Assembly: GCA_021201535.1 (NCBI GenBank)
Contig: JAJQEU010000109.1
Location: forward strand, 1,998-65,997
Length of the DNA stretch: 64,000 nucleotides
Source of the DNA: Clostridiales bacterium
GTDB taxonomy: Bacteria > Bacillota > Clostridia > Lachnospirales > Lachnospiraceae
Direction of reading: 5' to 3'
The notes beneath the pieces were generated by a model. The model did not search any database. It was not told the DNA's origin and saw nothing but the letters and a program-made list of their open reading frames with translations. The stretch's first letter is position 1. Every line of letters starts with the position of its first letter. Position numbers and translations under genes: made by a program. This document shows, piece by piece, positions 1 through 64,000 of the stretch.

Positions 1-1
1 A

Positions 2-400
2 TACATGGATGGAAATCTCACCTGTCTTTGTCTTAAAGACCTCACCCCGGATGCCGATGATGTCGCCGATGTCATATTTTTTAAAATCCTTATACGGATC
101 TTCCCCGATACTGTCTCTGGCGACATATGCCTGAATGCCGCCCTGCAGATCCTGCACATTGCAAAAAGAAGCCTTTCCCATCACACGCTTGAACATCATA
201 CGCCCGGCAACGGAAACCTCTCTGCCCTCCAGCTCGTCATAATGTGCCTTAATCTCTGCACTGTGATGTGTCACATCATATTTTGTGATCTGAAACGGAT
301 CCTTTCCCGCATCCTGCAAAGCCTTCAGCTTCTCACGGCGATTCCTCAAAATCTGGTTCAGATCCTGTCCCGGCGCATTTTCCTTCTTCTGTTCACCCAT
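2..400 (-). CDS. lysS: Lysyl-tRNA synthetase, N-terminal part (runs off the left edge)
   Basis: Manual minus-strand translation from the ATG at 400 (GAGGAG RBS upstream): MGEQKK...GRMMFKRVMGKASFCNVQD...DIGDIIGIRGEVFKTKTGEISIH. This is the class II LysRS anticodon-binding OB fold, and it follows greA as in typical Firmicutes order. Confidence 0.95.
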   Translation of the reverse strand, partial: MGEQKKENAPGQDLNQILRNRREKLKALQDAGKDPFQITKYDVTHHSAEIKAHYDELEGREVSVAGRMMFKRVMGKASFCNVQDLQGGIQAYVARDSIGEDPYKDFKKYDIGDIIGIRGEVFKTKTGEISIHV

Positions 401-482
401 CTTCTCTCCTCAACTTTCCCGAGCACATGATTGCTTTCCATACTCATTCACCGGCATATCCTGCATCCGGCTCAGTAACTTG

Positions 483-962
483 TCAGTTTGATCTCTGAAT
501 CTCCAGCACCTTATAGGTCAGCACGCCGGCCTGTGTCTCCACCTCAACAGTTTCTCCCACCTTCGCGCCGAGAAGCGCTTTTCCTACCGGCGACTCATTC
601 GAAATCATTCCCTTTAAGCTGTTCGCCTCGGTGGAACCGACGATCTTATATTCCAGTTCTTCGTCAAACTCACAGTCCATAATCCGAACCTGACATCCGA
701 CGCCGATGGCGTCAAGATCGACCTCCTCTTCCACAACAACCTCGGCATTCTTCAGAATTTTCTCAATTTCCTCAATTCGTGCCTCGATATCACGCTGCTC
801 GTCCTTCGCCGCGTCGTATTCTGCGTTTTCGGACAGATCCCCCTGCTCTCTGGCTTCTTTGATCTTCTGAGCAACCTCCTTGCGCCGAACCACTTTTAAG
901 TCCTGTAATTCTGTCTCCAGCTTCTGTAATCCCTGATATGTCAAAAGATTTTTTTTGCTCAT
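483..962 (-). CDS. greA: Transcription elongation factor GreA
   Basis: GDLSENAEYDAAK and ISNESPVGKALLG motifs. Confidence 0.97.
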   Translation of the reverse strand: MSKKNLLTYQGLQKLETELQDLKVVRRKEVAQKIKEAREQGDLSENAEYDAAKDEQRDIEARIEEIEKILKNAEVVVEEEVDLDAIGVGCQVRIMDCEFDEELEYKIVGSTEANSLKGMISNESPVGKALLGAKVGETVEVETQAGVLTYKVLEIQRSN

Positions 963-1666
963 TTATCTGCTCCTCCTGTCGATACACGTAAGGCTTCAGC
1001 CTTGACAATTACCCTATTATAGCCAATCGGAACATTGATGTCAAGAATATATGTCCCCGACTTTTCATCCTGTTTTTCATCTGACTGCGCGTACCACTTC
1101 TGTTTCTGAAACGGCAGATAGATCACATCTTCCGTGAAACGGTCCATCCACATCGGTTGATTGCGCTCAAAGTCCAGAACCATGTTCCCATAAAACGGAC
1201 ATTCCCGCGATTTCCCGATGATGCGTACGATCAGACCGTACTCCTCCTCCATGCAATTTTTCCAATCTGCAAAATAGTCCGGTCGATCCGTACAGATTTC
1301 CAGAAAATTCAGCCCCTGTTCCAGCTGTAAGAGGACCTGATCTACATCATCATCCTCCCCGAAAACCTGACCAGGGCTGTCCGTGTCGATCAAAATCGGA
1401 CAGAACGTACGATAATCCAGACCTCTCTGTTTCAAAACCTGCTCGATGACGCTCCTGCTGTACAATAGATAAGGGTTTTCCCACAGGCTTTCTTCCGACG
1501 GCCGGGAAATATCTGACGTTCTGCTTTTTCTGAAATGATCCGTCCAATATACATGCCACGCCGCAATCACCCTCCTGATGGCAGGGAAAATTTTCTCACG
1601 GAATGCAGCCGCCCCTTTTTTCTCCCATCTGTCCGTTTGCTTTTCTGATTGACACATCTCTGCCAC
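959..1666 (-). CDS. Hypothetical protein (start uncertain)
   Basis: 235-aa ORF whose stop overlaps the greA start (ATGA); no motif recognised. Confidence 0.6.
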   Translation of the reverse strand: MAEMCQSEKQTDRWEKKGAAAFREKIFPAIRRVIAAWHVYWTDHFRKSRTSDISRPSEESLWENPYLLYSRSVIEQVLKQRGLDYRTFCPILIDTDSPGQVFGEDDDVDQVLLQLEQGLNFLEICTDRPDYFADWKNCMEEEYGLIVRIIGKSRECPFYGNMVLDFERNQPMWMDRFTEDVIYLPFQKQKWYAQSDEKQDEKSGTYILDINVPIGYNRVIVKAEALRVSTGGADK

Positions 1667-1735
1667 ACTGTAAGTACAGTAACGCTTTCATTGTAAGATA
1701 TGCGGAATAAAAATAACTATTCAAAACTGTTTTTA

Positions 1736-1924
1736 CTATGAAAGTGTCGTGAATAGACAGTCAGATGGGGTGCTTGCACACCCAGATGACTGGATATTCG
1801 ACGACCAAGACGGTACGAGCAAGTAGCGCGATAGCGCGGATTGCGAGTACCGGCGGCGATTGCGGGAGTGCGAAGCACGGAGCAATCGACTTTCATAGAA
1901 GTTGGCGCGCTGCGACAGCAGCGC
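1736..1924. repeat. Structured intergenic element: 10-bp closing inverted repeat with nested hairpins (MITE/bcr1-like or ncRNA)
   Basis: CTATGAAAGT (1736-1745) pairs with ACTTTCATAG (1889-1898). Internal stems are CAGTCA/TGACTG, GGTAC/GTACC and CGATTGC/GCAATCG, with GCGC-GATA-GCGC and GTGC-GAA-GCAC mini-hairpins. An extra hairpin lies at 1907-1924. Confidence 0.6.
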
Positions 1925-1961
1925 ATGAGTGTTTACTTTGACACTTTACCCTACAGGTGAT

Positions 1962-2933
1962 TCAGCTCGTCGCCGTAAACTCCTGAAACAGCTTTTCCAG
2001 ATCCTCATAATTTTCTGCCTCGTTAATCTTTCCGCGCAATCTGGAAGAGTTCCTGTATCCGGCTGTGTACCATGCTGCATGTTTTCGAATTTCACGAATT
2101 CCGATGTACTCTCCCTTCACTTCCAGTTGAAGCCGGGCATGACGCAATACCATCTGCGCCACTTCCTCCGCGGACGGTTTCGGCAGATCTTTTCCTGTCT
2201 CCAGTCTGTACAGAATCTGGCGAAATATCCACGGATTCCCCTGTGCACCCCTGCCGATCATAAATCCGTCACAACCGGTCTGTTCCCGCATCCGCAAAAC
2301 ATCCTCCGCGGAGCGAATATCCCCATTCCCGATCACCGGTATGGAAACCGCTTCCTTCACCTGACGGATGATATCCCAGTCCGCCTTCCCGGAATAATAC
2401 TGCTGCCTGGTCCTGCCATGTACTGCAACTGCAGCCACGCCGCAGTTCTCGGCAATCTTCGCGATCTCCACCGCGTTTATATGATCCTCGTCGAATCCGC
2501 TGCGGATTTTGATTGTCACAGGCTTTTTCACCGCTCGCACCAGTTTATTTAAAATCTTTTCTGCCAGTCGGGAATCTGTCATTAACGCCGATCCCTCACC
2601 GTTATTCACCACCTTCGGCACCGGACAGCCCATATTGAAATCGAGAATTGCAAACGGCCGTTCCTCGATTTTCGCCGCCATATCCGCCAGAATGTCCGGA
2701 TCAGAACCAAACAACTGCAGAGAGACGGGCTGTTCCTCCGGATGGATTTCCAACAGTCTGTCTGTATGTTTGTTTCCATAAAAAATCGCCTTTGCACTGA
2801 CCATCTCCATGCAGAGCAGCCCTGCGCCCTGTTCCCTGCACAACAAACGAAATGGCAGGTCTGTGACTCCTGCCATGGGTGCTAATATCAGATTGTTCTC
2901 TAAAACTACGTTTCCGATTGTCAAGGTTTCCAT
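1962..2933 (-). CDS. dusB: tRNA-dihydrouridine synthase B
   Basis: LAPMAGVTD, NMGCP, GSALM, HGRT, GNGDI and IGRGA motifs. Confidence 0.95.
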   Translation of the reverse strand: METLTIGNVVLENNLILAPMAGVTDLPFRLLCREQGAGLLCMEMVSAKAIFYGNKHTDRLLEIHPEEQPVSLQLFGSDPDILADMAAKIEERPFAILDFNMGCPVPKVVNNGEGSALMTDSRLAEKILNKLVRAVKKPVTIKIRSGFDEDHINAVEIAKIAENCGVAAVAVHGRTRQQYYSGKADWDIIRQVKEAVSIPVIGNGDIRSAEDVLRMREQTGCDGFMIGRGAQGNPWIFRQILYRLETGKDLPKPSAEEVAQMVLRHARLQLEVKGEYIGIREIRKHAAWYTAGYRNSSRLRGKINEAENYEDLEKLFQEFTATS

Positions 2934-3043
2934 CTGTTTTCTGTCTCTTATTTCTGTTCTTATTTTTTGAATTTATTCTCTTTTGATTCTCAAAACAGGT
3001 TCACCCTGTCATCAGGGCAGAACATCGTCTGTTTTCTTCCCGC

Positions 3044-3820
3044 TTATCTCTTCTGCTTCTCAAAAATCAGACGCATCCCCTGCAGCGTCAGCATCGGGTC
3101 ATACACATCGATCAGATCTGTCTCCTTTTCGATCAGCCTGCCGAGTCCTCCGGTGGCAACCACCTTCACGTCATCTCTGCCGAATTCCTTTTTCATCTGT
3201 CGGATGATATACTCTGTCTGACCGATCTGTCCGTAAACAAGACCCGCCTGCATACAGACGATCGTATCCTGCGCAAGAATCGTCTGCGGCTTCCTGATCT
3301 CAAACTCGGGGAGCTTCGCCGCCATGCTCCACATCGACTGCGCCGAAGTACGGATACCGGGCGCGATGACACAGGCTGTAAATGTCCCGTCCTCATCCAC
3401 CAGATCGAATGTAGTCGCCGTCCCGTAATCCACCACGATCGCCGGCCCTCCGTACAGTTCATACACCGCTGCGGCATCCACGATCCGATCTGCTCCCACC
3501 TGGCGGGGATTGCGTCCGGCAACACGGATGCCTGTCCGGATCCCGGCCTCAATAATGATCGGCTTTGCATGTACATATTTCAAAATGGCATTTGTCAGAG
3601 AATGCATCACATTCGGCACCACCGAAGCAACGATCACATCCGTGATTGCAGAGACATTGACCTCATTATGCTCTAACAATTCACACATGACCATACCGTA
3701 TTCATCCGAAGTCCGGGTCTGGATCGTCGTCATGCGGAATGTTGTTATTAACTTTTTCCCCTGAAAAACACCCAGCGTGATATTTGTATTTCCGATATCG
3801 ACTGTCAGCAGCATTCTCAC
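3044..3820 (-). CDS. coaX: Type III pantothenate kinase
   Basis: VDIGNTN, VGADR and VVDYGTATTFD motifs. Confidence 0.95.
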   Translation of the reverse strand: MRMLLTVDIGNTNITLGVFQGKKLITTFRMTTIQTRTSDEYGMVMCELLEHNEVNVSAITDVIVASVVPNVMHSLTNAILKYVHAKPIIIEAGIRTGIRVAGRNPRQVGADRIVDAAAVYELYGGPAIVVDYGTATTFDLVDEDGTFTACVIAPGIRTSAQSMWSMAAKLPEFEIRKPQTILAQDTIVCMQAGLVYGQIGQTEYIIRQMKKEFGRDDVKVVATGGLGRLIEKETDLIDVYDPMLTLQGMRLIFEKQKR

Positions 3821-4155
3821 TCATCCTCCTCCGGTTCTCCCAGAAACACCACGCTGTAATAAAGCTCCAGGGACTCCAGCAGTTCGGCCTGCCGATCCTG
3901 TATCTGCCTGATTTTCAGAATACTGCCGATCTCATCGTACAGAAGATCTCCCTCGTTTGACGATGTCTCCAGCTGCAGGCTGCCGTCCGCGTCAAACTTC
4001 ATCACCAGTATGCCTCCGACATCCTCCGTATACAGCACGCAAAGAATTTTCAACTCCTCCCGTACCTGTTCCGGAAGCCCGTCAAACTCCGGATTAAGAT
4101 AAAATTGTTTCGTGTATGCGCTGGATGCGCAGAGCACTATTTCTTCATCGTACAT
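3817..4155 (-). CDS. Conserved Lachnospiraceae hypothetical protein (DUF6145-like)
   Basis: LCASSAYTKQFYLNPEF...LYDEIGS pattern; stop overlaps the coaX start. Confidence 0.7.
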   Translation of the reverse strand: MYDEEIVLCASSAYTKQFYLNPEFDGLPEQVREELKILCVLYTEDVGGILVMKFDADGSLQLETSSNEGDLLYDEIGSILKIRQIQDRQAELLESLELYYSVVFLGEPEEDE

Positions 4156-4173
4156 GACTTCCGTCCCCTTGTA

Positions 4174-5151
4174 TCATACATATCCGTACACGCCGCGAAC
4201 GGAAACCTCCCCGGCGGAAACACGTCTCAATCCACTCTCCGTTTCCACGAGCAGTTCGCCCTCCGCATTGATTCCCTTCGCAATACCGGTATAATTCTTT
4301 TTAAAATCCAGTACACGAACCTGTCTGCCGCAGTTCACGAGACAGGCATTGTACTCTTCCAGCAGAGCGCTCAGATCATGCGTCTCCAGAAACCGCGCGT
4401 AATATCTCTCAAACTGTCTCATACACTGTGCAGCCAGTCCGGCCCGACAGACATGGATGCCGGTCTCCAGAAAAACAGATGTCGCCGTCTGCCGTACCTC
4501 CTCCGGAAACTCCTGATTATGAACATTGATGCCCACGCCGATCACGATATGATTGACATAGTCGACCTGGGCACTCATCTCCGTCAGGATACCGCAGATT
4601 TTCCTGCCGGAACAAATGATATCGTTCGGCCATTTTATCTGAACCCCCGATACGCCGCTCATCTCCAGGGCGTCACGGACAGCCATCCCCATCACAAGGG
4701 TCAGCATAGACGCATTTGATGGCTCCAGATCCGGCTTCAGAAGCAGGGACATAAAAATCCCCTCTCCCTTTTTCGAATCCCAGGCTCTGCCGCGCCGCCC
4801 TCTGCCGGCGGTCTGCTGCTCACCGATCACAAGCAGACCCTGGCCGGCTCCCGACTCTGCCTGGCGCTTCGCTTCGTTATTGGTGGAATCCACAGAATCA
4901 TACACCAGAACCGGATGTCCGGCCCACACAGTGTCAAGATATTCGCAGACACGCTCCGCTGTCAGAAAATCCGGTTCTGAACAAAGACGATACCCTCTGT
5001 TGCGCACCGCCTCGATCTCATAGCCCATCTCCTCCAGCTGGCGAATCGCCTTCCAGACGCTTGTCCGGGTCACGCCGAACTTTTCACTGATCTCCTGTCC
5101 GGATAGAAATCCGTCTGCCTCCTGCAGGAGCCGCAAAATTTCTTCTCTCAT
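4174..5151 (-). CDS. birA: Bifunctional biotin repressor / biotin-protein ligase
   Basis: N-terminal HTH (SGQEISEKFGVTRTSVWK), QTAGRGRRGR, KWPND and KICGIL; start placed at MREEIL (5151). Confidence 0.95.
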   Translation of the reverse strand: MREEILRLLQEADGFLSGQEISEKFGVTRTSVWKAIRQLEEMGYEIEAVRNRGYRLCSEPDFLTAERVCEYLDTVWAGHPVLVYDSVDSTNNEAKRQAESGAGQGLLVIGEQQTAGRGRRGRAWDSKKGEGIFMSLLLKPDLEPSNASMLTLVMGMAVRDALEMSGVSGVQIKWPNDIICSGRKICGILTEMSAQVDYVNHIVIGVGINVHNQEFPEEVRQTATSVFLETGIHVCRAGLAAQCMRQFERYYARFLETHDLSALLEEYNACLVNCGRQVRVLDFKKNYTGIAKGINAEGELLVETESGLRRVSAGEVSVRGVYGYV

Positions 5152-5282
5152 AAATGAACCACCTGAGTCTTTCACCACTGATCTGTTCTTCCGAAAAACA
5201 CCCGACACTCACCCGGCACTGCGAAGAGTTTTTAAGGCTGTGCTCTGCGTATCGGACAGCGATTTTAAACAGACCTTTCCCC

Positions 5283-5309
5283 GTAACTGTGAAGGTACTG
5301 TACCGTTAC
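5283..5309 (+). repeat. 27-bp REP-like repeat, copy 1
   Basis: GTAACTGTGAAGGTACTGTACCGTTAC; related copies at 13498, 16902 and 22630. Confidence 0.75.
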
Positions 5310-5316
5310 GTACATC

Positions 5317-6318
5317 TTATATTGCGGCAGTTCCGAGCGTCGCCAGCATCACGGCCTTGATCGTATGCATCCGATTCTCTGCCTCATCAAACACAATCGA
5401 CTGCGGGCTTTCAAACACCTCATCGGTCACTTCCATCTCATCCAGTCCGTATTTCTTATGTATCTGCTCCCCGATGGTAGTCTTCAAATCATGGAAAGCC
5501 GGAAGACAGTGCATAAACCGGCACTGCGGACCCGCATTCTTCATCAGCGATGCATTCACCTGATACGGCGTCAGATCCCGGATCCGTTCCTCCCATACCT
5601 CGTCCGGCTCGCCCATGGAAACCCAGACATCGGTGTAGATAATATCCGCGTCCTTCGACCCGGCGTCAGCGTCCCCTGTCAGCTCGATCGTCGCACCGGT
5701 CTGTGCCGCGATCTGCCGGCAGGTATCCACGAGCTGTGAATCCGGGAAATACTTTTTATTCGTGCAGGCGACAAAATGCATACCCAGTTTTGCGCTGAGT
5801 ACCATCAGGGAATTGCCCATATTATAACGGGCGTCGCCGACATAGACCAGTTTGATTCCCTTCAGACAGCCGAAATGTTCCCTGATTGTCAGTGCATCAG
5901 CCAGCACCTGCGTCGGATGAAACTCATTCGTCAGACCATTCCAGACCGGAACCCCGGCATATTTCGCGATCTCCTCCACGATATTCTGACCGAAACCGCG
6001 ATACTCAATTCCGTCATAAATGCGTCCCAGAACGCGCGCCGTATCCGCGATGCTCTCCTTCTTACCGATCTGGGAAGCGGAAGGATCCAGAAACGTGGCG
6101 TGCATCCCCAGATCAAATGCCGCCACTTCAAAAGAGCAGCGCGTCCGCGTACTCGTCTTTTCAAAAATCAGCGCCACATTTTTTCCGCGAAGCGTATCAT
6201 GCATGACGCCCTGTTTTTTCTTCTCTTTCAGATCCGCTGCCAGATCAATCAGGTATGTGATTTCCTCCGAAGTAAAATCCAGCAGCTTTAAAAAATTCTT
6301 TCCCTGTAAACTTACCAT
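5317..6318 (-). CDS. argF: Ornithine carbamoyltransferase
   Basis: [21 protein letters not shown] and HCLPA motifs. Confidence 0.97.
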
Positions 6319-6402
6319 ATCTGCACTCCTTATATACTTTTCCTTGTGTAACTACGTCACCATACGTATTTCTCATCAGGTGCAAAGTACTGTCCTGAAC
6401 AG

Positions 6403-7338
6403 TTATCTTTTATCTTCCTTCAGATCCGTCGCCACTTCCACAATTGATTTTGACAGACCCGCGATCCCCTGAATCTCAGAAGGGATGATAATCTTGGTCG
6501 CCTTTCCGTCCGCCGCCTTCGCAAAGGCTTCCAGACTTTTAATCTGGAGAACCGCCGCATCCGGTTCTGCCTCCTTCAGGAAACGAAGGCCGTCCGCATT
6601 TGCCTGCTGAATCTTTAAGATCGCTTCGGCCTGACCCTGCGCCTCCTGTACGGTCGCTTCACGCTTTGCCTGTGCGCGAAGGATGGCTGCCTGTTTCTCT
6701 GCCTCAGCATCAAGGATAGCGGATTCCTTCTTACCCTCGGCTACGAGAATCGTCGATTTCTTCTCGCCCTCCGCACGGAGAATCGCTTCTCGCCGCTCGC
6801 GTTCCGCCTTCATCTGCTTCTCCATGGCATCCTGAATCGCCTGCGGAGGGATGATATTTTTCAACTCGACACGGTTCACTTTGATCCCCCATGGGTCCGT
6901 CGCGATATCCAGAGACGCCCGCATCTTGGTGTTGATCGTCTCACGGGAGGTCAGTGTCTCATCCAGTTCCAGATCACCGATGATGTTCCTCAGTGTCGTC
7001 GCCGTCAGGTTCTCGATCGCCATGATCGGATTCTCCACGCCGTAAGCAAACAGCTTCGGATCCGTGATCTGAAAAAAGACGACCGTGTCAATCCGCATGG
7101 TGACATTATCCTTCGTGATGACCGGCTGCGGCGCAAAATCAACGACCTGTTCCTTTAAAAGCACCCGTTTTGCAATGCGGTCGATAAACGGCACTTTCGC
7201 ATGAAGTCCTACCTCCCAGGTACCCTGATAAGCGCCCAGACGTTCCACGACGTAGGCATTCGCCTGCGGGACGATCTTGATGCAGGAGGCCAGAATAATC
7301 ACAATAATAATGACAATCACAATAATTGCTATAAACAT
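6403..7338 (-). CDS. SPFH/band 7 (QmcA-like) membrane protein
   Basis: N-terminal TM, VVERLG, QPVITKDNV and KQMKAERERR coiled coil. Confidence 0.92.
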   Translation of the reverse strand: MFIAIIVIVIIIVIILASCIKIVPQANAYVVERLGAYQGTWEVGLHAKVPFIDRIAKRVLLKEQVVDFAPQPVITKDNVTMRIDTVVFFQITDPKLFAYGVENPIMAIENLTATTLRNIIGDLELDETLTSRETINTKMRASLDIATDPWGIKVNRVELKNIIPPQAIQDAMEKQMKAERERREAILRAEGEKKSTILVAEGKKESAILDAEAEKQAAILRAQAKREATVQEAQGQAEAILKIQQANADGLRFLKEAEPDAAVLQIKSLEAFAKAADGKATKIIIPSEIQGIAGLSKSIVEVATDLKEDKR

Positions 7339-7408
7339 ATAATTCCCCTTTCGTTTTTATGACGTTACTGCCGATACGGCAGCCGCAGATCCGTTCCCGT
7401 CATCTCGC

Positions 7409-7864
7409 TCATACGTCCGCCTTTTCCACGATCAGCTTCACACCGCTGATCTCCTGAACCCTGACCGATGTATTCACGGGAATGCATTCTGTCTCCCTGA
7501 CACTCCGGGCAGACCATTCCTGTCCCCGGATCAACACTCTCCCCTTTGCGTGTACATTATCAATCTCCTCAATAACAACAGCGGACTGACCGATCAGGCT
7601 CTGCGCATTCGTCTTCTCTCTTTCATGATTGAAATGCTTCCTCGCCCACGGTCTTACAAGAAGCAGCAGAACAAAAGACACGATCAGAAATACCACAATC
7701 TGTACCTGAACCGGAGTATCCGGCAGACTCACAAACAGCGCCGCCAGAGCGCCGCCGGCAAACCAGATGGATGTCAGGCCCATAGAAACCAGCTCTACAA
7801 CCACCATCACAATAAAAACCAACAGCCATAACATCTGCGGCTGCTCCAGAAAGCTCATGCCCAT
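7409..7864 (-). CDS. NfeD family protein
   Basis: Hydrophobic N-terminus, C-terminal OB fold (LIGQ...GRVLIRGQEWSARS...GVKLIV), adjacent to the SPFH gene; start chosen from the AGGAG RBS. Confidence 0.88.
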   Translation of the reverse strand: MGMSFLEQPQMLWLLVFIVMVVVELVSMGLTSIWFAGGALAALFVSLPDTPVQVQIVVFLIVSFVLLLLVRPWARKHFNHEREKTNAQSLIGQSAVVIEEIDNVHAKGRVLIRGQEWSARSVRETECIPVNTSVRVQEISGVKLIVEKADV

Positions 7865-7976
7865 GCCCAGACTCCTCTTTTTGTATCTCACTCCATTTCA
7901 TGGTTTTCACGAATACGTCTTCAATATACTATATCTTATCCATTTTTACAATAAAAAAACGCTTGTACGCGGGAAG

Positions 7977-8020
7977 AAAAAAGACCGGAATCCGATTTTT
8001 CCTCGGATTCCGGTCTTTTT
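7977..8020. terminator. Intrinsic terminator of the SH3/hydrolase gene
   Basis: AAAAAAGACCGGAATCCGA-loop-TCGGATTCCGGTCTTTTT. Confidence 0.85.
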
Positions 8021-8055
8021 GACACATCCATCAACTCTTCAAAAGAATCTGTTTT

Positions 8056-9321
8056 TTAGTAAAACACCTGATTCCCGATCACGGTACCATTTCCGGATCC
8101 CACATGGAAATATTTGGCTCCGCCGGTATTATCCGCTCCGCCGATGGCTGCCTGCGCCGCCTGATAACAGCTGGATGAAATGCTTCCGCTGCTCAGCACA
8201 CGGGACAGCTTTCCGCTGGACGCCGGCGCAAACTGACCGCTCTGGTAAATCACACCGAAAATACTGTTCGGGAAAGAACCGCTTTTCACCCGGTTCATAA
8301 CAACCGCGCCGACCGCCAGCTGACCGTCATAACTCTCTCCTCCGGCCTCACACTGAATGAGAGCCGCCAGAAGCGTGACATCATCCGCGGATGCACTCAC
8401 GGCTGTACCGGTGCTCGTCGTCACGGTTTCGGCAGATGCCTGTTGCTCTGCCGCCGCCTGTTCTGCAGCAGCCTGAGCCGCTGCTGCCTGTTGAGCATAA
8501 ATCTCTTCCATACTGAGCGCCTCGCCTGTCTGGAGCTCCACTTCCACATAATCAGCAGAAATATAGGCAACTATATTCCCATACTCTACCGCAACCCAGC
8601 CGTTATTCTGCGCGTCTTCCCCGGAATCCGCGCCGGAAGAGATGCCATCCGTCACATCCGCTTCCCCGGCTGCCGCGCTCTGCGCCTCATCCTCTGCCGC
8701 GGAATCTGTTTCCTCTTCGGATTTCCATACGGTCAGCGCGTCGCCCGCATCCAGCACCTCACAGATCGAGGACTCCACATTTGCCTCGCTCCGCAGACGG
8801 ACACCGTCCGCAGTCACTGTCGCCACCGTATCGCAGATCTTTTCCGCCTGTGCCTCAGCTTCCTCTGCGAATACACAATATTCATTTTTTACATATCCCT
8901 CGACTTCTCCGGATACGATCAGGGACCATTCTTCACCCCTCTCGATCACCTCCGCGGCGGAACCCCTGTACATCTTTCCCACTACGTCGGCGTTCGTATC
9001 GGCCGCCGCGCGGATATTCAGACTGGAGTCCTCCTCCACAACAACAAGTAATTTATTTTCCCACTCGGAAGGTTCTTCCTCCGATACGTCCTCCGCGGAT
9101 GACTCCTCCGCGGCAGCCGCTTTAGCAGCTGCGTCTTCCTCACTTTTCTCCTGTAAATCCTGCATAAGCTCACTGCTTCCGCTGTTGTCCTGCTCTGCTT
9201 CGGCATTCCATGTTCCGGAAACAATTTCTGCGGCACTGACAGAAACGGCCGATGGAACGGATACTACTGCGAATGAAGCTGCGATAATGCCGCATTCCAA
9301 AACCAATTTTCTGAATTTCAT
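8056..9321 (-). CDS. Secreted SH3b-domain cell wall hydrolase (SleB/Hydrolase_2 C-terminus)
   Basis: Signal peptide, two SH3b-like segments (SLNIRAAA, GVRLRSEA) and a C-terminal IQCEAGGE...VGAVVMNRV...VIYQSGQF; GGAGG RBS before the ATG at 9321. Confidence 0.88.
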   Translation of the reverse strand: MKFRKLVLECGIIAASFAVVSVPSAVSVSAAEIVSGTWNAEAEQDNSGSSELMQDLQEKSEEDAAAKAAAAEESSAEDVSEEEPSEWENKLLVVVEEDSSLNIRAAADTNADVVGKMYRGSAAEVIERGEEWSLIVSGEVEGYVKNEYCVFAEEAEAQAEKICDTVATVTADGVRLRSEANVESSICEVLDAGDALTVWKSEEETDSAAEDEAQSAAAGEADVTDGISSGADSGEDAQNNGWVAVEYGNIVAYISADYVEVELQTGEALSMEEIYAQQAAAAQAAAEQAAAEQQASAETVTTSTGTAVSASADDVTLLAALIQCEAGGESYDGQLAVGAVVMNRVKSGSFPNSIFGVIYQSGQFAPASSGKLSRVLSSGSISSSCYQAAQAAIGGADNTGGAKYFHVGSGNGTVIGNQVFY

Positions 9322-9544
9322 TTGACCTCCTGTGCGATCCGCATGAAGCGAACCTCTGTTATATTTCATTTTGTCCCAAATCTGTAAAATGATTACATTT
9401 ATACAATATATTGTTCATTTTTGTTAAAAATATTACAGATTTGTTACAAAACTTTTCAAGGATTATAACAGTGCATTTCAGGTATGTCAAGAGTTTTTTC
9501 TGCAAAATGGGGATTCATCCCTAAAATCCGCCTGTTTTTGACAG

Positions 9545-9582
9545 AAAAATGGGGCGAATTCCATGAATTCACCCCATTTTTT
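9545..9582 (-). terminator. Intrinsic terminator after pgi
   Basis: AAAAATGGGGCGAATTC-CAT-GAATTCACCCCATTTTT hairpin. Confidence 0.75.
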
Positions 9583-9606
9583 GCCTTCATCATGCCTTCT
9601 GAATTT

Positions 9607-10953
9607 TTACAGACGTTTTAACAATTCTGCTCGCATATCCTCGTAACCGGGTTTGCCGAGCAAGGCAAACATATTCTTTTTGTAGCTCTCCACGCCGGGC
9701 TGATTGAACGGATTCACCCCAAGCAGATATCCGCTGACACCCACCGCAAACTCAAAGAAGTAGAACAGCTGTCCCAGGGAATATTCATCCTGCGAGGGAA
9801 TCTTTACCAGCAGATTCGGCACACTGCCGTCTGTATGTGCCATAATCGTTCCGTTCATCGCGCAGTCATTGACAAAATTCATGTCCTTCCCCGCCAGATA
9901 ATTCAGTCCATCCAGATCCGCCGGCTCCTCCCGAATCACAGGTGCGTCCGCGGGAGACTTGATCTTCATCACGGTCTCATACATGATCCGCGCGCCGTCC
10001 TGGATAAACTGACCCATGGAATGCAGGTCAGTCGTCAGATCAACGGACGCCGGGAAAATACCCTTCTGATCCTTGCCCTCGCTCTCTCCGTAAAGCTGCT
10101 TCCACCACTCGCTGATATAGTGCAGGGTCGATTCATAGTTCGCCAGCACCTCCACGCTCTTTCCCTTGCGAAGCAGAATGTTGCGGATCGCCGCATACTG
10201 CATCGCGTCATTCTCCTCAAATGGAGTCTCCAGGGCAAGACTTCTGCCGGCCGCGGCTCCGGCCATCAGCTGATCAATGTCCGCTCCGCTGACTGCGATG
10301 GGAAGCAGGCCGACCGCCGTCAGCACGGAAAACCGTCCGCCGATGTCATCCGGTACCACAAAAGTCTCATATCCCTCCTCTGTGGCAAGACCCTTCAGCG
10401 CACCTCTCGCCTGATCCGTGGTCGCGTAGATGCGTTTCGCAGCACCTGCTTTTCCGTATTTCTTTTCCAGAAGCTCCTTGAAAATCCGGAAAGCTATGGC
10501 CGGTTCCGTCGTCGTACCGGACTTGGAGATCACATTCACCGAGAAATCACGGTCTCCGATCACATCCAGAATACCCTTCAGATAAGAACCGCTGATATTA
10601 TTCCCCGCATAATAAATCTCCGGCGTCCCGCGGAGCTCCTTTGAGATGTTGTTGTAAAAACCATGGCGGAGAAACTCAATCGCAGCCCGCGCACCCAGAT
10701 AAGAACCGCCGATACCGATGACGACCAGGACATCCGAGTCGCTCTGAATCTGCGCCGCTGCCTGTTTGATGCGGGCGAACTCCTCCTTATCATAATCAAC
10801 CGGAAGATCAATCCATCCGACAAAATCATTCCCCGCTCCGGATTTTGAAACCAGCACATCCTTCGCGTCCTGTGCCAGTCTGCTCATGTACCCCACTTCC
10901 TCCTCACTGATAAAGGAAGCCGCCTTGCTGTAATCAAATGTAATTTTTCCCAT
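9607..10953 (-). CDS. pgi: Glucose-6-phosphate isomerase
   Basis: [31 protein letters not shown] and NPFNQPGVE; start at MGKITFD. Confidence 0.97.
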
Positions 10954-11115
10954 GTTCTGCTCCTTTGTGCTCTGTAATCTGCTACATATGTTATCATGTA
11001 CTCCGCCGCGCACAGTTTGTCATCTGCTGCACGGCTCATTGCCTACGCTCATTGTACCAAACAGACCTCTTTATTTCAAGAAAGACTTCCCGTTCCGTCT
11101 GATCTTTCGTATATT

Positions 11116-11433
11116 TTACGGAAAAATCTCCTGTATCACACTCCCGAAAATTTCTTCATTCTGCGGCGACAGGACCGTTTTCCCGTTGATATTCTCTTCT
11201 GTATCCTTCTGAATCCGGTTTTTCTCCCGCTGTGTGTTCATACTGCTCTGACTCAGCGCCAGTTTCGTCATTTCCTTTGTCTTTTCGGTCAGTTCCCGGA
11301 TCTGTCTCCGGCATCTTCGCACCGCAAACAGCGCGGCTATCATAAGTAAAAGCGTACACACCAGAAAACCGAGTATCAGTTCATCGGCATATGGCACGTA
11401 CCATGAATTGACCAGATAAAGTATCTGTTCCAT
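11116..11433 (-). CDS. Small single-TM hypothetical protein
   Basis: GGAGG RBS, one hydrophobic helix followed by a coiled segment. Confidence 0.65.
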   Translation of the reverse strand: MEQILYLVNSWYVPYADELILGFLVCTLLLMIAALFAVRRCRRQIRELTEKTKEMTKLALSQSSMNTQREKNRIQKDTEENINGKTVLSPQNEEIFGSVIQEIFP

Positions 11434-11753
11434 TCGCGCCTCCTTTCCGCCGGACCATTCTGTCCGCCTTGTACAGTTTAACAGAATTATTTCTTCGAAA
11501 AAAGAGGGACAGGCTGTCTTTTCGCCGCAAATTCCGACATTTTTCTTACAGTTAAATCATTTTCGTTCTTTTGAACCATCATGTACAAAATATTCCTCGA
11601 CCCGGAAACATGAGTCGTTTACCATAAAAAATCACAGAAAGAGCGGTTGACTTTTTTTTGTAAACATATACTATAATAGGAGTGAACTGATTTGAAACAG
11701 ACAGGACTGTTGACGCAGCCATCATTATCATATTGAACCAGAGGTCATTACAC

Positions 11754-12821
11754 ATGAAAAAAATCATTCTCACCGGCGGCGGTACTGCCGGACATGTAAC
11801 CCCCAATATTGCCCTTTTGCCGCGGCTCCGCGAGCTGGACTATGAGATTTCCTACATCGGTTCTTATCATGGCATTGAAAAGGGATTGATTGAAAAAGAA
11901 AACATTCCGTATTATGCGATCTCTTCCGGAAAGCTCCGCCGTTACTTTGACCCAAAGAACTTTTCAGATCCGTTTAAGGTGATGAAAGGATATCTGCAGG
12001 CCCGGCATCTGATGTTTAAACTGAAACCCGACATCGTCTTCTCCAAAGGAGGATTTGTCAGCGTTCCGGTGGTTCTGGCCGCAAAGCACGCAAAAATCCC
12101 CGTGATCATCCACGAATCAGACATCACGCCGGGACTCGCCAACAGGCTTGCCATCCCGTCGGCCACACGGATCTGCTGCAACTTCCCGGAGACATTAAGC
12201 CATCTTCCCGAAGGAAAAGCAGTCGTGTCCGGATCACCCATCCGCCGGGAGCTGCTTGACGGCGACAGGAAAAAAGCCTGTACATACACCGGGCTGACCC
12301 CGGACCGGCCGACCATCCTCATCATCGGAGGAAGCCAGGGTTCACAGGTGATCAATGAGGTTGTCCGAAGACTGCTGCCCGGGCTTCTGACCTCCTGGCA
12401 GATCATCCATCTCTGCGGCAAGGGGAATCTGGATCCGGCGCTTGCCGGAACTGCCGGTTATGTACAGTATGAATACATTAACGAAGAGCTCGCCGACCTG
12501 TTCGCAGCCGCCGATCTGGTCATCTCCCGCGCCGGTGCCAACGCAATCTGCGAGCTGCAGGCACTTGCGAAACCAAACATCCTGATCCCGCTGTCAAAGG
12601 CTGCCAGCCGGGGCGATCAGATTCTGAATGCGAGGTCTTTCGAGAAACAGGGATTCAGCTATGTGATCGAAGAGGAGCATCTGTCCGAAAATTCCCTTTC
12701 CGAGGCAATTTCCTCCGTGTGGGAGAATCGAAAAGATTATACCGCAGCTATGAAAGAGAGCCGGAAGACAGATGCCATCGAAATTATCGTCGGTCTGATC
12801 GAAGAGCTGAAAAAGAAATAA
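11754..12821 (+). CDS. murG: Undecaprenyl-PP-MurNAc-pentapeptide GlcNAc transferase
   Basis: TGGGTAGHV, GGFVS, HESD, GGSQGS and RAGA motifs. Confidence 0.96.
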   Translation: MKKIILTGGGTAGHVTPNIALLPRLRELDYEISYIGSYHGIEKGLIEKENIPYYAISSGKLRRYFDPKNFSDPFKVMKGYLQARHLMFKLKPDIVFSKGGFVSVPVVLAAKHAKIPVIIHESDITPGLANRLAIPSATRICCNFPETLSHLPEGKAVVSGSPIRRELLDGDRKKACTYTGLTPDRPTILIIGGSQGSQVINEVVRRLLPGLLTSWQIIHLCGKGNLDPALAGTAGYVQYEYINEELADLFAAADLVISRAGANAICELQALAKPNILIPLSKAASRGDQILNARSFEKQGFSYVIEEEHLSENSLSEAISSVWENRKDYTAAMKESRKTDAIEIIVGLIEELKKK

Positions 12822-12895
12822 TACCGATATATTCCGTTCGTATCCCTGCAATCGCGCAGAAGGCGGTTTTGCCTCTGCGCGGTGCATTTCAGTCA

Positions 12896-13321
12896 TTACA
12901 TATCCGTCATATTCAGCATCCCGGCAATCCCGGCAATCTCATCCGCGCTCAGTTCCGCATGATTCCATCCGAGCTTCTCTTCATTGCCGTCTCCGATGTA
13001 GCGCGGAATCAGATGCATATGGAAGTGGAATACAGTCTGTCCCGCCACCTCTCCGTTATTCTGTACGATATTAAAACCGTCACATTTTAAAACCTCTGTC
13101 ATCCGCGCAGCGAGCTTTTTAGCCAGAACGAACACTTTTGAAGCGTAATTATCCGGAAGCTCATAGATATTCGCGGCATGCGTCTTCGGCAGGATCAACG
13201 CGTGTCCCCTCGTCGCCGGGCTCGCATCCAGGATGACTGTAAACATCTCATCCTCATAAATCACGTTTGACGGGATATCTCCGCACGCCAGTTTACAAAA
13301 AATACAGTTGTCATCTTTCAT
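12896..13321 (-). CDS. HIT family nucleotide hydrolase
   Basis: CIFC N-terminus and the QTVFHFHMHLIPR histidine triad. Confidence 0.93.
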   Translation of the reverse strand: MKDDNCIFCKLACGDIPSNVIYEDEMFTVILDASPATRGHALILPKTHAANIYELPDNYASKVFVLAKKLAARMTEVLKCDGFNIVQNNGEVAGQTVFHFHMHLIPRYIGDGNEEKLGWNHAELSADEIAGIAGMLNMTDM

Positions 13322-13497
13322 ATAGTACCTCCTGATATAAATTTTGATTCGTCCATATAAACTATGTTTCTTTTTTATTATAAAAAAAATCGTTTCCAGT
13401 GTAAAGCTGATTTTATCCGGCGAAAATTAACCTCTACGATTTTACTCTTATCTGTGGTAGAATAGAAATCGTACCCGACCGGGCAGATAGAATCAAA

Positions 13498-13524
13498 GTA
13501 ACTGTGAAGATACTGAACCGCTAC
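13498..13524 (+). repeat. 27-bp REP-like repeat, copy 2
   Basis: GTAACTGTGAAGATACTGAACCGCTAC, 31 nt upstream of the mttB-family ATG. Confidence 0.75.
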
Positions 13525-13555
13525 GAATCAAACACTGAAAGGACACCATAGCATC

Positions 13556-14989
13556 ATGCAGGGAAGAATCAAATACAACGTCATGTCACCCGAAGAGCTT
13601 ACGCTCTTCAAAAACCGTATGGAGCGCCTCCTGTCAGAGCGCGGCGCACACATGAATCATCCGAAAATGAAGGAGGAACTGGCCGCCGCCGGATGCACGG
13701 TAACGGGCGACACAGTTCGTTTCCCGAAAGCAGTCATTGACCGGGCACTGGCCGCCGTTCCCCATACCTTTACGCTCTATGCACCGGATGAGACCTGTAA
13801 TATGACCTTCCCACATCCCGGGGGAAGCTTTTACACCAGAACCTGTACCGGCGCGCCGAATTATCTTCCCGTGGAAGGTGAAAAACACTATATAACACTG
13901 GCGGACACCGCAGAATGGTTCCATCTGGTGAACGAGATGGACCAGATTGATTATGTGGCACTGCCGTCCACCTGTGACGACAGCGTTCCCGGAAAAGCCA
14001 TCGATGTATTTACACTGGAAAAAGCACTTCAGATTTCCAGAAAACATATCTGGATCCAGCCCTATGAAACGGATAACACAAAATATCTGATTGAAATGTG
14101 CGCTGCAGCCGCGGGCGGAGCGGACAGGCTGCGTGAAAAGCCGATCTGCAGCTTTATCTCCTGCAGCGTCCCGGTTTTAAAGTTCAAATATATGGACGCC
14201 GAGATTTTATATGAATGCGCAAAAGCAGGCATTCCGGTCCAGCCCTGCGCACTTCCGACCGCCGGAGCCAACACACCGGTCACGGCACAGGGCACCGCTC
14301 TGGCGGCCTGCGCTGACGTGCTTGCCCAGATTGTGATGCTCGAGCTGCTCTGTCCGGGACTGCCGGTCATCGCCACTCCACTGCTGTTCTCCATGGACAT
14401 GCAGACCACTTATACCCTGCAGTCCAACACGGAAATTACGTTCGGACGTCTCATCTGCATGCAGGTGTTTGAACAGGGCTATGGCATCCCCTGTCATTCT
14501 TACGGCACGGGAACAGACAGCATGACCCTCGACGGACAGAATATGATCGAGCGCACTTCCCTCATCCACATGATGGCCATGTCGGATGCCAGCGTGCTGG
14601 GCGGCGCCGGCCAGATGGAAACAGCCAAGACCATCAATCCGCTGACGCTGATCATCGACAATGAGATTTTCGGCATCGCCAGACGTCTCCGCGCAGGGCT
14701 CGTCATTGATGATGAGACGCTCGATTTCGAGGAACTTCTGGAGGGAGACGATGAGGACGGTTATCTGATGAGCGATCACACGCTGGATCATCTGCGCGAT
14801 GCACATCGGCCGGAGCTGTTCTATAAAGGATATCTGCGCGATATTCGCGACGAGGAAAAAACAATTCTGGATCGCGCACTGGAAACATATGACACATTAC
14901 GAAAGCTTCCGGTTCCGTGTATGCTGGATGAAGAAGCTAAAAACACGGTTCACGCCATCGTGCTGCGGGCTGCGGAAGAACTGCAATGA
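13556..14989 (+). CDS. Trimethylamine methyltransferase (MttB) superfamily protein, non-pyrrolysine
   Basis: 477 aa with the MttB pattern (LSERGAHM...VRFPKAVIDRAL..VP, T..G...A.AD.LA, G.P.I, LIIDNEI, YLMSDHTLDH); uninterrupted ORF with no amber codon. Confidence 0.85.
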   Translation: MQGRIKYNVMSPEELTLFKNRMERLLSERGAHMNHPKMKEELAAAGCTVTGDTVRFPKAVIDRALAAVPHTFTLYAPDETCNMTFPHPGGSFYTRTCTGAPNYLPVEGEKHYITLADTAEWFHLVNEMDQIDYVALPSTCDDSVPGKAIDVFTLEKALQISRKHIWIQPYETDNTKYLIEMCAAAAGGADRLREKPICSFISCSVPVLKFKYMDAEILYECAKAGIPVQPCALPTAGANTPVTAQGTALAACADVLAQIVMLELLCPGLPVIATPLLFSMDMQTTYTLQSNTEITFGRLICMQVFEQGYGIPCHSYGTGTDSMTLDGQNMIERTSLIHMMAMSDASVLGGAGQMETAKTINPLTLIIDNEIFGIARRLRAGLVIDDETLDFEELLEGDDEDGYLMSDHTLDHLRDAHRPELFYKGYLRDIRDEEKTILDRALETYDTLRKLPVPCMLDEEAKNTVHAIVLRAAEELQ

Positions 14990-15048
14990 GAAGTAAATTA
15001 TATCATTAGATATTTGTCCTGACGCAGAACGATGAAAGGGATATTTTC

Positions 15049-15363
15049 ATGAAATTGACAAGAGCAGAAAAAATATGGCTTGCAGCCGTCATTATCTTTT
15101 ACGCATGCTACAACCTGCCTTTTGTGCCGGCCTACGGCCACGCGAAGGCAACCCTGATCCACGGATTGATGACGCTGATCCCTCTGTGGATTTCCGTTTA
15201 TATCGGTCTGGTAAAGATATGCCGGATCTACCGCCTGCGCGATTCGCAGACACAAAAATCCTCCTCCGGTGCAGAAATGCCGATGCCGGAAACAGACCCA
15301 AAAACATCTCTGCCGACACAGACAACAGACAGAGAAATAACGAAGGAGGATATGTCATGTTAA
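15049..15363 (+). CDS. Small two-TM membrane protein, likely partner of the solute:sodium symporter
   Basis: Two hydrophobic helices then a polar tail; overlaps the symporter start by 7 nt. Confidence 0.65.
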   Translation: MKLTRAEKIWLAAVIIFYACYNLPFVPAYGHAKATLIHGLMTLIPLWISVYIGLVKICRIYRLRDSQTQKSSSGAEMPMPETDPKTSLPTQTTDREITKEDMSC

Positions 15364-16886
15364 AAAGCTCTACCGTATGGATTGCCTTCCTGTTATATCT
15401 CGCATTTCTTCTGATCGTTGCACTGACAGAGAATATGCGTTCAAAACAAAAAAACGCCCGTGGCTTTGCAACGGCGGGCGGCAGCATCAAATGGCCGATT
15501 CTGGTGATGACCTACATCGCCTCCCTGATGAGCACCTGGGTCTTCTTCGCCGGTCCCGGCGCGTACTACCGGGGCGGCATCGGATACTGGGCATCGGAGC
15601 TGAGCTACATCTGCCTGTTTCCCGTCGTCGTACACTTTGTCATGAACAAAGTATGGATCACAAACAGCACCCGGAAATACACAACCCCTGCTGACTTTTA
15701 CTATGACCGATTCAAAAGTCCGCTGCTGCGGGTACTTCTGGCACTCATTTTTCTGAGCGCGTCCTTCCCCTATATCGCCAGCGTCCTGATCGCCATCTCT
15801 AAAGCCGCAGAGATTGCCACGGGCGGCGCCATAGCATACCGGCAGGTCGTAATCATCGTCGGTGTTGTGATCATCGCCTATGTCATGATCGGCGGATTAA
15901 AATCCATTGCGCTGACAGACACCATCCAGGGACTTGCTTATATCTCCATCCTCTGGATCATTGTATTTGCCTGCCTGTTTACCGCCTTCGGCGGTTCTCT
16001 TGGAAACGCCGTATCCACCATCTGGGAAAACACCAATGAATGGTTCTCCTACCCCGGTCCGGACGGCTGGGTTCCCTACAGTGCACGCTTCGGATACCCC
16101 TTAAGCTGCGCCATCGGCTGGACCGTTATGCTGCCCCACGTGTTTATCCGCTCCGGATACTCCGGCTCGGATCTGAACACCCAGCGGAAGCTGATGTTTC
16201 TGACGCCGCTTCTGCAGGCTTTTGTCTGGACCGGAACCATGATGATCGGTCTGGTCAGCATCGCCCTGCTGCCCGGCCTCAGCACGGATGAGACGGAATA
16301 CATCATTCCCTACCTGATCCAGAATATCATTCAGAACATCCATCCGAATATGGCTGTCGTCCTGATGATCTTTTTCTTTGTCGGTGCCGTCGCAGTGGGA
16401 ATCTCCACCGCAGATTCCTTTCTGCTGGTCACCGGCTCCATCATCTCGGAGGATCTGCTGCATCACACCTTCGGGATAAAAATGGGCGAAAAAAAACAGC
16501 TGCTGTCCGTGCGGCTCGTCATCCTGGCGGTCGGACTGATCAGCATCCTGTTCGCCATCAACCCGCCGGATCTGATCTTCACACTGATCATGTTCGCCAT
16601 CGCCATCGTCATGCCGCTGTTCCCGATCCTGGTGCTCGGCATTTACTGGAAAAAAGCAACAAAACAGGCCGCCGTCGTTTCCACCATCGTGGGCACGGTG
16701 CTCGTACTGATGACTTATTTCGTGTGGGATCTGGGCGGGTCCTGGTACGGAGCATTCGGGCTCGCAGGTTCGCTCGTGTGTATGATCGTGGTGAGCCTGC
16801 TGACACATCAGGATCCGGAGGATTCCAGAAAATTTTACGAGGCGCTGGAAAGCGGAGAACGGAAATACTATGATATCCAACCATAA
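15357..16886 (+). CDS. Sodium:solute symporter (SSS) family
   Basis: About 13 TM helices; MSTWVFFAGPG.YYRGG, DFYYDRF.S, GGLKSIALTDTIQG and ISTADSFLL; GGAGG RBS before the ATG at 15357. Confidence 0.9.
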   Translation: MLKSSTVWIAFLLYLAFLLIVALTENMRSKQKNARGFATAGGSIKWPILVMTYIASLMSTWVFFAGPGAYYRGGIGYWASELSYICLFPVVVHFVMNKVWITNSTRKYTTPADFYYDRFKSPLLRVLLALIFLSASFPYIASVLIAISKAAEIATGGAIAYRQVVIIVGVVIIAYVMIGGLKSIALTDTIQGLAYISILWIIVFACLFTAFGGSLGNAVSTIWENTNEWFSYPGPDGWVPYSARFGYPLSCAIGWTVMLPHVFIRSGYSGSDLNTQRKLMFLTPLLQAFVWTGTMMIGLVSIALLPGLSTDETEYIIPYLIQNIIQNIHPNMAVVLMIFFFVGAVAVGISTADSFLLVTGSIISEDLLHHTFGIKMGEKKQLLSVRLVILAVGLISILFAINPPDLIFTLIMFAIAIVMPLFPILVLGIYWKKATKQAAVVSTIVGTVLVLMTYFVWDLGGSWYGAFGLAGSLVCMIVVSLLTHQDPEDSRKFYEALESGERKYYDIQP

Positions 16887-16945
16887 TCAGGGAAATTCCC
16901 CGTAACTGTGAAAACACTGAACAGTTTATGGGGAATTTCCCTGAT
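16886..16945. terminator. Long hairpin between convergent genes with REP copy 3 in its loop
   Basis: 16-bp perfect inverted repeat ATCAGGGAAATTCCCC / GGGGAATTTCCCTGAT enclosing GTAACTGTGAAAACACTGAACAGTTTA (16902-16928). Confidence 0.75.
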
Positions 16946-17616
16946 CACTCCAGACAGTAAAGAGAACTGTCGCAAACGGCATCCGAACTGCCGGTCAAAA
17001 CCATCCAGAATCCATCCCGAAAGGGAATCTCCCGCTGCATAACCGGCAGTTCATCCACCACAGAAAAATAATCCAGTCCGTCTTTTAAGCCGACGCCGGT
17101 GTATTTGACATAACTCTCTTTATATGCCCACAATCTGCTGAACGCATCAAATCCGTGCTGTTCCAGCCATCGTATTTCAGAGGGATGGAAAAATCTCCGT
17201 GCCAGCTTCTCACCGTCCCCCGTGTGACAGGTCTGCAGATCCAGACCGACCTCTGCATCACTGACCGCACAAACCCAGACATCGCCGCTGTGTGAGATAG
17301 AAAAATGTACCTCCGGCAGTTCTTTCACATACGGCTTACCCTGTCCTTCCCGCTCAGCGGCCTCTGAAATACCTTCCGGATGACGGAATTCTCCCGTATA
17401 CGATCTGTCCGCATCTTCCCGGCGGCAAACGGTAATTTCTTTGATTTCCCGCCCGATATATCGGCTGATCGCCAGTCTCAGCAGCTCATGAGATTCGATT
17501 TTTTTGTCCCAGTCACAATAATATATAATCACTCTCATTATTTGCACGTTCGCCGACATATCCGATACAGTATCTCTCAGTTCATATCCGGAAAGAAACA
17601 GGATAGAAAACCGCAT
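16945..17616 (-). CDS. 4'-phosphopantetheinyl transferase (Sfp-type); start may be at 17538
   Basis: GKPY, HFSISHSG, VGLDLQ and W..KESYVKYTG.G motifs. Confidence 0.88.
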   Translation of the reverse strand: MRFSILFLSGYELRDTVSDMSANVQIMRVIIYYCDWDKKIESHELLRLAISRYIGREIKEITVCRREDADRSYTGEFRHPEGISEAAEREGQGKPYVKELPEVHFSISHSGDVWVCAVSDAEVGLDLQTCHTGDGEKLARRFFHPSEIRWLEQHGFDAFSRLWAYKESYVKYTGVGLKDGLDYFSVVDELPVMQREIPFRDGFWMVLTGSSDAVCDSSLYCLE

Positions 17617-17624
17617 CTCAGAGA

Positions 17625-18854
17625 TCAGTTATCCTCCGATCTGCCCTGATATCGCTCATACAACCGCCGAAACGCCGGCAGACTCCTCGACGCGACCTCG
17701 TCCGGCACACAGTAGGAGATACGCACCCATCCCGGCCCATAGAATGCGGTACCCGGCGCCATAAGGATTTTTTCCTGCTTTGCCGCCTCACAGAATACGG
17801 CGTCATCATCCTCCAGCGCCTTTACGAACAGATAAAACGCACCGTCCGGATGGATACAGGTATAACCGATCTCACGCAATCCGTCATACAGGATGTCTCT
17901 GGTCTTTTTATAAATACTGATATCCACCGAGGCGTCCACGCACTTCAGCAGCATCTTCTGCTGAAGAGTCGGCGCGTTGACAATGCCGAGATACCGCATG
18001 GAAGCCGTCAGACCGGCATACAGGTCACGCATATCCTGTACGCAGGGTTCCATCGCTATGTAGCCAATCCGCTCGCCGGGGATGGAGAGCGCCTTGCTGT
18101 AGGAATAGACAACGATCGTATTCGGATAATAATGTGTCAGGTACGGTACCTCAATATCATAGGCGAGCTTCCGATACGGCTCATCCGACACCAGGTAAAT
18201 CGGATGGCCGAACTCCTCCTGTTTTTTCTTCAGAATATCTGTCACCGCGCGGATCGACGCGTCCGTGTAGACAGCACCGGTCGGATTGTTCGGCGTATTA
18301 ATCAGCACAAAACGGGTGCGCGGAGTAAGCGCTGCCTCGAAAGTCTCCGGGTCCGGCTGCAGGGTCTCCATATTGCAGTAAGCAGGAACCAGCTTCCCGT
18401 AGAAAGACTCCACATAGCTCTTGTACTCCCAGAAATAAGGTGCGAAAGTGACGACCTCATCCCCCTGATCCAACAGTGTGTTGGCGATCATGGCAATCGC
18501 GGACGCAGCTCCGACCGTCATGATAATACCATCCTCATCATAACTGCAGCCGAAAGTCTCATTCAGATAATTCGCAATATGCGCGCGCACCTGCGGATAA
18601 CCGACATTCGCCGGGTAACCGTGCAGTGAAAGTGAGTTTTCCTCTTTCAGAATCTCGATCATAGATTCATTAACAACAGCCGGTGGTTCCACACTGGGAT
18701 TACCGATTGTAAAATTGAAAATATTCTCGCTGCCGTAGACGGCGGCCATTTTCTTCCCCTCTTCAAAAATATCCCGGATACAGATTGCTGCGTCCAGAGA
18801 TTTCCGTAAACGTTTTGCTATCATAGCCTTCTCCTTCATTCTGTCCTCCGGCAC
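17625..18854 (-). CDS. PLP-dependent class I/II (aspartate-type) aminotransferase
   Basis: NFTIGNP, NTPNNPTG, SDEPY, YSYSKALSIPGERIG and P.GAFY. Confidence 0.92.
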   Translation of the reverse strand: MPEDRMKEKAMIAKRLRKSLDAAICIRDIFEEGKKMAAVYGSENIFNFTIGNPSVEPPAVVNESMIEILKEENSLSLHGYPANVGYPQVRAHIANYLNETFGCSYDEDGIIMTVGAASAIAMIANTLLDQGDEVVTFAPYFWEYKSYVESFYGKLVPAYCNMETLQPDPETFEAALTPRTRFVLINTPNNPTGAVYTDASIRAVTDILKKKQEEFGHPIYLVSDEPYRKLAYDIEVPYLTHYYPNTIVVYSYSKALSIPGERIGYIAMEPCVQDMRDLYAGLTASMRYLGIVNAPTLQQKMLLKCVDASVDISIYKKTRDILYDGLREIGYTCIHPDGAFYLFVKALEDDDAVFCEAAKQEKILMAPGTAFYGPGWVRISYCVPDEVASRSLPAFRRLYERYQGRSEDN

Positions 18855-19013
18855 ACCCCTCTAAATACCACGAGTTCAGCGTCTGAAGACGTATTTTATC
18901 CGTTATTTTATCGCCCGAACGCTTTAAAGCGTTAAAGCAATAAATACGTAAACTATGATAGCATATCTGTGAAAAAAATAAAAGGAAAAATTTCCTTACG
19001 CGCCCCTGTACAC

Positions 19014-19050
19014 ATAAAAAACCGATGCAGCCTTCATAGAACTGCATCGG
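19014..19050 (-). terminator. Intrinsic terminator after the NlpC/P60 gene
   Basis: CCGATGCAG-loop-CTGCATCGG followed by a T-run on the minus strand. Confidence 0.75.
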
Positions 19051-19088
19051 AACTTTCTCTGACTTTTATTCATGCTATATTTACAGCA

Positions 19089-20333
19089 CTAAAAGATTCT
19101 CCGTACCGCAATAATTGATTTGTAGGTCGCACTCGTATACTTAATACCTCCCGCCGGATACGGCTTGGAATTGGAAGCGTTAACAATCGTGTTATTCCCC
19201 ACATAAATACCTACATGACCGCTGTAGCAGACGATATCTCCCGGCTGCATATCTGATACAGACACAGCATAGCCCACGGAACGAAGTGCACTTGAACTAT
19301 GCGGAAGAGATACGCCAAAGTGCGCATACACACTCATCACAAATCCGGAACAGTCACATCCGCTCGTCAGACTCGTACCTCCATATACATATGGATTGCC
19401 GATAAACTGGCAGGCATAATTCGCAACCGCGGAACCGGAACCGCTCGCCGTAGAACTGCTAGTACTGCTGCTGGAAGAGCTGCTCGTACTGCTACTCGAA
19501 TCACTGCTCGTGCTGCTGCTCGAATCACTGCTCGTGCTGCTGCTCGACGAACTGCTGCTCGTGGAGACGCTGGAAGAACCGCTCGTGACAGACCCCACCG
19601 TAGTCGTAGCCGCCGCGGCCTGTGCCGCTGCAATGATCTCATTCTGCTCAGCAATCGTCGCCTCATACTGAGCCGCAAGACTCTCGGCCTCAGCCAGCTT
19701 CGCATCAAAATCCTCCAGCTCACTGCTCTTCGCTGCCTTCATGGTCTCTAACTCTGCCTGCTGTTCTTCGTATGTAGCCTGAATCTCCTCCAGCTGGGCT
19801 TCCTCTTCCTCTACCTGAGCCACCAGATTCTCAACCTCAAGCTTGGTATTCTGGTACTCAACCAGCAGACTCCTGTCATATTCGTATACCGTCGAATAAC
19901 TCTCCAGCTTATTTAAAACATCTGCAAAGCTGTCTGCTCCCATCAGCGCGGTCAGGAAAGAGGAGTCGCCGTTCTCATACATGTAACAGATCCTCTCCTT
20001 CATGGACTCGTACTGTTCCTCCTCAGTCTCTTTGGCGACCTCCAGATCTGCCTGAGCCTGTGCCAGCTCGATCTTTTTATTCTCGATATCAGTCTTGGTC
20101 GTGTTGATATTGATAATGACCTCAACCAGCTCGGCATCCAGAGCGTCAATCTGTTCCTGCAGGTCTGCCTGCTGTGCCTCAATACTGCTGATCTGTGACT
20201 GTACGGAATTCAGATTGCTCTGCGCCTCGCTTTTTTTACTTTTTGCCTCTGACAAACCTGTCGCACCTGCCATCTGAGTGCCGCCAAAAACCATGACTAC
20301 AATCAGGCCAAGCGCTATAAGTCTCTTCTTCAT
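19089..20333 (-). CDS. Secreted CwlO/PcsB-like peptidoglycan endopeptidase (coiled coil, Ser-rich linker, NlpC/P60)
   Basis: Signal peptide, long coiled coil, poly-Ser linker, GNPYVYGG...DCSGF...GHVGIY. Confidence 0.92.
   Translation of the reverse strand: MKKRLIALGLIVVMVFGGTQMAGATGLSEAKSKKSEAQSNLNSVQSQISSIEAQQADLQEQIDALDAELVEVIININTTKTDIENKKIELAQAQADLEVAKETEEEQYESMKERICYMYENGDSSFLTALMGADSFADVLNKLESYSTVYEYDRSLLVEYQNTKLEVENLVAQVEEEEAQLEEIQATYEEQQAELETMKAAKSSELEDFDAKLAEAESLAAQYEATIAEQNEIIAAAQAAAATTTVGSVTSGSSSVSTSSSSSSSSTSSDSSSSTSSDSSSSTSSSSSSSTSSSTASGSGSAVANYACQFIGNPYVYGGTSLTSGCDCSGFVMSVYAHFGVSLPHSSSALRSVGYAVSVSDMQPGDIVCYSGHVGIYVGNNTIVNASNSKPYPAGGIKYTSATYKSIIAVRRIF
19491..19547. repeat. 24-bp coding tandem repeat (2.4 copies) in the Ser-rich linker
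   Basis: GCTRCTCGAATCACTGCTCGTGCT at 19491 and 19515, plus a partial third copy. Confidence 0.8.
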
Positions 20334-20547
20334 AAAATATACCTGCTCCTGTCTCTCTATCGAAATCGTTGTGTTATCATCAGATTGCTTTCACAGTATA
20401 ACATCAATACATTCAGATTTCAATACAGAAAGACATTTTTCAGAAATATTTCATATTTTTTTGTAATATTTCTGTAATAATCCGGACATTATGTACATTT
20501 ACACATTTCGGGAACTGTTTGATGAACAGTACTTTGCTCTCGAATAA

Positions 20548-21255
20548 TTATTCAGAACCCCTACTGAAAAATGTTTTCAGATATATCTTCTGCTCCGGTG
20601 TGATCCGCCTGCTCTCCACAGCCTTCTGGATTGCCTTATTATGCGTCCACCGGTCCAGCCGTTTCTCCTCTATAAATGGAAGCACCGCATCATACTGTCT
20701 GGCGAGCGCCGTGGCAAAATACCATGCGATCATCATATTGACATAGTATTCTTCCGTGCGAATGGCAGCCACTCTCTGCGGATATTCAGGTTCAAACAGA
20801 TCTTCCAGAAAATACCGCATCAGAAGCCCGATGCCGAACCGAACCGTATAGGTGTGGTCTGAACAAAGCCATCTGTCTATATGAGGAAGCAATTCTTTCC
20901 GATGTCGCTGAAATACCTTCGGCGAAAGCTGATCGCAGGCCGCCCAGTTGTTGATATAAGGCAAAAAAGCTTCAACCTTCTCCAGGCACCGCTCAAAGTC
21001 CCTCTCCCGGGAGATAAGAAAGACGTGCAGCTGATTTTCATCATAATAATCGTGCGGCAGATCCAGAAGAAACGCCGCTTCTTCCTCTGTCCCTGCCAGC
21101 TGTCTCGCATATGCACGAAGCGTCGGCGTACGCACGCCAATCACAGTTCCGGGATCAACCGTCGGGACTAATTTCGAGCTGAATGCCTGATAAGCGGCAT
21201 CCTGCAGAGTAAATAAAGTTTCCTGTATTGATGTCATCTGTCGTATTCCTTTCAT
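20548..21255 (-). CDS. DNA alkylation repair protein (AlkD-like)
   Basis: GVRTP.LR, INNWAACD, YTVRFGI, YYVNMMIAWYFATAL and NKAIQK. Confidence 0.88.
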   Translation of the reverse strand: MKGIRQMTSIQETLFTLQDAAYQAFSSKLVPTVDPGTVIGVRTPTLRAYARQLAGTEEEAAFLLDLPHDYYDENQLHVFLISRERDFERCLEKVEAFLPYINNWAACDQLSPKVFQRHRKELLPHIDRWLCSDHTYTVRFGIGLLMRYFLEDLFEPEYPQRVAAIRTEEYYVNMMIAWYFATALARQYDAVLPFIEEKRLDRWTHNKAIQKAVESRRITPEQKIYLKTFFSRGSE

Positions 21256-21570
21256 GGCAAACGAACATGTAACTGATTAGTATCTTCACCGTTACGAGGA
21301 GAAGTCCATTTAAAATCGTTCCGTGATTTACAAATTCATTATCACCCTTCTCCACAGAAAAATCAATGCTCTCAAAAAGTATCTTAAAAATATGTAAAAT
21401 AATTTTAAATGCTCTTTTCCAAAGCATAAAATCATGATATGCTTTCCCTGCACACAAAAGTTTTGCATAGAACAACCGTATAACAACAGATTTTCATTCG
21501 GAACATCCTCTGCAGAAGCAATTGCAGCGTATTGTACCGGATCACTTTTATGAAACAGGAGGGCATTCAT

Positions 21571-22560
21571 ATGGGCAGAGCAGGCGGTGGCGGCAGTATG
21601 GGCGGCATGGGCGGCGGTCACTCCGGTGGCGGACATTCCATGGGCGGCGGTATGGGCGGTTCCAGACCCGGCGGCGGACATTCGGGCGGTTCCAGACCCG
21701 GCGGCAGCGGCGGGCGTTCCGGCGGCGGGCATTCGGGCGGCTCCAGACCCGGCGGTGCAGGCGGTCCCGGCGGGCCCAGACCAGGCGGGCCGGGCGGACC
21801 TCCTCCCGGAGGGCGTCCTCCGCGGCACGGATGGTGGGGCGGCTTCCGCTTCTGGCCTTTCGGCGGATATGGCTACGGTCCCCGCGGCGGGTGCGGCGGG
21901 TGTGTGATGCCGTTTATCGTAGTCATTATCGTCATTGTGATAGCTCTCGTGACAACCGGGGTATCGAGGCTGGGAAACAGCGTACGCTATGGATTCTCCG
22001 CTTTTACCGATTCCGACACGACAGCTTATGAGACAAATGACAGATACGAGGACACGTATTCCCAAAATAACGCATCCTCATCTTCCGGTACATCAGGCAC
22101 TTCCACGACAGTCTCCTCCCGCGAAAAAGCCGACACCGGCGTTGCGTTCACCAGCGACTGCATTCTGGACGAACTGGGCTGGATAGAGGACCCGGAGACC
22201 ACCGGTGAGAGTCTGGAGGCATTTTATGATGCCACAGGCGTGCAGCCTTACATTTATTTTAAGGCATACGACGCATCCCTGACGACCGATTCCGAAAAGG
22301 AGGACTTTGCTTTCGACTGGTATGAGGAAAACATCGACAATGAAGGCACCTTCCTGTACATCTATTTCGCGGAGGAAGATTCGGACAACGACATCGGTTA
22401 CATGGTTTACGTAAACGGCTATGATATAGACTCCGTCATGGACGAGGAGGCTGTGGATATCTTCTGGGATTATGTAGACGAATACTGGTATTCCGATCTG
22501 TCCACGGACGATATGCTGACAGCGATATTCACCGCCACGGCAGACGCGATCATGAATTAA
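21571..22560 (+). CDS. Membrane protein with a Gly-rich N-terminal tail and an acidic extracellular domain
   Basis: About 100 aa of G/S/R/P low complexity (GGSRPGG x3), one TM (PFIVVIIVIVIALV) and an acidic C-terminal domain; GGAGG RBS. Confidence 0.8.
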   Translation: MGRAGGGGSMGGMGGGHSGGGHSMGGGMGGSRPGGGHSGGSRPGGSGGRSGGGHSGGSRPGGAGGPGGPRPGGPGGPPPGGRPPRHGWWGGFRFWPFGGYGYGPRGGCGGCVMPFIVVIIVIVIALVTTGVSRLGNSVRYGFSAFTDSDTTAYETNDRYEDTYSQNNASSSSGTSGTSTTVSSREKADTGVAFTSDCILDELGWIEDPETTGESLEAFYDATGVQPYIYFKAYDASLTTDSEKEDFAFDWYEENIDNEGTFLYIYFAEEDSDNDIGYMVYVNGYDIDSVMDEEAVDIFWDYVDEYWYSDLSTDDMLTAIFTATADAIMN

Positions 22561-22629
22561 CAGCTTTCCCGGATTACGTCAGACATGAGACTTGTGCGAT
22601 GCGACAGGCTTCGAAAAATAATAAGAAGG

Positions 22630-22656
22630 GAAACTGTGAAGGTACTGAACAGTTAC
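22630..22656 (+). repeat. 27-bp REP-like repeat, copy 4
   Basis: GAAACTGTGAAGGTACTGAACAGTTAC, 21 nt before the YitT ATG. Confidence 0.75.
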
Positions 22657-22677
22657 AGAAAGAAAGGATGAACAGCC

Positions 22678-23580
22678 TTGCATTCAGAGAACAAAAAAAC
22701 ATCCGGCGTTTTAGATTTTGTATTATTGGCAGCGGGCGCGATTCTCGCCGCGTTTGCCATCGAAGAGTTTCTGGTTCCGAATACCATACTGGACGGCGGC
22801 GTAGTCGGCATCAGCATCATGATCAATACCCTCTCGGGATTCCCGCTGGGTATTCTGACTTTTGCACTGAACATACCGTTTCTGATCATCAGTTCGCGGA
22901 TCCTGGGGAAGATTTTCATCGTAAAATCCATCTACGCCATGGTCATATTCTCCGTATTTCTGGAAATATTTGAACCGTGGGTCAACGCCACATCCGAGCT
23001 GCTTCTGGCCGTCTGTTTCGGCGGCGTGTTCCTTGGAGTCGGCGTAGGGCTCGTCATCCGCTTCGGCGGCTGTCTGGACGGCACGGAGAGCGTCGCCATC
23101 CTGCTGAACCGCAGATTCAAGCTTCCGACAGGCCAGACGGTGCTGCTCTTCAACGTGGTCATCTATGTCATCGCTGGTTTCCTGTTCGGCTTTGACCGTG
23201 CGATGTGCAGTCTGCTGACCTATTTTATCACGTCAAAAATCATCGACTGGGTGGAGACCGGTCTGGAACAGGCCAAAGCCGCCATGATCATCACTGACGA
23301 GGGTGAAAAGATTGCCGAACTGATTTATCAGCAGCTGGGTCGAACTGTAACGATCCTGCGCGGCGAAGGTCTGATCAGCGGAGAAAAGGTCGTTCTCTAC
23401 TGCGTTCTGACCCGCATGGAGATTTATGATCTGAAAAAACTGATCCACCGCGTGGATGCCTCCGCATTCGTGACTGTCAGCGATGTCTCCGAGATCATCG
23501 GCAACCACATCAAAAAGACGGATCCCCGTATCATTGCCACAGCAGGTGATCCGGAGTCAGAAAATGCGCAGCAATCATAA
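22678..23580 (+). CDS. YitT family membrane protein
   Basis: DGGVVGIS, LNIPF, GG..DGTE and C-terminal LGRTVT...D..AFV.VSDV.EIIG. Confidence 0.92.
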   Translation: MHSENKKTSGVLDFVLLAAGAILAAFAIEEFLVPNTILDGGVVGISIMINTLSGFPLGILTFALNIPFLIISSRILGKIFIVKSIYAMVIFSVFLEIFEPWVNATSELLLAVCFGGVFLGVGVGLVIRFGGCLDGTESVAILLNRRFKLPTGQTVLLFNVVIYVIAGFLFGFDRAMCSLLTYFITSKIIDWVETGLEQAKAAMIITDEGEKIAELIYQQLGRTVTILRGEGLISGEKVVLYCVLTRMEIYDLKKLIHRVDASAFVTVSDVSEIIGNHIKKTDPRIIATAGDPESENAQQS

Positions 23581-23603
23581 ACGCAAAAATAAAAGTGCAG
23601 ACT

Positions 23604-23647
23604 AAAAAGCAGAAGAGCCAGCGTTGTGATCGGCTCTCCTGCTTTTT
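23604..23647. terminator. Bidirectional terminator
   Basis: AAAAAGCAGAAGAGCC-loop-GGCTCTCCTGCTTTTT between convergent genes. Confidence 0.8.
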
Positions 23648-23686
23648 TATCTGCATGCGTTCAAAAACATACAGTATATTTCGTGA

Positions 23687-24007
23687 TTATTCCGCAGCCT
23701 GCAGATATTCTACTGCCGCTTTGATATACTTGTTGCCTTTTTCTTTTGCAAGCAGCTCATCGGCGGTACCGACAAAATGAACGATCTGCTCCGAACCTTC
23801 CTCCATATACTTGTCCAGATAATACAGAAATCCGTTAAAGTCATGGGTCCTTCTCACATAGGTGACCTCACTGACTCCAAACATACCGCGCACCAGCTTG
23901 TAGACATTGCCTTCCCGAATCACCAGCGTGGTCGGTGTCGTATCATCCAGCATGTATACCTGCTTTCCTTCCGGCGATGTCCCCGTATAACATGTAATGT
24001 TTCTCAT
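23687..24007 (-). CDS. Hypothetical protein (106 aa)
   Basis: AAAGGAG RBS before MRNITCY; no recognised motif. Confidence 0.7.
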   Translation of the reverse strand: MRNITCYTGTSPEGKQVYMLDDTTPTTLVIREGNVYKLVRGMFGVSEVTYVRRTHDFNGFLYYLDKYMEEGSEQIVHFVGTADELLAKEKGNKYIKAAVEYLQAAE

Positions 24008-24104
24008 AAGTCTCTCCTTTATATTGTAAAAACTGTTATATAACTGCATTTCAACTATATAATAAACAGTCTGCTTTTTCAATACCCAAATCATAAATCC
24101 GATT

Positions 24105-24136
24105 AAAAAACTGCCGCCCAAACCCATGGGCGGCAG
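24105..24136 (-). terminator. Intrinsic terminator
   Basis: CTGCCGCCCA-loop-TGGGCGGCAG with a T-run on the minus strand. Confidence 0.8.
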
Positions 24137-24154
24137 CATCTCATTCGTATGGCA

Positions 24155-24529
24155 CTACTCTTTGATCATAGTCATGATCAGTCTGTCGCCCTCCTCGCGG
24201 GAACCTGCGCGTTTAATGCGCTCCAGCTCAATCTGGAATGCCTTCAGCGAATCAATCAGAGCGTAAATTCTGGAATCACCGATATGTTTATTCTCGGAAT
24301 TCATGATCTCGGTAAGCTCTTTTGCAAACTTTACATGCTCACCCGCAATCATCTCAGCCAGCATCGCATCGCCCTCCTGGCGATTGTCTGCGCGCATCAC
24401 CTGCTCCAGCTGTCCGATAAACTTCGTGGTCTTATCAACCTCATAGTTGATCTTCTTGTCGCCCTCAAACTTGTCCGCAGAGGAAACGATGGATTTAAGC
24501 TCATCCTGAAATCTGTTTAATACTGACAT
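24155..24529 (-). CDS. Hypothetical protein built from four ~30-aa tandem repeats
   Basis: AAAGGAG RBS and own terminator; repeat consensus FxxELxxIxx[AS]xxxxEGDxxIxxxI. Confidence 0.8.
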   Translation of the reverse strand: MSVLNRFQDELKSIVSSADKFEGDKKINYEVDKTTKFIGQLEQVMRADNRQEGDAMLAEMIAGEHVKFAKELTEIMNSENKHIGDSRIYALIDSLKAFQIELERIKRAGSREEGDRLIMTMIKE

Positions 24530-24799
24530 AATAAACTTCTCCTTTCTTATTTAAACAAGATGATACTATGACTATAGCACTTTTGTTCACATTTGTCAAT
24601 GTATTGCTTGTTATACAAAACATTTTTATGACTATTGCACATCGCTCAGCTCCATAGACGCATTGTATTGTATTGGTTTTTGTAAAAATTGCTCCGTTTT
24701 TTGTTCACTCTCAACAGATTCGATTCCAGCAAAAGAAAAGCAGACAAAAGGATACAACCGTTCCTCTTATCTGCTTCACTGTCTGGTCGAAATGAGATA

Positions 24800-25318
24800 C
24801 TAAAACTCTACGCATCCGGTATACTGATCATTGATCACATAGTAAGCCGCCTTGTCCTCCGGCTTGATATAGAGTGTGATCGTTTTTACCGATACGGCGC
24901 CCTCTGTCGCCGCAAACTGCGCCAGCGCCCGCTCTGTCAGGACATCCTCACTGATCTCCTCGCCCATATACTGCAGGACGACAGTCTTTATCGGCTTTCT
25001 GGTATATTTGCGCTTCGTGGTCTCAGCAGAATCCTTAACCGCTTTCTTCGTGGATGTGACTGCTTTCTCCACATTCTTCTTCGTCGTATCAGCCGCTTTT
25101 TTCGTCGCTTTCTTCGTCTTTTCTGCCGTCTTCGCCGCAGCGTCCTTCACAACAGCCGCGGTCGCCTCGGCATTTTTCTTCGCGGCCTCTTTATTCGCCG
25201 CCTTTGCCTTCGCGCTCGCTGCTTTTGCCTCCGCCTTTTTTTCTTCTGCGGACACAACCTCTTCATTCATAATGGTTGTATCTGCAGATTCTTTGATCGT
25301 TGCTGCCATAAGTATCAT
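24800..25318 (-). CDS. DUF6465-like protein with a Lys/Ala-rich histone-H1-like N-terminus
   Basis: K/A/T-rich N-terminus and C-terminal VVLQYMGEE...LYIKPED.AAYYVIN. Confidence 0.75.
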   Translation of the reverse strand: MILMAATIKESADTTIMNEEVVSAEEKKAEAKAASAKAKAANKEAAKKNAEATAAVVKDAAAKTAEKTKKATKKAADTTKKNVEKAVTSTKKAVKDSAETTKRKYTRKPIKTVVLQYMGEEISEDVLTERALAQFAATEGAVSVKTITLYIKPEDKAAYYVINDQYTGCVEF

Positions 25319-25716
25319 CCTCCTTTATCAAAATTTATATCATTCGCCAACGCTTAAAACCCGTGTGTACGTCTTCTGCATATATGCGCTATATTCGCGC
25401 GCATGACTTCCACTATTTTCCACGCTGTCCGATTTATGCCATGCATTTTACCCCAACAGCCGAATCTTGTCAACACGAAATACGGTGGCTGCAAGAAGTA
25501 TCGCTGAAAACTGCACAATTTATGTGCCCGGTTTTTTTGATTTCCCTTGATTTCTATGTAAAATTTTACCAAAGCCTTGATTTTTCATACATTTTTTCCC
25601 ACTTTTTGTACAATTTTTCTGGATTTTATCAATTAAGATGCTATAATAGATTTATGCTTTGAAAACCGATGTTTCAAGGCAGTCATATTATTCATCATTC
25701 ATTAGGAGGGAAAGAA

Positions 25717-26394
25717 ATGGCTAAGACAAAAGTTATTTCTGCGAAAGAAGCAGGCGCTCTCGTAAAAGACGGCGATACCGTACTGATCGGCGGCTTCATG
25801 ACAAACGGAACAGCAAAATCAATCGTACATGAAGTAACGGCAAAGGATCTGACCGTTGTATGTAACGACGCAGGATTCCTGAACGAAGGCACCGGCCGTC
25901 TTCTCGCAAACCATCAGGTAAAGAGACTGATCGCGACACATGTAGGTCTGAACAAAGAATGCGGACAGCAGTATAATGAAGGCATTCTTGATCTGAAGCT
26001 TCAGCCGCAGGGCACACTCGCCGAGCAGGTTCGTGCGGGCGGCGCGGGACTGGGCGGATTTCTGACACCCACCGGCGTCGGCACGATCGTTGCGGACAGC
26101 TCCTCACCGACTACTCTGGAGGGCAAACAGCTCATCGAACTGGACGGCAAAGAGTATCTTCTGGAGAAGGCGATTCGCGGCGACGTCGCCATCGTTCAGG
26201 GTTATATCGCTGATGAGTCCGGCAATATCCGCTATAAAGGCTCCATCCGCAACTTTAACGTACTGATGGCATCCGCAGCAGATACCGTTATCGTAGAGGT
26301 CGAGAAGATCGTTCCGGCCGGCGAGATCGGACCGAACTATGTAGAGACCCCGCACATCTTCGTTGATTACTTAGTATTAAAGGAGGAAGCATAA
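25717..26394 (+). CDS. 3-oxoacid/acetoacetate CoA-transferase, alpha subunit (AtoD/CtfA-like)
   Basis: [35 protein letters not shown] and RNFN..MA. Confidence 0.92.
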
Positions 26395-26395
26395 G

Positions 26396-27052
26396 ATGGA
26401 AAGAAGCGAGATTAAACCCTTTATCGCAAAACGTGTTGCAAAAGAGATCCATGACGGCGATGTTGTAAACCTCGGCATCGGACTTCCGACGATGGTTCCT
26501 GACTATGTAGACCCGACCATTAAGATTACCCTGCAGTCCGAGAATGGTTTTATCGGCTTGTCTGCCGTTGATCCGGACTCTGACGACGCACCGTACACTG
26601 TAAACGCAGGTGGACAGCCGGCGGGTATCGAGAAGGACGGTATGTTCTTTGACTCTTCCATCTCCTTCGCCATCATTCGCGGCGGACACGTGGACGCTAC
26701 CGTACTCGGCTCCCTTCAGGTAGATGAGAAGGGCAATATCGCGAACTGGATCATCCCCGGCAAGATGGTTCCGGGCATGGGCGGCGCGATGGATCTGGTT
26801 GTCGGCGCCAAAAAGGTGATCGTTGCGATGGAGCACACCCAGAAGGGTGCGCCGAAGATCTTAAAGGAGTGCACACTTCCCCTGACCGCAAAAGGACAGG
26901 TAAATCTTATCGTGACCGAGATGGCTGTGATCGAAGTGACTCCGGACGGTCTGGTGCTGACCGAGTACAACCCTGAGTTTACCGTAGAAGAGATTCAGGC
27001 TGCCACGGAAGCGGAACTGACCATCTCCCCGGACCTGAAACCGATGGTATAA
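26396..27052 (+). CDS. 3-oxoacid/acetoacetate CoA-transferase, beta subunit (AtoA/CtfB-like)
   Basis: VNLGIGLPT, catalytic QSENG, IRGGHVD and GMGGAMDLV. Confidence 0.92.
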
Positions 27053-27142
27053 AACCAGTCGTATCATATGACATGAGTTTTTCTGTCTGCGAAAACCGTA
27101 TTCCGGTTTTCCGACGTCAGACACAACATCATCATATATGTT

Positions 27143-27179
27143 AAAAACAGGAGAACATGCTACTGTCTCCTGTTTTTTT
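27143..27179 (+). terminator. Intrinsic terminator after the CoA-transferase pair
   Basis: AAAAACAGGAGA-loop-TCTCCTGTTTTTTT. Confidence 0.8.
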
Positions 27180-27309
27180 ATGTTTTTATGGGGTCAGACC
27201 CCGGCAAGAAATTATAAACTTTCTGAATTTTTTATAAAATCGCATCCCTTAAAATCATATTCTTCGATTGTTTTCGTTCATTTTCGCTTCCTGAAATCGA
27301 CGCATTATT

Positions 27310-27464
27310 TGTTGTTTCAACAGTTTTTTGCTTTTGTTTGTAAAATTCAACAAATCCTCTTTGGTAATTTTATGCAATATATCCATTGACTTTCTGTAAA
27401 AAATCAGCTATTTTATAATCACAAATTGTTGAATTAAAAGTTTTAAAATTGTCATTTCAACAAG
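27310..27464. promoter_or_regulatory. Candidate promoter and operators of the hexitol operon
   Basis: TTGACT (27386) with a 17-bp spacer to TATTTT; repeated TGTTG/TTCAACA half-sites at 27310-27322, 27343-27355, 27425-27435 and 27454-27464. Confidence 0.45.
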
Positions 27465-27480
27465 AAAGGGGGTATTTTAT

Positions 27481-28413
27481 ATGATCTACACGGTTACACT
27501 AAACCCGGCGCTTGACAAGACGGTCGAGATTCCGTCCCTGACCATCGATTCCGTAAACCGCATCACTTGCATGCGCACGGATCCGGGCGGAAAGGGAATC
27601 AACGTATCCAAAGTTATCTCAAAGCTGGGCGGAAAAAGCACCGCCGTCGGCATCCTCGGCGGAAACACCGGATATTCAATCGCAGCCGCGGTCAAGGCCA
27701 TGGGGATTAAGACCGGATTCCTGTTTGCAGAGGGCGAAACCCGCACCAACATGAAGATCGTGGATCCGGTTCTGCACACCAATACCGACATCAACGAGCC
27801 AGGCTTCGAGGTTCCGAAAGAAGTTACGGAACAACTTCTTCAGAACGTACTCGGCAAACTGACAGCGAAGGATATCGTAGTCCTCTCCGGCAGCATCCCA
27901 CAGGGATGCCCGAAGACCGTCTACCGCAAATGGATCAGCGCATGCGGCAAAAAGGGCGCGCGCGTCATCCTGGACGCAGACGGAGAACAGTTCGCGGCAG
28001 GGCTTGAGGCGGGACCTTATCTGATCAAGCCGAACCATCACGAACTCTCCGCGCTGATGGGCAGAGATTTGAACACACCGGTAGAATTGGGACGCGCGGC
28101 GCACGAGCTTCAAAAGCGGTACGGCATCCGGAAAATTGTCGTCTCAATGGGCAGTGCAGGCGCACTGTATGTATCGGCAGGAGAAATGATTCACGCGGAA
28201 GGTCTGCGGGTACCGGTCGGAAGCACGGTCGGCGCCGGGGACAGCGTGGTGGCGGCTCTGGCCCTGGCGGAAGAAAAAGACATGGTTCTCGCGGAGGCAG
28301 CCCGTCTCTCCACCGCGACGGGCGCGGCAAACGTGATGTGCAACGGCTCGCAGGCCGCAGAATACGAAACGGTTAAAGAACTTCTGCCGAAAGTGATCCT
28401 TCATCACTTTTGA
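27481..28413 (+). CDS. 1-phosphofructokinase-family hexose-phosphate kinase (FruK/LacC type PfkB)
   Basis: TVTLNPALD, GGKGINVS, LIKPN..EL, VSMG..GA and STVGAGDS. Confidence 0.9.
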   Translation: MIYTVTLNPALDKTVEIPSLTIDSVNRITCMRTDPGGKGINVSKVISKLGGKSTAVGILGGNTGYSIAAAVKAMGIKTGFLFAEGETRTNMKIVDPVLHTNTDINEPGFEVPKEVTEQLLQNVLGKLTAKDIVVLSGSIPQGCPKTVYRKWISACGKKGARVILDADGEQFAAGLEAGPYLIKPNHHELSALMGRDLNTPVELGRAAHELQKRYGIRKIVVSMGSAGALYVSAGEMIHAEGLRVPVGSTVGAGDSVVAALALAEEKDMVLAEAARLSTATGAANVMCNGSQAAEYETVKELLPKVILHHF

Positions 28414-28462
28414 ACTTGTAAAACAAAAACAGATTGATTATGATAGAAAGGAGTTTTGTATA

Positions 28463-29734
28463 ATGAAAGCAAAAGGTGTACGTCTTCACGGCGCCAATGA
28501 TCTCAGACTGGAGGAATTTGAGCTCCCGGAGATCACAGACGATGAAATCCTGGTAAAGGTCGTCTCCGACAGCATCTGCATGTCCACCTACAAGTGCGCG
28601 ATTCTGGGAACGGAACACAAACGCGTACATGAAGATGTGGCCGAACATCCCGCGATTATGGGACATGAGTTTGCGGGCGATATCGTGAAGGTCGGCAAAA
28701 ATCATCAGGAAAAATTCAAACCCGGCATGAAATTTACACTCCAGCCGGCACTGAATTACAAGGGAACCATGTGGAGTCCGGGATACTCCTACGAGTTTTT
28801 CGGAGGAAACACCACATACTGCGTCATCCCCTCAGAGGTCATGGAGCTCGGATGTCTACTGGAATACAGAGGAAAGGCTTACTACGAGGCATCCCTGGCG
28901 GAACCGATGTCCTGCAGTATCGGCGCCTTTCACGCAGCCTACCACACAAAGATGGGTGTTTACAGCCACCATATGGGCATACGGGAAGGCGGTAAACTCG
29001 CTATCATGGCGGGAGCCGGTCCGATGGGTCTTGGCGCCCTGACCTATGCGCTGCACTGTGATATACGGCCTTCTCTGGTCGTTGTAACTGACCTGAATCA
29101 GGAACGTCTCGATCGCGCCTCGCAGTTGTTCCCGCCTGAAGAAATCGCAAAGGAAGGCATCCGGCTTCTCTTTGTCAACACCGGAAGCACCTCGGATCCC
29201 GTACAGAATCTGCTGGCTATCACCGACGGCACCGGATATGACGATGTGCTCTGTTATGCTCCGGTTGCCTCTGTCATCACCCAGTCAAGTGCCATTCTCG
29301 GCCGTGACGGCTGCCTGAACTTTTTTGCCGGACCGACGGACAAAAAATTCAGTGCAGAGATGAACTTTTATGATGTCCACTACAATTCTACACACGTAAT
29401 GGGTACCACCGGAGGCAATACGGAGGATATGATTGAATCCCTGCAGCTGACCGAACAGGGTCGCATCAATCCCGCGGTCATGGTAACTCACATCGGCGGT
29501 CTTGACGCCGCAGCGGACACCACGCTGAATCTGCCGAAGATTCCGGGCGGCAAGAAACTGATCTACACGCATCTGGCCATGCCGCTGACCGCGCTGACGG
29601 ACCTGAGAAAAACCGGCGAAGCACAGCAGGATGAGCGAATGATTGCTCTGGCGGACATCGTGGACGCGCATATGGGACTGTGGAGCCCTGAAGCGGAGGA
29701 ATATCTGCTTCAAAACTTTATCACTGAAGAATAA
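28463..29734 (+). CDS. Zn-dependent sugar-phosphate dehydrogenase, SorE/YggP family
   Basis: SDSICMSTYK, GHEFAG, ASLAEP, AGPMG, DGCLNFFAGP, VHYNSTHV and IPGGKKLIY match recalled E. coli YggP / sorbose-1-P reductase motifs. Confidence 0.85.
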   Translation: MKAKGVRLHGANDLRLEEFELPEITDDEILVKVVSDSICMSTYKCAILGTEHKRVHEDVAEHPAIMGHEFAGDIVKVGKNHQEKFKPGMKFTLQPALNYKGTMWSPGYSYEFFGGNTTYCVIPSEVMELGCLLEYRGKAYYEASLAEPMSCSIGAFHAAYHTKMGVYSHHMGIREGGKLAIMAGAGPMGLGALTYALHCDIRPSLVVVTDLNQERLDRASQLFPPEEIAKEGIRLLFVNTGSTSDPVQNLLAITDGTGYDDVLCYAPVASVITQSSAILGRDGCLNFFAGPTDKKFSAEMNFYDVHYNSTHVMGTTGGNTEDMIESLQLTEQGRINPAVMVTHIGGLDAAADTTLNLPKIPGGKKLIYTHLAMPLTALTDLRKTGEAQQDERMIALADIVDAHMGLWSPEAEEYLLQNFITEE

Positions 29735-29787
29735 CTGTCAGGATTTCCTGTTCGCGGAATCCTGACACGAACAGGAGGATAAACTAT

Positions 29788-30549
29788 ATGGATACTATGG
29801 AAGCTCGCAGAAATGCGATTGCCCAACTAATTGATGACAACGGAACAATAAGTTTTTCACAGCTGAAGGAAGCCTTTCCGGACGTTTCGGAAATGACGCT
29901 GCGCACAGATCTGAAATGTCTGGACGAGGCAAGGCGGATTCTTCGCGTACATGGGGGAGCCAAATCCGTACAGGTTGTAATCGGAACGGACGATCTGCTG
30001 AAACGTAAGTCCATCCGCAATATTTCCCAAAAGCAGATGATTGCCGAAAAAGCAGTGACATTGCTTCGTCCGGACACTACCATTTTTCTGGATTCCGGCA
30101 GCACTACGACCACACTGGCCCGGCAGTTTCCGGATCAGTCCTATCTGATCTACACGACCGGCCTGAGTTGCGCAACAGAGCTTTGCGGCCTGTCCGCCCC
30201 CACGGTCATGCTCCCCGGAGGAATGCTGAACCGCTACAGCCAGAGCGTATTCGGTTTTTCCGCGATAAAAGAACTGGAAAGGGTCAATTTTGACCAGGCC
30301 TTTCTCGGAATTACCGGTTACCATGCATCGTCCGGTTTTTCCTGCGGCATCAGTGACGAAGCGATTCTGAAGCAGACGGCAATCCGCCAGTCGGAACAGG
30401 TCATTGCGCTTATGGATTCCTCAAAGGTTGATATCAAATGCAGCTTCTCCATCTGCGGTCTGACAGATGTGGACATCATTGTCTCCGATGGGAAACTGCC
30501 GCAGGAATTTCTTTCGGAATGTGAGAGATACGGCGTTCAGGTGATATAG
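29788..30549 (+). CDS. DeoR/GlpR family transcriptional regulator
   Basis: VSEMTLRTDL HTH, RVHGGA and IFLDSGSTT. Confidence 0.93.
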   Translation: MDTMEARRNAIAQLIDDNGTISFSQLKEAFPDVSEMTLRTDLKCLDEARRILRVHGGAKSVQVVIGTDDLLKRKSIRNISQKQMIAEKAVTLLRPDTTIFLDSGSTTTTLARQFPDQSYLIYTTGLSCATELCGLSAPTVMLPGGMLNRYSQSVFGFSAIKELERVNFDQAFLGITGYHASSGFSCGISDEAILKQTAIRQSEQVIALMDSSKVDIKCSFSICGLTDVDIIVSDGKLPQEFLSECERYGVQVI

Positions 30550-30658
30550 TCCGCAGGCAGGTATACCGGGAAATACTGACAGTTTCCTTTGCTGCAGCAG
30601 ATTAAAAGTCTTCGGTTTGGGCAATTCTCTATAGTAGTTGTGTAAGGGAGAATTACTC

Positions 30659-32533
30659 ATGAAAACAAAAGTACAGAGTTTTGGTAAATTCTTATCGGCA
30701 ATGGTAATGCCGAATATCGGCGCGCTGATCGCATTCGGCCTTCTCGCCGCGCTGTTTACGGACAACGGCTGGATCCCCAACGAGGGATTTAACAGCATCG
30801 TCAGTCCACTGCTGACCTACCTGATCCCGATCCTGATCGCCTCCACCGGCGGCAAGCTGGTCGCAGGCGAACGCGGACGGATCGTCGGAGCCATCGCGGT
30901 GGTCGGAGCCATCATGAGCGACACCAGCATCACGATGCTGATGGCCGCCATGGTCATGGGACCGCTGGCAGGCTTCTGCATGAAAAAATTTGACCAGTTT
31001 ATGGAAGGGCGGATGCCGGCAGGCTTCGAAATGCTGATCAACAACTTTTCCGCGGGCATCATCGGCATGCTGCTCGCCATCGTCGGTTACCTCGTCATCG
31101 GTCCGATCATGTCGGCCGTGCTGGTCGTGCTTTCGGGCGGCGTCAATATCCTGGTAAACAACGGGCTGCTCCCGCTTGTCGCGATTTTTATCGAACCGGC
31201 GAAGGTACTGTTTTTGAACAACGCGATTAACCACGGCATCTTCACACCGCTCGCGACAGCGCAGGCGGCGGAGACAGGCAAGTCCATCATGTACATGCTT
31301 GAGCCAAACCCCGGCCCCGGACTCGGCGTCCTGCTCGCCTACATGTTCTTCTGTAAAGATAAAAAGACAAAGGATTCGGCTCCGGGCGCTGTCATCATCC
31401 ACCTGCTCGGCGGTATCCATGAAATATATTTCCCATATATTCTGATGAATCCATTGGTGATCATTGCACCGATTGCGGGTAATATCGTAGCAATTTTCTG
31501 GTTCAACCTGACCGGCTGCGGACTGGTAGGACCGGCATCCCCCGGTTCCATCATCCTTTACCTGATGATGACGCCGGCATCCGACATGTTGAAAGTAATT
31601 ATCGGCGTGGCGATTGCAACAGCGATCTCCTTCCTCATCGCCTCTCCCATTGTCCGGAGAGCCGGCGGCAAGAGTCTCGAGGAAGCACAGCAGGAGGTAG
31701 CGTCACGAAAAGCAGAAGCAAAGGGGCTTACTGCAGAAGTCACTTCCGATGTGACAGTGAAATCTTCTGAAGTCAGAAAAATTATCTTTGCCTGCGATGC
31801 CGGCATGGGGTCCTCCGCGATGGGCGCGACAAAATTCCGCAACCGGATCAAAGCCCTGCGGCCGGATATTTCCGTAACAAATACATCCGTAGATACCATC
31901 CCGCCGGACTGCGATATCGCTGTTGTACAGACAACGCTGGCGGCCAGAGCGCAGAAATCAGCACCGCAGGCGGAGCTGATCACGATCGGAAACTTCCTGG
32001 CGGACCCGGCACTGGATGATCTGTACGAGCGGCTGACCTCGGGAGATAAAACGGTCATTGAAAGTAAAACAGAAAATACAGCTGAACGCGCCGCATCAGA
32101 AGAACCGGCAAAACCTCAGGTTATTATCGCGGACGGCATTAAGCTCGGTCAGAAACCCGTTTCCAAAGAGGACGCCATCCGGGCAGCCGGTGAACTTCTG
32201 GAAAAACTCGGCTATGTCGACCACAGCTATGTCGACGCTATGCAGGAGCGCGAAAAACTCACTACCACCTACATGGGCATGGGCGTTGCGATCCCCCACG
32301 GCACATCCGAAGCGAAGGGGCAGGTAAAAAAGACCGGCATCGTCTTCCTGCAGTATCCCGATGGCGTTGACTTCGGCGAGGAGAAAGCACAGCTCGTCTT
32401 CGGTATCGCAGGCATCGGCGATGAACATTTGGATCTTCTGGCAAAAATCTGCACCATGCTGGAGGATGAGGATCGTCTGGAAACACTGAAGACTACAGGC
32501 GACGCAGACTGGGTATTGGAGCAATTGACGTGA
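30659..32533 (+). CDS. mtlA: Mannitol-family PTS EIICBA
   Basis: VQSFGKFLSAMVMPNIGA, NNAINHGIF, GGIHEIYFP, EIIB FACDAGMGSSAMGA and EIIA GVAIPHGT; substrate not proven. Confidence 0.85.
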   Translation: MKTKVQSFGKFLSAMVMPNIGALIAFGLLAALFTDNGWIPNEGFNSIVSPLLTYLIPILIASTGGKLVAGERGRIVGAIAVVGAIMSDTSITMLMAAMVMGPLAGFCMKKFDQFMEGRMPAGFEMLINNFSAGIIGMLLAIVGYLVIGPIMSAVLVVLSGGVNILVNNGLLPLVAIFIEPAKVLFLNNAINHGIFTPLATAQAAETGKSIMYMLEPNPGPGLGVLLAYMFFCKDKKTKDSAPGAVIIHLLGGIHEIYFPYILMNPLVIIAPIAGNIVAIFWFNLTGCGLVGPASPGSIILYLMMTPASDMLKVIIGVAIATAISFLIASPIVRRAGGKSLEEAQQEVASRKAEAKGLTAEVTSDVTVKSSEVRKIIFACDAGMGSSAMGATKFRNRIKALRPDISVTNTSVDTIPPDCDIAVVQTTLAARAQKSAPQAELITIGNFLADPALDDLYERLTSGDKTVIESKTENTAERAASEEPAKPQVIIADGIKLGQKPVSKEDAIRAAGELLEKLGYVDHSYVDAMQEREKLTTTYMGMGVAIPHGTSEAKGQVKKTGIVFLQYPDGVDFGEEKAQLVFGIAGIGDEHLDLLAKICTMLEDEDRLETLKTTGDADWVLEQLT

Positions 32534-32669
32534 TGCATCCGCTATACCACACAAATACGCCTGTAGATTTCGGACAAAGCCGAAGAAGAACGACAGAAGG
32601 AAGCCTTTCACATTGCAACAATTTAACACTACTATATAACACTACCATAAATAACAGGAGGAATTTACT

Positions 32670-32933
32670 ATGAAGACATTTGAGTACACAATCAAAGATA
32701 ACGAAGGTATCCACGCACGCCCGGCCGGACTGCTCGTAAAGGAGATTGCAAACTACGAATCAGCAGTTTCCATCACATCCAACGCCACCGGCAAAAAAGT
32801 AAAAGCCAGCAGCGTCATGATGCTGATGACCCTCGGCGTGAAGAAGGGCATGACCATCACAGTGACCGTAGAGGGAGCCGACGAAGACAACGCCGCGGCA
32901 GGCATTCAGGCATTCCTGAAAGCAAACCTGTAA
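32670..32933 (+). CDS. ptsH: Phosphocarrier protein HPr
   Basis: GIHARPA (His15); 87 aa. Confidence 0.92.
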   Translation: MKTFEYTIKDNEGIHARPAGLLVKEIANYESAVSITSNATGKKVKASSVMMLMTLGVKKGMTITVTVEGADEDNAAAGIQAFLKANL

Positions 32934-33075
32934 TCAAAGGTGCGATTCACAGTGTATTGGTTTTTGAAAACAGAGTCGTCGTGCCTGCACGTAAGAAACT
33001 GTTTTCAGACGCCAATACAACCTGTGAAGAGGGGGACTGTGAAGCGTAACCCTCATTTTTGAAAGGAGAAGCCAC

Positions 33076-34689
33076 ATGGAACAATACACAGGCAAATCCA
33101 TTTTTAAGAAAATTGCGATTGGCAGGGTTTACCTCTATCAAAAAAAAGAAAACTCCGTGCGCCGGGAGCATGTAGAAGACGTTGAGCAGGAAATCAAACG
33201 CTTTGAGGCGGCAAAAACCGTCGCCCTCGGCCAGCTGGAACGCATCTACCAGAAAGCCTTAAAGGAAGTCGGCGAGGACAACGCCGCCGTGTTCGAAGTT
33301 CACATGATGATGATGGACGACGAAGGCTTTGTTGACTCCATCTGCCACATTATCCGGGAACAGAAGGTGAATGCGGAGTATGCCGTGGCGACAACCGGCG
33401 ACAATTTTTCCGCCATGTTTGCTCAGATGGACGACGATTACATGAGAGCCCGCGCGGCGGACGTCAAGGACATCTCCGAGCGTCTGGTCTCCGTACTGTG
33501 CGGCAGGGAAACCGACATGGGCAGCCTGGACGAGCCGGTCGTTCTGATGGCGGATGATCTGGCGCCCAGCGAGACCGTCCAACTGGACAAAGCAAAAATT
33601 CTCGCCTTCGTGACCCGCCATGGCTCCTCAAATTCCCACACAGCCATTCTGGCCCGCACCATGAACATCCCGGCGATCATCGGCATCGACGTGCAGGATG
33701 AATGGAAGGGAAAAACCGTTATCGTGGACGGATATACCGGAAATGTGACCATCGATCCGGATCCGGAATACCTGAAGACCATGACAGAAAAAATGCAGGC
33801 GGATGTGAAAAAGCAGGAGCTGTTAAAAGAACTGAAGGGAAAAGAAACCGTCACGAAAAACGGACGAAAAATCCATCTTTACGCCAACATCGGCGGCGTA
33901 AAAGATGTCGCCTCCGTCCTGCAAAACGACGGCGAGGGCATCGGCCTGTTCCGGAGTGAATTTCTCTATCTCGAATCCGACGATTTCCCCACGGAAGAGG
34001 AGCAGTTCCAGGCATACAAGACCGTAGCCGAAAACATGGCCGGCAAAAAGGTCATCGTGCGGACACTGGATATCGGCGCGGACAAACAGGTCGATTATTT
34101 CGGTCTGGCAAAAGAGGACAATCCGGCGATGGGATATCGCGCTATCCGCATCTGTCTGGATCAGCCGGAAATCTTCCGCACGCAGCTACGGGCGCTCCTT
34201 CGGGCCAGCGCTTACGGAAACATCTCCATCATGTTCCCCATGATCATCTCCGTCCAGGAGGTGCTGGAGTGTAAACGAATCCTCGCAGAAGTGAAAGCTG
34301 AATTGAAAGCAGAGGGTATCGCGTACAAGGACGTGGAAGTGGGCATCATGATTGAAACGCCGGCCTCCGTCTGGATCAGCGAAGAACTCGGACGCGAAGT
34401 CGATTTCTTCAGCATCGGCACCAACGACCTGACCCAGTACACGCTGGCAATCGACCGGCAGAATGCGAAGCTGGACAACATCAACGATCCGCACCATCCG
34501 GCCGTCCTGCGGTCCATTCAGACCGTCATCGAAAACGGTCACAAGGGCGGCGCCTGGGTCGGCATCTGCGGCGAACTCGGCGCGGATACCACACTGACCG
34601 AAACCTTTGTGAATATGGGAATCGATGAGCTGTCCGTATCGCCGTCGTTTATCCTGCCGGTGCGGGACGCCGTGAGGAAGCTGGATTAA
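33076..34689 (+). CDS. ptsI: PTS enzyme I
   Basis: GSSNSHTAILAR, GIGLFRSE, RTLDIGADK, FSIGTNDL and GICGE. Confidence 0.96.
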   Translation: MEQYTGKSIFKKIAIGRVYLYQKKENSVRREHVEDVEQEIKRFEAAKTVALGQLERIYQKALKEVGEDNAAVFEVHMMMMDDEGFVDSICHIIREQKVNAEYAVATTGDNFSAMFAQMDDDYMRARAADVKDISERLVSVLCGRETDMGSLDEPVVLMADDLAPSETVQLDKAKILAFVTRHGSSNSHTAILARTMNIPAIIGIDVQDEWKGKTVIVDGYTGNVTIDPDPEYLKTMTEKMQADVKKQELLKELKGKETVTKNGRKIHLYANIGGVKDVASVLQNDGEGIGLFRSEFLYLESDDFPTEEEQFQAYKTVAENMAGKKVIVRTLDIGADKQVDYFGLAKEDNPAMGYRAIRICLDQPEIFRTQLRALLRASAYGNISIMFPMIISVQEVLECKRILAEVKAELKAEGIAYKDVEVGIMIETPASVWISEELGREVDFFSIGTNDLTQYTLAIDRQNAKLDNINDPHHPAVLRSIQTVIENGHKGGAWVGICGELGADTTLTETFVNMGIDELSVSPSFILPVRDAVRKLD

Positions 34690-34755
34690 AACAGCAAACA
34701 TCTCAAAACACGCTTCCGCCAGCTGATTCGCAGCTGCCGGATTCGACGCACACAT

Positions 34756-34781
34756 AAATCCCCGGCTTAAGCCGGGGATTT
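34756..34781. repeat. Perfect 26-bp palindrome (CCCCGGCT family, copy 1)
   Basis: AAATCCCCGGCTTAAGCCGGGGATTT. Confidence 0.8.
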
Positions 34782-34783
34782 GT

Positions 34784-34888
34784 AGCAAGCATGTGAATAA
34801 CATTCTCAAGAAGACACATATCATAGCCGCGCTTCTTCATGAGCTTATAGTCCTTTTTGAAAGCAGTCTGATATTTAATCGTCCGTAT
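34784..34888 (-). pseudogene. YafQ-family toxin remnant (start ATG to ATA, truncated after ~35 codons)
   Basis: Manual translation (I)RTIKYQTAFKKDYKLMKKRGYDMCLLENVIHMLA overlapping the upstream stop; similarity ends at the palindrome. Confidence 0.75.
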
Positions 34889-36029
34889 CTAAATCCTCCA
34901 TTAACTCATACACAGATGAAAAACCACGGCTTAACCCTACGCCGTTTCTGGCGTCTTCAATGGCTTTCACCGTCTCAGCATTCGGCAGAGGATTTTTTGC
35001 TTTTTCTTTGCCCTTTTCATGCCATTCATTCAAAACAGCTTCCACTTGTGCTATTAACTGCTCTTTGTTCGGGATATAGGAAACATATCTGGAAGCAAAG
35101 ATTGTATTTGACAGACCACCGAGAGCATATTCAGCAGCTATGCTATCTTTGTCTGTACAAAGGATAATCCCGATTGGCGGGTTATCATGTTCATCGTTTA
35201 CTTCTGCGGTGTAATAATTCAGATACATATTGAGTTGTCCAACTGCTTCCGGCGTAAGTTTGGCTGTTTTCAGTTCAAACAGCACATATGCCCGGAGAAT
35301 TTTGTTGTAGAAAACCATATCCACATAATAATGTACATTGTTAAGCGTTATGCGCTGCTGCGTACCCACAAACATAAAGCCACGCCCTAATTCTAAGAGG
35401 AATTTCTCTATTTGCGCCACAAGTGCTTTCTCAAGATTGCTTTCAAGCATAGGCTTATTCTCCGGCACACCCAGAAATTCAAATACATAAGGGTCTTTAA
35501 TCATGTCCAGAGGTGTAGCCATTTCAATTCCTTTTTTTGCAAGAGCAAGTACCGTTTCTCTATTTGTTTTTCCCTCTGACAGTAATAGCCGTTCATAGAG
35601 CGATGTGGAAATCTGGCGTTTCAGTTCCCGTATTGACCATCCAGAGTTAACAGCTTCCTTTTCATAGAAACTGCGTTTATCCACGTCGGAAATAGATAAA
35701 AGTTCGCAATAATGCGACCAACTCAATTTGCCAGACACTGTCTGGCAAATTGGATAAGCAAGATAAAACGCCCTCATATTCTGTAAATTGGAGCGTGAAA
35801 ACCCTTTCCCAAACTCCTGCGTCAAATCTTTCGAAAGCTGTTTTAAAGTTTGTCTCCCGTAACCTGCCCGTTCCCTGTTTTCCTGTTCATACTCTACAAT
35901 AATTCTGCCCACATTCCAGTAGGTAGAAAGAAGTTCGGTATTTACCTGTACCGCCACGTTCTGACGTGCACTTATCAGTAATTCCCTGATTTCGTTTATC
36001 ATGGAATCATTATATGTTAAGTCGTTCAT
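34875..36029 (-). CDS. YhcG/DUF1016 PD-(D/E)XK nuclease-domain protein with a fused DinJ/RelB-like C-terminal tail
   Basis: YWNVGR.IV, GKGFS.SNL..MR.FY, LSWSHY, KDPYVFEFL, FLLELGRGF, DMVFYN..L..YV.FELK, GQLNMY and PPIGIILC; extra 37-aa tail PNAETVKAIEDARNG...ELMEDL. Confidence 0.88.
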   Translation of the reverse strand: MNDLTYNDSMINEIRELLISARQNVAVQVNTELLSTYWNVGRIIVEYEQENRERAGYGRQTLKQLSKDLTQEFGKGFSRSNLQNMRAFYLAYPICQTVSGKLSWSHYCELLSISDVDKRSFYEKEAVNSGWSIRELKRQISTSLYERLLLSEGKTNRETVLALAKKGIEMATPLDMIKDPYVFEFLGVPENKPMLESNLEKALVAQIEKFLLELGRGFMFVGTQQRITLNNVHYYVDMVFYNKILRAYVLFELKTAKLTPEAVGQLNMYLNYYTAEVNDEHDNPPIGIILCTDKDSIAAEYALGGLSNTIFASRYVSYIPNKEQLIAQVEAVLNEWHEKGKEKAKNPLPNAETVKAIEDARNGVGLSRGFSSVYELMEDLDTDD

Positions 36030-36170
36030 TTTTACCGCCCTCTTTAATGTGTGATGCAATCAAAGTATAACACAAAAGCTACTCTATTTCCATAGTATCA
36101 AATTTATAAAATTCTTATATGAAAGAAGCTCCGGCAAACTTTTTATAATAGTCGCCCCTTATAAAAATGG

Positions 36171-36821
36171 TCAGACTATTTCGCCATTTTCCATTTCATA
36201 TACCTGATCGCAGAGAATGCTTATATCCTCCGCGCTGTGGCTGGCAATCAGAAGCAGCTTATCCTGCGTTCTCAGTGACAGAAGCAACTTACGAACCTCC
36301 GCCACACCATGTTTATCCAAACCATTCATCGGTTCGTCCAAGACTAATACCGACGGCTGTTCCATAATCGCCTGTGCCAGGCCAAGACGCTGCCTCATCT
36401 CCAGACTGTATTTTTTCACCGGCATTTTCGATTCCGGATCCAATCCGGTCTGTCTCATTGCCTTTTTCATATCTTCTTTTGTTATTTTGTTTTTGATGCC
36501 TGCCAGCACAACCAGATTCTTTAACCCACTATAATAGGGAATGAATCCGGGTGTTTCAATAATAATGCCTGCATCCGGCAGATAATCTACATCCTTACCT
36601 ATGATTTTTCCGTCCGCTTTCACATATCCTTCCGTGGGTTTTACAAAACCGCAGATGCAGCGCATAAGCATAGTTTTCCCGCATCCGTTATTTCCCACCA
36701 GCCCATAAATGTGCCCGCTTTCCAATCGCAGGGAAATATTATTTAAAATTTCTTTTTTACTCAGTGTCAGAGAGACTCTGTTTACTTCGATCACTTTATT
36801 CACCCCGTTTATTTCAAACAT
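36171..36821 (-). CDS. ABC transporter ATP-binding subunit
   Basis: Walker A GNNGCGKT, Walker B LVLDEP and H-loop IASH; signature reads YSLEMRQR. Confidence 0.92.
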   Translation of the reverse strand: MFEINGVNKVIEVNRVSLTLSKKEILNNISLRLESGHIYGLVGNNGCGKTMLMRCICGFVKPTEGYVKADGKIIGKDVDYLPDAGIIIETPGFIPYYSGLKNLVVLAGIKNKITKEDMKKAMRQTGLDPESKMPVKKYSLEMRQRLGLAQAIMEQPSVLVLDEPMNGLDKHGVAEVRKLLLSLRTQDKLLLIASHSAEDISILCDQVYEMENGEIV

Positions 36822-36945
36822 CTCCGCAGCTTTTCCATCCTCACGTTTCTTTTTTGCGTCTTAAAAACATTCGACCTGTGCGGTTGGACGCTCTGTGGCG
36901 CGTCCAACCCTGCTCACACATTCGCAAAACCCGCGTTTCTTCCGG

Positions 36946-37797
36946 CTACAGCACCCGATATCTCCGCGATACAATCAGGCTGACCGCTATGAGCCCGATA
37001 CTTCCCGCCGCCAGATAAACATAAGACCCCCACATCGGGAAAACCATCTCGCTCAGATACTCTTCATAATGCACCCATGGGACGATGTGTGTGATGGGAA
37101 AAAGCCACATTCCCTTCATCTTCACCTCCATAAAGACCACTCCCATAATAAGCAAAAACGCATTGATCAGCACTCCCGCATACTTTTGGTTGCAAAGCGA
37201 AGCCGCTAAAAGTATCATAGCAATTACAATAAAATGAAGCAGCAGCAGAAAAAATGAATGAACCAGCGCTTCTGGAAGCGACATCTGCTGATACAAATTG
37301 CCCGGCACAAGTTCAACAACATAATCTCCTGTCCGATCCGGATAAGCGGATGTAAAATGTGTCATCGCATCTGAAAATCCCATCTGCCATGTTCCGCATC
37401 CCATCATCATGAGGCAGGTGATCCAAAAGAGAACCCCAACCACAAAAAGACTCGCCTTCACTGCAAAAAGCACCTGTCCCGCAATCCAGATTTTTTTCTC
37501 ACAGCGTATCTGATAAAACAGATGTATTCCGCTTTTTTGCGGAAAATCAGCCAGAAGAACTAAAAACAAAAGCGGCAGTACCAACAGCACCACCCCTGAA
37601 TTGCTCAGTGCAATAAATCCCTCCAAAACCGACACCGGTTCTCCCATAAGATCGGCGCATTCTGCCAGCGGGGCAACAACCTGTACATGAATAAACACTG
37701 CCATTACTGCCAGTATAATCAATCTGCTGTTCCTTAACCACTGCCGGAATTCCGCAGATGATATGCGCCATATCATGCAGCCCGCTGTATTACCCAT
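36946..37797 (-). CDS. Multi-TM ABC-2-type permease-like protein
   Basis: About six hydrophobic segments; directly upstream of the ATPase; start overlaps the previous stop. Confidence 0.7.
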   Translation of the reverse strand: MGNTAGCMIWRISSAEFRQWLRNSRLIILAVMAVFIHVQVVAPLAECADLMGEPVSVLEGFIALSNSGVVLLVLPLLFLVLLADFPQKSGIHLFYQIRCEKKIWIAGQVLFAVKASLFVVGVLFWITCLMMMGCGTWQMGFSDAMTHFTSAYPDRTGDYVVELVPGNLYQQMSLPEALVHSFFLLLLHFIVIAMILLAASLCNQKYAGVLINAFLLIMGVVFMEVKMKGMWLFPITHIVPWVHYEEYLSEMVFPMWGSYVYLAAGSIGLIAVSLIVSRRYRVL

Positions 37798-38534
37798 TAC
37801 ACCCTCTCCTCTGCACTTCCATATAAAACGCCACAAACAGGCCGGCATATACGGTCAGCATAAAAAACATCGACACATACCAGTACCTGTTCCCGGAAAT
37901 ATTCACAACAGAATCCATAAAAAAGGCTGAAATCAGCTCTGTCCGGTCTCCCGCACCTGAAAAGCTTTCATTCAGTAATCTCTGTAATACCTGTATGTAA
38001 ATATAATTAAGAAGAAACGGCAGGCAGAGCAGCATATATTTATCCCGGATTAAAATGGCCGCGCCCAAACCGAACACACACGCAAACATGCCGTACAGAA
38101 AAATCCCCAGAAGCCTCTTCACCACAAATATCGTTATTCCGGCGCCGCCCCCGTAAAGCTGAAGCCAGATCGTCTGTTCATCCTGGGGAAATGCAGAAAA
38201 CCCCGGAAATACCGACATCATCACAAGTCCAAAAATGCCATATCCCGCCGTAAAACCAATCCCCCCTGCCAGAGCGCCCCCTGTCAGTTTAGATATACTG
38301 TATCTGAAATTCCCCATACGGATCAGCTGAAATCCTGTCTCCCCGCTCTGCCGCTCCGAAGATAACGTTACCAGATATCCAAAACTCAAAAGCAAAGGAA
38401 GCAGCAGCGGAAGCCAACCGCTTAACACCTGCATCCACATCACCAGATCGCTTTTCCCGATTTCCGCTGCCGCCTCCTTTTCCGTTTGCAGCATCAGCGC
38501 AAAAATCGTAATACTCTTTCCGGTATAATCATAA
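37790..38534 (-). pseudogene. ABC permease-like gene, 3' fragment (split by the IS)
   Basis: Hydrophobic ORF whose native frame resumes at ..DYTGKSITIF just outside the IS inverted repeat. Confidence 0.75.
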
Positions 38535-40398
38535 TATAGGCTCTCGGAATCTTGAGCCTCCCGGCCGAATTTCAGCGGCCGACTGAACATTGAAAAGTAA
38601 ATATTATCCAAAATGCAACGGTTATAGCGCAGTTTAGTAAAAAAGAGCGCAGAGTAGTAGACCATATTCAAAACATGGCTTATAATGGTATTGCTTATTC
38701 AGATAAGCGGCCTGCTAAAAGAGATCTCTGAGGCGTGAAGTCTTTGGCGGGTCCCAGGCATCAAGATGTTGGCACATCATGATGCAGAACAGGCGGCAGT
38801 ACCACATCTTAGTTGAACGGTATCTGCCGTCTTCTATTTTATAGTCTACTTTCTCACGTTTATTACAGCGTTCTGCGGAGGTTCTGGCATTATATTCCAT
38901 TTTCCATTCTTTGCTGCTGCGCGGCGGGTTATTGAATAACCTTGGGTTGTCTTTCATGGCAAGATGAACCGTCCTGCCGTATTTCGCATCCGAGCAGGGA
39001 TTTTCACAGGTACATGTAATTTTTCCACCTGCAAAGCTGATCTTCGGGCATTTGAATTTGGTCCTGCCTTTATCGACTTCCGTGCCGTCGCGTCGCATGG
39101 TATATCCTTCGCGGCACACGGGGACGCCATCATTGTTGATTGTGAAATCATCTTTATAAACTGGCGGCCGCCCGCCTTTTCCATTGAGGTCAATAAATGG
39201 CGTGATTCCCTGTTCACGGCAGTATGTATAAACAGGCATGGCATCATGCGCGGAGTCAAGAAGCAGCTTTTTGACGACTGCTTCGGGGAGAAACTGTTTC
39301 ATGGAGAACCAGTTATAAAGGAACCCATGGGAATCATGCCTGGAAGCGGGTCCCAGAAAAGGAAATACAGGAAGGTCATTCTCTGAATCCGAAGCGGTCA
39401 GCATATACAGGTCATAACCAAAGTAGTAGCAGTTCCGAAGGGAATCCCAGCCGATGTTGCAGTCAGGCTGGCTGTAGGTGCGGTTGCATTTACAGTTATG
39501 GATTCCTTTTTCGAGGCAGTCACAGGTACGTTTTTTTCGCTCTCTGGCGGCGGTACGGATGGGGGTCCCATCGCCTGCGAGGGAAAGAGAAAAAAGATTA
39601 ATCAGGCCATCGGCTGCAGAGCGTTTGAGAAAGAGAGTGCTGAAAATCTCGTAGAGCATCCGGCAGGGTTCCATATCATGGGGAGGATCCTGCTCAAAGC
39701 GCTCAAAGAGTTCTTTGACAGTTACTTTCTCAACAGGGGCAGCTTTTTCTCCATTTTTAGATGGCTTTTTGGGTTTTTCTTTCGGCGGATGGACAGAATC
39801 TGAAATATTATTTTTATCAGAGAGCCAGAGCCGCCTTTGAAAGTCGTAAAAGGTAGCGGTGCCCGGTGTATCGCCAACGAGAAAACCGGAAATGATGGCA
39901 TGAAGGTGGTTTTCCTTCAGGTCAGCAGCCCACTTGGTATAGGAGACAATACCGAATTCCACGGAAACAAGGATGGATCGAAGCATATCGGAAGGGAGCC
40001 TTGGCTCAGGGCCGAAGACAGAATACCGGTCCCGCATGATGGAATCGACCTCGGAGAGGTCAAGATTCCAGAACTTTTCCATAATCTCCCAGGTGGAAGA
40101 AGAAAGGGAATTTGGGGCATCAGGATAATATTTACGAAGCTGTGCCAGGACACGATCCTGGTAGGCGGCATGGCCGCCGGAATTAACAGGTTTCATATGT
40201 GCACCTCCAATCAAGCGTGAAATATCTTCTTGATTGAAGGGCGCGCCTCGCAGCCTCTGGCGAGGCAAAGACAGCAAGGCGCGCCGCACATTTTACCCCA
40301 TTTGTCAATAGTTTTTTTTGAAAAAAGTGGGGGGAATTAAAAAAAAGGGGTCTTAAAAAGCCATGTTTTATGCAGGGTTGAGATTCCGAGAGTCTATA
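38535..40398 (-). mobile_element. Insertion sequence (~1.86 kb), DDE type, family uncertain
   Basis: Terminal inverted repeats TATAG[G/A]CTCTCGGAATCT (17/18 match) flanked by TAA (38532-34 and 40399-401). An alternative boundary 38539-40394 with a TA duplication also fits. Confidence 0.88.
38715..40196 (-). CDS. IS transposase (DDE, IS4/IS5/IS1182-like)
   Basis: LAGDGTP, YYFGY, LLLDSAHDA and YNARTSAERCNKREK; Cys-rich insert; GGAGG RBS before MKPVN. Confidence 0.85.
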   Translation of the reverse strand: MKPVNSGGHAAYQDRVLAQLRKYYPDAPNSLSSSTWEIMEKFWNLDLSEVDSIMRDRYSVFGPEPRLPSDMLRSILVSVEFGIVSYTKWAADLKENHLHAIISGFLVGDTPGTATFYDFQRRLWLSDKNNISDSVHPPKEKPKKPSKNGEKAAPVEKVTVKELFERFEQDPPHDMEPCRMLYEIFSTLFLKRSAADGLINLFSLSLAGDGTPIRTAARERKKRTCDCLEKGIHNCKCNRTYSQPDCNIGWDSLRNCYYFGYDLYMLTASDSENDLPVFPFLGPASRHDSHGFLYNWFSMKQFLPEAVVKKLLLDSAHDAMPVYTYCREQGITPFIDLNGKGGRPPVYKDDFTINNDGVPVCREGYTMRRDGTEVDKGRTKFKCPKISFAGGKITCTCENPCSDAKYGRTVHLAMKDNPRLFNNPPRSSKEWKMEYNARTSAERCNKREKVDYKIEDGRYRSTKMWYCRLFCIMMCQHLDAWDPPKTSRLRDLF

Positions 40399-40505
40399 TA
40401 ATCCGCAATGGAGGATAAACATAATGTCAACACACCCGCGACCATTAACAGGACAAAGGGGAAATGCAGACACTTCATTAATTCCGTTTTTATACAGCGC
40501 AGCAT
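40399..40505 (-). pseudogene. ABC permease-like gene, 5' fragment (split by the IS)
   Basis: GGGGAG RBS, then MLRCIKTELMKCLHFPFVLLMVAGVLTLCLSSIAD running into the IS end. Confidence 0.75.
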
Positions 40506-40519
40506 GTTTCTCTCCCCTT

Positions 40520-41836
40520 TTATTCTTCTGTGTCCAGTCTATATGTGTAATAATAAATATCTCCTGTAAAAACATCCACATATAACCGAATCCCTTCATT
40601 CTTTATCTGATTTACTCCGCGGATTTCCCAACACGGAAAAATGATTTTTTCCTCCGGATCTTCAGAATCAAGGAAATTTACCGCATAATACACTAAGCCT
40701 GCTGTCTCTGCTTTTATATTCAACTGCGAAGCCAGCTTCTCGTCCAGAAAAACCGCCAAATCTTCAAGTCCGATGATCTCTTTTTCAGAATAAAGCGTTG
40801 TCATCTTCTCTGCTTCATTATATCCGGAAAACGCCGTCACCCCGGAATCATCCATAACATACGCATTTTTATTGTCACAAGCGGGAAAAACATCCCCGTT
40901 GATCTGATAGGACCCTGTCTGCATATATGCCAATGGAATTCCATCATATATCCGGCGCATGATGTATTCATATGCATAAATATCTTTTAATTTAAATACG
41001 CATACCTCTGCGATTTCATTTTCCACACCCTCCTCCGGCGGAAATGGAGTTCCCTGACGAAAATACTCCAAAACCATCTCAGCCCCTTCCTCCACTGTCA
41101 TTTCACCGCTGGCCAGCTCATATTTTTCGTTTGCCAGTTCAGAGTAACTGCCATACGCAACAACATCTTCTTCAGAGTAGGAATACCCCAGCGCATCCAT
41201 TGCCGCAGAAGAAGTACTCCCCAGATATTCTGTTATTTTTCCGTCGCTCATGGAATAAATTCCACCGGAAGTAATCTGGATATGACACAGGTTATTATCG
41301 ATAAATGCGCCTTCTCCCGAACTTAATTCGGACATATGATTATAAAAAGTATAATAGTTTCCGCCCGCATCTACCCCCAGCTCGGTCGAAACTACCTTTA
41401 CCTCAGTCTCCATATCTATTTCGCTCTTTTTCCCGATACTCTCCAGCCAGTTTTCTATCGTATCCCAGCTCTCTTCCACCGTAATTCCGTGATCTTCTGC
41501 AACAAGAAGCTTCATGTCTTCTGATTCCGGAAAACTATCAAATTCGCAATTTTCAAAATTGATCCTGGAGTATTCCGAATGTCTCACAGTCTCTATCTCT
41601 GTGTCATATTGCTCCCTGCATACAGAAATCGGAGTCAAATCCCTCAAAATTTTTTCCTGATAATCCTCAACAGAAAACACGGTATCCGGACTGTCAGCAT
41701 CCTCAATAGAATCTGTGGAGACTTCTGAAACAGTTTCCCCCTCCTGATCTGATGTCGCGCAGGCCGCGAATCCCATAAGGCATAATAATGCCGCTCCGAC
41801 CATAAACCAACGAACTTTGCGATAATTTCTATGCAT
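40520..41836 (-). CDS. Acidic lipoprotein, unknown function
   Basis: Basic N-terminus, hydrophobic core and lipobox FAAC; first gene of the permease/ABC operon. Confidence 0.75.
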   Translation of the reverse strand: MHRNYRKVRWFMVGAALLCLMGFAACATSDQEGETVSEVSTDSIEDADSPDTVFSVEDYQEKILRDLTPISVCREQYDTEIETVRHSEYSRINFENCEFDSFPESEDMKLLVAEDHGITVEESWDTIENWLESIGKKSEIDMETEVKVVSTELGVDAGGNYYTFYNHMSELSSGEGAFIDNNLCHIQITSGGIYSMSDGKITEYLGSTSSAAMDALGYSYSEEDVVAYGSYSELANEKYELASGEMTVEEGAEMVLEYFRQGTPFPPEEGVENEIAEVCVFKLKDIYAYEYIMRRIYDGIPLAYMQTGSYQINGDVFPACDNKNAYVMDDSGVTAFSGYNEAEKMTTLYSEKEIIGLEDLAVFLDEKLASQLNIKAETAGLVYYAVNFLDSEDPEEKIIFPCWEIRGVNQIKNEGIRLYVDVFTGDIYYYTYRLDTEE

Positions 41837-41868
41837 GGCGCTCCCCTCCTCTACAGACAAAATATCAC

Positions 41869-41894
41869 ATCCGTTTGTATTCTTTTTGTACTTT
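41869..41894. promoter_or_regulatory. Putative response-regulator box upstream of the lipoprotein operon
   Basis: 26-bp sequence identical to 44431-44456; TACAAA-N5-TACAAA direct repeat on the minus strand. Confidence 0.7.
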
Positions 41895-41943
41895 CAGATT
41901 GTTCAATATTCCGTATTCACCCCTGTGCATACAAAACAACTGC

Positions 41944-41970
41944 AACCCTGCCGCAAAGACAGGGTTGCTC
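41944..41970 (-). terminator. Hairpin after the histidine kinase gene
   Basis: GCAACCCTG-loop-CAGGGTTGC. Confidence 0.6.
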
Positions 41971-43584
41971 TCACCTGATATGAAAATAAAATTCCGGACC
42001 GCCCGCCGTGTTTCTGACTCCGTAATCCGCCCGGTACATCTTTAATATCGCTTCACTGATCGCCAGCCCCATGCCGGAAGAACCTTCCTGCACGGTACGG
42101 GAAGCATCGCCCTGATATAAAGGTTCCCAGATGCGAGACAATTCCTCAGCGGAAAGCTCCGGTCCGTCATTGTATATACTGACGCCATGATCATAAACCG
42201 TGATGCGGATCCCGCCTTTTGTACTGCAGAATTTTACCGCGTTGGAGATATAATTATCCATGACCATTTCCATGAGCGCCGCATCGGAAGTCACCTGCCC
42301 GCTTCCCTGAATATCCCATGTCAGGGAAAGCTCCTTTTTCTGCATCAGGTCCTCGTAACGCTCACAAATCCGTTCTGCTGTCTCCTTCAATAAACACGGT
42401 TCTTTTTTTATCTCACAGTCCGCGTCTGTCACACGCGTATAGACCAGCATACTGTTCAGCAGATCATTCATATGATCCGCCTCCCTGCCGATCATATCGA
42501 TGTAATGCGTCTGCTTTTCCTGCTGCAGTCCGGCCTCCAGACACTCCGCACTGTTTTTGATCACTGCCGTCGGTGTCTTCATCTCATGCGCGATAGCATT
42601 TAAAAATGTCTCACGCAACCGGCGAATGTTTTCCTGCTTTTTTTTTACGTAAAGATACACGCAGATCAGGAAAACTGCCAGCGCCTCCCCCAGCACCAGA
42701 ATAGGCAGAATATACTGTTTGATAATCCCGGAATGCAGCGTCAGCTTCCGGATATTGACCGAAATACAGCATTCGTACGCGGCAATGCGGTTCGCGTTTG
42801 TCAGATGAACAAAATATCGGCTTCCGGAAGCGTAAATATCCCGGGAATCTGTTTCCATCTCTGACATATCGTATTTTTCCGGCACAGAGAGTGACTCACT
42901 GCTGTTAATGTAAACAGAAAGGTAACCGGCCTGTATCTGATCCGAATCCTGCAATCCTGTATCTGTCTCATCCAATTCCGTCAGACGCCTTACCATCACC
43001 GAAGTATATCTCTCGTTTTCATACAGACTGTTCGTCAGCTCATAGACAATCTCTCCCGTAGCACGGTCACAAAGCACCACCCGCATCGGATAAAATTTAT
43101 CCTCTCCGCGATAATAACCGTCCATCTCGGAAATATAAAGACGTTGACTCCACTGCGGATTTTGTCTGTATTCCTCAAAAAAATCCGTCATCTCGTCTTC
43201 AAAATATTTTCCGAGCGCAAAATACTCCGTCAGGATTTCTCCATCCTCGAAGCTCTGCCAGCGGCAGATAATATTATCATTTGTCGTTCCTTTGCTGAAT
43301 CCCGCCGAAGAATAAGTACCCGCTGCGATCTCATAGCAGCTGTCCGACATCTCATTTCCCGTGCGGGGCAGGGCATCCAGAGCCGCATATAAAATCTCCG
43401 CCGCATTTCCGCTGTCGGACGCGGCCTCCACTGCCTCCTGCATCTGTGTCATGACTGACTCCGCTTCCGCCTCCTGGTTCTGTTTCTCCATGGAAAAAAG
43501 ATAAGCGGAGCAGATAAACATGATTCCCAGAAAAACCACCTCAATCCAGACCGCAGTCTGATAATTCTTCCACCAGAATCGCAT
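41971..43584 (-). CDS. Sensor histidine kinase
   Basis: Two TMs around a large extracellular domain; AHEMKTP H-box, NYISNAVKF, YNDG and GMGLAI. Confidence 0.93.
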   Translation of the reverse strand: MRFWWKNYQTAVWIEVVFLGIMFICSAYLFSMEKQNQEAEAESVMTQMQEAVEAASDSGNAAEILYAALDALPRTGNEMSDSCYEIAAGTYSSAGFSKGTTNDNIICRWQSFEDGEILTEYFALGKYFEDEMTDFFEEYRQNPQWSQRLYISEMDGYYRGEDKFYPMRVVLCDRATGEIVYELTNSLYENERYTSVMVRRLTELDETDTGLQDSDQIQAGYLSVYINSSESLSVPEKYDMSEMETDSRDIYASGSRYFVHLTNANRIAAYECCISVNIRKLTLHSGIIKQYILPILVLGEALAVFLICVYLYVKKKQENIRRLRETFLNAIAHEMKTPTAVIKNSAECLEAGLQQEKQTHYIDMIGREADHMNDLLNSMLVYTRVTDADCEIKKEPCLLKETAERICERYEDLMQKKELSLTWDIQGSGQVTSDAALMEMVMDNYISNAVKFCSTKGGIRITVYDHGVSIYNDGPELSAEELSRIWEPLYQGDASRTVQEGSSGMGLAISEAILKMYRADYGVRNTAGGPEFYFHIR

Positions 43585-43722
43585 GCCATTCCCTCCGTTT
43601 TTGCATTTGCCGAATTCTTTCACAAATATCTCCTCCCTGTATGTCACAGTAACCCGTACAAGCCTCTCAAAATCCGCAGAGCAGTCTTTACTGCTTATCC
43701 GGACAAATCTATACCCGGCGCG

Positions 43723-44397
43723 TCATGGCCGCGTTTCCATCATATAACCGGATTTGATGATCGTCCGGATACATTTCCCGTATTTTCCCAGCGCTTTCCG
43801 CAAATTCTTGACATGTGTATCAACCGCCCGGTCGCTTCCCTCATAATCGTAACCCCACAGCTTTAACAGAATCTGCTCCCGCGTCAGCACCCGCCCCGCA
43901 TTGTTCATAAAATAGCGAAGCAATTCGAAATCCAATGCCTGAAGGACAACATACTCCCCGCCGCACATCACCTGCCTCCGCTCCGGCTGCAAACGGATGC
44001 CTGATACTTCCAGCCAGCCGCTGCCCCGCTGTCCCCGCTCCAGAACGGCGCGGCACTTCGCGAGAAGCACCGCCAGAGAAAACGGCTTCAATATGTAATC
44101 GTCCGCCCCCAGCTGATAGCCGTAAAGCTGATCCGTCTCCTGCACACGGGCTGTCAAAAATAAAATCGGCACATTCTCTTTTTCCCTGATTTTGCGACAG
44201 AGCGTAAATCCGTCCATCTGCGGCATCATTACATCCAGAAGCACCAGATGATAGTCCCGTATCTGAATCATCTCCCAGGCTTCCTGTCCGTCCGCCGCCG
44301 TATCCACCTCAAAACCGTTCGCGGAAAGATAATCATGGATCAGTTCGCGCATATTCGCATTGTCTTCCGCCAGCAGAATTCTTTTCATGGGTTCCAT
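43723..44397 (-). CDS. OmpR/PhoB family response regulator
   Basis: LLAEDN, LLDVMMP.MDG, GADDYILKPF, W...Y....RAVDTHVKNLRK and GY. Confidence 0.95.
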   Translation of the reverse strand: MEPMKRILLAEDNANMRELIHDYLSANGFEVDTAADGQEAWEMIQIRDYHLVLLDVMMPQMDGFTLCRKIREKENVPILFLTARVQETDQLYGYQLGADDYILKPFSLAVLLAKCRAVLERGQRGSGWLEVSGIRLQPERRQVMCGGEYVVLQALDFELLRYFMNNAGRVLTREQILLKLWGYDYEGSDRAVDTHVKNLRKALGKYGKCIRTIIKSGYMMETRP

Positions 44398-44430
44398 CTC
44401 CCTCCCCTTTGATTACAGACAGTATAGCCG

Positions 44431-44456
44431 ATCCGTTTGTATTCTTTTTGTACTTT
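44431..44456. promoter_or_regulatory. Putative autoregulatory response-regulator box
   Basis: Identical to 41869-41894; lies just upstream of a TATACT -10 on the minus strand. Confidence 0.7.
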
Positions 44457-44505
44457 TTCTATACTTTCCAAATCCCGTTTGCAACTTTTACCCAAAAAAC
44501 ACAAT

Positions 44506-44525
44506 CCCCCGGCTTTAGCCGGGGG
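44506..44525. repeat. CCCCCGGCT palindrome, copy 2
   Basis: CCCCCGGCTTTAGCCGGGGG. Confidence 0.75.
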
Positions 44526-44788
44526 TATCAGATAAATGCTTCTTTCCAACATAATCCGCAACTCCTCCAATAACAGCATTGTAACCTTTTTCTGCTGTTT
44601 TTCAATATGATTTGCAACCTTTTTCGATTTATTTTCCCTGTCCCTTTTATTATTTTTCTGGTATAATGTCAATATTAGGCTGAGAAAATAAACGAGTTCG
44701 GAAAGCCGCTGGTTTTTCGCGCATTTCCCTGATGTTAATGCGCATCAGCACAGAATCATTTTAACAGCGATCAGAGGGTAAACCATTT

Positions 44789-45496
44789 ATGTCAGATTCA
44801 CAGAGCACCCATACCATCTCCACCGATTTCATGGACTGTTTTCTGACGCTCTCCCGGGGCAGCAAACGTCTGGAAGCATTAGGACAGCCTGAATTTTTGA
44901 AAAAGGGAACCATTCTCGTCCGTTCCGGTGAAATCCCCGGATATTGCTATATTGTCCGGACGGGACGCGTCATCTGTTATGAGTTCTCCTTCAACGGAGA
45001 GCAGCGGATCTACAATTTTATGGAACCCGGTTCCCTGCTTCTGGAGGAGTTTCTGCTGTTTGACAGACCGTGTCCGATTTTTTTCGCGACAGCGCTGGAT
45101 TCCGAGTTGGTAAAAATCACGAAACAGGATCTGACCGACGCGCTGCGGCGGGATTTTGATATCGTCATGGACGTCTGCGAATCCATCTCCGCCAAACACC
45201 TTTCCGCGATGGAATACCAGCGCGTAGGGTACCATCAGGATGCGGGCTGGCAAATCTGCCGTTTTCTCCTGCTTCTGATCGAGCATTACGGGGAAAAAGA
45301 GAATGGCCGGATACAGATAACGGAAAAGTTTTCCCATCAGATGATCGCCGATTTTCTGGGCATGAACCGCGTTACGGTCAGCCGAAAGCTGAAGGAGCTC
45401 CGCTCTCTCGGCCTGATTGCCTCTGAAAAGGGGAAACTCAGTGTTCCGGACGTCAACGCTATCAAAAAGTACATGGACTCTATTCAGGGATTTTAG
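44789..45496 (+). CDS. Crp/Fnr family regulator
   Basis: cNMP-binding barrel (CYIVRTGRV...GEQRI) and HTH SHQMIADFLGMNRVTVSRKL. Confidence 0.92.
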   Translation: MSDSQSTHTISTDFMDCFLTLSRGSKRLEALGQPEFLKKGTILVRSGEIPGYCYIVRTGRVICYEFSFNGEQRIYNFMEPGSLLLEEFLLFDRPCPIFFATALDSELVKITKQDLTDALRRDFDIVMDVCESISAKHLSAMEYQRVGYHQDAGWQICRFLLLLIEHYGEKENGRIQITEKFSHQMIADFLGMNRVTVSRKLKELRSLGLIASEKGKLSVPDVNAIKKYMDSIQGF

Positions 45497-45511
45497 GAAG
45501 GAACTGCCGTC

Positions 45512-46222
45512 ATGAAAAATCCAAACTACGTAAAACCTGTCAGTTTGTGGAATTCCTCCCGGATTCTTTCGCCGGACTTTATTCTGCCCTGTCTGGAAAA
45601 GCTTGGTTCTGCGAAAAAAGTTCCGAAAAACACTTATATTTACCGTTCCGAGGAGATTCCGGACTGCTGCTATATCGTAAAAAGCGGGGAGGTCATCGCT
45701 TTGGAGACGACCTCCGGTGGAAATGAGTTCCTCCATTTCCTTATGGACGAAAACGCCATATTCGGGGACGTCAATATGCTGATGGAAAAACCTCTGCCCA
45801 TCCGCTTCCGCACAGCGACGGACTGCGAGTTAATCTGCATCCCGAAGGAAAAACTGATGACGGCGATCGCACAGGATTCCCGCATTTTCATGGAACTGTA
45901 TCTCTCCGCCGCCAACAAGTTTCTGGATTCCATAGAAGAGCTGAGGGAATTTAAGCTCTATCCGGCATCCTGGCGTCTGATTAAGATGCTTCTTACTTTC
46001 GCGGACAAATACGGAACGGATTACGACGGAAAGCTCCTCATCCGACGCAAACTGAGCATCAACTATCTGACCGCCCTCATCGGCGTCAACCGCGCCACCA
46101 CTATCCGGTCGCTGAACGGCCTGAAAAAAGAGAAGCTGATTGAAACCGTCAACGGCTTCTACTGCATCCGGGATCCGGAAGCCCTCAAAAGATATCAGGC
46201 TCGCCTTGCCGAGGATCTGTAG
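45512..46222 (+). CDS. Crp/Fnr family regulator (tandem paralog)
   Basis: CYIVKSGEV...IFGD and HTH LTALIGVNRATTIRSL. Confidence 0.92.
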   Translation: MKNPNYVKPVSLWNSSRILSPDFILPCLEKLGSAKKVPKNTYIYRSEEIPDCCYIVKSGEVIALETTSGGNEFLHFLMDENAIFGDVNMLMEKPLPIRFRTATDCELICIPKEKLMTAIAQDSRIFMELYLSAANKFLDSIEELREFKLYPASWRLIKMLLTFADKYGTDYDGKLLIRRKLSINYLTALIGVNRATTIRSLNGLKKEKLIETVNGFYCIRDPEALKRYQARLAEDL

Positions 46223-46254
46223 TAAGGAACTGTTCAAAAATAACTTTGCACCGG

Positions 46255-47373
46255 TTATTTTTCGGCAGTACTGACCGCGTGCGTCAATATAAATTCCCTT
46301 GCTTTGTCCCGGATCAGCTGCGCCTCCAGCGCATCCCGATCCAACGTCCGGCAAACCTCATCAAAATCCGCCGCGCACTGCTCTGCAATCCGCTCCATTG
46401 CCTGAAATACCTCCGGCTCGCCGACCCGGATCCCCTCGCGATCCGCCACCGCCGTAAACAGCACATCAAACAACGCCGCATCCCTGGCCTGATCCCTGTG
46501 TTCATCTCTCCACTGCTTTTCACTGAGTTCCATCGACCCAAGCCGGGTTTCAAACATCTCGTCACAAATTTCATCGTTGCTCATGGACGACTTTAAGTGT
46601 GCCCTCTTTGTCTGAATCTCACGCAGCTTCTGATCAAAATCCGCCGGAAGGTCATGATAACGCCTGACGCACTCTTTCACCCCTGCAAGAAAACAGTCGA
46701 TTTCTATTCCCTGTTGGTCTGCCGAGACAGACTGAAGCATATAATCCATGGCTTCCGCGCGAACCTGAGACATCGGCCGGTGTACATCCGCCGCGTGATA
46801 CGCCTCTCGCAGCAGATAAACACATTCTGTCAACATACGGCACACCGGATCCTGCACGGCAGCTGCTTTTTCCCGTGCCTCCATGGCATCCAGGCGGGCT
46901 TCCGTCATCGAATCCGGCAGGACGGTTTTCATATTTCTGCAGGCTTTCGTCAGCACGTCCGCCGCAAATCTCTCCTCATCATCCCGCGGCACATCGGTCC
47001 GGATCCCTTTATAGGGACCTAATGTCGCATCCGGATATACATCCGCTTCCACAAGAAAACGGACGCCTCCGTCCCCACGCCAGGTTATCTCCCGCAGACA
47101 GGGTTTCCCTACGGGATGAAGACGCGTTTCCCTCACGTACTGCCGGTACGCTGCGGGAATGCACAGATCGAGTGCTTCGTCATAAAGGACCCGCGGTCCG
47201 TATATTTTTTCGATTTCCTCCCGCGGCGCCAGTCCCGGTGCGTATCCGGGCACAACGATTCTATCCGTATGTTCCAGATACGCGTCATGGAGCGCCTTCG
47301 CGAACTCCTCCGGCTCCAGAATCAGCTCCGTTGTGATCGCGCCGTCCTTCCTCTCCTCGTGTTCTGCTCTCAT
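46255..47373 (-). CDS. Atypical trigger-factor-like protein (N and C domains, no FKBP domain)
   Basis: Tig N-domain pattern (VPG..PG.AP..EIEKIYG...YDEA...LGPYKG) joined to a Tig C-domain pattern (LPDSM.E...D.M; LF.AVADREGI.V.E). Confidence 0.75.
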   Translation of the reverse strand: MRAEHEERKDGAITTELILEPEEFAKALHDAYLEHTDRIVVPGYAPGLAPREEIEKIYGPRVLYDEALDLCIPAAYRQYVRETRLHPVGKPCLREITWRGDGGVRFLVEADVYPDATLGPYKGIRTDVPRDDEERFAADVLTKACRNMKTVLPDSMTEARLDAMEAREKAAAVQDPVCRMLTECVYLLREAYHAADVHRPMSQVRAEAMDYMLQSVSADQQGIEIDCFLAGVKECVRRYHDLPADFDQKLREIQTKRAHLKSSMSNDEICDEMFETRLGSMELSEKQWRDEHRDQARDAALFDVLFTAVADREGIRVGEPEVFQAMERIAEQCAADFDEVCRTLDRDALEAQLIRDKAREFILTHAVSTAEK

Positions 47374-47388
47374 ATCCGCCCTCCGATC

Positions 47389-48039
47389 CTACAGAATCAC
47401 CTTCGTTTCCGTACCGATCCCTCTCAGAACAGACATAAGGATGGCGGCGTCGTGCTCCTGCGCGTACTTTTCAAGGATATCCCGAAATGTTTTTTCCTCA
47501 TCCTCCTCCCGCGCCAGAGCGCCCAGTTCTATCAGATCCGCCCCGTAGCCGCTCATTTCGTCCAGCTTTTTCAAAAGCTCATCTTCCTCCGGCATGCGAT
47601 CCGGATAAATCCAGGTCAACACCGACTTCCGGTTATAATTGGCCGCCTCAAAAAGAATCGACCGTGTCGCATCCTCATAGGGGAGCAGCGGTGCGCTGAT
47701 CAGATCCGTGCCCTGCTTTGCCGCCTGCACAGCCAGCCTGGCGATATACATATATTTTGCCGGGTGTTTTCCCCCGATCACCGCATCCCGGAAGCTGAAC
47801 ATCAACGGTTTTTCTTTCGCCGCCTCCCGCACCGCTTTCAGTGCGGACGGCACCTCCTTAAAGGTAATCTCAAAGATATCGTCATGCTCGTCGCTGCGCC
47901 ACTCGATCGCCGCCACAGCCGGGTCGGCCGCCAGCGCTTCTGTCTGTGCGATGATATCTTTCCTGGAAGCCGCTTTCACGATACCGATGGCTGCTCCCGC
48001 TGTCAATTCTGTCCGGTTGATTTTAATTGTTCTGCTCAT
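47389..48039 (-). CDS. Type I 3-dehydroquinate dehydratase (AroD)-like protein, catalytic residues absent
   Basis: IEWRSD, PLMFSFR...GG and GADL.E.; His and Schiff-base Lys positions substituted; C-terminus short. Confidence 0.7.
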   Translation of the reverse strand: MSRTIKINRTELTAGAAIGIVKAASRKDIIAQTEALAADPAVAAIEWRSDEHDDIFEITFKEVPSALKAVREAAKEKPLMFSFRDAVIGGKHPAKYMYIARLAVQAAKQGTDLISAPLLPYEDATRSILFEAANYNRKSVLTWIYPDRMPEEDELLKKLDEMSGYGADLIELGALAREEDEEKTFRDILEKYAQEHDAAILMSVLRGIGTETKVIL

Positions 48040-48419
48040 TTCCCTGTTTCTTCCTTTCCCTCTGTACCAGATCTTTTTTTAAAAATCGCCGCTACGTTTC
48101 TTCCATATTTAAATTCATAAGAGATCTCATCCATCCTCGCATGCGTACAGGGACTCCGGTCATCCCGGACGGGATTATATAATCCTCCGGCATGCACAAA
48201 CTGCAGACCGACGCCCTCCGTGGACAGGCTGGCGGACACGGTCAGCATGCCCTCTCCCCTGTCCGCGCCGCAGATATTTAAAAACAATTCCAGCGCGGAG
48301 GCCGTAACCGCTTCCTTCCACTCGCCGGAAAATCCGGAATCCGCGTCGCCAAGGCACCGCAGATACTCTTCAAACCACGGCAGGTTCTCCCGCGCCGGAA
48401 CAATGGCCAGCTTTTCCAC
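48036..48419 (-). CDS. Degenerate RsbW/anti-sigma HATPase-like small protein
   Basis: GTG start overlapping the upstream TAG, GGAGGTG RBS; ELFLN N-box and MDEISYEFKYGRN tail. Confidence 0.55.
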   Translation of the reverse strand: MEKLAIVPARENLPWFEEYLRCLGDADSGFSGEWKEAVTASALELFLNICGADRGEGMLTVSASLSTEGVGLQFVHAGGLYNPVRDDRSPCTHARMDEISYEFKYGRNVAAIFKKRSGTEGKEETGK

Positions 48420-48850
48420 TAGCGGATCACCTCCACTTCCTCCTCCTGTCTGGAACACAGAAAAGCCTCGTGCCCTTCCTCCAGCTCGCGAACATCCGCC
48501 TCCCGCAGATCCGCTCCGGTCAGCAGCATTTCCTCGACACGCGCCAGAAGCTCCAGCCGGTTTTTGTCTTCCGGAGATGCGTAAAACAGCGACATCCGGC
48601 TGATCGCTCCAAACCGGTTGATTTCCCTCGACAGATGAGGAAGAAGTGCCAGTTCCGTGAGCGAAAGCTCCCATGGGTCGCCCACGGGCCGATCTTCCGT
48701 CTGTCCGGCCGCAGGCAAAGGGTGAAACACGCACGTCACCCCGCCGCTGGTATACTCCTCGCCCATGACCGCCTGAAGCTTTCCGTACTCTTCCCGGATA
48801 TAAAAATCCCGTTCTTCACGAATCAAATCCCGGATTTTATCTCTGTCCAT
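48419..48850 (-). CDS. Hypothetical protein (143 aa)
   Basis: Overlaps both neighbours, GGAGG RBS; no motif recognised. Confidence 0.65.
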   Translation of the reverse strand: MDRDKIRDLIREERDFYIREEYGKLQAVMGEEYTSGGVTCVFHPLPAAGQTEDRPVGDPWELSLTELALLPHLSREINRFGAISRMSLFYASPEDKNRLELLARVEEMLLTGADLREADVRELEEGHEAFLCSRQEEEVEVIR

Positions 48851-50384
48851 ATCTTCCCTCCCTGTCAAATCCATCTAAGTCCAATTGTTCCAGACGGGCG
48901 ATCCTGTCTGTGATACTCTTTTTTCGCTCCTCAAACTGCAGTTCCCTGTTATACGTATAATATTTTTCACATCCGTAATGTCCGATAAACCGTGCGCAGT
49001 AATAGTTCGCCGTGAGCTCGGTCACAAGAATCAGCATCTCATCGCCGTCCGAAAAAGCTTTTTCACAAAAATCAAATGTATTTTGGAGAATCCGCTGCGC
49101 TTCCTCCACCTCGCTCCGCAGAGAAAACAGGGTATCGTCATAGGTCTCCCGGATGATCGTAAAATCGTCCTCACCGGCGTTCTTTTTTAATATCTTTTCC
49201 CGGTACAACTCGAGCTGCGCGGCAACGCGGCGGGTTTCCTTTTGCTTTTCAGGGGACAGGGATGAGGATGCCCTGCCCTTCGCAATCTCCTCCCTCATTT
49301 CCCCGCAGTATTTTTCCAACAGCTCTGCTGCGGGAGCACCGTCCGCAATCTCCGGCCCAATCTGCCGAACCAGCCTGACCAGACGGGCGAGCATATCCTC
49401 CGTGTCGCAGATGCCTCTCATTTTCGTCGTAACCGCCCCAAAGATAATTCCCAGAAGAGAAAACCTCTCGTCTATTTTAGCCGTCGAAGCCCGCGCGACA
49501 ATATCCTCGGAAACCGTTCCGTCCAGGATCGCGTCGATTTTATAATCGCTCCGGTATTTGTGGTACAGGTCATAATAAATAGCAAAATCCCTGGCGATCT
49601 TCGGATCCTGCAGATACTGGCAGACCAGCCTGTCGTTGACGACCAGCCCGTTTTCTTCATACAGCTTTATCATCTCCGAGAGATCCTCCCAGCTTCGCGC
49701 GGTCACAAAAGTTTTGCCGTCCACAGTACTTTGAACCCGGTAAAAATCATCCGTTTTCGCGTAAAGATACGTCATGACCGCCGGATGTACGCCGTTCCTG
49801 TAAGCATAATCCTTCCAGACCTCATAATCCGGCTCCACATCGATCCGTTTCAGGCGATCCCACGTGACAATATCAAAATCCCGAACCGATTTATTATACT
49901 CGGGCGGGTTTCCCGCAGTCACTACGATCCACCCCTCCGGCAGCCTGTGCTGTCCGAAGATCTTAAACTGCAGAAACTGCAGCATACAGGGCGCGAGCGT
50001 CTCGGAAATGCAGTTGATCTCGTCCAGGAAAAGAATCCCCTCCGTGATGCCGGTATCCCGCATCAGGTCATAGACCGATCCGATGATCTCGCTCATGGTG
50101 TACTCGGAAACCTGATACGTCTTTCCGCCGTACTCTTTTTCCACAATATAGGGAAGGCCCAGGGCGCTCTGTCTGGTATGGTGCGTCATGGAATAGGAGA
50201 TCAGACCCACGCCCAGCTCCGAGGCAATCTGCCGCATGACGGCCGTTTTTCCGATTCCGGGCGGACCGATCAGAAACACCGGCCGCTGTTTTTCCGTGGG
50301 GATTTTATAACATCCGAATTCATCCTTCGTCAGATAAGCTTTCAGCGCTCCCCGGATCTGTTCTTTTGCCTCAGCGATATTCAT
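48837..50384 (-). CDS. MoxR-type AAA+ ATPase with a long helical C-terminus
   Basis: GPPGIGKT, LFLDEIN, AGNP and WDRL. Confidence 0.88.
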   Translation of the reverse strand: MNIAEAKEQIRGALKAYLTKDEFGCYKIPTEKQRPVFLIGPPGIGKTAVMRQIASELGVGLISYSMTHHTRQSALGLPYIVEKEYGGKTYQVSEYTMSEIIGSVYDLMRDTGITEGILFLDEINCISETLAPCMLQFLQFKIFGQHRLPEGWIVVTAGNPPEYNKSVRDFDIVTWDRLKRIDVEPDYEVWKDYAYRNGVHPAVMTYLYAKTDDFYRVQSTVDGKTFVTARSWEDLSEMIKLYEENGLVVNDRLVCQYLQDPKIARDFAIYYDLYHKYRSDYKIDAILDGTVSEDIVARASTAKIDERFSLLGIIFGAVTTKMRGICDTEDMLARLVRLVRQIGPEIADGAPAAELLEKYCGEMREEIAKGRASSSLSPEKQKETRRVAAQLELYREKILKKNAGEDDFTIIRETYDDTLFSLRSEVEEAQRILQNTFDFCEKAFSDGDEMLILVTELTANYYCARFIGHYGCEKYYTYNRELQFEERKKSITDRIARLEQLDLDGFDREGRYGQR

Positions 50385-50415
50385 TGCGCTCCTCCTGAAA
50401 ATCAATTACTGCCGG

Positions 50416-50526
50416 CCATCCCGGTGTTTCCTCTCTGATGAAAAACATGACCGTCCCGGCGTTTTTTACTCCGATGAAAAAGATAGCCGTCCCGGCGTTT
50501 CTGCTCAGATGGCAAACATAGCCATC
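50416..50526. repeat. Degenerate ~35-bp tandem triplication overlapping the LRR gene stop
   Basis: Units at 50416, 50451 and 50487: CCRTCCCGGYGTTT...GATG..AAA.AT.. Confidence 0.7.
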
Positions 50527-52379
50527 ACATCAATTTCGCTGCCGGAAGCTTTTCTGTGTTCCAGCAGCGCAGCGACCATCTCCATCTTCTTTTCCCGCTG
50601 GGCGCGTTCCAGCATATTCGTAAAAAGCTCCGTCCCAATCGCAAAATGTCCGGAAATATACGTCGCGGCGTCCGGCAGATTTCCCGTGACCACGGCGGAC
50701 AGGGTCTTTTCCAAATGGCTTCGGATGTATTCCCGGTACCCGGCGGCGATTCCATCCGTATATCGATCCGCGGCGCGGCAGTATCCGATGGCGGCAAAAA
50801 TCTGATCTTCCTCATCGAACTCCCCGATCGCCATTCCCGGAGCCGTGACGGAGATCAGGCTGTGGCATTGCGAAAACGGCTTTTCATGCAGCTCGCCTAC
50901 CGTCCGCGGCAGTTCGATCTCCTGCAGTGACTCCATGCCGGTAAAGGCGCGGGGACCGATTTTCTCCACGCTTTCCGGAACATATATAAACCGGATCTCC
51001 TTTTTGCCGGAAAAAGCGCCGCCCAGGATCTCCCGGATTCCTTCCGTCAGACGAAGTTCAGAACCCCGGGCGCACAGGCCGACGCATGCGCCGTCCGCCA
51101 CGACAAATCCATTCGCGTCCGCCAGCGCCGTACAACCGTCAAAACAGCCCTCGCCCAGTTCCGATATCCCGACCGGAACGGAAATCCCGACAAGACCTGC
51201 GCAGCCGGAAAATACACGCGCCCCCATATGCTCCAGAGAATCCGGCAAACGTATCCGCGCCAGCGAACGGCATTGCCCGAACGCCCCGGTTTGAAGCGAA
51301 CAGACACCGTCGGCGATATCCACCCGCTCAAGAGCCACGCACTGGGAAAACGCATCCTCCGGCACCTCCGAAACCGACGCAGGAACAGACACCTCCGTAA
51401 TGCTTCTCAGTCCCGAAAAGGCGCTTTCTCCGATAAATTCCAGGCCGTCCGGCAGCTTCAGCTCCCGGATACATCTGCAAAGGCAGAATGCCCTCCTTTC
51501 GATCCGCTTTACCGTATCAGGAATGGAAATCTTCTCGAGAGAAATACACTCATAAAAAGCGTCGATCCCGATCCGTTCCAGCCCCTCCTCCAGATTAATC
51601 CGGCTCAGATTACTGCAGCCGGAGAACGCCCAGTCTCCGATTGCCTCCACCGGTCCGTTAAACTTCACGTCGACCAGCGCGCTGCAGCCGAAAAACATCC
51701 ATCCGCGAAGCGTTTTCAGGGATGCGGGAAATTCAATCCGGTGCAGTCCCCTGCAGCCGGAGAACGCGCCTCCCTCAATCTCCTCGATCCCGTTTTCAAA
51801 GGATATGTCAGCCAGGCGCTTGCAATCCTTAAAACAGCGCCATCCGATCCGCCGGACGCTCCCGGGGATATGGATCCGGGTCAGGCCGGAGCATTCCCGG
51901 AAAGCCCTCCATCCAATCCGCAAAAGTGTACCGGGCAGTGTTATCTCATCCAGAAGGATCCTCTCCGCGAATGCGTCCGCGCTGATCTCCTCCACGCCGG
52001 CCGGCACCGACGCTCTGCGTATATTGCGCCTTGCCTTCAAAAGACACCGGCCGAGAATCAGGAAATCCTCCTGCCATTCGTTTTCATTTTCGCTGTAATA
52101 CTTATAATACGGAGTTCCCTTAAAGGCGTCATTCCCGATATGGCAAAGCGTCTGCGGAGCCCGGACTGCTTGCAGGTTATCACACCAGAGAAACGCCTCG
52201 TCCTCTACAGATTCTACGCCCTCCGGGATCACAATCTCCCGCAGGGAACGGCAGTTCTGAAACGCTTTCTCCCCAATCGTGCGCACGCCGTCCGGAAGCG
52301 TAAGATACGGCTCCTGTCCGCGGTACTTTACCAGCACCCCGTCTGTTATCTCAAAAGCATTCTCATCATCACGGTTCAT
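50505..52379 (-). CDS. BspA-type (LRR_5) leucine-rich repeat protein without a signal peptide
   Basis: About 20 repeats of LxxIxIPxxVxxIGxxAFxxC; N-terminal DGVLVKYRG cap. Confidence 0.92.
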   Translation of the reverse strand: MNRDDENAFEITDGVLVKYRGQEPYLTLPDGVRTIGEKAFQNCRSLREIVIPEGVESVEDEAFLWCDNLQAVRAPQTLCHIGNDAFKGTPYYKYYSENENEWQEDFLILGRCLLKARRNIRRASVPAGVEEISADAFAERILLDEITLPGTLLRIGWRAFRECSGLTRIHIPGSVRRIGWRCFKDCKRLADISFENGIEEIEGGAFSGCRGLHRIEFPASLKTLRGWMFFGCSALVDVKFNGPVEAIGDWAFSGCSNLSRINLEEGLERIGIDAFYECISLEKISIPDTVKRIERRAFCLCRCIRELKLPDGLEFIGESAFSGLRSITEVSVPASVSEVPEDAFSQCVALERVDIADGVCSLQTGAFGQCRSLARIRLPDSLEHMGARVFSGCAGLVGISVPVGISELGEGCFDGCTALADANGFVVADGACVGLCARGSELRLTEGIREILGGAFSGKKEIRFIYVPESVEKIGPRAFTGMESLQEIELPRTVGELHEKPFSQCHSLISVTAPGMAIGEFDEEDQIFAAIGYCRAADRYTDGIAAGYREYIRSHLEKTLSAVVTGNLPDAATYISGHFAIGTELFTNMLERAQREKKMEMVAALLEHRKASGSEIDVMAMFAI

Positions 52380-52438
52380 ACGAACACCTCTTACCAGCTG
52401 TTACAGCGCTCGGTTGCGCGATACCCTGATACATATGA

Positions 52439-54040
52439 TTAAGACGATAAACTGTCCTCCCGCAGCACAACCTTCATTGCCCAGTGCGGAACCTCGGGCG
52501 TTTCTCGCCCCGTATCCAGAAACACAAACGCCGTGTCATATTTCGGCGGCATGGCCGGATAAGTTCCATAGCCGTCCGTAAAATAAATCATCCCCCGCAG
52601 ATTGGAAAATTCATGGCGGCGGAGCAGCCCGTCGACATATGTGAACACCGGACGGAAATCCGTTCCTCCGAAGCCCTTTAAGCTCATACCCTCCATATAT
52701 CGGTCAAACTCTTCCTGCGAAGTGATTTTCTGATCCTCCTCCACCCGCGCGCCGCACTGTATGATATGCACATTGACCGTAGTGAAAAAATTTTCACTCT
52801 GTTTCATGATATTCCAGGTCTTTGCGACAAACGCCTGCACGACCTCGCCGGCGACGGACTGGGATGTATCCAGTGCGATCACAAACTCCCGCACCTTTCG
52901 GACCTCTTTGGACTCCAACGGTTCGATCAGTGGCATCCTTCCGTACCGTTTCATCGCCCAGGTATACAAAATGGGGTCAAATTCATCGTCGTTGACCTCG
53001 ATATTCTCCCCGAGAACGGAAAACTTTCTCAGAAATTCAGCGTAATCGTATCTCTCCCGGCTGATCTCCCGCAGCGCCTGTATCAGATTGCCGTCGGAAC
53101 TGCCCCAGGTATCCGGCATGGTATCCAGTTCTACCCGGATCCGCTCCGAAATCTCCTGCCACCGGCGTTTTAATTCCTCCGGCGACAGCGCCTGCCGATC
53201 CTTTATTTCATCTTTCCGGTTTTCGTCGGAGGGCAGGCCTCCTGTGTCTGTCGAATCCTTTTTCTCTCCCGCGGGATTCCCGCCGGCGGCGTCCGTCTGC
53301 GGGGCATCCTCCGCGTCCGGTTCCGGCGGTCCGGCGCCGCCCGGGCTATCCGCGTCGCCCGTCTCCGGCGGCGTTTCCTTCGCGTCCTCCGTCCGGTCAG
53401 AGCGTTTCCCTTCGTCGGAACTGTCCGGCGCGGATGGTTCTCCGTACCAGAATTCATGGTCGTCCGCGTAAAAATACTCCCGCAGCCGTGTCATCTCGCT
53501 TTTTTCCAGCCCGGACTCTTTGAAATGCCGGTAGATCCGCTCCGCGGTCAGGGCGGGCAGCTCATCCTTTAACCGGACGATCAGCCACTGCTGCCGCTCC
53601 TGGCGTTCACAGAAAAATGTCTTCACATTCTGCTCCGCGATGATGTTTTCCACCATAATATCACAGGAGAGATCCCAGAGCTCCCGGTCAATCTTCGCGT
53701 CCACAAACAGATGGCGAAACACACAGTGGAGAACCAGATGCAGATAATTCCGGTTCACGATCGCCGGCGACCGCTGAAACTGTCTGCACAGGTAATCCGA
53801 ATGATAGAACAGGCTTCTCCCGTCCGTAGCAATCTCCGGTGTCGCGCTCTCTTCCCCGAACCGGATCTCAAGCAATGCCGATTCCAGAAAACGGAAATTC
53901 AGCAGGATAGTATTGCGGGAAAGGCGCAGAATATCCTTCGACAGGTCCGAAGCTTCCCGCCGCCTCCTCATATCGTCTAAGTCAGCATAATGTCCGTCGA
54001 AAGTCCGAGCATATTTCGGCAGCTGATCCGCAGTCTCCAT
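52439..54040 (-). CDS. DUF2201-type metallopeptidase-like and VWA domain protein
   Basis: ATDG...Y, HLVLHCVFRH, acidic linker, MIDAS LDTSQS, GGTDFRPVF and YFTDGYG. Confidence 0.88.
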   Translation of the reverse strand: METADQLPKYARTFDGHYADLDDMRRRREASDLSKDILRLSRNTILLNFRFLESALLEIRFGEESATPEIATDGRSLFYHSDYLCRQFQRSPAIVNRNYLHLVLHCVFRHLFVDAKIDRELWDLSCDIMVENIIAEQNVKTFFCERQERQQWLIVRLKDELPALTAERIYRHFKESGLEKSEMTRLREYFYADDHEFWYGEPSAPDSSDEGKRSDRTEDAKETPPETGDADSPGGAGPPEPDAEDAPQTDAAGGNPAGEKKDSTDTGGLPSDENRKDEIKDRQALSPEELKRRWQEISERIRVELDTMPDTWGSSDGNLIQALREISRERYDYAEFLRKFSVLGENIEVNDDEFDPILYTWAMKRYGRMPLIEPLESKEVRKVREFVIALDTSQSVAGEVVQAFVAKTWNIMKQSENFFTTVNVHIIQCGARVEEDQKITSQEEFDRYMEGMSLKGFGGTDFRPVFTYVDGLLRRHEFSNLRGMIYFTDGYGTYPAMPPKYDTAFVFLDTGRETPEVPHWAMKVVLREDSLSS

Positions 54041-54120
54041 CGCAGCCTCCTATTCCGAACCGGTGTGGTTATTCCCGCTCCGGCAACTGATTCGCAATCT
54101 CTGTCGCAGCCTCCAGTTCC

Positions 54121-56559
54121 TTAATCCCGCTCCGGCAGCGGCGGCATCGTATCAAACTTCTGTCTCAGATCCTCCGCTCCGAATTCAGTCTTTCCCGTTT
54201 TTTCATTTTCACGAAGCGCTCTCCACAGGCGTTCCGGCGTAATCGGAAGCTCCCGAAGCGTCAGGCCGGTCGCGTAGTTGATCGCGTTGCCGATCGCCGA
54301 ACCGACCGGTGCGGTACTTCCCTCGCCCGCCTCCTTCGCCCCAAGCGGTCCTTCCGGATCGTATTCGCTGCAGATAAAGGTCCTGATATTCGGCATATCC
54401 AGAGCCGTCGGGAAACGGTAATCACGAAAGCTCGGATTTAAGTGCCGACCCTCGCTGCTGTACTGGCACTCCTCATAACAGGTAAAACCGAAACCGAGCA
54501 GTACGGAACCTTCGATCTGCCCCTCCACCGCGCGGATATTCAGCGGCCTTCCGCAGTCATGCCCGAACGCGAAATCGTCAAGCGAAACCTGTCCGGTCTC
54601 CTTATCCACCGTAACCTTCGCCGCCGATGCGGAGAAAGAATACGCGGTCGCGTAGTTTCCTACATTTTTCACATAAATATCCTTGTCGCCCTCATGCGCG
54701 AACGAACCCACGCCCACGACGCAGCGTCCGAAGTTTTTCTCCTCATATCCGAACAGCGCCTCATTGTAAGAAATATTCTTTTCCGGGTCGCCCTTGATAA
54801 AGACGCGGTGGTCCTTCATGGTAATGTCGGAGGGTTTGCACCCCCACTCCTCTGCCCAGTGGGAAAGCAGCTTGAACTTTGCGTCTCCCACCGCCCGGTG
54901 GCAGGCGTTTCCGCCGAGGAAAGTCACACGGGAGCCGAAGGAACCCGCATCCCACGGCGTCGTCGTCGTGTCGGACTGCACACACTTAACCTCGTCCATC
55001 CGGAGCCCCAGCTCCTCCGCCACGATCATCGTCATCACCGTATCGCATCCCTGCCCGATGTCGTTGGCGCCGGTAAATACAACCGCGTATCCCTCACGGT
55101 TCAGCCTGACGATCGTGGAAGCCGAACAGTAATGGGGCGTTACCAGTACGGGGAACCCGGTGCCGGACATGAATCCGGAGCCCGACAATCCCACGCCCTC
55201 CCCGCTTCCGAGCGGATACCGCCACCTGTGTTCCCAGTCGATCGCATCAGCAACCGCCGTCAGGCACTCGTCAAATTTACAGGAGGTAAATTCCAGACCG
55301 GTAGGGCCGGTATAATACGGCGTAATCTCATTATCACGGCGCAGCTTCAGCGGATCGATGCCAAGGGAATTCGCCACCTCATCCATGTGTATCTCATGGG
55401 CGAAATGTACCTGACACGCCGAATAACCTCTCATGGCGCCGGAAGCGGGGTGGTTGGTGTATGGCCTCCGCGCCGTCATGTCGATGTTTTCCACCTTGTA
55501 GGGAAAGGTCGCGCAGATCAGCGAAAGGGTATTGGCCGCAATGCCGGATCCTCCGTAGGCTCCCCCGTCCAGGATATGCTTGCAGCGTTTTGCCAGAAGC
55601 TTTCCTTCCTTTGTGAAAGCGCTCTCAATCTCAAAGGAAATGGGATGTCTGGTTCTTGTACACATAAATACCTCATCCCGCTTTAAAATGCACTTGACCG
55701 GATGGCCGGTCATCTGTGCGAACTTGCACGGGCAGAGCTCATGGGCGAATGCGTCCAGCTTTCCGCCGAACCCGCCGCCGATCATCGGCTTGATCAGATG
55801 CACCTGGCTCTCCGGCACACCAAGCCCCCAGGCAATCCAGTAACGGCTGACATAAGCGCCCTGCGTCGTCGTCCAGATCGTATATTCCCCATTCTCGTAC
55901 TTTGCGATCGCCCCGTGCGGCTCAATCGCCGCGTGAACCATCTCCTGCGTCTTATAATAATGCTTATCCGTGTAATAGGCTTCCTCAAACACCCGGTCCG
56001 GCTCTCCCGCCTTCATGGTGGTAAAAATAGAGAGATTACCCGTCCCCGGATAATGGATCGCCGGAGCGTCCGGCTGCATGGAGTAAAACGGATCCAGCAC
56101 CGGTTCCAGCGGTTCGTATTCTACCTTTACCAGCGCCGCCGCCTCCGTGGCGGCCTCCTCCGTCGTGGCGCAGACCGCGGCGACCTCGTCGCCGGCCATA
56201 CGGACCTTTTTACGGCACAGCGGCTCCTTGTCCGCCAGCTCCTTGAAAGCCTCAGGGTTCCCCAGGTTGTGTCCCTCCGGGAAATCCTTTCCGGTAAGCG
56301 TCGCCTTTACCCCCGGCACCTTCAGCGCTTCCGTGAAATCAATGCTTTTGATGAGCGCATGGGCGTAGGGGCTGTGTACCAGCTTACAATACCATGTGCC
56401 GGGCAGATCCACGTCGTCCGTATAGACCGCGGAGCCGGTTACCTTTGCCTCCGCGTCGATCCTGATATACGCGTTTCCCCTGCCTGCCAGTTCATAATCC
56501 TCGGGATCCTTGTATACGCTCTCTACATCCGCGTAATATTCTTTCGCCATAACCGCCAT
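54121..56559 (-). CDS. Xanthine-oxidase-family molybdopterin-binding large subunit (HcrA/CoxL-like)
   Basis: AKVTG...Y.DD, HAAIEPH, TTTQ, GGGFGGK, GAMRG, DIGQG, SRVTF.GGNA, EGQIEG and GAKEAGE; TAATG coupling to the 2Fe-2S gene. Confidence 0.93.
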   Translation of the reverse strand: MAVMAKEYYADVESVYKDPEDYELAGRGNAYIRIDAEAKVTGSAVYTDDVDLPGTWYCKLVHSPYAHALIKSIDFTEALKVPGVKATLTGKDFPEGHNLGNPEAFKELADKEPLCRKKVRMAGDEVAAVCATTEEAATEAAALVKVEYEPLEPVLDPFYSMQPDAPAIHYPGTGNLSIFTTMKAGEPDRVFEEAYYTDKHYYKTQEMVHAAIEPHGAIAKYENGEYTIWTTTQGAYVSRYWIAWGLGVPESQVHLIKPMIGGGFGGKLDAFAHELCPCKFAQMTGHPVKCILKRDEVFMCTRTRHPISFEIESAFTKEGKLLAKRCKHILDGGAYGGSGIAANTLSLICATFPYKVENIDMTARRPYTNHPASGAMRGYSACQVHFAHEIHMDEVANSLGIDPLKLRRDNEITPYYTGPTGLEFTSCKFDECLTAVADAIDWEHRWRYPLGSGEGVGLSGSGFMSGTGFPVLVTPHYCSASTIVRLNREGYAVVFTGANDIGQGCDTVMTMIVAEELGLRMDEVKCVQSDTTTTPWDAGSFGSRVTFLGGNACHRAVGDAKFKLLSHWAEEWGCKPSDITMKDHRVFIKGDPEKNISYNEALFGYEEKNFGRCVVGVGSFAHEGDKDIYVKNVGNYATAYSFSASAAKVTVDKETGQVSLDDFAFGHDCGRPLNIRAVEGQIEGSVLLGFGFTCYEECQYSSEGRHLNPSFRDYRFPTALDMPNIRTFICSEYDPEGPLGAKEAGEGSTAPVGSAIGNAINYATGLTLRELPITPERLWRALRENEKTGKTEFGAEDLRQKFDTMPPLPERD

Positions 56560-57041
56560 TATGCACGCACCTCCCTCGCCAAAACCTTCGCCGCGGCGTC
56601 GATTGCCTCCACGATCTTCGCATAGCCTGTACATCTGCACAGGTTGCCCGCGATACCGTCCCTGATCTCCTGCTCCGTGGGATGCGGATTTTCATGCAGC
56701 AGAGATAACGCGGACATGATCATGCCCGGTGTACAGAAGCCGCACTGCAGCGCCCACTTATCCATAAATTCTTTCTGCACCGGATGCAGCACTCCGTCCT
56801 TTTTGACACCTTCGATCGTCACGACCTCATGGCCGTCCGCCTCCACGGCAAGCATCATGCAGGAATCAATCGCCGCCCCGTCCAGGAGAATGGTGCACGC
56901 GCCGCATTCTCCTTCCTCGCAGCCTCTTTTCGTACCTGTCAGATGCATCTGTTTCCGGAGGAAATCCACCATGGTAAGCCCGTCGGCGACCAGCTCCTCC
57001 ACATCCTCTCCATTAAGTTTAAAGCTAATGATATGTTTCAC
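56559..57041 (-). CDS. 2x[2Fe-2S] small subunit (CoxS/XdhC-type ferredoxin subunit)
   Basis: GCEEGECGACT, QCGFCTPG and GNLCRCTGY. Confidence 0.96.
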   Translation of the reverse strand: MKHIISFKLNGEDVEELVADGLTMVDFLRKQMHLTGTKRGCEEGECGACTILLDGAAIDSCMMLAVEADGHEVVTIEGVKKDGVLHPVQKEFMDKWALQCGFCTPGMIMSALSLLHENPHPTEQEIRDGIAGNLCRCTGYAKIVEAIDAAAKVLAREVRA

Positions 57042-57056
57042 GCTGATTCCTCCTTC

Positions 57057-57944
57057 CTACACTTTCCGCGTCGCGACCGCTTCTTTTATGGCACGCTTTG
57101 TATAGACGCGCACCATATCCGCCCGGTACTCCGCGGATGCCCGGACGTCGGAAATGGGCTTCGCCTCTCCCATGGCCAGCCGGCCGGCTTCCTCCAGCGT
57201 CTCCTCAGTGATCTCTCTGCCTTTTAAGAACTCCTCCGCCTGACAGGCGCGCAGGGGAGTGATCCCGACGCCTCCCATGGCGATTCTCACATCTGCAACC
57301 GTTTTTTTATCCATCCGGATCCACGCCGCCACTCCGATAATCGCCAGATCCATCGCCTTCCTCACAGAATGCTTAAAATAAGCGGATCCCTCACCGGACT
57401 TTAACGCCGATATCAGAATCTCCGTCACAATCTCCCCGCCGTTTTTATCCAGGCAGGTCTTTTTGACGCCCTTGAAAAATTCTCCGATCGGGATGATCCT
57501 GCCGCCTCCCGGACGGTAAGTGGAAACCTCCGCGTTCATCGCCAGTAAAATCGAAGCGGTATCCGCGGACGGCGATGCGTTGCAGATATTTCCCGCCATG
57601 GTTCCCTTGCGGCGGATCTGAGCGGAAGCCACATAATGCGCCGCCTGAGAAACCGCGGGCATCTTTTCCCTGACAAGGTCAGATGTCTGGATGGCGAACA
57701 GCTTTGTGTTCGCGCCGACCCTTAGCCCTCTCCCTTCTTCAAATTCCAGCGTATCCAGCCCCGGGATCCCCTTGATATCGACCACAGAATCCACATCCTT
57801 TAAGACACGCTCTTTCAGCAAGATGATCACGTCCGTCCCGCCGGACATAAGAATCGCGCGCGGACCAAGCTCTGTCATTTTCGCAGAGGCTTCCTCCAGA
57901 CTTCGGACCGCGTAATAATCAATTGCCGGTAAAGCCATACTCAT
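57057..57944 (-). CDS. FAD-binding medium subunit (CoxM-type)
   Basis: GGTDV, ASAQIRRKGTMAGNICNASPSAD and ISDVRASAEYR; no [4Fe-4S] Cys insert. Confidence 0.94.
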   Translation of the reverse strand: MSMALPAIDYYAVRSLEEASAKMTELGPRAILMSGGTDVIILLKERVLKDVDSVVDIKGIPGLDTLEFEEGRGLRVGANTKLFAIQTSDLVREKMPAVSQAAHYVASAQIRRKGTMAGNICNASPSADTASILLAMNAEVSTYRPGGGRIIPIGEFFKGVKKTCLDKNGGEIVTEILISALKSGEGSAYFKHSVRKAMDLAIIGVAAWIRMDKKTVADVRIAMGGVGITPLRACQAEEFLKGREITEETLEEAGRLAMGEAKPISDVRASAEYRADMVRVYTKRAIKEAVATRKV

Positions 57945-58094
57945 TTCCTTCCTTTCTTTGTTGCTTCTTTTGACAAAAGTTTATCAAAAAGAACCCGGGG
58001 AAGCCATGCGCATATGCGACAGGGGTTGCAAATGCGACTAACGCATTTTTATTTTCCCTGCAGCGTTCCCGATCTCATCCTTCTTTTCATCCTG

Positions 58095-58757
58095 TTATAT
58101 GCTTTCCGATCCGTCCGGAAGCGGCGCGGGACGAACGCCGACGCGTACCACCTGAAACCGCTCTCTGCCGTTCTCTTCCTGTCGCGACAGCGTCGTAACG
58201 CCTCCGCCGGGCTGCGGAATCGCCATCACATCTTTTGCGCTTTTCATTTCAATCTGTTCTGTCAGACATATGGCCGCGCGTATAACACCCGCATGCGCGA
58301 CGACGATCAGATCATCCTCCGGCGTCTGCCGGGAAAGCAGAGACAGTTCTTTCAGGAAGCGCTCTCCGGCCTCCCGAAAGGTTTCCGCGCCCGGCACCCG
58401 ATAATCGCCAATGTTCTCTCCTCTCTTTTCATATTCCCCGGGATACCGCTCCCTGATTTCACGAAACGTCAGACCGTCCCAGGCGCCCATGGACGCTTCC
58501 CGCAGATTCTCCCGCACCAGAATATCTGGTTTTCCATCGGAAAACAGCAGATCTGCGCTTTCCCTGCAGCGCAGCAGCGGACTGGTATAGACTTTTCCCC
58601 CGGTACAGATCCTTTGCTCTGCCATCTGTCCCGCAAACCAGTTTCCCAACAGTTCCATCTGCCGGATCCCGCGCGCGCTGAGCGGGAGATCCGTACAGCC
58701 GATGCAGCGTCCCTCCCGGCGCGCCGCCGTTTCCCCGTGTCTGATAAGATAGATCAT
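58095..58757 (-). CDS. Histidine phosphatase (PGAM/CobC-like)
   Basis: IRHGET, TSPL.RC, E...G.WDG, GAE and VVAHAGVIR. Confidence 0.9.
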   Translation of the reverse strand: MIYLIRHGETAARREGRCIGCTDLPLSARGIRQMELLGNWFAGQMAEQRICTGGKVYTSPLLRCRESADLLFSDGKPDILVRENLREASMGAWDGLTFREIRERYPGEYEKRGENIGDYRVPGAETFREAGERFLKELSLLSRQTPEDDLIVVAHAGVIRAAICLTEQIEMKSAKDVMAIPQPGGGVTTLSRQEENGRERFQVVRVGVRPAPLPDGSESI

Positions 58758-58760
58758 CCT

Positions 58761-59681
58761 TTACCCCTGCTTTATGAAAACCGCCGTCCCGTGAAGATCC
58801 ATAAGGGGAACGACAAACAAACCGTTTTCCTCACAGTAACGCCGCGCCGCCCTGCGGACGCCCGGAAACTGCAGGCTGTTATAATCATGGAGGACAATGC
58901 ATCCGCCCGCCGCCAGCCTGGGATAGAAAAACCGCAGCCCCTGATAAACCGGCTCGCCAAGATCAGGATCCAGACTGACCAGCGCAAGTTCTCCCATCTC
59001 ATCCGACAGTCCCCCCGAAACACTATCCGGGAAATATCCTGCAATCAGGCGCGCCTTCTCAGGATAAGGAAGCCTTTTTTCGACTGTCTCCACACTCGTA
59101 TCCGAGAAATCGCACAGACGCGCAGAGGCCTTTCTTCCATCGGGGACAATCCTCCTCTCGATCTCGAGATCCCGCGCATCAAAACCACAGAACGTGTCAA
59201 ACAGAAAAAGCCGGCGTTCGGGAAACAGCCGGTTCAGCTCGACCGCCGTATCTCCCCGATAGACGCCAAGCTCCGCAATGCTGCCGGAGACTCCTCTCTC
59301 TCGGATTTCCCGCGCCAGCAAACGGATCACGGCAAGCCTGGCGTCCTGGCTGCCGCGGTAAAACAGAGCCTCCCTTATGTCCCCCACAAAACCGGCCTGT
59401 AAAATCTGATTTTTGATCCCGGTATTCGCCTGTCTGTTTAAAGTCCCGATACAGATCACATCCGGCCGCCGATCCAAAGCACACAACAGCGGCAGGACCG
59501 GAACGCCATCGATCTCGCTTCCCTGCAATGTTTCATCGTTATCAATATAACAGATCAGCTGGTGATCCGCAGGCAGCCAGGCCGAAATCATCCGCCCAGC
59601 CTGCCCGGCGCCGAAAATTGCCGTTCGAACCGCGTCATTCGTCCGGTCGTTGATTCTGTCACACTTTTTAATTGTCGTCAT
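58761..59681 (-). CDS. TylF/MycF/NovP-family O-methyltransferase with an N-terminal Rossmann-like domain
   Basis: IFGAGQAG N-domain; AELGVYRG, LFDTFCGF, GYFPDS, LVSLDPDL and LHDY; ATGA overlap with xdhC. Confidence 0.85.
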   Translation of the reverse strand: MTTIKKCDRINDRTNDAVRTAIFGAGQAGRMISAWLPADHQLICYIDNDETLQGSEIDGVPVLPLLCALDRRPDVICIGTLNRQANTGIKNQILQAGFVGDIREALFYRGSQDARLAVIRLLAREIRERGVSGSIAELGVYRGDTAVELNRLFPERRLFLFDTFCGFDARDLEIERRIVPDGRKASARLCDFSDTSVETVEKRLPYPEKARLIAGYFPDSVSGGLSDEMGELALVSLDPDLGEPVYQGLRFFYPRLAAGGCIVLHDYNSLQFPGVRRAARRYCEENGLFVVPLMDLHGTAVFIKQG

Positions 59682-60718
59682 ATTGCCTCCAGGAGTACAT
59701 CCAGAACACCGCCGCAGACCATGCCCTCGTCCTCCGCTGCCTCCGCGGTCATATCTACATGAATCAGCTCCGGTGTGAAGGAATCCCTGATCATAAGCTG
59801 CCGGCCACGGTTTGCCACCTCGGCTTCCACACAGCCGCCGCCGATCGTTCCGATCGTCCTTCCATCCGGCAGAATCAGCATCTTGGTTCCGGTCTCCCGA
59901 GGTGCGGAACCCCTGCGCCTGACAATCGTCGCCAGAACCTCTCTGGATGCGCCGCACCCCGGAATCTCCGGAGGCTCCAGAATGCCTTTTAATATTTCCT
60001 TTGAGTATCCGCAGTGATTCTTTTTCTTATTCTTGACCTCCACAATCTGAGCCATGACCGAGATCGCGATTTCTTCCGGGGTCTCCGCCCCGATATCCAG
60101 GCCGATCGGAGAATAGACCTGATCCAGCACGCTTTTATCTACTCCCTCCGCAACAAGAGATTCCTTCACAAGAGCGACCCTCCGCCGGCTTCCGATCATA
60201 CCGATATAACCGTGCGGCTTTGCCGCGATCGCCCGCAGACATTCCCTGTCATACCGATGCCCTCTGGTCACGATCACAAAATAGGTGTCCGCGTCTCCGC
60301 TCACCTGCCGGAGGCTGTTTTCAAAAGAATCAACAAGAATTTCATCAGTGCCCTGCCGTCTCGCGTTGTTTGCGTACGTCGGCCGATCCTCCAGTACGGT
60401 AACATGGCAGCCCAGCATCCGACCCATGGAAATGATCGGCATGGACACATGCCCGCCGCCGCAAATCACAATTTTTTTCTCGTTTCCGAGTATCTCACTG
60501 TAAATACGATTCCCCGCCAGATCGGCCAGACCGCAGATATCAATCCCTGAAATTGCTTTTTCGTAACTGGAAAAAAAGCCCCTGTCCTCTGTTTCCCACA
60601 CGAGTTTTCCATTTGAAAACAGCGCTTTTTTTCCGATTTGATCACCCTCGATCACTGTAAAGACCTGATTCCTGTAATTTGGGTTGATCCTGCTGATTTT
60701 TTCATATAATTCGATCAT
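59678..60718 (-). CDS. XdhC/CoxI family Moco chaperone (Rossmann domain before the CoxI domain)
   Basis: GGGHVS, IVTRGH..D, YIGMIGSRR, PIGLDIGAETPEEIAIS, GSAPR..G.KM, GTIGGGC.E and CGG. Confidence 0.92.
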   Translation of the reverse strand: MIELYEKISRINPNYRNQVFTVIEGDQIGKKALFSNGKLVWETEDRGFFSSYEKAISGIDICGLADLAGNRIYSEILGNEKKIVICGGGHVSMPIISMGRMLGCHVTVLEDRPTYANNARRQGTDEILVDSFENSLRQVSGDADTYFVIVTRGHRYDRECLRAIAAKPHGYIGMIGSRRRVALVKESLVAEGVDKSVLDQVYSPIGLDIGAETPEEIAISVMAQIVEVKNKKKNHCGYSKEILKGILEPPEIPGCGASREVLATIVRRRGSAPRETGTKMLILPDGRTIGTIGGGCVEAEVANRGRQLMIRDSFTPELIHVDMTAEAAEDEGMVCGGVLDVLLEAI

Positions 60719-60766
60719 ATAAAGCCCCTCCATTCTGATCTGATTCATATGATATTGCTATTGCTT

Positions 60767-61711
60767 CTACATAATATTCTCCCGCCGCCAGTCAGCGTCC
60801 GGAAAGATATCGTCATACTTCTTTTTCGCAAACTCTTCTATCTGGCCCACGTATTCCTCATACAACGCCAGCAGCCGTCTGCCCCGTTCGGACACTGACG
60901 CCGTGCCTCCGTTTCGTCCGCCCGGCTTTCGCTCAATAATGCGATAGCCCAGTTCATCCTCCGCGAGCTTAATGATATGCCATCCCTTGCTGTAGGAAAT
61001 ACCCATTTTTTCACACGCATCCCGGACATTTCCCAATCGATCTACCAGACGCAGCAGCGTGGCCGTTCCCTGACCGAAAAAATGCTGTTTACCGGCCAGA
61101 TGCACCCGCACCTCCGCCCGCATCAGACGCTGATCGTGAAGACGTACCAGTCTCTCAAAATCCGTCTGCGTATCTGCGTCAATCATGGCGCCTTCATCCG
61201 TTACCGGAAGCAGATACGGCACGATATCCATGGACAAAAAAGCTCCTTTCAGCCCTCCTTCACCCTCATAACGCAGAATGTCCGGCAGCAGCCCGGCGTC
61301 GATCAGAACCGGATGCCCCCACTTTTCCCGGCTGACGGGTATAATCAGCGGTTCTTCCCGCGAAAGCTCTTCATGCACCGTATGTTCCGTAAACAAAGCG
61401 ACATCCGCCGGGCAGAAAAAGACGCGGTCACACCGTCCTTTAAGAAAATCAAAACCGATTTTTGCCGAGTCAAGCATCTGCGTCGTCTCGTAATTGCGAT
61501 TCTCCAGGAAAGTAACTCCCAGATTGTTCAGGCTTTTCCTTAACTCCTCCGAGCGGTAACCGGTAACCACAACGATGTCCCTGACCCCGCATTTTCTGAA
61601 ATTTACAATGACCCTTTCCGTCAGCATCATGTCCCCGATCTTCATCATCTGTTTAAACTGCTTCATTCGGGTGGACATGCCCGCCGCAGCAATTACCGCA
61701 CCTGTTCTCAC
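60767..61711 (-). CDS. MocA/MobA-like nucleotidyltransferase fused to a ModE-type winged HTH
   Basis: IAAAGMSTRM, D...F, GHPVLI and DADT..D; C-terminal A...MGISYSKGW...ER..GG..GG...S..G. Confidence 0.85.
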   Translation of the reverse strand: MRTGAVIAAAGMSTRMKQFKQMMKIGDMMLTERVIVNFRKCGVRDIVVVTGYRSEELRKSLNNLGVTFLENRNYETTQMLDSAKIGFDFLKGRCDRVFFCPADVALFTEHTVHEELSREEPLIIPVSREKWGHPVLIDAGLLPDILRYEGEGGLKGAFLSMDIVPYLLPVTDEGAMIDADTQTDFERLVRLHDQRLMRAEVRVHLAGKQHFFGQGTATLLRLVDRLGNVRDACEKMGISYSKGWHIIKLAEDELGYRIIERKPGGRNGGTASVSERGRRLLALYEEYVGQIEEFAKKKYDDIFPDADWRRENIM

Positions 61712-61752
61712 ACTGACACCGCCTGTTTTTTCTTTTAGTTTATTTTAAAAAA

Positions 61753-61791
61753 AATAATCGGTCATGTAGCCTATACTACAAACCGATTATT
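61753..61791 (-). terminator. Terminator after aspS
   Basis: AATAATCGGT...ACCGATTATT stem with inner TGTAG/CTACA and a T-run on the minus strand. Confidence 0.7.
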
Positions 61792-61800
61792 ATTTACAAG

Positions 61801-61820
61801 CCCCCGGCTGAAGCCGGGGG
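61801..61820. repeat. CCCCCGGCT palindrome, copy 3
   Basis: CCCCCGGCTGAAGCCGGGGG, 15 nt after the aspS stop. Confidence 0.75.
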
Positions 61821-61835
61821 GGCATCTTTGCTTCC

Positions 61836-63620
61836 CTATATTTTCCGGATTGCCAAACCCAGTTCCTCCAATTGCTTCGCATCCACCGCACCCGGCGCAT
61901 CCGTAAGCAGGCACGATGCATCCTTTACCTTCGGGAACGCGATCACATCGCGGATTGATTCTGCCTGTACCATAAGCATCACCATACGATCCAGACCGTA
62001 AGCCAGTCCCGCATGGGGAGGCACGCCATACTTGAAAGCCTCAAGCAAAAATCCGAACTGTGCCCACGCCTGCTCCTGCGTAAAGCCCAGCACCTCGAAC
62101 ATCTTTTCCTGAATATCGTTCTGATGGATACGGACAGAACCTCCGCCCAGCTCCGTACCGTTCAGCACGATATCATAAGCCTTCGCGCGCACCGCGCCGG
62201 GGTCGGAATCAATCTTATCCCAGTCCTCCTCCATCGGCATGGTAAACGGGTGATGCATCGCCTTGAAGCGATTCTCCTCGTCTGACCATTCCAGGAGAGG
62301 GAACTCTGTCACCCAGAGGAAATTGAACTGCTTCGGATCCAGGAGTTCCATCTCCCTCGCCATGTGCAGGCGAAGCGCGCCGAGCACATCCCAGACCACT
62401 TTATTTTTATCTGCAGCAAACAGCAGCAGGTCGCCCGGCTTTCCGCCCATAGCGTCAATCAGTGCCTGCAGTCCTTCCTCCGTGAAAAATTTGGAGAAAG
62501 AGGATTTTTTCGTTCCGTCTGTTTTACACTGGATGTACGCAAGTCCTTTCGCGCCGTAGGTCTTTGCCAGATCCACAAGCTTATCGGTCTGCTTGCGTCC
62601 CAGATCGCCCTTGCCGGGAACACAGATACCGCGGACGCTGCCGCCGTTCTCCAGCGCGTTCGCAAACACGCCGAACTCACAGCCCCTCACAGTCTCAGAG
62701 ACATCGACCAGTTCCATCCCGAAACGGGTGTCCGGCTTGTCCGAACCGAAGCGGTCCATCGCCTCCTGCCAGGTCATGCGCGGAATCGGCAGCGGTATCT
62801 CGACGCCGATCGCTTTACGGAACACATACTGCAACAGCCGCTCGTTGACGTCAATCACATCATCCACATCCACAAAAGCCATCTCCATGTCCGCCTGCGT
62901 AAACTCCGGCTGGCGGTCCGCACGCAGATCCTCATCGCGGAAGCAGCGCGCAATCTGGAAATAGCGGTCGTATCCGGAGCACATCAGCAGCTGCTTGAAC
63001 AGCTGCGGCGACTGGGGCAGAGCATAAAAATTGCCCGGATGAACACGGCTCGGTACCAGATAATCTCTGGCACCCTCCGGCGTCGATTTCGTCAGCATCG
63101 GTGTTTCGATTTCCAGAAAACCTTCCTTCGCCATAAACTCCCGCAGCAGATAAGCAACTCTGCTGCGCAGCATCAGGTTGCGCTGAATGTCCGGCCGCCT
63201 CAGATCCAGATAACGATATTTCAGACGGATGTCGTCCCTCGTCTGGGAATTCTCCTCGATGGGGAACGGCGGCGTATCAGACTCAGAGAGAATTCGGATC
63301 GACTCCGCGATCACCTCGATATCTCCGGTTTTCAGATTTTCATTGACCGCGGCAGCGCGCTTCTGGATGATCCCCTCCACTGCAATCACAAACTCATTTC
63401 GAAGTGTGCCGGCCTTCGCAAAGCCCTCAGCGCCGACATTGTTCTCATCAAATACGATCTGAAGCAGACCCGAACGATCTCTCAAATCGATAAAAATCAG
63501 GCTGCCCAGATTCCTCCTCCTCTGCACCCAGCCCATCACGGTGACTTTTGTACCCGTATCGGAGGCGGATACCTCCGTACATCTGTGGGACCGCTTCAGG
63601 CCCCGCATAGACTCTGCCAT
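61836..63620 (-). CDS. aspS: Aspartyl-tRNA synthetase
   Basis: GWVQRRR, LKYRYLDLRR, EGARDY, CFRDED, HHPFT and PPHAGLAYGLDR. Confidence 0.97.
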   Translation of the reverse strand: MAESMRGLKRSHRCTEVSASDTGTKVTVMGWVQRRRNLGSLIFIDLRDRSGLLQIVFDENNVGAEGFAKAGTLRNEFVIAVEGIIQKRAAAVNENLKTGDIEVIAESIRILSESDTPPFPIEENSQTRDDIRLKYRYLDLRRPDIQRNLMLRSRVAYLLREFMAKEGFLEIETPMLTKSTPEGARDYLVPSRVHPGNFYALPQSPQLFKQLLMCSGYDRYFQIARCFRDEDLRADRQPEFTQADMEMAFVDVDDVIDVNERLLQYVFRKAIGVEIPLPIPRMTWQEAMDRFGSDKPDTRFGMELVDVSETVRGCEFGVFANALENGGSVRGICVPGKGDLGRKQTDKLVDLAKTYGAKGLAYIQCKTDGTKKSSFSKFFTEEGLQALIDAMGGKPGDLLLFAADKNKVVWDVLGALRLHMAREMELLDPKQFNFLWVTEFPLLEWSDEENRFKAMHHPFTMPMEEDWDKIDSDPGAVRAKAYDIVLNGTELGGGSVRIHQNDIQEKMFEVLGFTQEQAWAQFGFLLEAFKYGVPPHAGLAYGLDRMVMLMVQAESIRDVIAFPKVKDASCLLTDAPGAVDAKQLEELGLAIRKI

Positions 63621-63634
63621 AATAAATTTCCTTT

Positions 63635-64000
63635 CTAGTTTTTATAGAACTCTACGAACTCCCCGTATCCCTCTTTCTCCAGCTGCTCCTTCTGAAACTT
63701 TTTATTCTTATTCATACGAATCACCAGTACCTGCTCTCCCGCGGCTCTCGCCTCCTGCGCCTGCGCGATCACTTCCACCAGACGATCTCCCGGGAAGCCC
63801 TTTTCAATCAGGTAAGCCGTCTTCTTCGGCTGCTCGGGAATCTGAAATCCGCTCTCCATCAGAAGAAGGATAATCCGCTCAAAGCCGATGGAAAATCCGC
63901 AGGCAGGGACATCTCTGCCGGTGAAATTCCCGACCATCTTATCATAGCGGCCGCCGCCTCCGCAGCTGCCGCCGAACTCAGGCATGGCGATCTCGAAGAT
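63635..64000 (-). CDS. hisS: Histidyl-tRNA synthetase, C-terminal part (runs off the right edge)
   Basis: GGGGRYD and GFSIGFERI; upstream of aspS in the usual hisS-aspS order. Confidence 0.9.
   Translation of the reverse strand: MFEIAMPEFGGSCGGGGRYDKMVGNFTGRDVPACGFSIGFERIILLLMESGFQIPEQPKKTAYLIEKGFPGDRLVEVIAQAQEARAAGEQVLVIRMNKNKKFQKEQLEKEGYGEFVEFYKN

Follow-up and report, generated by a model that had tools for sequence, protein, structure and literature searches.

Positions 46255-61711 of the window (the whole stretch of 64,000 nucleotides that was analysed) encode a molybdenum enzyme of the xanthine oxidase (XO) family together with a large set of accessory proteins, and there is about an even chance that this locus represents a conserved regulon of uncultured gut Clostridia, which combines an XO-family enzyme with its own maturation and control genes. 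As judged from sequence comparisons, the locus appears to be a conserved functional unit, and its Mo enzyme is common but uncharacterised in these bacteria. The idea of a dedicated assembly line, as put forward in the initial annotation, appears to be partly supported by synteny and analogy: the conserved gene set and the MocA and XdhC maturation factors speak in favour of it, whereas the VWA/LRR/MoxR triad is not specific to this enzyme.

Organization of the locus

As predicted from open reading frames and from Pfam and NCBIfam scans, the locus consists of 14 genes, all on the minus strand and arranged in two blocks (13 were counted initially, although the genes listed at the time sum to 14). 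The assigned features are as follows.

44506..44525, no strand: GC-rich palindrome, left border; terminator-like, with a T-run following on the minus strand
44789..45496, plus: Crp/Fnr-family regulator 1 (Pfam)
45512..46222, plus: Crp/Fnr-family regulator 2 (cNMP_binding and HTH_Crp_2)
46255..47373, minus: trigger-factor-like (Tig-like) protein (Trigger_N and Trigger_C, Pfam)
47389..48039, minus: predicted type I dehydroquinase-like pseudoenzyme, AroD-like (DHquinase_I-like, PF01487, E=1.9e-14)
48036..48419, minus: u127, 127 aa, no family (ORF)
48419..48874, minus: u151, orphan protein of 151 aa (ORF)
48837..50384, minus: MoxR-like AAA+ ATPase, 515 aa (AAA/AAA_5)
50505..52379, minus: BspA-type LRR_5 protein, third member of the triad (LRR_5, E=4e-137)
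52439..54040, minus: VWA protein with DUF2201_N (zincin-like) and DUF2201 domains (Pfam)
54121..56559, minus: molybdopterin (MCD) catalytic subunit, 4-hydroxybenzoyl-CoA-reductase-like clade (PDB, NCBIfam, motifs)
56559..57041, minus: 2x[2Fe-2S] subunit (Fer2 and Fer2_2, 8 Cys)
57057..57944, minus: FAD-binding medium subunit (FAD_binding_5 and CO_deh_flav_C)
57945..58094, minus: putative promoter/operator region of block 2 (upstream-region comparison)
58095..58757, minus: histidine phosphatase, CobC/alpha-ribazole phosphatase-like (His_Phos_1, E=1.3e-43)
58761..59681, minus: TylF-family SAM-dependent O-methyltransferase (PF05711, E=2.5e-19)
59678..60748, minus: XdhC-family Moco maturation/insertion factor (NF045664, 267 bits)
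60767..61711, minus: fusion of an N-terminal HTH of the ModE type (ModE/LysR-type) with a MocA-like molybdenum cofactor cytidylyltransferase (Pfam/NCBIfam)
61765..61780, no strand: candidate Crp-type operator TGTAGCCTATACTACA (TGTAG-N6-CTACA), putative block 1 promoter, upstream of mocA
61801..61820, no strand: GC-rich palindrome, right border, just 3' of the aspS stop codon

The two blocks are separated by a gap of 150 nt (57945..58094) and converge on the two Crp/Fnr genes, the second of which (45512-46222) stops 32 nt from the stop codon of the Tig-like gene. Overlaps are found in the form of ATGA at the xdhC/tylF and u127/DHQ junctions, TAATG at FeS/Mo and TAGTG at u151/u127, and u151 overlaps the 3' end of the MoxR gene. 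Exact palindromes of the sequence CCCCCGGC-N4-GCCGGGGG bracket the region at 44506 and 61801, compared to a chance expectation of 0.05 matches, and a further copy with 2 mismatches is present at 34759; the palindrome at 61801..61820 is followed by a second hairpin with a T-run, which contains the Crp-type box. The converging blocks, the overlapping junctions and the bracketing palindromes were thus all present as previously claimed, and the domain calls were confirmed by the Pfam and NCBIfam scans with the exception of an "RsbW-like" assignment, which was borne out neither by Pfam or NCBIfam nor by a PDB profile search or a usable structural model. Promoter and terminator scans of the locus gave no significant result, and none of the defence-system models run against it matched.

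Enzyme subunits and cofactor maturation

The closest PDB entry to the Mo subunit is 1RM6_A (E=7e-111, full length), and its score against TIGR03194 is 596 bits, under the equivalog cut-off of 994. The motifs GGGFGG and GAKEAGE are present, including the catalytic Glu motif, and motif inspection of the Mo subunit revealed no CODH loop (the CuSMoO2 signature loop). The FAD subunit lacks a [4Fe-4S] insertion, containing only 3 Cys and aligning to TIGR03195 outside of the HcrB insertion. The enzyme is predicted from its sequence to be of the soluble three-subunit XO-family type, with 4-HBCR, the 4-hydroxybenzoyl-CoA reductase, as nearest relative; solubility is the rule for three-subunit enzymes of this family. 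Its reaction is most likely the reduction or hydroxylation of an aromatic or phenolic compound, and no genes for a CoA ligase or the benzoyl-CoA pathway occur near the locus. The 91% cluster of the Mo subunit comprises 1112 member sequences.

Block 1 contains two bona fide Moco maturation factors. The mocA product matches NTP_transf_3 (E=2e-26), TIGR03310 (E=2e-27) and, in its additional domain, ModE_repress (E=3e-15), and the XdhC protein consists of a Rossmann domain (XdhC_C, residues 93-235, E=2e-41) followed by XdhC_CoxI (residues 271-319, E=8e-21). The phosphatase carries an RHG motif near its N terminus and scores 126.7 bits against TIGR03162, below the cut-off of 162.9; its gene adjoins that of TylF in the related loci L083, L105 and L110. 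Distant relatives have His_Phos_1 and HD domains fused to MocA or next to it, which points to a connection with the cofactor rather than the substrate.

Accessory proteins at the end of block 2

No matches to u151 were obtained in Pfam, NCBIfam and PDB searches, and its family, with 41 representatives among 1.84 billion proteins, has been found only in this locus type. The Tig-like family consists of 30 clusters, and all contexts examined again correspond to this locus type. The Tig-like protein lacks the PPIase domain, its ribosome-binding signature is degenerate (PG[YF]A[PA]GLAP instead of GFRxGxxP), and it shows no phmmer-level similarity to solved trigger factors. The u127 protein has no family match in Pfam, NCBIfam or the PDB profile search, and corresponds to the N-terminal domain of a fusion protein of 336-350 aa with the AroD-like domain in relatives (L088, L091-094, L099, L124, L126, L128, L131, L141, L142). 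AlphaFold models of u151 and u127 reached pLDDT values of 50 and 38, respectively, and were unusable.

The AroD-like protein, whose C terminus is truncated, is encoded in roughly half of the loci (15/35). When aligned with AroD of S. enterica and of C. difficile, it shows Ile/Tyr in place of His143 and Glu in place of the Schiff-base Lys170, and its catalytic site is thus dead; its EWR and FSFR motifs are kept and align with AroD Glu46/Arg48 and Arg82, which we take to be substrate-contact positions. The earlier assertion that the locus encodes catalytically disabled folds thus holds for this protein, which has lost both catalytic residues, and for the zincin-like domain of the VWA protein, which lacks the Glu.

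Conservation of the gene set

The synteny analysis covered some 140 related loci and included 35 informative contigs, which encode a Mo subunit of 70% or higher identity and continue for 8 kb or more downstream. The genes for u151 and the PPIase-less Tig-like protein accompany the Mo subunit in 32 of these 35, Crp/Fnr genes occur in 30 and TylF genes in 24, and the VWA-LRR-MoxR triad is present in at least 28 (also in L083 and L084, whose VWA gene runs off the locus edge), these co-occurrence counts being phylogenetically non-independent because of the single recruitment of the triad described below. The synteny expected for the locus was thus largely confirmed, and u151 invariably goes along with the Mo subunit and the Tig-like protein. 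The record labels of the relatives read Oscillospiraceae, Lachnospiraceae or Clostridiales. Their genes are tightly packed from the FAD gene through TylF/MatE, with gaps of 5-14 nt or overlaps, and a MatE gene recurs downstream.

Three arrangements were found, across all of which the gene set is kept together: the colinear one of the window and L001, that of L083 with a triad-XdhC-MocA-MoCF array convergent on FAD-FeS-Mo-TylF-HisP, and that of L063 with TylF-LRR-VWA-MoxR opposite to Mo-FeS-FAD genes, which encode a 53% identical enzyme.

The VWA/LRR/MoxR triad

Walker A (GPPGIGKT) and Walker B (ILFLDE) motifs of the MoxR protein are intact, and it shows a weak match to bpMoxR (PF20030, E=1e-4). 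The zincin-like motif of the VWA protein reads HxxxH, with the Glu missing, and its VWA MIDAS motif is intact; H[LMIV]xLHCxFRH, DTSxS, GGTD and FTDG are conserved. The LRR protein, of which full-length orthologues (36-45% identity) occur in all Mo-linked triads, is probably cytoplasmic, and no obvious hydrophobic signal-like stretch was seen by eye in its first 40 residues. An assignment of MoxR and VWA proteins as CoxD/CoxE orthologues was considered and rejected, since their Pfam families are not AAA_3 or VWA_CoxE.

DUF2201-VWA, LRR_5 and MoxR genes form a widespread autonomous three-gene cassette, which is free-standing in most Clostridia and of which no description was found in the literature. 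More than 8000 MoxR homologues exist; of 80 MoxR loci, 73 contain a DUF2201 VWA gene and only 4 the Mo enzyme, LRR_5 accounts for 46 of 54 third genes adjacent to MoxR elsewhere, and no family recurs in the flanks (at most 3/119). The view that the locus was expanded by an LRR scaffold for this enzyme is not supported. The Mo-linked MoxRs are monophyletic, and the MoxR tree is congruent with that of the Mo subunits, indicating that the triad was essentially recruited once. At least one lineage has secondarily lost it while retaining the enzyme: L109-L113, with an 85% identical enzyme, lack the triad and are nested inside triad-bearing relatives. The triad is also absent in L081/L082, and u151 directly follows the Mo gene in L109-L113 and L081. 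These cases imply that the triad is dispensable or supplied in trans. An occurrence of the downstream genes independently of the Mo enzyme thus applies to VWA, LRR and MoxR, but not to u151 and the Tig-like protein.

Regulators and candidate operators

The Crp-type box upstream of mocA, followed after 22 nt by a -10-like hexamer (TAAACT), is its sole match in the window at no more than one mismatch, with 0.43 expected. In L002, L107, L129, L110 and L113, the same box is found at a distance of about 86 nt upstream of the FAD gene, and it precedes mocA in L107 and L129. The region of block 2 contains the palindromic elements AAATGCG-N5-CGCATTT and ATGCGCAT, whose homologue in the closest relatives is the ACGCAGGTGCATTTGCACCTGCGT...ATGCGCAT element. 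Predicted Crp-type operators precede both blocks, in the window or in relatives. Regulator 1, whose closest PDB entries are NtcA, Crp and DNR, has relatives (45-50% identity) found with loci bearing the TGTAG-N6-CTACA box, and in the closest clade, relatives of regulator 2 (41% identity) are encoded immediately upstream of the FAD gene.

Proposed function and alternative explanations

In the proposed regulon, the two Crp/Fnr paralogues would switch on both blocks in response to an effector, acting on block 1 via TGTAG-N6-CTACA and on block 2 via the GCATTTGC/ATGCGCAT element. MCD would then be made by MocA and be sulfurated and inserted by XdhC, and the Tig-like protein may, together with u151, hold or assemble the apo Mo subunit as a chaperone reserved for it, in analogy to PceT/RdhT for reductive dehalogenases. 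MoxR ATPase, MIDAS-VWA and LRR proteins may constitute a remodelling module, driven by ATP and contacting its client through the LRR protein as adaptor, which would help in cofactor insertion or complex assembly without being indispensable and would be functionally analogous to CoxD/CoxE. Finally, TylF, the CobC-like phosphatase and the u127-AroD-like protein may bind or act on the substrate or effector; what is proposed here for u151, u127, the AroD-like protein, TylF and the phosphatase amounts to guesswork.

It appears unlikely, yet deserves serious attention, that the triad has an unrelated function, e.g., remodelling another client, and was inserted once between the Mo gene and u151 and inherited by linkage, which would leave MocA, XdhC and perhaps Tig/u151 as the only factors working for the enzyme. 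Such a course of events would agree with the triad standing alone in most genomes without recurrent neighbours, with the single clade of Mo-linked MoxRs, and with the clean presence/absence polymorphism and the nested loss. It is difficult to reconcile with the persistence of the triad beside the enzyme gene set through rearrangements and within operons with 5-14 nt junctions, and with its retention while accessory proteins diverged to about 40% identity. In L083, moreover, the triad lies in an operon-like array with XdhC, MocA and MoCF_biosynth genes, away from the structural genes, L063 represents an independent juxtaposition with a 53% identical enzyme, and no defence-system model was matched.

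A rather improbable alternative assigns TylF, the phosphatase, u127-AroD-like, u151, Tig-like and LRR proteins to a substrate pathway or to sensing instead of assembly, in which they would modify a hydroaromatic or phenolic substrate, supply the Crp regulators with input from ligand-binding pseudoenzymes, and belong to a route linked to a transporter. The recurrent MatE gene, the conserved TylF-phosphatase pair and the kept EWR and FSFR motifs of the otherwise inactivated AroD-like protein are consistent with it, as is the co-induction of TylF and Crp/Fnr genes with the ucd dehydroxylase by its substrate (PMC11760930). However, the trigger-factor fold and MoxR/VWA pairs belong to chaperone machineries wherever they have been characterised (PMC8905343, PMC4240915), the truncated AroD-like domain is confined to 15/35 loci, and the association of His_Phos_1 and HD with MocA favours the cofactor. 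That the 17 kb are a mosaic of unrelated same-strand neighbours is hardly credible: internal promoters could be located in the intergenic gaps of the window (59-150 nt), and the promoter and terminator scans were not significant, but synteny already contradicts this idea, with the gene set recurring in more than 30 contigs from genomes with differing family-level labels, the Tig-like and u151 families being found in this context only, and both blocks being preceded by shared operators.

Comparison with known systems

As compared by published description, the urolithin dehydroxylases of Enterocloster (ucdCFO/UcdhABC and uxd) likewise represent XO-family heterotrimers (FAD, 2x[2Fe-2S], MCD) of gut Clostridia with 4-HBCR as nearest characterised relative (PMC11760930, PMC12658268, 10.1101/2025.01.17.632430). 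They share with the enzyme described here the absence of a [4Fe-4S] insertion and the reliance on MCD maturation of the MocA/XdhC type, for which there is precedent in XdhC (PMC2997495), and the ucd enzyme showed better activity with XdhC co-expressed (PMC11760930; 10.1101/2025.01.17.632430). TylF-type methyltransferase and Crp/Fnr regulator genes flank the ucd enzyme genes as they do here and are co-induced in Enterocloster, so this part of the combination, which the initial annotation did not know from any described locus, was already known beside a 4-HBCR-like enzyme (PMC11760930). The gene order differs (FAD-FeS-Mo compared to C-F-O in ucd), no MoxR, VWA or trigger-factor gene is mentioned in three papers on ucd/uxd (PMC11760930, PMC12658268, 10.1101/2025.01.17.632430), and no Enterocloster proteins are among the named Mo-subunit matches down to 40% identity. 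HcrABC of Thauera aromatica (1RM6) has the same three-subunit architecture and is the best solved-structure match of the Mo subunit, which scores below the 4-HBCR equivalog cut-off; in addition, the [4Fe-4S] insertion of the FAD subunit defining the inverted electron flow of 4-HBCR and the neighbouring benzoyl-CoA pathway or CoA-ligase genes are missing here.

In the maturation of aerobic CO dehydrogenase, CoxD, CoxE and CoxF form a trio of MoxR-, VWA- and XdhC-like proteins (PMC4240915, PMC3471820). Both systems encode a MoxR-class AAA+ protein, a VWA/MIDAS protein and an XdhC-like protein with an XO-family enzyme, and the proposed logic, in which ATP is spent on making the buried active site accessible so that the cofactor can be completed, would be the same. 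They differ in the type of MoxR (AAA/AAA_5, 515 aa, versus AAA_3 in CoxD) and VWA protein (DUF2201 with a zincin-like N domain versus VWA_CoxE), in the LRR protein as obligatory third member, in the missing CuSMoO2 signature loop, and in the cassette being mostly found away from Mo enzymes. PceT keeps its PPIase domain and binds a Tat signal peptide, whereas the candidate chaperone described here lacks this domain and is always paired with the orphan u151. Common to the PceT/RdhT systems and this locus are a trigger-factor paralogue within the operon of a single complex redox enzyme in anaerobic Firmicutes (PMC8905343) and regulation of the Crp/Fnr type (CprK-like in the former). As in NorQ/NorD, CbbQ/CbbO and RavA/ViaA, the gene of the AAA+ MoxR protein adjoins that of a MIDAS-containing VWA protein, and a third, variable component is reminiscent of the "ternary" MoxR-vWA systems (bpMoxR, PF20030); the triad differs from the other MoxR-VWA systems in having a BspA-type LRR_5 protein as this component and a zincin-like domain without Glu in its VWA protein.

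Gene organization and borders of the locus

Listing of the open reading frames, inspection of the start codons, and Pfam/NCBIfam scans reproduced the gene map of the initial annotation almost gene for gene, with a total of 14 genes instead of the 13 counted there. The overlapping junctions (ATGA, TAATG, and TAGTG), the two plus-strand Crp/Fnr genes converging on the end of block 2 (Crp1 and Crp2), and the two palindromes (both exact copies of CCCCCGGC-N4-GCCGGGGG) are present as claimed. The genes fall into two blocks separated by a gap of 150 nt.

Genes of the locus and basis of their assignment
61711 down to 58095, minus strand: block 1, four genes
Block 1, minus strand: MocA-type nucleotidyltransferase fused to a ModE/LysR-type HTH (Pfam/NCBIfam)
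Block 1, 59678-60748, minus strand: XdhC protein (Pfam/NCBIfam)
Block 1, minus strand: TylF-family methyltransferase (Pfam/NCBIfam)
Block 1, minus strand: branch-1 histidine phosphatase (best model alpha-ribazole phosphatase, score under its cut-off)
57944 down to 46255, minus strand: block 2, ten genes
Block 2, minus strand: FAD subunit, 2x[2Fe-2S] (FeS) subunit, and Mo subunit (Pfam/NCBIfam)
Block 2, minus strand: DUF2201_N/DUF2201 VWA protein (Pfam)
Block 2, minus strand: BspA-type LRR_5 protein (Pfam)
Block 2, minus strand: MoxR-like AAA+ ATPase, 515 aa (Pfam)
Block 2, minus strand: u151, 151-aa protein without family match (ORF)
Block 2, minus strand: u127, 127-aa protein without family match (ORF)
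Block 2, minus strand: DHquinase_I-like (AroD-like) protein (Pfam)
Block 2, minus strand: Trigger_N and Trigger_C (Tig-like) protein without PPIase domain (Pfam)

The locus is flanked by aspS on one side and by genes of a two-component system, an ABC transporter, and a PTS on the other. Its borders stand, since the genes of the left flank (HK/RR, ABC transporter, PDDEXK nuclease, PTS) are unrelated. A third, GC-rich copy of the palindrome (TCCCCGGCTTAAGCCGGGGA, two mismatches) occurs outside the locus at 34759-34778 of the window, so the bracketing palindromes probably represent a generic terminator or REP-like element and not locus-specific borders. Four successive minus-strand ORFs of 446, 524, 293, and 300 aa are located at 36946-41860 beside an ABC ATPase and an HK/RR pair, and none of the four has a Pfam match at E ≤ 1e-5. 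Within block 2, a 32-nt unit is present in three direct copies at 50433-50535 (identities of 100%, 88%, and 66%, spacing of 35-36 nt). The copies straddle the boundary between the 3' end of the LRR gene and the gap ahead of the MoxR gene, and swell this gap to about 120 nt, compared with 5-14 nt in relatives. From its sequence, the array looks like a local tandem duplication.

Affiliation of the enzyme

The Mo subunit contains the domains Ald_Xan_dh_C, MoCoBD_1, and MoCoBD_2 (Pfam, E values of 1e-32 to 1e-67) and the motifs GGGFGG at residue 261 and GAKEAGE at residue 740, representing Moco binding and the catalytic Glu. It is accompanied by a separate FAD subunit (FAD_binding_5 and CO_deh_flav_C) and a 2x[2Fe-2S] subunit with eight Cys. 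As judged from these domains and motifs, the enzyme belongs to the three-subunit bacterial xanthine oxidase (XO)/molybdenum hydroxylase family. The closest solved structure to the Mo subunit is the alpha subunit of 4-hydroxybenzoyl-CoA reductase (1RM6, E = 7e-111). Membership in this enzyme type (HcrABC) is excluded by the score of the Mo subunit against TIGR03194 (596 bits, equivalog cut-off 994.55) and by the Cys-rich [4Fe-4S]-binding insertion of HcrABC beta, which is missing from the FAD subunit according to its TIGR03195 alignment and Cys count: the subunit consists of 295 aa with three Cys, and the match is limited to residues 119-287 (profile positions 151-317). Aerobic CO dehydrogenase is excluded as well, because the CoxL loop (VAYRCSFR, or AYRGAGR in form II) is absent, no AYR motif being present in the Mo subunit, and because the ATPase and VWA proteins are of other families.

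The Mo subunit belongs to the clade from which the urolithin dehydroxylases have recently emerged; an aromatic compound derived from diet or host is therefore the probable substrate. Gut metagenomes contain the catalytic subunit in abundance, and its cluster at 91% identity alone comprises 1112 member sequences. Among relatives such as the loci L001 and L088, sequence identities amount to 85-92% for Mo, 81-88% for FeS, and 58-67% for FAD, and to about 62% for MoxR, 53% for VWA, 43% for LRR, and 40% for u151 and Tig. Values for Mo and FeS that far above the rest of the operon indicate an unusually strong constraint on these two subunits.

Conservation of the gene set

Synteny was evaluated on 35 contigs that encode a Mo subunit of at least 70% identity and extend at least 8 kb downstream. 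Genes for u151 and the Tig-like protein are present in 32 of them, and the full triad of DUF2201-VWA, LRR_5, and MoxR genes in 28, plus the loci L083 and L084, where the VWA gene crosses the locus edge; a Crp/Fnr gene is found in 30, TylF in 24, and an AroD-like gene in 15. At Mo identities of 66% or less (L085-L087) the partner genes are gone, and a sigma-54 activator takes the place of Crp. The positions of mocA, xdhC, tylF, and the phosphatase gene vary among the neighborhoods of relatives. The gene set withstands rearrangement: L083 carries VWA-LRR-MoxR-XdhC-(MocA+HD)-MoCF_biosynth-MFS convergent on FAD-FeS-Mo-TylF-HisPhos, and L063, with a Mo subunit of 53% identity, carries TylF-LRR-VWA-MoxR opposite Mo-FeS-FAD. 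In neighbor-joining trees, the Mo-linked MoxR proteins form one clade with a branching broadly congruent with that of the Mo subunits, which implies one main recruitment followed by co-inheritance.

The triad was lost in L109-L113 (Mo identity 85%), which are nested within triad-bearing relatives and carry u151 directly after the Mo gene, and L081 and L082 (81%) retain only Mo-u151-Tig. The enzyme thus has two invariant partners, the Tig-like protein and u151; the triad, though frequent, is dispensable at least in cis. The association of the Mo subunit with its accessory genes, as expected in the initial annotation, thus holds for u151 and the Tig-like protein and in part for the triad, which elsewhere occurs mostly independently of the enzyme.

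Locus L097 (Mo 90%, MoxR 77%) is the one close relative in which the triad is present but neither u151 nor a Tig-like gene could be detected in the 10 kb downstream; it may represent an exception or result from a problem of assembly. At L081:10001-13761, on a 1.5-Mb ENA contig, a Mo subunit of only 700 aa (81% identity) is followed by u151 and Tig-like genes; upstream there are no FAD or FeS genes, their place being taken by an AAA_14/DUF4143 gene and a CRISPR-Cas array. Near-identical copies of 703 aa are numerous (proteins P0132-P0146), and the L081 locus may be decaying or rewired. In several relatives the Tig-like or TylF gene is immediately followed by a gene for a MatE efflux transporter (L141:11294-12676, L142:11988-13364, L143:11112-12494, L003:7800-9161); the window lacks this gene and has the convergent Crp genes in that place.

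Gene spacing in relatives (5-14 nt or overlapping) and synteny suggest that the locus genes may be co-transcribed. No sequencing run was found to contain the window, and the runs with an L088-type locus are DNA-like assemblies (contigs >100 kb) or an isolate-labelled assembly. Run X4 (2018, single-organism label) yielded a 15.7-kb contig over this type of locus (L088:10423-22000, about 98% identity), which also occurs in a "synthetic metagenome" run; a cultured strain with the locus may thus exist.

The VWA-LRR-MoxR cassette

The MoxR protein has intact Walker A (GPPGIGKT) and Walker B (ILFLDE) motifs, and the VWA protein contains a complete, conserved MIDAS (DTSxS, GGTD, FTDG) and a zincin-like motif H-x-x-L-H-C-x-F-R-H without the catalytic Glu. 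Together with the conserved adjacency of their genes, these motifs identify a predicted MoxR-class ATPase with its VWA partner. In Pfam, the ATPase matches AAA, AAA_5, and weakly bpMoxR, and the VWA protein matches DUF2201_N/DUF2201, with no match of either to AAA_3 (CoxD) or VWA_CoxE (CoxE) at E ≤ 0.01. The first 40 residues of the LRR_5 protein show no evident hydrophobic signal-like stretch by eye.

Homologues of the MoxR protein at 47-65% identity number more than 8000. In 80 species-level genome loci sampled with 10-kb flanks and compared with all window proteins by tblastn, a DUF2201 VWA gene precedes MoxR on the same strand in 73 cases, and LRR_5 was found in 46 of the 54 genes directly adjoining MoxR, whereas genes of this enzyme occur in only four loci (L001, L002, L003, and L029). 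The cassette was recovered from hundreds of genomes of Clostridia and Coriobacteriia, with at least 519 loci confirmed by genome scan. These counts define VWA-LRR-MoxR as a widespread, autonomous three-gene cassette, and contradict the view that it is an elaboration special to this locus. The flanks of the other 76 triads share no common family (maximum 3 of 119), and the idea that these stand beside other metalloenzymes was therefore rejected. No description of the triad was found in the literature. A role as defense system was rejected, since the PADLOC models gave only weak IetA/mad8 matches of the MoxR protein, confined to the generic P-loop, and none for the other six proteins.

Orphan and degenerate proteins of block 2

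The Tig-like protein (372 aa) consists only of Trigger_N (4-129) and Trigger_C (252-363); the central FKBP-type PPIase domain was not detected by Pfam/NCBIfam, and the score against TIGR00115 is 100.9 bits (cut-off 180.2). In the closest clade, PG[YF]A[PA]GLAP stands in place of the ribosome-binding motif GFRxGxxP, with stronger degeneration elsewhere, and solved trigger factors gave no phmmer-level match. The family is tiny (30 clusters), and its most distant members (39-48% identity) are still found within the array FAD-FeS-Mo-VWA-LRR-MoxR-u151-(u127-AroD fusion)-Tig-(TylF)-MatE. Of 1.84 billion cluster representatives, u151 accounts for only 41. Neither u151 nor u127 gave a match in PDB-sequence profile searches or Pfam scans at E ≤ 10, nor did u127 in NCBIfam at the same threshold, and single-sequence AlphaFold2 models were too poor for a fold search (pLDDT 50 and 38, respectively). 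The label "RsbW-like" for u127, which would make it a GHKL anti-sigma kinase of the RsbW/SpoIIAB type with an HATPase_c-type fold, was accordingly dropped as unsupported.

The AroD-like protein lacks the defining residues of a type I 3-dehydroquinate dehydratase: the Schiff-base Lys170 is replaced by Glu (GADLIELG instead of GADIPKIA) and the general base His143 by Ile/Tyr (S. enterica numbering), and the score against TIGR01093 is 47.6 bits (cut-off 139.3). It ends ahead of the C-terminal part of the barrel and retains EWR and FSFR motifs. The two parts u127 and AroD-like form a single protein of 336-350 aa in ten or more relatives (for example L088:18170-19204, L128:17819-19117, L141:8896-9906, and L142:8870-9922), in which the ELG motif is also present. 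The two ORFs with ATGA overlap at 47389-48419 of the window therefore represent one gene that has been split, either by a frameshift or naturally at the linker.

Cofactor-related proteins and regulation

MocA contains a MobA-like NTP transferase domain and XdhC the XdhC_CoxI and XdhC Rossmann domains (Pfam/NCBIfam); scores under the equivalog cut-offs mark both as family members and not as proven orthologues. The domain order of XdhC is unusual, with the Rossmann domain (93-235) ahead of the canonical XdhC_CoxI domain (271-319), which carries the GGGC motif. The first 90 residues resemble a degenerate CoxI domain. The homologue of L083 shows the usual order of CoxI before Rossmann, and the sequence in the window may have arisen by circular permutation or by duplication and subsequent decay. 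In two more distant relatives, MocA is associated with an HD phosphohydrolase domain, as a fusion in L083 (16245-17399) and through a His_Phos_1+HD fusion that follows it in L086 (15289-17387). This gives a hint that the block 1 histidine phosphatase works on the pathway of the dinucleotide cofactor and not on the substrate.

Relatives with Mo identities of 85-87% contain a perfect TGTAG-N6-CTACA palindrome upstream of the FAD gene, at a distance of about 86 nt and followed by TATAAT after 22 nt, a layout which by its sequence conforms to class II Crp/Fnr geometry. Two of them, L107 and L129, have this box upstream of mocA as well, in an intergenic region common with a divergent Crp1-like gene. 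The only box of this type in the window is located upstream of mocA (61765-61780), 22 nt from a TAAACT hexamer. The closest clade (Mo 88-92%) carries ACGCAGGTGCATTTGCACCTGCGT...ATGCGCAT upstream of the FAD gene together with a Crp2-like regulator, and a degenerate copy of this element is present in the 150-nt gap of the window. This distribution makes it plausible that Crp1 and Crp2 each control one block, with Crp1 pairing with TGTAG-N6-CTACA and Crp2 with the GCATTTGC/ATGCGCAT element. No FNR-type Cys cluster is present in Crp1, for which NtcA, Crp, and DNR are the nearest structures. A TTGAT-N8-GTCAA-like element just upstream of the ribosome-binding site of the FAD gene was rejected as FNR box due to its non-canonical spacing and its lack of conservation in relatives. 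Scans for sigma-70 promoters and terminators within the locus were not informatively above shuffled expectation.

Discussion

The initial annotation regarded the locus as a dedicated assembly and substrate-sensing system for an anaerobic XO-family enzyme. The assembly part is partly supported, through the conserved gene set with u151 and the Tig-like protein, and has to be restricted for the triad, which is autonomous elsewhere and dispensable in cis. In the most likely sequence of events, effector-bound Crp paralogues would turn on both blocks, MocA would synthesize MCD, and XdhC would perform its sulfuration and insertion, while the apo Mo subunit would be held by the Tig-like protein and u151. 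The LRR protein would present this client to the MIDAS-VWA/MoxR pair, which may use ATP to open or assemble the complex, and TylF, the phosphatase, and the u127-AroD-like protein may handle substrate, effector, or cofactor.

The main rival explanation is that the triad merely hitch-hikes beside the enzyme genes. This would agree with its standing alone elsewhere, with a recruitment that took place once, and with the lineages that have lost it; however, it has been kept through three arrangements, one of them beside XdhC and MocA. A participation of the triad in maturation may be extended to a speculative reading, which appears possible but rather doubtful in its entirety: the triad would be an undescribed three-component AAA+ chaperone system, and this locus would reveal the first client that can be identified for it. 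The LRR protein would serve as client-specific adaptor handing a 4-HBCR-like apo-molybdoenzyme to MoxR/VWA for cofactor insertion, and the ribosome-independent, PPIase-less Tig-like protein and u151 would act as a second, enzyme-private holding chaperone; both systems together would constitute a new route by which XO-family enzymes of the reductive type mature in the gut microbiota. With this locus, the function of a widespread orphan three-gene cassette of Clostridia and of two orphan protein families becomes approachable for the first time, and the natural triad-less relatives provide a ready comparison. Heterologous expression of such enzymes has been a bottleneck, and the conserved, putative private chaperone set (Tig-like protein and u151, MoxR/VWA/LRR) represents concrete candidates for co-expression.

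The closest described system is the urolithin dehydroxylase locus of Enterocloster, which encodes a 4-HBCR-like XO-family heterotrimer with two TylF methyltransferases, a Crp/Fnr regulator, and two hypothetical proteins as conserved, co-induced neighbors (PMC11760930; PMC12658268; 10.1101/2025.01.17.632430). The activity of the heterologously produced ucd enzyme was reported to be poor and to improve with XdhC co-expression (10.1101/2025.01.17.632430). The three ucd/uxd accounts (PMC11760930; PMC12658268; 10.1101/2025.01.17.632430) do not mention MoxR, VWA, or trigger factor proteins. CoxD, CoxE, and CoxF provide the functional precedent of a MoxR/VWA/XdhC trio for an XO-family enzyme (PMC4240915, PMC3471820), and the window likewise encodes such a trio, but with proteins of different families. 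PceT is a precedent for an operon-encoded trigger factor paralogue serving one redox enzyme (PMC8905343). The locus is a ucd/4-HBCR-type XO-family enzyme cluster with a novel conserved accessory set.

Follow-up and report, generated by a model that had tools for sequence, protein, structure and literature searches.

The FRK residues of trigger factor (TF) dock on ribosomal protein L23, and unfolded chains are held by its helical C module. In E. coli, replacing FRK by AAA is said to have abolished ribosome binding, a result credited to Kramer et al. in 2002. The chaperone function of TF reportedly survives without the PPIase domain, as Kramer in 2004, Genevaux in 2004 and Merz in 2006 are said to have found. 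In one relative of TF, PceT, the PPIase and C domains are retained and the N domain is missing; PceT binds its client's Tat signal peptide.

PceT is a TF-family chaperone for the PceA preprotein and is encoded in the same operon as PceA (PMC3403914), and PceT/RdhT proteins are dedicated to the reductive dehalogenase PceA (Morita 2009; Maillard 2011, via PMC3403914 and PMC8905343). PceT/RdhT is the closest functional analogy to the gene reported here: it derives from TF, shares an operon with an enzyme of complex cofactor content, and is believed to work on one client away from the ribosome. A survey that included the Myxococcus MXAN paralogs and 209 Clostridia genomes with multiple TFs found a single copy with the ribosome-binding motif in 367 of 390 multi-TF genomes, and offered dosage constraint as the reason (PMC11559001). 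The motif-less duplicates in that survey are shortened mainly by loss of the N domain and keep the PPIase and C domains, and no molybdoenzyme linkage is reported for them (PMC11559001). Operon-specific TF paralogs such as PceT and motif-less TF duplicates of Clostridia are already known.

Xanthine dehydrogenase (XDH)-family molybdoenzymes have operon-encoded helpers of their own, XdhC/PaoD and CoxD/CoxE (PMC2997495, PMC10609526). CoxD, a MoxR AAA+ protein, and CoxE, a VWA protein, act as a pair in maturing Mo enzymes (PMC2997495). Neither of these two maturation reviews mentions a trigger-factor-type helper, and the papers on the urolithin dehydroxylases (ucd/uxd) mention no TF-like accessory gene. 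For heterologous expression, special hosts have been needed in the case of gut clostridial XDH-family enzymes, the urolithin dehydroxylases among them (PMC12658268). Here, we describe a trigger-factor-like gene (TFL) that lies in a molybdoenzyme operon, found in a 64-kb window (the whole stretch of DNA that was analysed).

A trigger factor relative without a PPIase domain

TFL occupies positions 46255..47373 on the minus strand and, from its open reading frame and translation, encodes 372 aa plus a stop from an ATG start. It is the last gene of its operon. A Shine-Dalgarno sequence, GGAGGG (47379..47384, minus strand), can be read 5 nt ahead of the ATG, and the stop codon of the preceding gene lies at 47389-47391, leaving a spacer of 15 nt; inspection of the sequence between the two genes revealed no terminator-like site. 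No second TF was found within the 64-kb window.

Residues 1-129 (46987..47373, minus strand) form a TF N-terminal domain, as judged by Pfam, hhalign, and Foldseek. Trigger_N (PF05697) matches residues 4-129 with an E-value of 1.1e-20, and profile-profile comparison with an alignment of 14 canonical TFs places residues 1-129 on canonical residues 1-129 with 100% probability (hhalign). For the N domain alone, Foldseek matched the structure 1oms (target-normalised TM 0.78, rmsd 2.9 Å).

A preliminary description, made from the sequence by eye, had proposed that the FKBP domain is missing and that the sequence LGPYKG leads almost directly to a C-domain start at LPDSMTE. Both proposals held. The two motifs lie at residues 118-123 and 152-158 of the translation, and Pfam reported no FKBP_C match even at E<=10. 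In the AlphaFold2 model (pLDDT 88.9), a beta/alpha N domain is followed, past residue 127, by helices with only two short strand or bridge marks; this region is almost purely helical, so the FKBP sheet is absent. The closest structures to the model were full-length trigger factors (3gty, 2vrh, and 1w26; E 1e-9 to 2e-7; Foldseek), and the NCBIfam equivalog TIGR00115 'tig' scored 100.9 bits, under its cut-off of 180.2.

The C module begins at residues 134-165 (FAADVLTKACRNMKTVLPDSMTE...; 46879..46974, minus strand), corresponding approximately to canonical residues 283-315 by hhalign and by the model helices (133-147 and 154-174). The local match underlying this assignment covers TFL 134-245 and canonical 283-393 (87.6% probability, hhalign), of which we counted only the start, the 'A.eNa..diP..Mie' helices, as meaningful. 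Residues 275-372 (46258..46551, minus strand; hhalign and Pfam) then supply the C-terminal portion of that domain. Here, residues 275-369 align to canonical 329-423 with 99% probability, and the Pfam match to Trigger_C is confined to residues 252-363, that is, positions 49-161 of the 162 in the profile (E 2.3e-11). From this block mapping, canonical residues ~130-282, comprising the linker, the FKBP domain, and the first C helix, are absent from TFL.

Between the two blocks aligned by hhalign lies a family-specific helical insertion (residues ~166-274; 46552..46878, minus strand). By alignment it is ~85-110 aa long, versus ~13 residues at the same place in canonical TF, and the model resolves it into helices at residues 176-194, 201-217, 225-237, and 246-263. 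The preliminary description had counted about 100 extra helical residues; the number stands. By hhalign, they lie between the two ends of the C domain. The insertion carries the conserved motif RPxaQVRAEA(L/M)DxMLQtVSxdN, and the stretch near residue 207 ranks second in conservation within the TFL family. The overlap of the 134-245 and 275-369 matches on canonical TF suggested an internal duplication of the C module; comparing the two halves with hhalign gave a probability of 4%, so the middle segment is an insertion and not a duplication. When the C module was searched alone, the top structures were TF (3gty and 2nsa) and SurA (1m5y), all weak matches (best E 0.02), the one to SurA 1m5y_A having a probability of 0.99 across just 75 columns (Foldseek). 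The Pfam SurA_N profile scored 26.5 bits on residues 302-365, below its gathering score of 30.8.

Overall, TFL is homologous to canonical TF (Tig, TIGR00115) in the N domain and at both ends of the C domain, and both have an acidic pI. It differs in lacking the FKBP PPIase domain, in reading G[YF]AxGLAP for GFRxGxxP, in the ~100-aa helical insertion of its C module, and in its placement within a molybdoenzyme operon.

The ribosome-docking loop is replaced by a conserved loop

The signature loop of TFL reads VPGYAPGLAPR (residues 41-51; 47221..47253, minus strand) where the alignment has (I/V)PGFRxGKAPR in canonical TF. The substitution of VPGYAPGLAP, at residues 41-50 of the translation, for the docking motif had been noticed in the preliminary description, and we found the motif altered in 21/21 homologs. 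The family form is VPG[YF]A[PA]GLAPR, from which all three basic residues of GFRxGxxP are gone: R45 is replaced by A, K46 by P, A, or S, and K48 by L in each of the 21 aligned members. Residues V41, P42, G43, A45, G47, L48, A49, and P50 are invariant in these homologs. All canonical Clostridia TFs that we compared carry PGFR(K/P)GK. Like the motif-less duplicates of the published survey (PMC11559001), TFL is shorter than the housekeeping TF and has no GxRxG motif, the loop reading G-Y-A-P-G; unlike them, it keeps a complete N domain and has lost the PPIase domain.

The altered loop is also the most conserved 11-mer of the TFL family, with a mean column identity of 0.94 versus ~0.62. Because conservation peaks at this very site, the docking site looks repurposed, and not decayed or lost. 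For a TFL that acts independently of the ribosome, the sequences give indirect support only: R45, K46, and K48 are replaced in all members, and sister lineages drop the loop or the N domain altogether. The repurposed look of the loop holds this reading back.

We consider it improbable that TFL is still ribosome-bound through the modified loop and serves during translation, chiefly for chains made from its own polycistronic mRNA. No member retains any of the three basic residues, and two of the three positions are those changed in the non-binding FRK-to-AAA mutant; this has to be set against a complete N domain of canonical fold, an acidic pI like that of TF, and a loop that conserves its length, an aromatic residue at position 44, G43, G47, P50, and R51. 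With its Gly/Pro scaffold, aromatic residue, and R51 in place, the loop may retain some residual ribosome binding. Metagenomes also contain PPIase-less TFs (P0075, P0156, P0157, and P0160) that keep the full PGFRxGKAPR, so loss of the PPIase domain alone is no sign of leaving the ribosome. These natural proteins and the engineered, PPIase-deleted TF-NC variants of E. coli TF share the N + C architecture of TFL, but they keep the docking motif and have no C-module insertion. In equivalent operons, in contrast, relatives of TFL have lost the loop or all of the N domain, and under the published dosage constraint a second TF that binds the ribosome would be disfavoured (PMC11559001).

Distribution, selection, and divergent relatives

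Members of the TFL family were found in only 13 of 185,579 species genomes, all of them MAGs of uncultured Clostridia scattered over several families. Such a narrow and scattered distribution fits an accessory gene and not a housekeeping tig. TFL is under purifying selection, with a dN/dS of 0.18-0.20 against orthologs of 89-93% identity.

We regard it as very improbable that TFL is what remains of a duplicated tig, decaying, without function, and hitch-hiking with the operon; the data on selection and conservation largely refute this. Its fast evolution (39-47% identity between loci, versus 89-91% for the enzyme subunits), its reduced domain content, and at least one frameshifted copy (locus L106) are what a remnant might display. 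However, intact ORFs of 369-382 aa persist across several Clostridia families, dN/dS is ~0.2, the alignment retains 49 invariant columns with the loop and the insertion motifs highly conserved, and the AlphaFold model is confident. Three 211-aa 'N-domain-only' homologs (P0029, P0030, and P0054) were considered as an additional architecture and rejected: L106 shows that P0030, the one of the three to which this evidence applies, is a frameshifted copy of a full-length gene like P0027.

More divergent relatives were recovered as well. In the A3 subfamily (~320-336 aa) the docking loop is deleted; searching for homologs with the A3 alignment yielded just two family members, both on short contigs. 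One A3-type gene lies directly ahead of a FAD gene (L102), and another lies two small ORFs ahead of FAD and Fer2 genes (L024). At L104, a TF-like gene lies ahead of the FAD gene; its 231-aa product corresponds to TFL residues 148-361, with no remnant of the N domain and therefore without the loop; the maturation machinery of this locus is complete. The relatives can be arranged in an evolutionary gradation, from an altered loop through a deleted loop to no N domain.

A metagenome scan for A4-type relatives returned canonical TFs for the most part and three relevant loci. No XDH genes lay near the A4-type genes at L022 and L023 within the reach of their contigs. The ORFs of 1,246 and 1,308 aa upstream of these genes were considered as clients and rejected, as both seem to be spurious at least in part: neither Pfam nor the PDB gave a match, their C-terminal part is odd in composition, and they overlap opposite-strand genes with good Pfam matches (DUF1015 in both cases, and a DEAD-box helicase at L022).

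TFL belongs to a conserved molybdoenzyme operon

The operon order common to the family is FAD, 2Fe-2S, and HcrA-like Mo subunits, VWA-like protein, LRR protein, AAA+ ATPase, a 143-aa protein, and TFL, with MocA and XdhC genes upstream; all genes described below are on the minus strand. The MobA/MocA-like nucleotidyltransferase (60767..61711; NTP_transf_3, 2e-26) has a C-terminal HTH (HTH_1), and the XdhC/CoxI-family Moco-insertion chaperone (59678..60748) matches XdhC_C (2e-41) and XdhC_CoxI (8e-21) in Pfam. A TylF-type methyltransferase (58761..59957 as listed; Pfam TylF, 5e-19) carries its domain in the C-terminal 190 aa, and its true start is probably further downstream than that of the listed ORF; at other loci of the family, the TylF gene comes after TFL instead.

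The enzyme consists of a FAD-binding medium subunit of 295 aa (57057..57944; Pfam FAD_binding_5 and CO_deh_flav_C), a 2Fe-2S small subunit of 160 aa (56559..57041; NCBIfam matches, Fer2 / Fer2_2), and an XDH-family molybdopterin-binding large subunit of 812 aa (54121..56559; Pfam and PDB). The nearest solved relative of the Mo subunit is the alpha subunit of 4-hydroxybenzoyl-CoA reductase (1rm6_A, 8e-111), and its scores against the NCBIfam equivalogs fell under every cut-off. The protein cluster closest to it has 1,112 member sequences. The Mo subunit is 89-91% identical between loci, with a dN/dS of 0.01-0.04. Synonymous sites have reached saturation (pS 0.70-0.94), and recent horizontal transfer was therefore rejected as the source of this ~90% identity.

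Downstream lie a 533-aa protein (52439..54040; 51-57% identity in other loci) that combines DUF2201_N (metallopeptidase-like) with DUF2201 (VWA-like) by Pfam and for which no sequence relative was found in the PDB; a BspA-type leucine-rich-repeat protein of 624 aa (50505..52379; LRR_5, 4e-137; 40-46% identity in all loci) with no apparent signal peptide; and an AAA+ ATPase of 515 aa (48837..50384; Pfam AAA / AAA_5, MoxR-like; 56-65% identity in all loci), which matches solved structures, for example midasin, in the Walker region alone. The 143-aa protein (u143; 48419..48850) has no Pfam match and invariably accompanies the Mo subunit and TFL, occurring in all loci including L103 and L104. Between u143 and TFL lies a split DHQ-like gene, recognised from gene calls, junction, and alignment. 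Its N-terminal half encodes a 127-aa protein (48036..48419) without a Pfam match, whose TGA stop overlaps the next ATG (ATGA), and its C-terminal half a 216-aa DHquinase_I-like protein (47389..48039; Pfam DHquinase_I, 1.9e-14). By alignment, other lineages encode a single unsplit protein of 335-350 aa.

Fer2, Mo, DUF2201, LRR, AAA, and u143 precede TFL at every family locus with enough upstream DNA, and the linkage of TFL relatives to XDH-family genes persists across three gene orders. The dedication to the operon's proteins suggested in the preliminary description is thus strongly supported, and because TFL always lies within one conserved Mo-enzyme operon, it is most likely the enzyme's private folding or assembly helper. 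A Mo enzyme of Dehalobacter, 58% identical, has neither TFL nor AAA/VWA genes with it.

This linkage also bears on a different role, which we regard as unlikely: TFL might belong to the maturation machinery (AAA+, DUF2201, LRR, and u143) as a fixed adaptor or subunit and not be a general holdase, its loop docking on one member and presenting the client to the ATPase. The conservation of the loop above every other TFL element would suggest that it contacts one particular protein, TFL is never found apart from u143, and CoxD/CoxE-type AAA+/VWA pairs are maturation factors of Mo enzymes (PMC2997495). Several loci speak against a fixed adaptor, however. The reduced locus L103 contains only Mo, u143, and TFL, with no AAA, VWA, or LRR genes nearby; the loop-less relatives at L024 and L102 adjoin XDH subunit genes, and no machinery was seen on those short contigs; and L104 combines complete machinery with a protein that has neither N domain nor loop.

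A possible role in enzyme assembly

We consider it reasonably probable that TFL is a trigger-factor-derived, ribosome-independent holdase or assembly chaperone dedicated to the operon's XDH-family enzyme. TFL has kept the TF N-domain fold and a TF/SurA-type helical C module, lost the FKBP head, gained ~100 helical residues in the C module, and exchanged the three basic residues of the docking loop. It would be co-transcribed and translationally coupled with the operon and would help the enzyme encoded upstream away from the ribosome, as a holdase that needs no ATP or as an assembly factor. The likeliest client would be the 812-aa Mo subunit or a FAD/FeS/Mo assembly intermediate, which would be held soluble and open until XdhC brings the cytosine-dinucleotide Moco, after which the AAA+/VWA-like pair would finish maturation. 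The invariant loop VPGxAxGLAPR would then dock on some partner other than the ribosome.

Several observations weigh against a dedicated holdase. Besides the residual ribosome binding that the loop may retain, no XDH genes were within reach of the A4-type genes at L022 and L023, and the C module alone gave just weak structural matches. The operon already encodes the XdhC chaperone and the AAA+/VWA pair, which leaves the need for an extra holdase unexplained. In addition, the dN/dS of TFL is ~18 times that of the proposed Mo-subunit client (0.20 vs 0.011); such faster evolution is unexpected for a tight specific interface, yet common among holdases.

Compared with PceT, the architecture of TFL is inverse (N + C, no PPIase), and the proposed client is an XDH-family molybdoenzyme and not a corrinoid dehalogenase. 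Its candidate clients also lack a twin-arginine motif: none was seen by eye in the N-termini of the FAD (MSMALPAIDYY...), Fer2 (VKHIISFKLNG...), and Mo (MAVMAKEYYAD...) subunits. The TFL operon has XdhC, AAA+, and VWA-like counterparts of the operon-encoded helpers XdhC/PaoD and CoxD/CoxE, to which TFL itself is unrelated in fold and sequence. Tentatively, TFL and its loop-less and N-less relatives could form a previously unrecognised class of TF-derived assembly chaperones for XDH-family molybdoenzymes, in which the old docking loop has been re-tooled into an invariant site for the Mo subunit, u143, or the AAA+/VWA machine.

If true, a trigger-factor-type helper joins the known molybdoenzyme maturation factors (XdhC and CoxD/E), and TFL provides a natural case of a ribosome-docking loop that was repurposed and not simply lost. 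The Mo enzyme is ~90% identical across bacterial families, and the TFL class would be required for the active form of a highly conserved and very abundant HcrA-like enzyme of gut Clostridia. TFL may be the missing ingredient for expressing this enzyme and finding its substrate.

Domain anatomy of the trigger-factor-like protein

The trigger-factor-like gene (TFL) spans window positions 46255..47373 on the minus strand and encodes 372 aa, in agreement with the preliminary description. The three strings quoted there were all recovered (VPGYAPGLAP at residues 41-50, LGPYKG at 118-123, and LPDSMTE at 152-158), and the anatomy proposed from them, a trigger factor (TF) paralog that keeps its N domain, lacks the FKBP (PPIase) domain and carries extra helical residues, proved right in every point by Pfam, an AlphaFold2 model, and profile mapping. 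Pfam detected Trigger_N at residues 4-129 (E 1.1e-20) and Trigger_C only at residues 252-363, corresponding to profile positions 49-161 of 162 (E 2.3e-11); FKBP_C gave no Pfam match in TFL, even at E<=10. The NCBIfam TF equivalog model, TIGR00115, scored 100.9 bits, short of its cut-off of 180.2.

For mapping, a profile built from 14 canonical Clostridia-type TFs was aligned with that of the TFL family. In this comparison, TFL residues 1-129 correspond to canonical residues 1-129 (100% probability), 134 to ~165 to 283-315, and 275-369 to 329-423 (99% probability). The middle assignment comes from a local match of TFL 134-245 to canonical 283-393 (87.6%), of which only the start was taken as meaningful, namely the 'A.eNa..diP..Mie' helix pair (ACRNMKTVLPDSMTE in TFL). 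Based on this mapping, canonical residues ~130-282, comprising the linker, the FKBP domain, and the first C-domain helix, are absent, and a helical insertion of ~85-110 residues stands where canonical TF holds ~13. When its two halves were compared directly, the C part showed no internal duplication (probability 4%).

The AlphaFold2 model, computed with 21 homologs as input (pLDDT 88.9), has a beta/alpha N domain and, past residue 127, helices only, bar two short strand/bridge marks. Its best Foldseek matches in the PDB were full-length TFs (3gty, 3gu0, 2vrh, and 1w26; E 1e-9 to 2e-7), and the isolated E. coli N domain (1oms) matched with a target-normalised TM of 0.78 and an rmsd of 2.9 A. 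Modelled alone (pLDDT 90.3), the C module had TF (3gty and 2nsa, a Thermotoga maritima TF domain entry) and SurA as its top structural matches, all weak (best E 0.02).

An altered and highly conserved docking loop

The loop was compared across 21 homologs, 39-89% identical to the window TFL. All canonical TFs recovered in the same searches carry PGFR(K/P)GK(A/V)P(R/K), and the absence of this ribosome-docking motif from TFL extends to the entire set: the three basic residues are replaced in all 21 homologs (R45->A; K46->P, A or S; K48->L). Position 44 stays aromatic and the Gly/Pro scaffold is kept, with V41, P42, G43, A45, G47, L48, A49, and P50 invariant and R51 nearly so. In no other 11-residue stretch is the family as conserved as in the altered loop, whose mean column identity is 0.94 versus 0.60-0.66 in every other region, a pattern that fits a changed function rather than a lost one. 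The pI of the family, 4.6-5.0, is similar to that of canonical TF. Kramer et al. in 2002 reportedly found that the FRK->AAA exchange in E. coli TF abolishes L23 docking. With the basic residues replaced, the reading that TFL still binds the ribosome and acts in cis on nascent chains of its operon, for which the kept scaffold would speak, appears quite improbable.

Selection and distribution

Against orthologs 89% and 93% identical, TFL dN/dS was 0.20 and 0.18 (dS 0.28 and 0.20), and ORF length is steady across the family (369-382 aa). Because dN/dS is this low and ORF length constant, TFL is a functional gene, and the alternative that it is a relic is hardly credible.

Scanning one genome per species in 185,579 species yielded 13 TFL loci, all in metagenome-assembled genomes (MAGs) of uncultured Clostridia (Lachnospiraceae, Oscillospiraceae, Candidatus Scatomorpha, Candidatus Limivicinus, and 'Eubacteriales'); one family member carries the NCBI name 'trigger factor family protein'. 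Among 1.84 billion representative proteins, profile searching gave 100 matches at E<=1e-30. About twenty of them were full-length family members (350-400 aa); after these came fragments, members of a shorter subfamily, and canonical TFs. This rare and scattered distribution fits an accessory gene, not a housekeeping tig. No second TF was found within the 64-kb window. At one locus (L106, 10001-11112), TFL is frameshifted after ~residue 156, through either an assembly error or pseudogenization, and gene calling splits it into products of 211 and 159 aa, which explains a 211-aa 'Trigger_N only' match (P0030).

TFL closes a molybdoenzyme operon

All genes of the operon lie on the minus strand. 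From upstream, they encode a MocA-like nucleotidyltransferase (60767-61711), XdhC (59678-60748), a TylF-type methyltransferase (58761-59957), a 220-aa protein with an RHGE start (58095-58757), the FAD (57057-57944), 2Fe-2S (Fer2; 56559-57041), and 812-aa Mo (54121-56559) subunits of an enzyme of the XDH family, a DUF2201_N/DUF2201 (VWA-like) protein (52439-54040), a 624-aa BspA-type LRR protein (LRR_5) with no apparent signal peptide (50505-52379), an AAA+ ATPase (48837-50384), a 143-aa protein (u143; 48419-48850), a DHquinase_I-like protein split into 127 aa (48036-48419) and 216 aa (47389-48039), and TFL. The TFL start lies 15 nt downstream of the preceding gene's stop, with a GGAGGG Shine-Dalgarno 5 nt before the ATG, and no terminator-like site was found between the two genes.

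The LRR gene keeps its position between the VWA-like and AAA+ genes in all loci (40-46% identity) and is an unusual companion of a MoxR/VWA-type maturation pair. The DHquinase_I-like protein, whose N-terminal part has a conserved DE(I/V)S(Y/F)EFKYGRN motif, is unsplit in other lineages (335-350 aa); the split, with an ATGA stop/start overlap, is common to the window and an 89%-identical locus (L010). Proteins like u143 (~143-160 aa, without a Pfam family; L103 12144-12626, L104 18475-19092) always accompany the Mo subunit and TFL. Convergent with the TFL 3' end are two tandem Crp/Fnr-type regulator genes (44789-46222, plus strand; 235 and 236 aa), the facing stop codons being 32 nt apart; in L104 and L106, too, the operon is flanked by Crp-type genes. 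Elsewhere in the window, a Clostridiales-1 sRNA (RF01699; 1736-1898, plus strand) matched at full length with 122.9 bits versus a gathering score of 48.

The closest solved relative of the Mo subunit is 4-hydroxybenzoyl-CoA reductase alpha (1rm6, 8e-111); the subunit itself scores under every NCBIfam equivalog cut-off, and the protein cluster nearest to it counts 1,112 member sequences. Between MAGs of Lachnospiraceae and Oscillospiraceae (L004, L007, L012, L014, L015, and L019), it is 89-91% identical and its operon partners 32-65%. Since synonymous sites are saturated (pS 0.70-0.94) and dN/dS is 0.01-0.04, this identity reflects extreme purifying selection; recent transfer is ruled out by the saturation.

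Synteny and reduced relatives

The order Fer2, Mo, DUF2201, LRR, AAA, u143, usually the DHquinase_I-like gene, and TFL recurs in every family locus with enough upstream DNA, even where TFL identity falls to 39-47% (Mo subunit 89-91%). That TFL is a fixed adaptor of the AAA+/VWA/LRR machinery is a reading we consider unlikely when set beside L103. On this 1.5-Mb contig (Mo subunit 81% identical), only the Mo, u143-like, and 373-aa TFL genes are still together, and no AAA, VWA, LRR, or DHquinase_I-like genes were seen beside them. CRISPR repeats (GAATCCTATCCATATTGGAATTTAAAT, ~9650-10000), preceded by cas1, cas2, and cas3, directly abut the start of this Mo gene, which is without its first 55 codons and has no FAD or Fer2 genes upstream.

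In L104 (Mo subunit 78% identical), a 231-aa protein (7751-8446) upstream of the FAD gene corresponds to TFL residues 148-361, and no N-domain remnant was found in the 540-nt gap preceding its gene. In a shorter subfamily (A3, 320-336 aa), the signature loop is deleted; at two of its loci the gene lies upstream of XDH-type subunit genes, directly before the FAD gene in L102 (1156-2166) and, in L024 (238-1221), ahead of two small ORFs followed by the FAD and Fer2 genes. No XDH genes were seen near two further loci with A3/A4-type genes (L022 and L023). For the 58%-identical enzyme of Dehalobacter restrictus, neither TF-like nor AAA/VWA genes were found. TFL and its relatives thus form a reduction series that runs from an altered through a deleted loop to the absence of the N domain. 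All lack FKBP and most adjoin XDH-family genes. The series argues that the conserved function would reside in the helical C module and would not require the ribosome.

Relation to known trigger factor paralogs

Multiple TF homologs occur in 390 of 15,575 genomes, 209 of them Clostridia; in 367/390, only one copy keeps the ribosome-binding motif, and the extra copies are shorter, mainly by N-domain loss, which was attributed to a dosage constraint acting on ribosome-binding TF (PMC11559001). No report of a natural TF paralog that has the N domain and lacks the PPIase domain emerged from our full-text literature search. In the representative search, four metagenomic TFs (P0075, P0156, P0157, and P0160; 301-375 aa) also lack FKBP and keep PGFRxGKAPR. 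PPIase-domain loss alone is therefore not unique to the TFL family, and natural N+C TFs that probably still dock on ribosomes may exist. XdhC-type chaperones are covered in two reviews of molybdoenzyme maturation, and the MoxR-like AAA+ CoxD in one of them; no trigger-factor-type helper is named in either (PMC10609526, PMC2997495). Papers on the Enterocloster XDH-family urolithin dehydroxylases likewise make no mention of a TF-like gene.

The preliminary description had proposed a ribosome-independent holdase dedicated to the operon. The linkage in all loci with enough DNA and the lost loop residues bear this out in part. Architecture, loop substitutions, conservation, selection, and linkage are direct results; that TFL does not bind the ribosome, acts as a holdase, has the enzyme as its client, and docks on a new partner through the loop is what we infer. 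According to PMC3403914 and references in PMC8905343, PceT is a TF-family chaperone of the PceA preprotein, encoded inside the PceA operon. TFL is likewise an operon-specific TF paralog, yet with the inverse architecture and a new class of putative client. On balance, we lean towards TFL being an operon-specific, ATP-independent chaperone or assembly factor that would work off the ribosome on the XDH-family enzyme, with the altered loop serving as a new docking site.

Follow-up and report, generated by a model that had tools for sequence, protein, structure and literature searches.

A VWA, cytoplasmic leucine-rich repeat and AAA+ ATPase cassette in a clostridial molybdenum hydroxylase operon as a putative remodelling machine

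Introduction

The locus described here raises the question of what a VWA protein, a leucine-rich repeat (LRR) protein of the BspA type and an AAA+ ATPase do together in an operon for a molybdenum (Mo) hydroxylase. According to earlier work, MoxR/VWA pairs mature metal sites in NO reductase (PMC9976466) and, as CoxD/E, in an enzyme of the xanthine-oxidase family (PMC4240915, PMC3471820). A first-pass annotation of the window (the whole stretch of 64,000 nucleotides that was analysed) had taken the three genes for one unit that could either act on the Mo enzyme or be an independent defence or remodelling system. We conclude that a machine for assembly or remodelling is the likeliest account of the trio, ahead of a defence system.

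Results

The VWA, LRR_5 and AAA genes are consecutive on the minus strand, directly 3' of the Mo-subunit gene, and all three open reading frames were confirmed. The genes of the region are:

54121..57944, minus strand, Mo hydroxylase structural genes, the block directly upstream of the trio
57057-57944, minus strand, FAD subunit (Pfam and NCBIfam)
56559-57041, minus strand, 2Fe-2S subunit (Pfam and NCBIfam)
54121-56559, minus strand, Mo subunit, 812 aa, of a 4-hydroxybenzoyl-CoA-reductase-like hydroxylase (Pfam and NCBIfam)
52439..54040, minus strand, VWA protein, putative adaptor, 533 aa (Pfam, 25-ortholog alignment, AF2, Foldseek)
50505..52379, minus strand, BspA-type LRR_5 protein, predicted cytoplasmic, 624 aa (Pfam LRR_5 E 4e-137, AF2, Foldseek)
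48837..50384, minus strand, AAA+ ATPase of the AAA_5/MoxR class, 515 aa (Pfam, conservation in 62 aligned family sequences)
46255..48850, minus strand, conserved downstream gene block
48419-48850, minus strand, small protein 1, downstream of the trio (synteny in homologous loci)
about 48036-48422, minus strand, small protein 2, downstream (synteny in homologous loci)
47389-48039, minus strand, type I dehydroquinase-like protein, downstream (Pfam, synteny)
46255-47373, minus strand, trigger-factor-like protein, downstream (Pfam, synteny in homologous loci)

The closest solved structure to the Mo subunit is the alpha subunit of 4-hydroxybenzoyl-CoA reductase (1rm6, 375 bits), and XdhC and MocA are encoded within the same operon as the trio. 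The trigger-factor-like protein has no match to a PPIase domain in Pfam. Spacers between the operon genes are short, strong terminator-like sites were not found there, and a ribosome-binding site precedes each gene of the trio: AGGAGG 5 nt before the ATG of the VWA gene, GAGGTG before the LRR gene and GGAGG 6 nt upstream of ATG 50384, which is most likely the start of the ATPase gene. The TTG further upstream, at 50405, is an unlikely start.

The arrangement is shared by homologous operons from Lachnospiraceae, Oscillospiraceae, Anaerovoracaceae, Mogibacterium, Gracilibacteraceae and other Clostridia, as all 41 distinct Mo operons with FAD, Mo, VWA, LRR and AAA genes had the order FAD-Fer2-Mo-VWA-LRR-AAA-small protein-trigger-factor-like. 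The LRR gene between VWA and AAA is a collinear 1:1 ortholog (36-93% identity), its helical domain and tail included. Synonymous divergence is alike across the operon genes, and omega in the comparison with locus L009 is 0.125 for VWA, 0.16 for LRR and 0.175 for AAA, values that indicate purifying selection on all three genes; the LRR, for which a check of variability between strains had been advised, is not hypervariable. Pairwise identities of the trio proteins rise and fall with those of the Mo subunit (rho 0.61-0.80), a correlation as good as the one between the FAD and Mo subunits (0.64). Judging from these comparisons, the trio has co-diverged stably with the Mo enzyme, inside the operon, for a long time.

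In one lineage (L109-L113, probably also L121) the same operon is found with the whole VWA-LRR-AAA trio absent, and small protein 1 and the trigger-factor-like gene still adjoin the Mo gene. Because the three genes are absent together, the trio behaves as a unit, as had been proposed; VWA, LRR and AAA probably form one functional cassette. The Mo subunit of this lineage is 96% identical to that of trio-bearing relatives, and its conserved sites have not changed more often than in control clades (1 change vs 1-5), which gives no hint of relaxed constraint. With the Mo subunit unchanged in its absence, the trio is either dispensable, supplied in trans or not acting on the Mo subunit, and the lineage argues against a strict need of the trio for the Mo enzyme.

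The ATPase gave Pfam matches to AAA_5 (34.1 bits, cut-off 22) and AAA (35 bits, cut-off 21.2). Residues about 30-270 make up its AAA+ core; the C-terminal half that comes after them is helical and variable, and no transmembrane segment was predicted. Three motifs were located:

50244-50267, minus strand, Walker A GPPGIGKT, G40-T47
50019-50036, minus strand, Walker B D121/E122
49854-49856, minus strand, R177

At least 98% of the 62 aligned family sequences retain Walker A, D121/E122, sensor-1 N159, R177 and R230, so that Walker A, Walker B, sensor 1, the Arg finger and sensor 2 of an AAA+ protein are all intact. The first-pass annotation was right about the Walker motifs and the arginine finger, but its naming of the protein as MoxR did not stand: since the ATPase matches AAA_5 and not the canonical MoxR model AAA_3 (no Pfam match at E<=0.01), we call it MoxR-class and not MoxR proper. 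Among solved structures, midasin is the closest in sequence, with only the P-loop region aligned, and the protein matches the ATPase family phrog_1297 (E 5e-42). The match to bpMoxR, a family of the ternary conflict systems, is sub-threshold (21.9 bits, cut-off 27).

In the same operon, one gene away from the ATPase gene, lies the gene of a VWA protein with a complete MIDAS, so that the two make up a MoxR-VWA pair. Pfam matches of the VWA protein to DUF2201_N (E 1e-9) and to the VWA-like DUF2201 (E 5e-11) both exceed the gathering scores, whereas VWA_CoxE gave no match in Pfam or NCBIfam. From its N- to its C-terminus, the protein consists of a degenerate zincin-like domain (DUF2201_N), a disordered linker that is acidic and Pro-rich, and a VWA/MIDAS domain (DUF2201), with the following features:

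53711..53740, minus strand, degenerate zincin motif H101-L-V-L-H105-C-V-F-R-H110 (25-ortholog alignment)
53186..53440, minus strand, linker, acidic, Pro/Gly/Ser/Thr-rich, low-complexity, residues about 201-285
52574..52870, minus strand, MIDAS residues of the VWA domain (25-ortholog alignment and motif search)
52856-52870, minus strand, MIDAS D391-x-S393-x-S395 (sequence D391-T-S393-Q-S395)
52661-52663, minus strand, MIDAS T460
52574-52576, minus strand, MIDAS D489

Both features reported earlier for this protein, an intact MIDAS and HLVLH in the place of HExxH, were confirmed. The MIDAS residues are invariant in the orthologs, and MIDAS motifs were found in 84/84 family members by motif search. 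H101, H105 and H110 are likewise invariant, the catalytic Glu is replaced in 25/25, and HExxH occurs in only 2 of about 84 family members; with HLVLH the protein lacks the catalytic motif of a zincin-like metallopeptidase, and the missing Glu is a trait of nearly the whole family, not a peculiarity of this gene. The linker is variable, gap-rich and acidic in the ortholog alignment, with a pLDDT of 25-34 in the AF2 model (below 50 throughout, compared with 72-89 in the VWA part), and, being acidic and Pro-rich, presumably resembles the linker that precedes the VWA domain of BchD. A Foldseek search with the AF2 model supported a Rossmann-like VWA fold, with matches at a probability of 1.0 to integrin I-domains, complement C2, TFIIH p44 and Rpn10.

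The LRR protein consists of three LRR blocks, each begun by a beta-hairpin (residues 9-19, 106-116 and 425-435), followed by a helical bundle and a tail. Its AF2 model has a mean pLDDT of 89, and the best Foldseek matches are the LRR_5 structures 4fs7, 4gt6 and 4h09. Three parts are of interest for its function:

51699..51911, minus strand, Trp ladder W157, W180, W227, motifs IGW/IGW/GGW (invariant in 22 orthologs)
50544..50837, minus strand, C-terminal helical bundle, residues about 515-612, six helices (AF2 helices H523-612)
50508..50543, minus strand, flexible C-terminal tail, residues 613-624, ...SEIDVMAMFAI-COOH (AF2 and tail patterns)

The Trp ladder spans three LRR repeats, the first two of them consecutive, and Mo-linked LRRs contain on average 1.96 IGW motifs each, compared with 0.10 in LRRs of stand-alone modules. 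Such a clade-specific, invariant ladder is as expected for one fixed ligand and is a candidate ligand-binding surface of the Mo-linked LRR. The helical bundle has no Pfam match, but an HMM built on it finds most LRR partners of stand-alone modules and also short proteins between VWA and AAA that have no LRR BLAST match; it is the signature domain of the third component. The tail is a variant of the conserved motif [DE]-x-F-x-K-[YF]-x-[IL]-COOH, and the model has low pLDDT beyond about residue 611 (53 and 48 as means over blocks; 614-616 and 621-624 below 50). A looser acidic-hydrophobic C-terminal pattern was seen in 35/40 distinct ortholog tails, and a Phi-x-Phi C-terminus in 30/57 stand-alone third components vs 13/374 control ORFs (p=1.5e-20).

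The acidic N-terminus of the LRR protein is not hydrophobic, and neither a signal peptide, a transmembrane segment nor LPXTG was found (maximum 19-residue hydropathy 1.54), features that mark the protein as cytoplasmic, in agreement with the earlier report of a 624-aa LRR_5 protein without a signal peptide. It has the LRR_5 repeats of a BspA-type surface protein and no export signal or cell-surface anchor, and a signal-like N-terminus was found in 0/51 partner LRR ORFs checked. Chance neighbourhood or an annotation artefact, with an LRR surface-protein gene inserted into an unrelated VWA/AAA pair, might be suspected, as gut Clostridia have very many BspA-type LRR_5 proteins, most of them secreted, and a full-length LRR search is swamped by thousands of such proteins. 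However, every Mo-linked locus has this one LRR ortholog between its VWA and AAA genes, signal peptides are absent from all LRR partners examined, and these partners have a family-specific helical domain and tail in common, so that chance is refuted and can be given next to no weight. An LRR that was secreted, or not conserved between VWA and AAA, had been named beforehand as speaking against the first-pass reading; neither was found.

VWA+AAA pairs that are more distantly related are found on their own, in unrelated genomic contexts, and such modules, with no Mo enzyme nearby, make up about nine tenths of the genomic occurrences of the family, which means that the module is not intrinsically a Mo-enzyme factor. 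Both VWA and AAA were on the fetched contig in 40/50 stand-alone loci checked, the others being cut by contig ends. Among the 28 complete modules, 22 have 1-5 cytoplasmic LRR_5 proteins of variable size and position, and in three of the remaining six the AAA gene is followed by one for another protein, with ankyrin repeats in one module and a DUF6273 domain in two. A ternary MoxR-VWA system with a repeat-protein partner is therefore a fair structural description, and the cassette seems to belong to a large, undescribed family of three-gene modules. Outside the Mo clade, no neighbour of the pair recurs other than the LRR-helical protein. Of the 129 flanking proteins of stand-alone modules, at most 3 belong to any one family. 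Defence genes near them are isolated (a single Wadjet and type I restriction-modification locus), and matches to UvrD-helicase and methyltransferase are few, at most two proteins each. One homologous Mo operon adjoins a relaxase and a serine recombinase.

Discussion

In our judgement there is an even chance that the trio is a MoxR-VWA remodelling machine with the LRR as its target-binding third subunit, recruited to the Mo enzyme. The AAA_5-class ATPase would be the motor and the VWA protein the adaptor, which may grip a peptide through its MIDAS and possibly also through the catalytically dead, His-retaining zincin-like domain. For docking, the LRR protein would use its C-terminal helical bundle together with the conserved tail, and its LRR surface would present the target. 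By analogy, the Mo-linked cassette most likely helps to assemble, mature or reactivate the 4-hydroxybenzoyl-CoA-reductase-like hydroxylase; we infer the physical contacts, the docking of the tail and the identity of the client.

It is rather improbable that the LRR is instead the substrate of the VWA-AAA pair, a motor that would fold, oligomerise or disassemble LRR_5 by pulling on its tail; in the Mo operon the LRR would then be a scaffold or regulator with its state set by the motor. The conserved tail, predicted to be floppy, resembles a recognition tag for an unfoldase or adaptor, one VWA+AAA pair can serve several LRR paralogs, and the LRR-helical protein is the pair's sole recurrent neighbour outside the Mo clade. 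The MoxR-class ATPases characterised to date, however, remodel folded clients via VWA adaptors and do not thread tagged substrates (PMC9976466, PMC7159879), and the stable place in a metabolic operon is left unexplained unless the LRR also binds the enzyme, in which case this explanation merges with that of a target-binding LRR.

Viewed more broadly, the target-binding LRR may belong to an undescribed, widespread class of MoxR-VWA ternary systems in anaerobic Firmicutes with swappable cytoplasmic repeat proteins as plug-in target-recognition subunits, a reading that we hold tentatively, as a whole, at somewhat below even chances. Most third subunits would be BspA-type LRRs, with an ankyrin-repeat or DUF6273 protein in a few modules, docking would go through the signature helical bundle and the C-terminal Phi-x-Phi tail, the tail may be captured by the VWA pseudo-peptidase domain or the MIDAS site, and one clade would have specialised on the molybdenum hydroxylase. 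If this is true, cytoplasmic 'BspA' LRRs, so far seen as surface adhesins, are intracellular chaperone adaptors. The solved BspA-type LRR_5 surface proteins (4fs7, 4gt6, 4h09 and PcpA 4cp6) have the same repeat fold, but the LRR protein here differs from them in its operon link to VWA and AAA, its missing signal peptide and anchor, its N-terminal beta-hairpin start, its C-terminal six-helix bundle and its conserved tail.

An autonomous cassette, with a conflict, defence or other self-contained function and merely resident in the operon, unrelated to the Mo enzyme, is unlikely in our view. Such a cassette would be consistent with VWA+AAA(+LRR) modules standing alone in many unrelated contexts with 1-5 variable LRR paralogs, with the unchanged Mo subunit of the trio-less operon, with the sub-threshold bpMoxR match and with the operon beside the relaxase and serine recombinase. 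However, PADLOC gives nothing beyond P-loop noise, Pfam finds no effector domain in any trio protein, the peptidase motif is without its catalytic Glu, the LRR is orthologous across families and under purifying selection, and the stand-alone flanks are not defence islands. Defence genes typically show patchy turnover, unlike the long co-divergence of the trio with the enzyme genes. The proposal of an independent defence system was thus not borne out.

The MoxR-vWA ternary conflict systems (Kaur et al. 2020, PMC7159879) likewise combine a vWA protein and a MoxR-class ATPase with a third protein that is obligatory, and the likeness extends to the number and length of the third protein, which vary in the stand-alone relatives. 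However, the published systems are defined by four kinds of third component (VMAP, iSTAND, FtsH and beta-propeller), all of which are missing from the trio, where the third protein is LRR_5 with a helical domain, conserved and not diversifying. The trio is found in gut Clostridia, and the published systems in actinobacteria, cyanobacteria and other groups.

The same ternary logic, a motor, a VWA/MIDAS protein and a large substrate-holding subunit, is seen in the AAA+ chelatases BchI/BchD/BchH and CobS/CobT/CobN (bioRxiv 10.64898/2026.07.21.739949). The ATPase has a weak match to the CobS-like phrog_249 and an ortholog a weak match to Mg_chelatase, both below family thresholds, whereas the third subunit here is an LRR solenoid and not a CobN/BchH homolog, and no tetrapyrrole genes were found near the trio. 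NorQ/NorD, CbbQ/CbbO and RavA/ViaA (PMC9976466, PMC3893208) also place a motor and a MIDAS adaptor beside client genes, and in them as in the trio all proteins are cytoplasmic and the AAA+ and MIDAS motifs intact. Those systems have two components, and contact with the client is made by the VWA protein itself, while the Mo-linked clade always has a further, separate repeat protein that brings a docking domain of its own.

The nearest precedent in gene order is CoxD/CoxE/CoxF of the aerobic CO dehydrogenase of Oligotropha carboxidovorans, where AAA+ and VWA/MIDAS genes also lie directly downstream of the FAD, FeS and Mo genes, and where CoxD (MoxR-class AAA+), CoxE (VWA) and CoxF have been proposed to act in post-translational maturation of the folded xanthine-oxidase-family enzyme (PMC4240915, PMC3471820). 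The trio shares the position downstream of xanthine-oxidase-family genes and not the CoxE/CoxD homology (Pfam, NCBIfam): compared with CoxE, the VWA protein is a DUF2201 protein with a dead zincin-like N-domain and no VWA_CoxE match; compared with CoxD, the ATPase is extended at its C-terminus by 250 helical residues and is predicted to have no transmembrane segment; and in the place of CoxF there is the LRR subunit. The Cox enzyme is a Cu-Mo CO dehydrogenase, whereas the enzyme here is 4-hydroxybenzoyl-CoA-reductase-like. Clients in the likened systems are CO dehydrogenase for CoxD/CoxE, NO reductase for NorQ/NorD and Rubisco for CbbQ/CbbO, and for the trio, operon linkage together with the CoxD/CoxE precedent would favour the Mo enzyme as the client.

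Organization of the operon

The gene calls place a single, tightly packed gene array on the minus strand of the window, and its genes, with identities taken from Pfam and NCBIfam, follow one another in this order:

46.2-61.7 kb, minus strand, whole array; first genes: MocA-like cytidylyltransferase, XdhC, TylF-type methyltransferase and histidine phosphatase
next, minus strand: FAD, 2Fe-2S (Fer2) and Mo subunits of a xanthine-oxidase-family enzyme (Mo gene at 54121-56559)
52439-54040, minus strand: VWA protein
50505-52379, minus strand: LRR protein
48837-50384, minus strand: AAA ATPase
46255-48850, minus strand, last genes: two small proteins, a dehydroquinase-like protein and a trigger-factor-like protein without a PPIase domain match

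The best NCBIfam score of the Mo subunit is for 4-hydroxybenzoyl-CoA reductase alpha, at 596 bits below the family cut-off of 995, and its nearest solved structure is 1rm6. The urolithin dehydroxylase (ucd/uxd) system was ruled out as the identity of the operon, since accessory genes of this sort are unmentioned in the ucd/uxd papers. Each of the three genes of the VWA-LRR-ATPase trio has a good ribosome-binding site, the ATPase gene starting at the ATG at 50384 in preference to an upstream TTG. No strong terminator-like site was found between the trio genes, and an Rfam search of the operon found neither riboswitches nor other RNAs; the sole Rfam match within the window is a Clostridiales-1 small RNA (1736-1898, plus strand, RF01699, 123 bits).

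Downstream of the trio, the two small proteins are without any family match, the dehydroquinase-like protein is of type I, and the trigger-factor paralog, which matches the Trigger_N and Trigger_C domains, can be likened to trigger-factor-like chaperones dedicated to other redox enzymes, for example PceT. These downstream genes are coupled to the Mo gene more tightly than the trio is. Adjoining the operon end are two divergent Crp/Fnr-type regulator genes in tandem (44789-46222, plus strand), and a Crp-type regulator accompanies the operon, in varying position, in most homologous loci. Two spacers of the operon contain short direct repeats. At 54030-54137 the end of the Mo gene and the next 27 nt are duplicated just before the VWA start, the spacer being about 52 nt longer than that of the homologous locus L001, and at 50433-50500, between the LRR and ATPase genes, a 32-nt repeat occurs in two copies 36 nt apart; a search of the closest relatives for the 14-nt core of the spacer repeat gave no match.

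Anatomy of the three proteins

The first-pass annotation had described a VWA protein with an altered peptidase motif, an LRR protein lacking a signal peptide and an intact MoxR ATPase, and this description holds in all but the last name. In the 533-aa VWA protein (DUF2201_N and DUF2201), HLVLH replaces HExxH and the MIDAS is complete (DTSQS, T460, D489). Its N-terminal helical domain has invariant H101, H105 and H110 and lacks the catalytic glutamate, and is followed by a disordered, acidic and Pro-rich linker of about 85 residues and by a VWA domain whose AF2 model matches integrin I-domains in Foldseek. The model of the whole protein is partly confident (mean pLDDT 59), with low confidence in the N-terminal domain, for which we make no fold claim. 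The 624-aa LRR protein (LRR_5, E 4e-137) has an acidic N-terminus and neither signal peptide, membrane segment nor LPXTG motif. Its AF2 model, built on a 4-sequence alignment (mean pLDDT 89), consists of three LRR_5 blocks that each start with a beta-hairpin, a bundle of six helices at 523-612 and a floppy 12-residue tail, and finds structural-genomics LRR_5 proteins in Foldseek. In the ATPase all AAA+ motifs are present, and the core is almost invariant, the insert SYSMTHHTRQSALGLPY that follows Walker A being fully so, while the C-terminal half is variable and poorly conserved. It matches AAA_5 but not AAA_3, the canonical MoxR model, so that MoxR-class is the accurate label. In NCBIfam the VWA protein had no match within the E-value cut-off applied, and the ATPase matched P-loop models only, all below threshold.

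Conservation of the trio in Mo-linked operons

Homologous loci were collected by a VWA protein homology search with gene contexts, a VWA profile scan of 185,579 species genomes and a Mo-subunit scan of metagenomes, and were annotated by BLAST against the proteins of the window. Forty-one distinct operons have the fixed order FAD-Fer2-Mo-VWA-LRR-AAA-small protein-(small protein 2)-(dehydroquinase-like)-trigger-factor-like, which is found in every locus with a VWA identity of at least about 48% to that of the window, wherever the contig extends far enough; L041 is more distant (44%) and yet has the same order. The hosts are Lachnospiraceae, Oscillospiraceae, Anaerovoracaceae (including the cultured Anaerovorax odorimutans), Mogibacterium, Gracilibacteraceae and others. 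The proposal that the LRR protein recognizes clients had been staked on its being kept between VWA and ATPase and on its not being secreted. In the Mo-linked operons it is kept there as a collinear 1:1 ortholog, and we therefore reject a chance juxtaposition of the trio genes; a secreted LRR protein is likewise rejected, as the LRR partners have no signal peptide.

Synonymous divergence is similar across the operon genes within each pair compared, indicating one shared history. Against the homologous locus L009, omega differs strongly between genes (Mo and Fer2 0.01, FAD 0.10, VWA 0.125, LRR 0.16, AAA 0.175), and the values for the trio indicate purifying selection on all three genes, the LRR gene not being hypervariable. 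Across the 41 operons, pairwise identity follows that of the Mo subunit with Spearman rho of 0.80 for VWA, 0.73 for LRR, 0.61 for AAA and 0.64 for FAD. A ladder of tryptophans (W157, W180 and W227) is invariant in the Mo-linked LRR proteins, which have 1.96 IGW motifs per protein vs 0.10 in LRR partners elsewhere, where the ladder is essentially absent; as a sequence pattern it is consistent with one fixed, conserved ligand.

The Mo subunit itself is extraordinarily conserved, with 75-100% identity across bacterial families and omega of about 0.01. By comparison, identity across these operons is no higher than 50-96% for the FAD subunit and averages 36-68% for the accessory genes. Since synonymous sites have reached saturation, the conservation reflects selection and not recent transfer. 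In the homologous locus L006 (1-3502) a MobA/MobL relaxase, a nucleotidyltransferase and a serine recombinase adjoin the operon, which suggests that a mobilisable element can carry the operon as a whole.

A lineage of the operon is without the trio. In five metagenome contigs (L109-L113) small protein 1 comes immediately after FAD-Fer2-Mo, and the trigger-factor-like gene is kept wherever the contig extends that far; the frame-shifted L121 is probably also trio-less. An example of the junction is:

L110, 11460-11662: Mo gene to small protein 1, without VWA, LRR and ATPase genes

The three genes are absent together, which indicates that the trio was lost or gained as a block, and loss is the more parsimonious reading, given that the deep branches (Mo identity 73-80%) carry it. 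The Mo subunit of this lineage shares 96% identity with that of the nearest trio-bearing operons, its C-terminal tail is unchanged, and it has one change at otherwise conserved positions vs 1-5 in control clades, hence no excess. Three possibilities follow: the trio is dispensable, it is supplied in trans, or its action is not on the Mo subunit itself.

Stand-alone modules

The 50 loci analysed with 41-47% VWA identity have no linked Mo-enzyme operon, with the exception of L087, where the opposite strand carries an unrelated xanthine-oxidase-family operon on either side. The module of this locus, a VWA-AAA pair of the stand-alone type with an LRR gene (3287-17081), is flanked in these operons by Mo subunits sharing 26% and 53% identity with the Mo subunit of the window, and an association with molybdoenzymes may here have arisen a second time and independently. 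An autonomous module that only happens to reside in the operon of the window would fit the stand-alone loci and the trio-less lineage; given the co-divergence of the trio with the enzyme genes, we regard this as rather improbable.

Clustering of neighbours in the 50 loci gave just three recurrent families: VWA (50 loci), AAA (40, missing from the remainder owing to contig ends) and LRR-type (35), any other family occurring in at most 7 loci. One to five LRR or helical-domain genes lie within two genes of the pair in 22 of 28 modules with complete flanks, and three of the six LRR-less modules have another gene 3' of the ATPase gene:

L061, 13033-14676; L068, 13061-14827; L072, 13037-14746: ankyrin-repeat or DUF6273 protein following the ATPase

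The third component may thus extend beyond LRR proteins. For the DUF6273 protein a zinc-ribbon match, weak and below threshold, was obtained. A signal peptide is lacking in all LRR partners examined, nearly all start like the LRR protein of the window (...DFxIxxGVLxKYxG...), and an HMM of its helical C-terminal domain finds that domain in most of them and also in short proteins between VWA and AAA that have no LRR BLAST match. The C-termini of the Mo-linked LRR proteins mostly resemble [DE]xFxK[YF]x[IL], a looser acidic-hydrophobic pattern being present in 35 of 40 distinct tails, and a Phi-x-Phi C-terminus is found in 53% of stand-alone third components vs 3% of other ORFs of the same loci (p=1.5e-20). 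Across the family, the glutamate of HExxH is lost and the three histidines are kept. Judged from sequence, the recurrent neighbours together with the common helical domain and tail argue that the unit is a three-gene module of VWA, AAA and a cytoplasmic repeat protein with a signature docking domain and tail.

As lower bounds, the family has at least 376 species-level genomic matches, and more than 7,800 VWA relatives among 8,000 scored candidates. A full-length LRR homolog search was swamped by generic LRR_5 proteins, leaving as usable only the ortholog P0124 and P0121, and the helical domain gave one match in a word-index search and 28, mostly fragments, in an exhaustive phmmer search, counts which say little about its abundance. 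P0121 (974 aa) is an in-frame LRR::AAA chimera, in which the LRR ortholog ends early in the helical domain and the ATPase is joined from the SYSMTHHTRQ insert onward, so that it lacks Walker A; rather than a functional fusion, it is probably an allele with a deletion or an artefact of assembly.

A possible role in molybdoenzyme maturation

By analogy with the characterized MoxR-VWA models CoxD/E (PMC4240915, PMC3471820) and NorQ/D (PMC9976466), and with the general principle of such systems (PMC7159879), the ATPase ring would be the motor and the VWA protein would bridge motor and peptide ligand via its MIDAS site. The LRR protein would be a third subunit, docking by its helical bundle and tail and holding the target on its repeat surface, and the dead zincin-like domain with its three-histidine site is a plausible clamp for the conserved tail. 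The parts, their integrity, the behaviour of the trio as a cassette and its linkage are shown; we infer these contacts and the client, which in the Mo-linked clade would most likely be the adjacent molybdenum hydroxylase or its assembly intermediate, the cassette serving in its maturation or reactivation. We give this scheme, a motor, a VWA bridge and an LRR target-holder serving the Mo hydroxylase, about an even chance. The LRR protein could instead be the substrate of the other two and not their adaptor, its tail resembling a recognition tag; we consider this unlikely.

If the target-holder scheme is true, a separate, swappable client-binding repeat protein with a docking domain and tail would make client choice directly testable in MoxR-VWA pairs, which are among the least understood AAA+ chaperones and in which client choice is an open question, and a part of the very large BspA/LRR_5 family of gut bacteria would gain an intracellular function. 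The trio is also flagged as a set of accessory genes possibly needed for heterologous expression of a highly conserved gut molybdoenzyme; with a related gut dehydroxylase, assembly in a foreign host proved an obstacle in practice, no active enzyme being obtained in E. coli (PMC11760930).

Comparison with known systems

An independent defence role, one option of the first-pass annotation, is not supported by PADLOC, domain, flanking-gene or ternary-system evidence. For the ATPase PADLOC returned only P-loop noise and for the VWA and LRR proteins no match, and the trio proteins contain no effector domains. In the flanks of stand-alone modules (129 proteins) each Pfam family is limited to three proteins at most; housekeeping genes (EF-G, ribosomal L7/L12, tRNA synthetases) are present there, and defence genes are isolated, with one Wadjet and type I restriction-modification locus and a few matches to UvrD-helicase and methyltransferase, each in no more than two proteins. 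A phage origin was also rejected: PHROG families match VWA and AAA, but genuine phage homologs are distant, and the closer 'phage' matches are short unannotated faecal contigs.

In the searchable literature (DUF2201, COG3864, BspA+AAA+VWA) nothing relevant describing the module was found. Membership of the MoxR-vWA ternary conflict systems, as published (PMC7159879), rests on a VMAP, iSTAND, FtsH or beta-propeller partner and on effector domains, none of which the trio module has. The module is best filed with the MoxR-VWA kind, with a third component of a new type.
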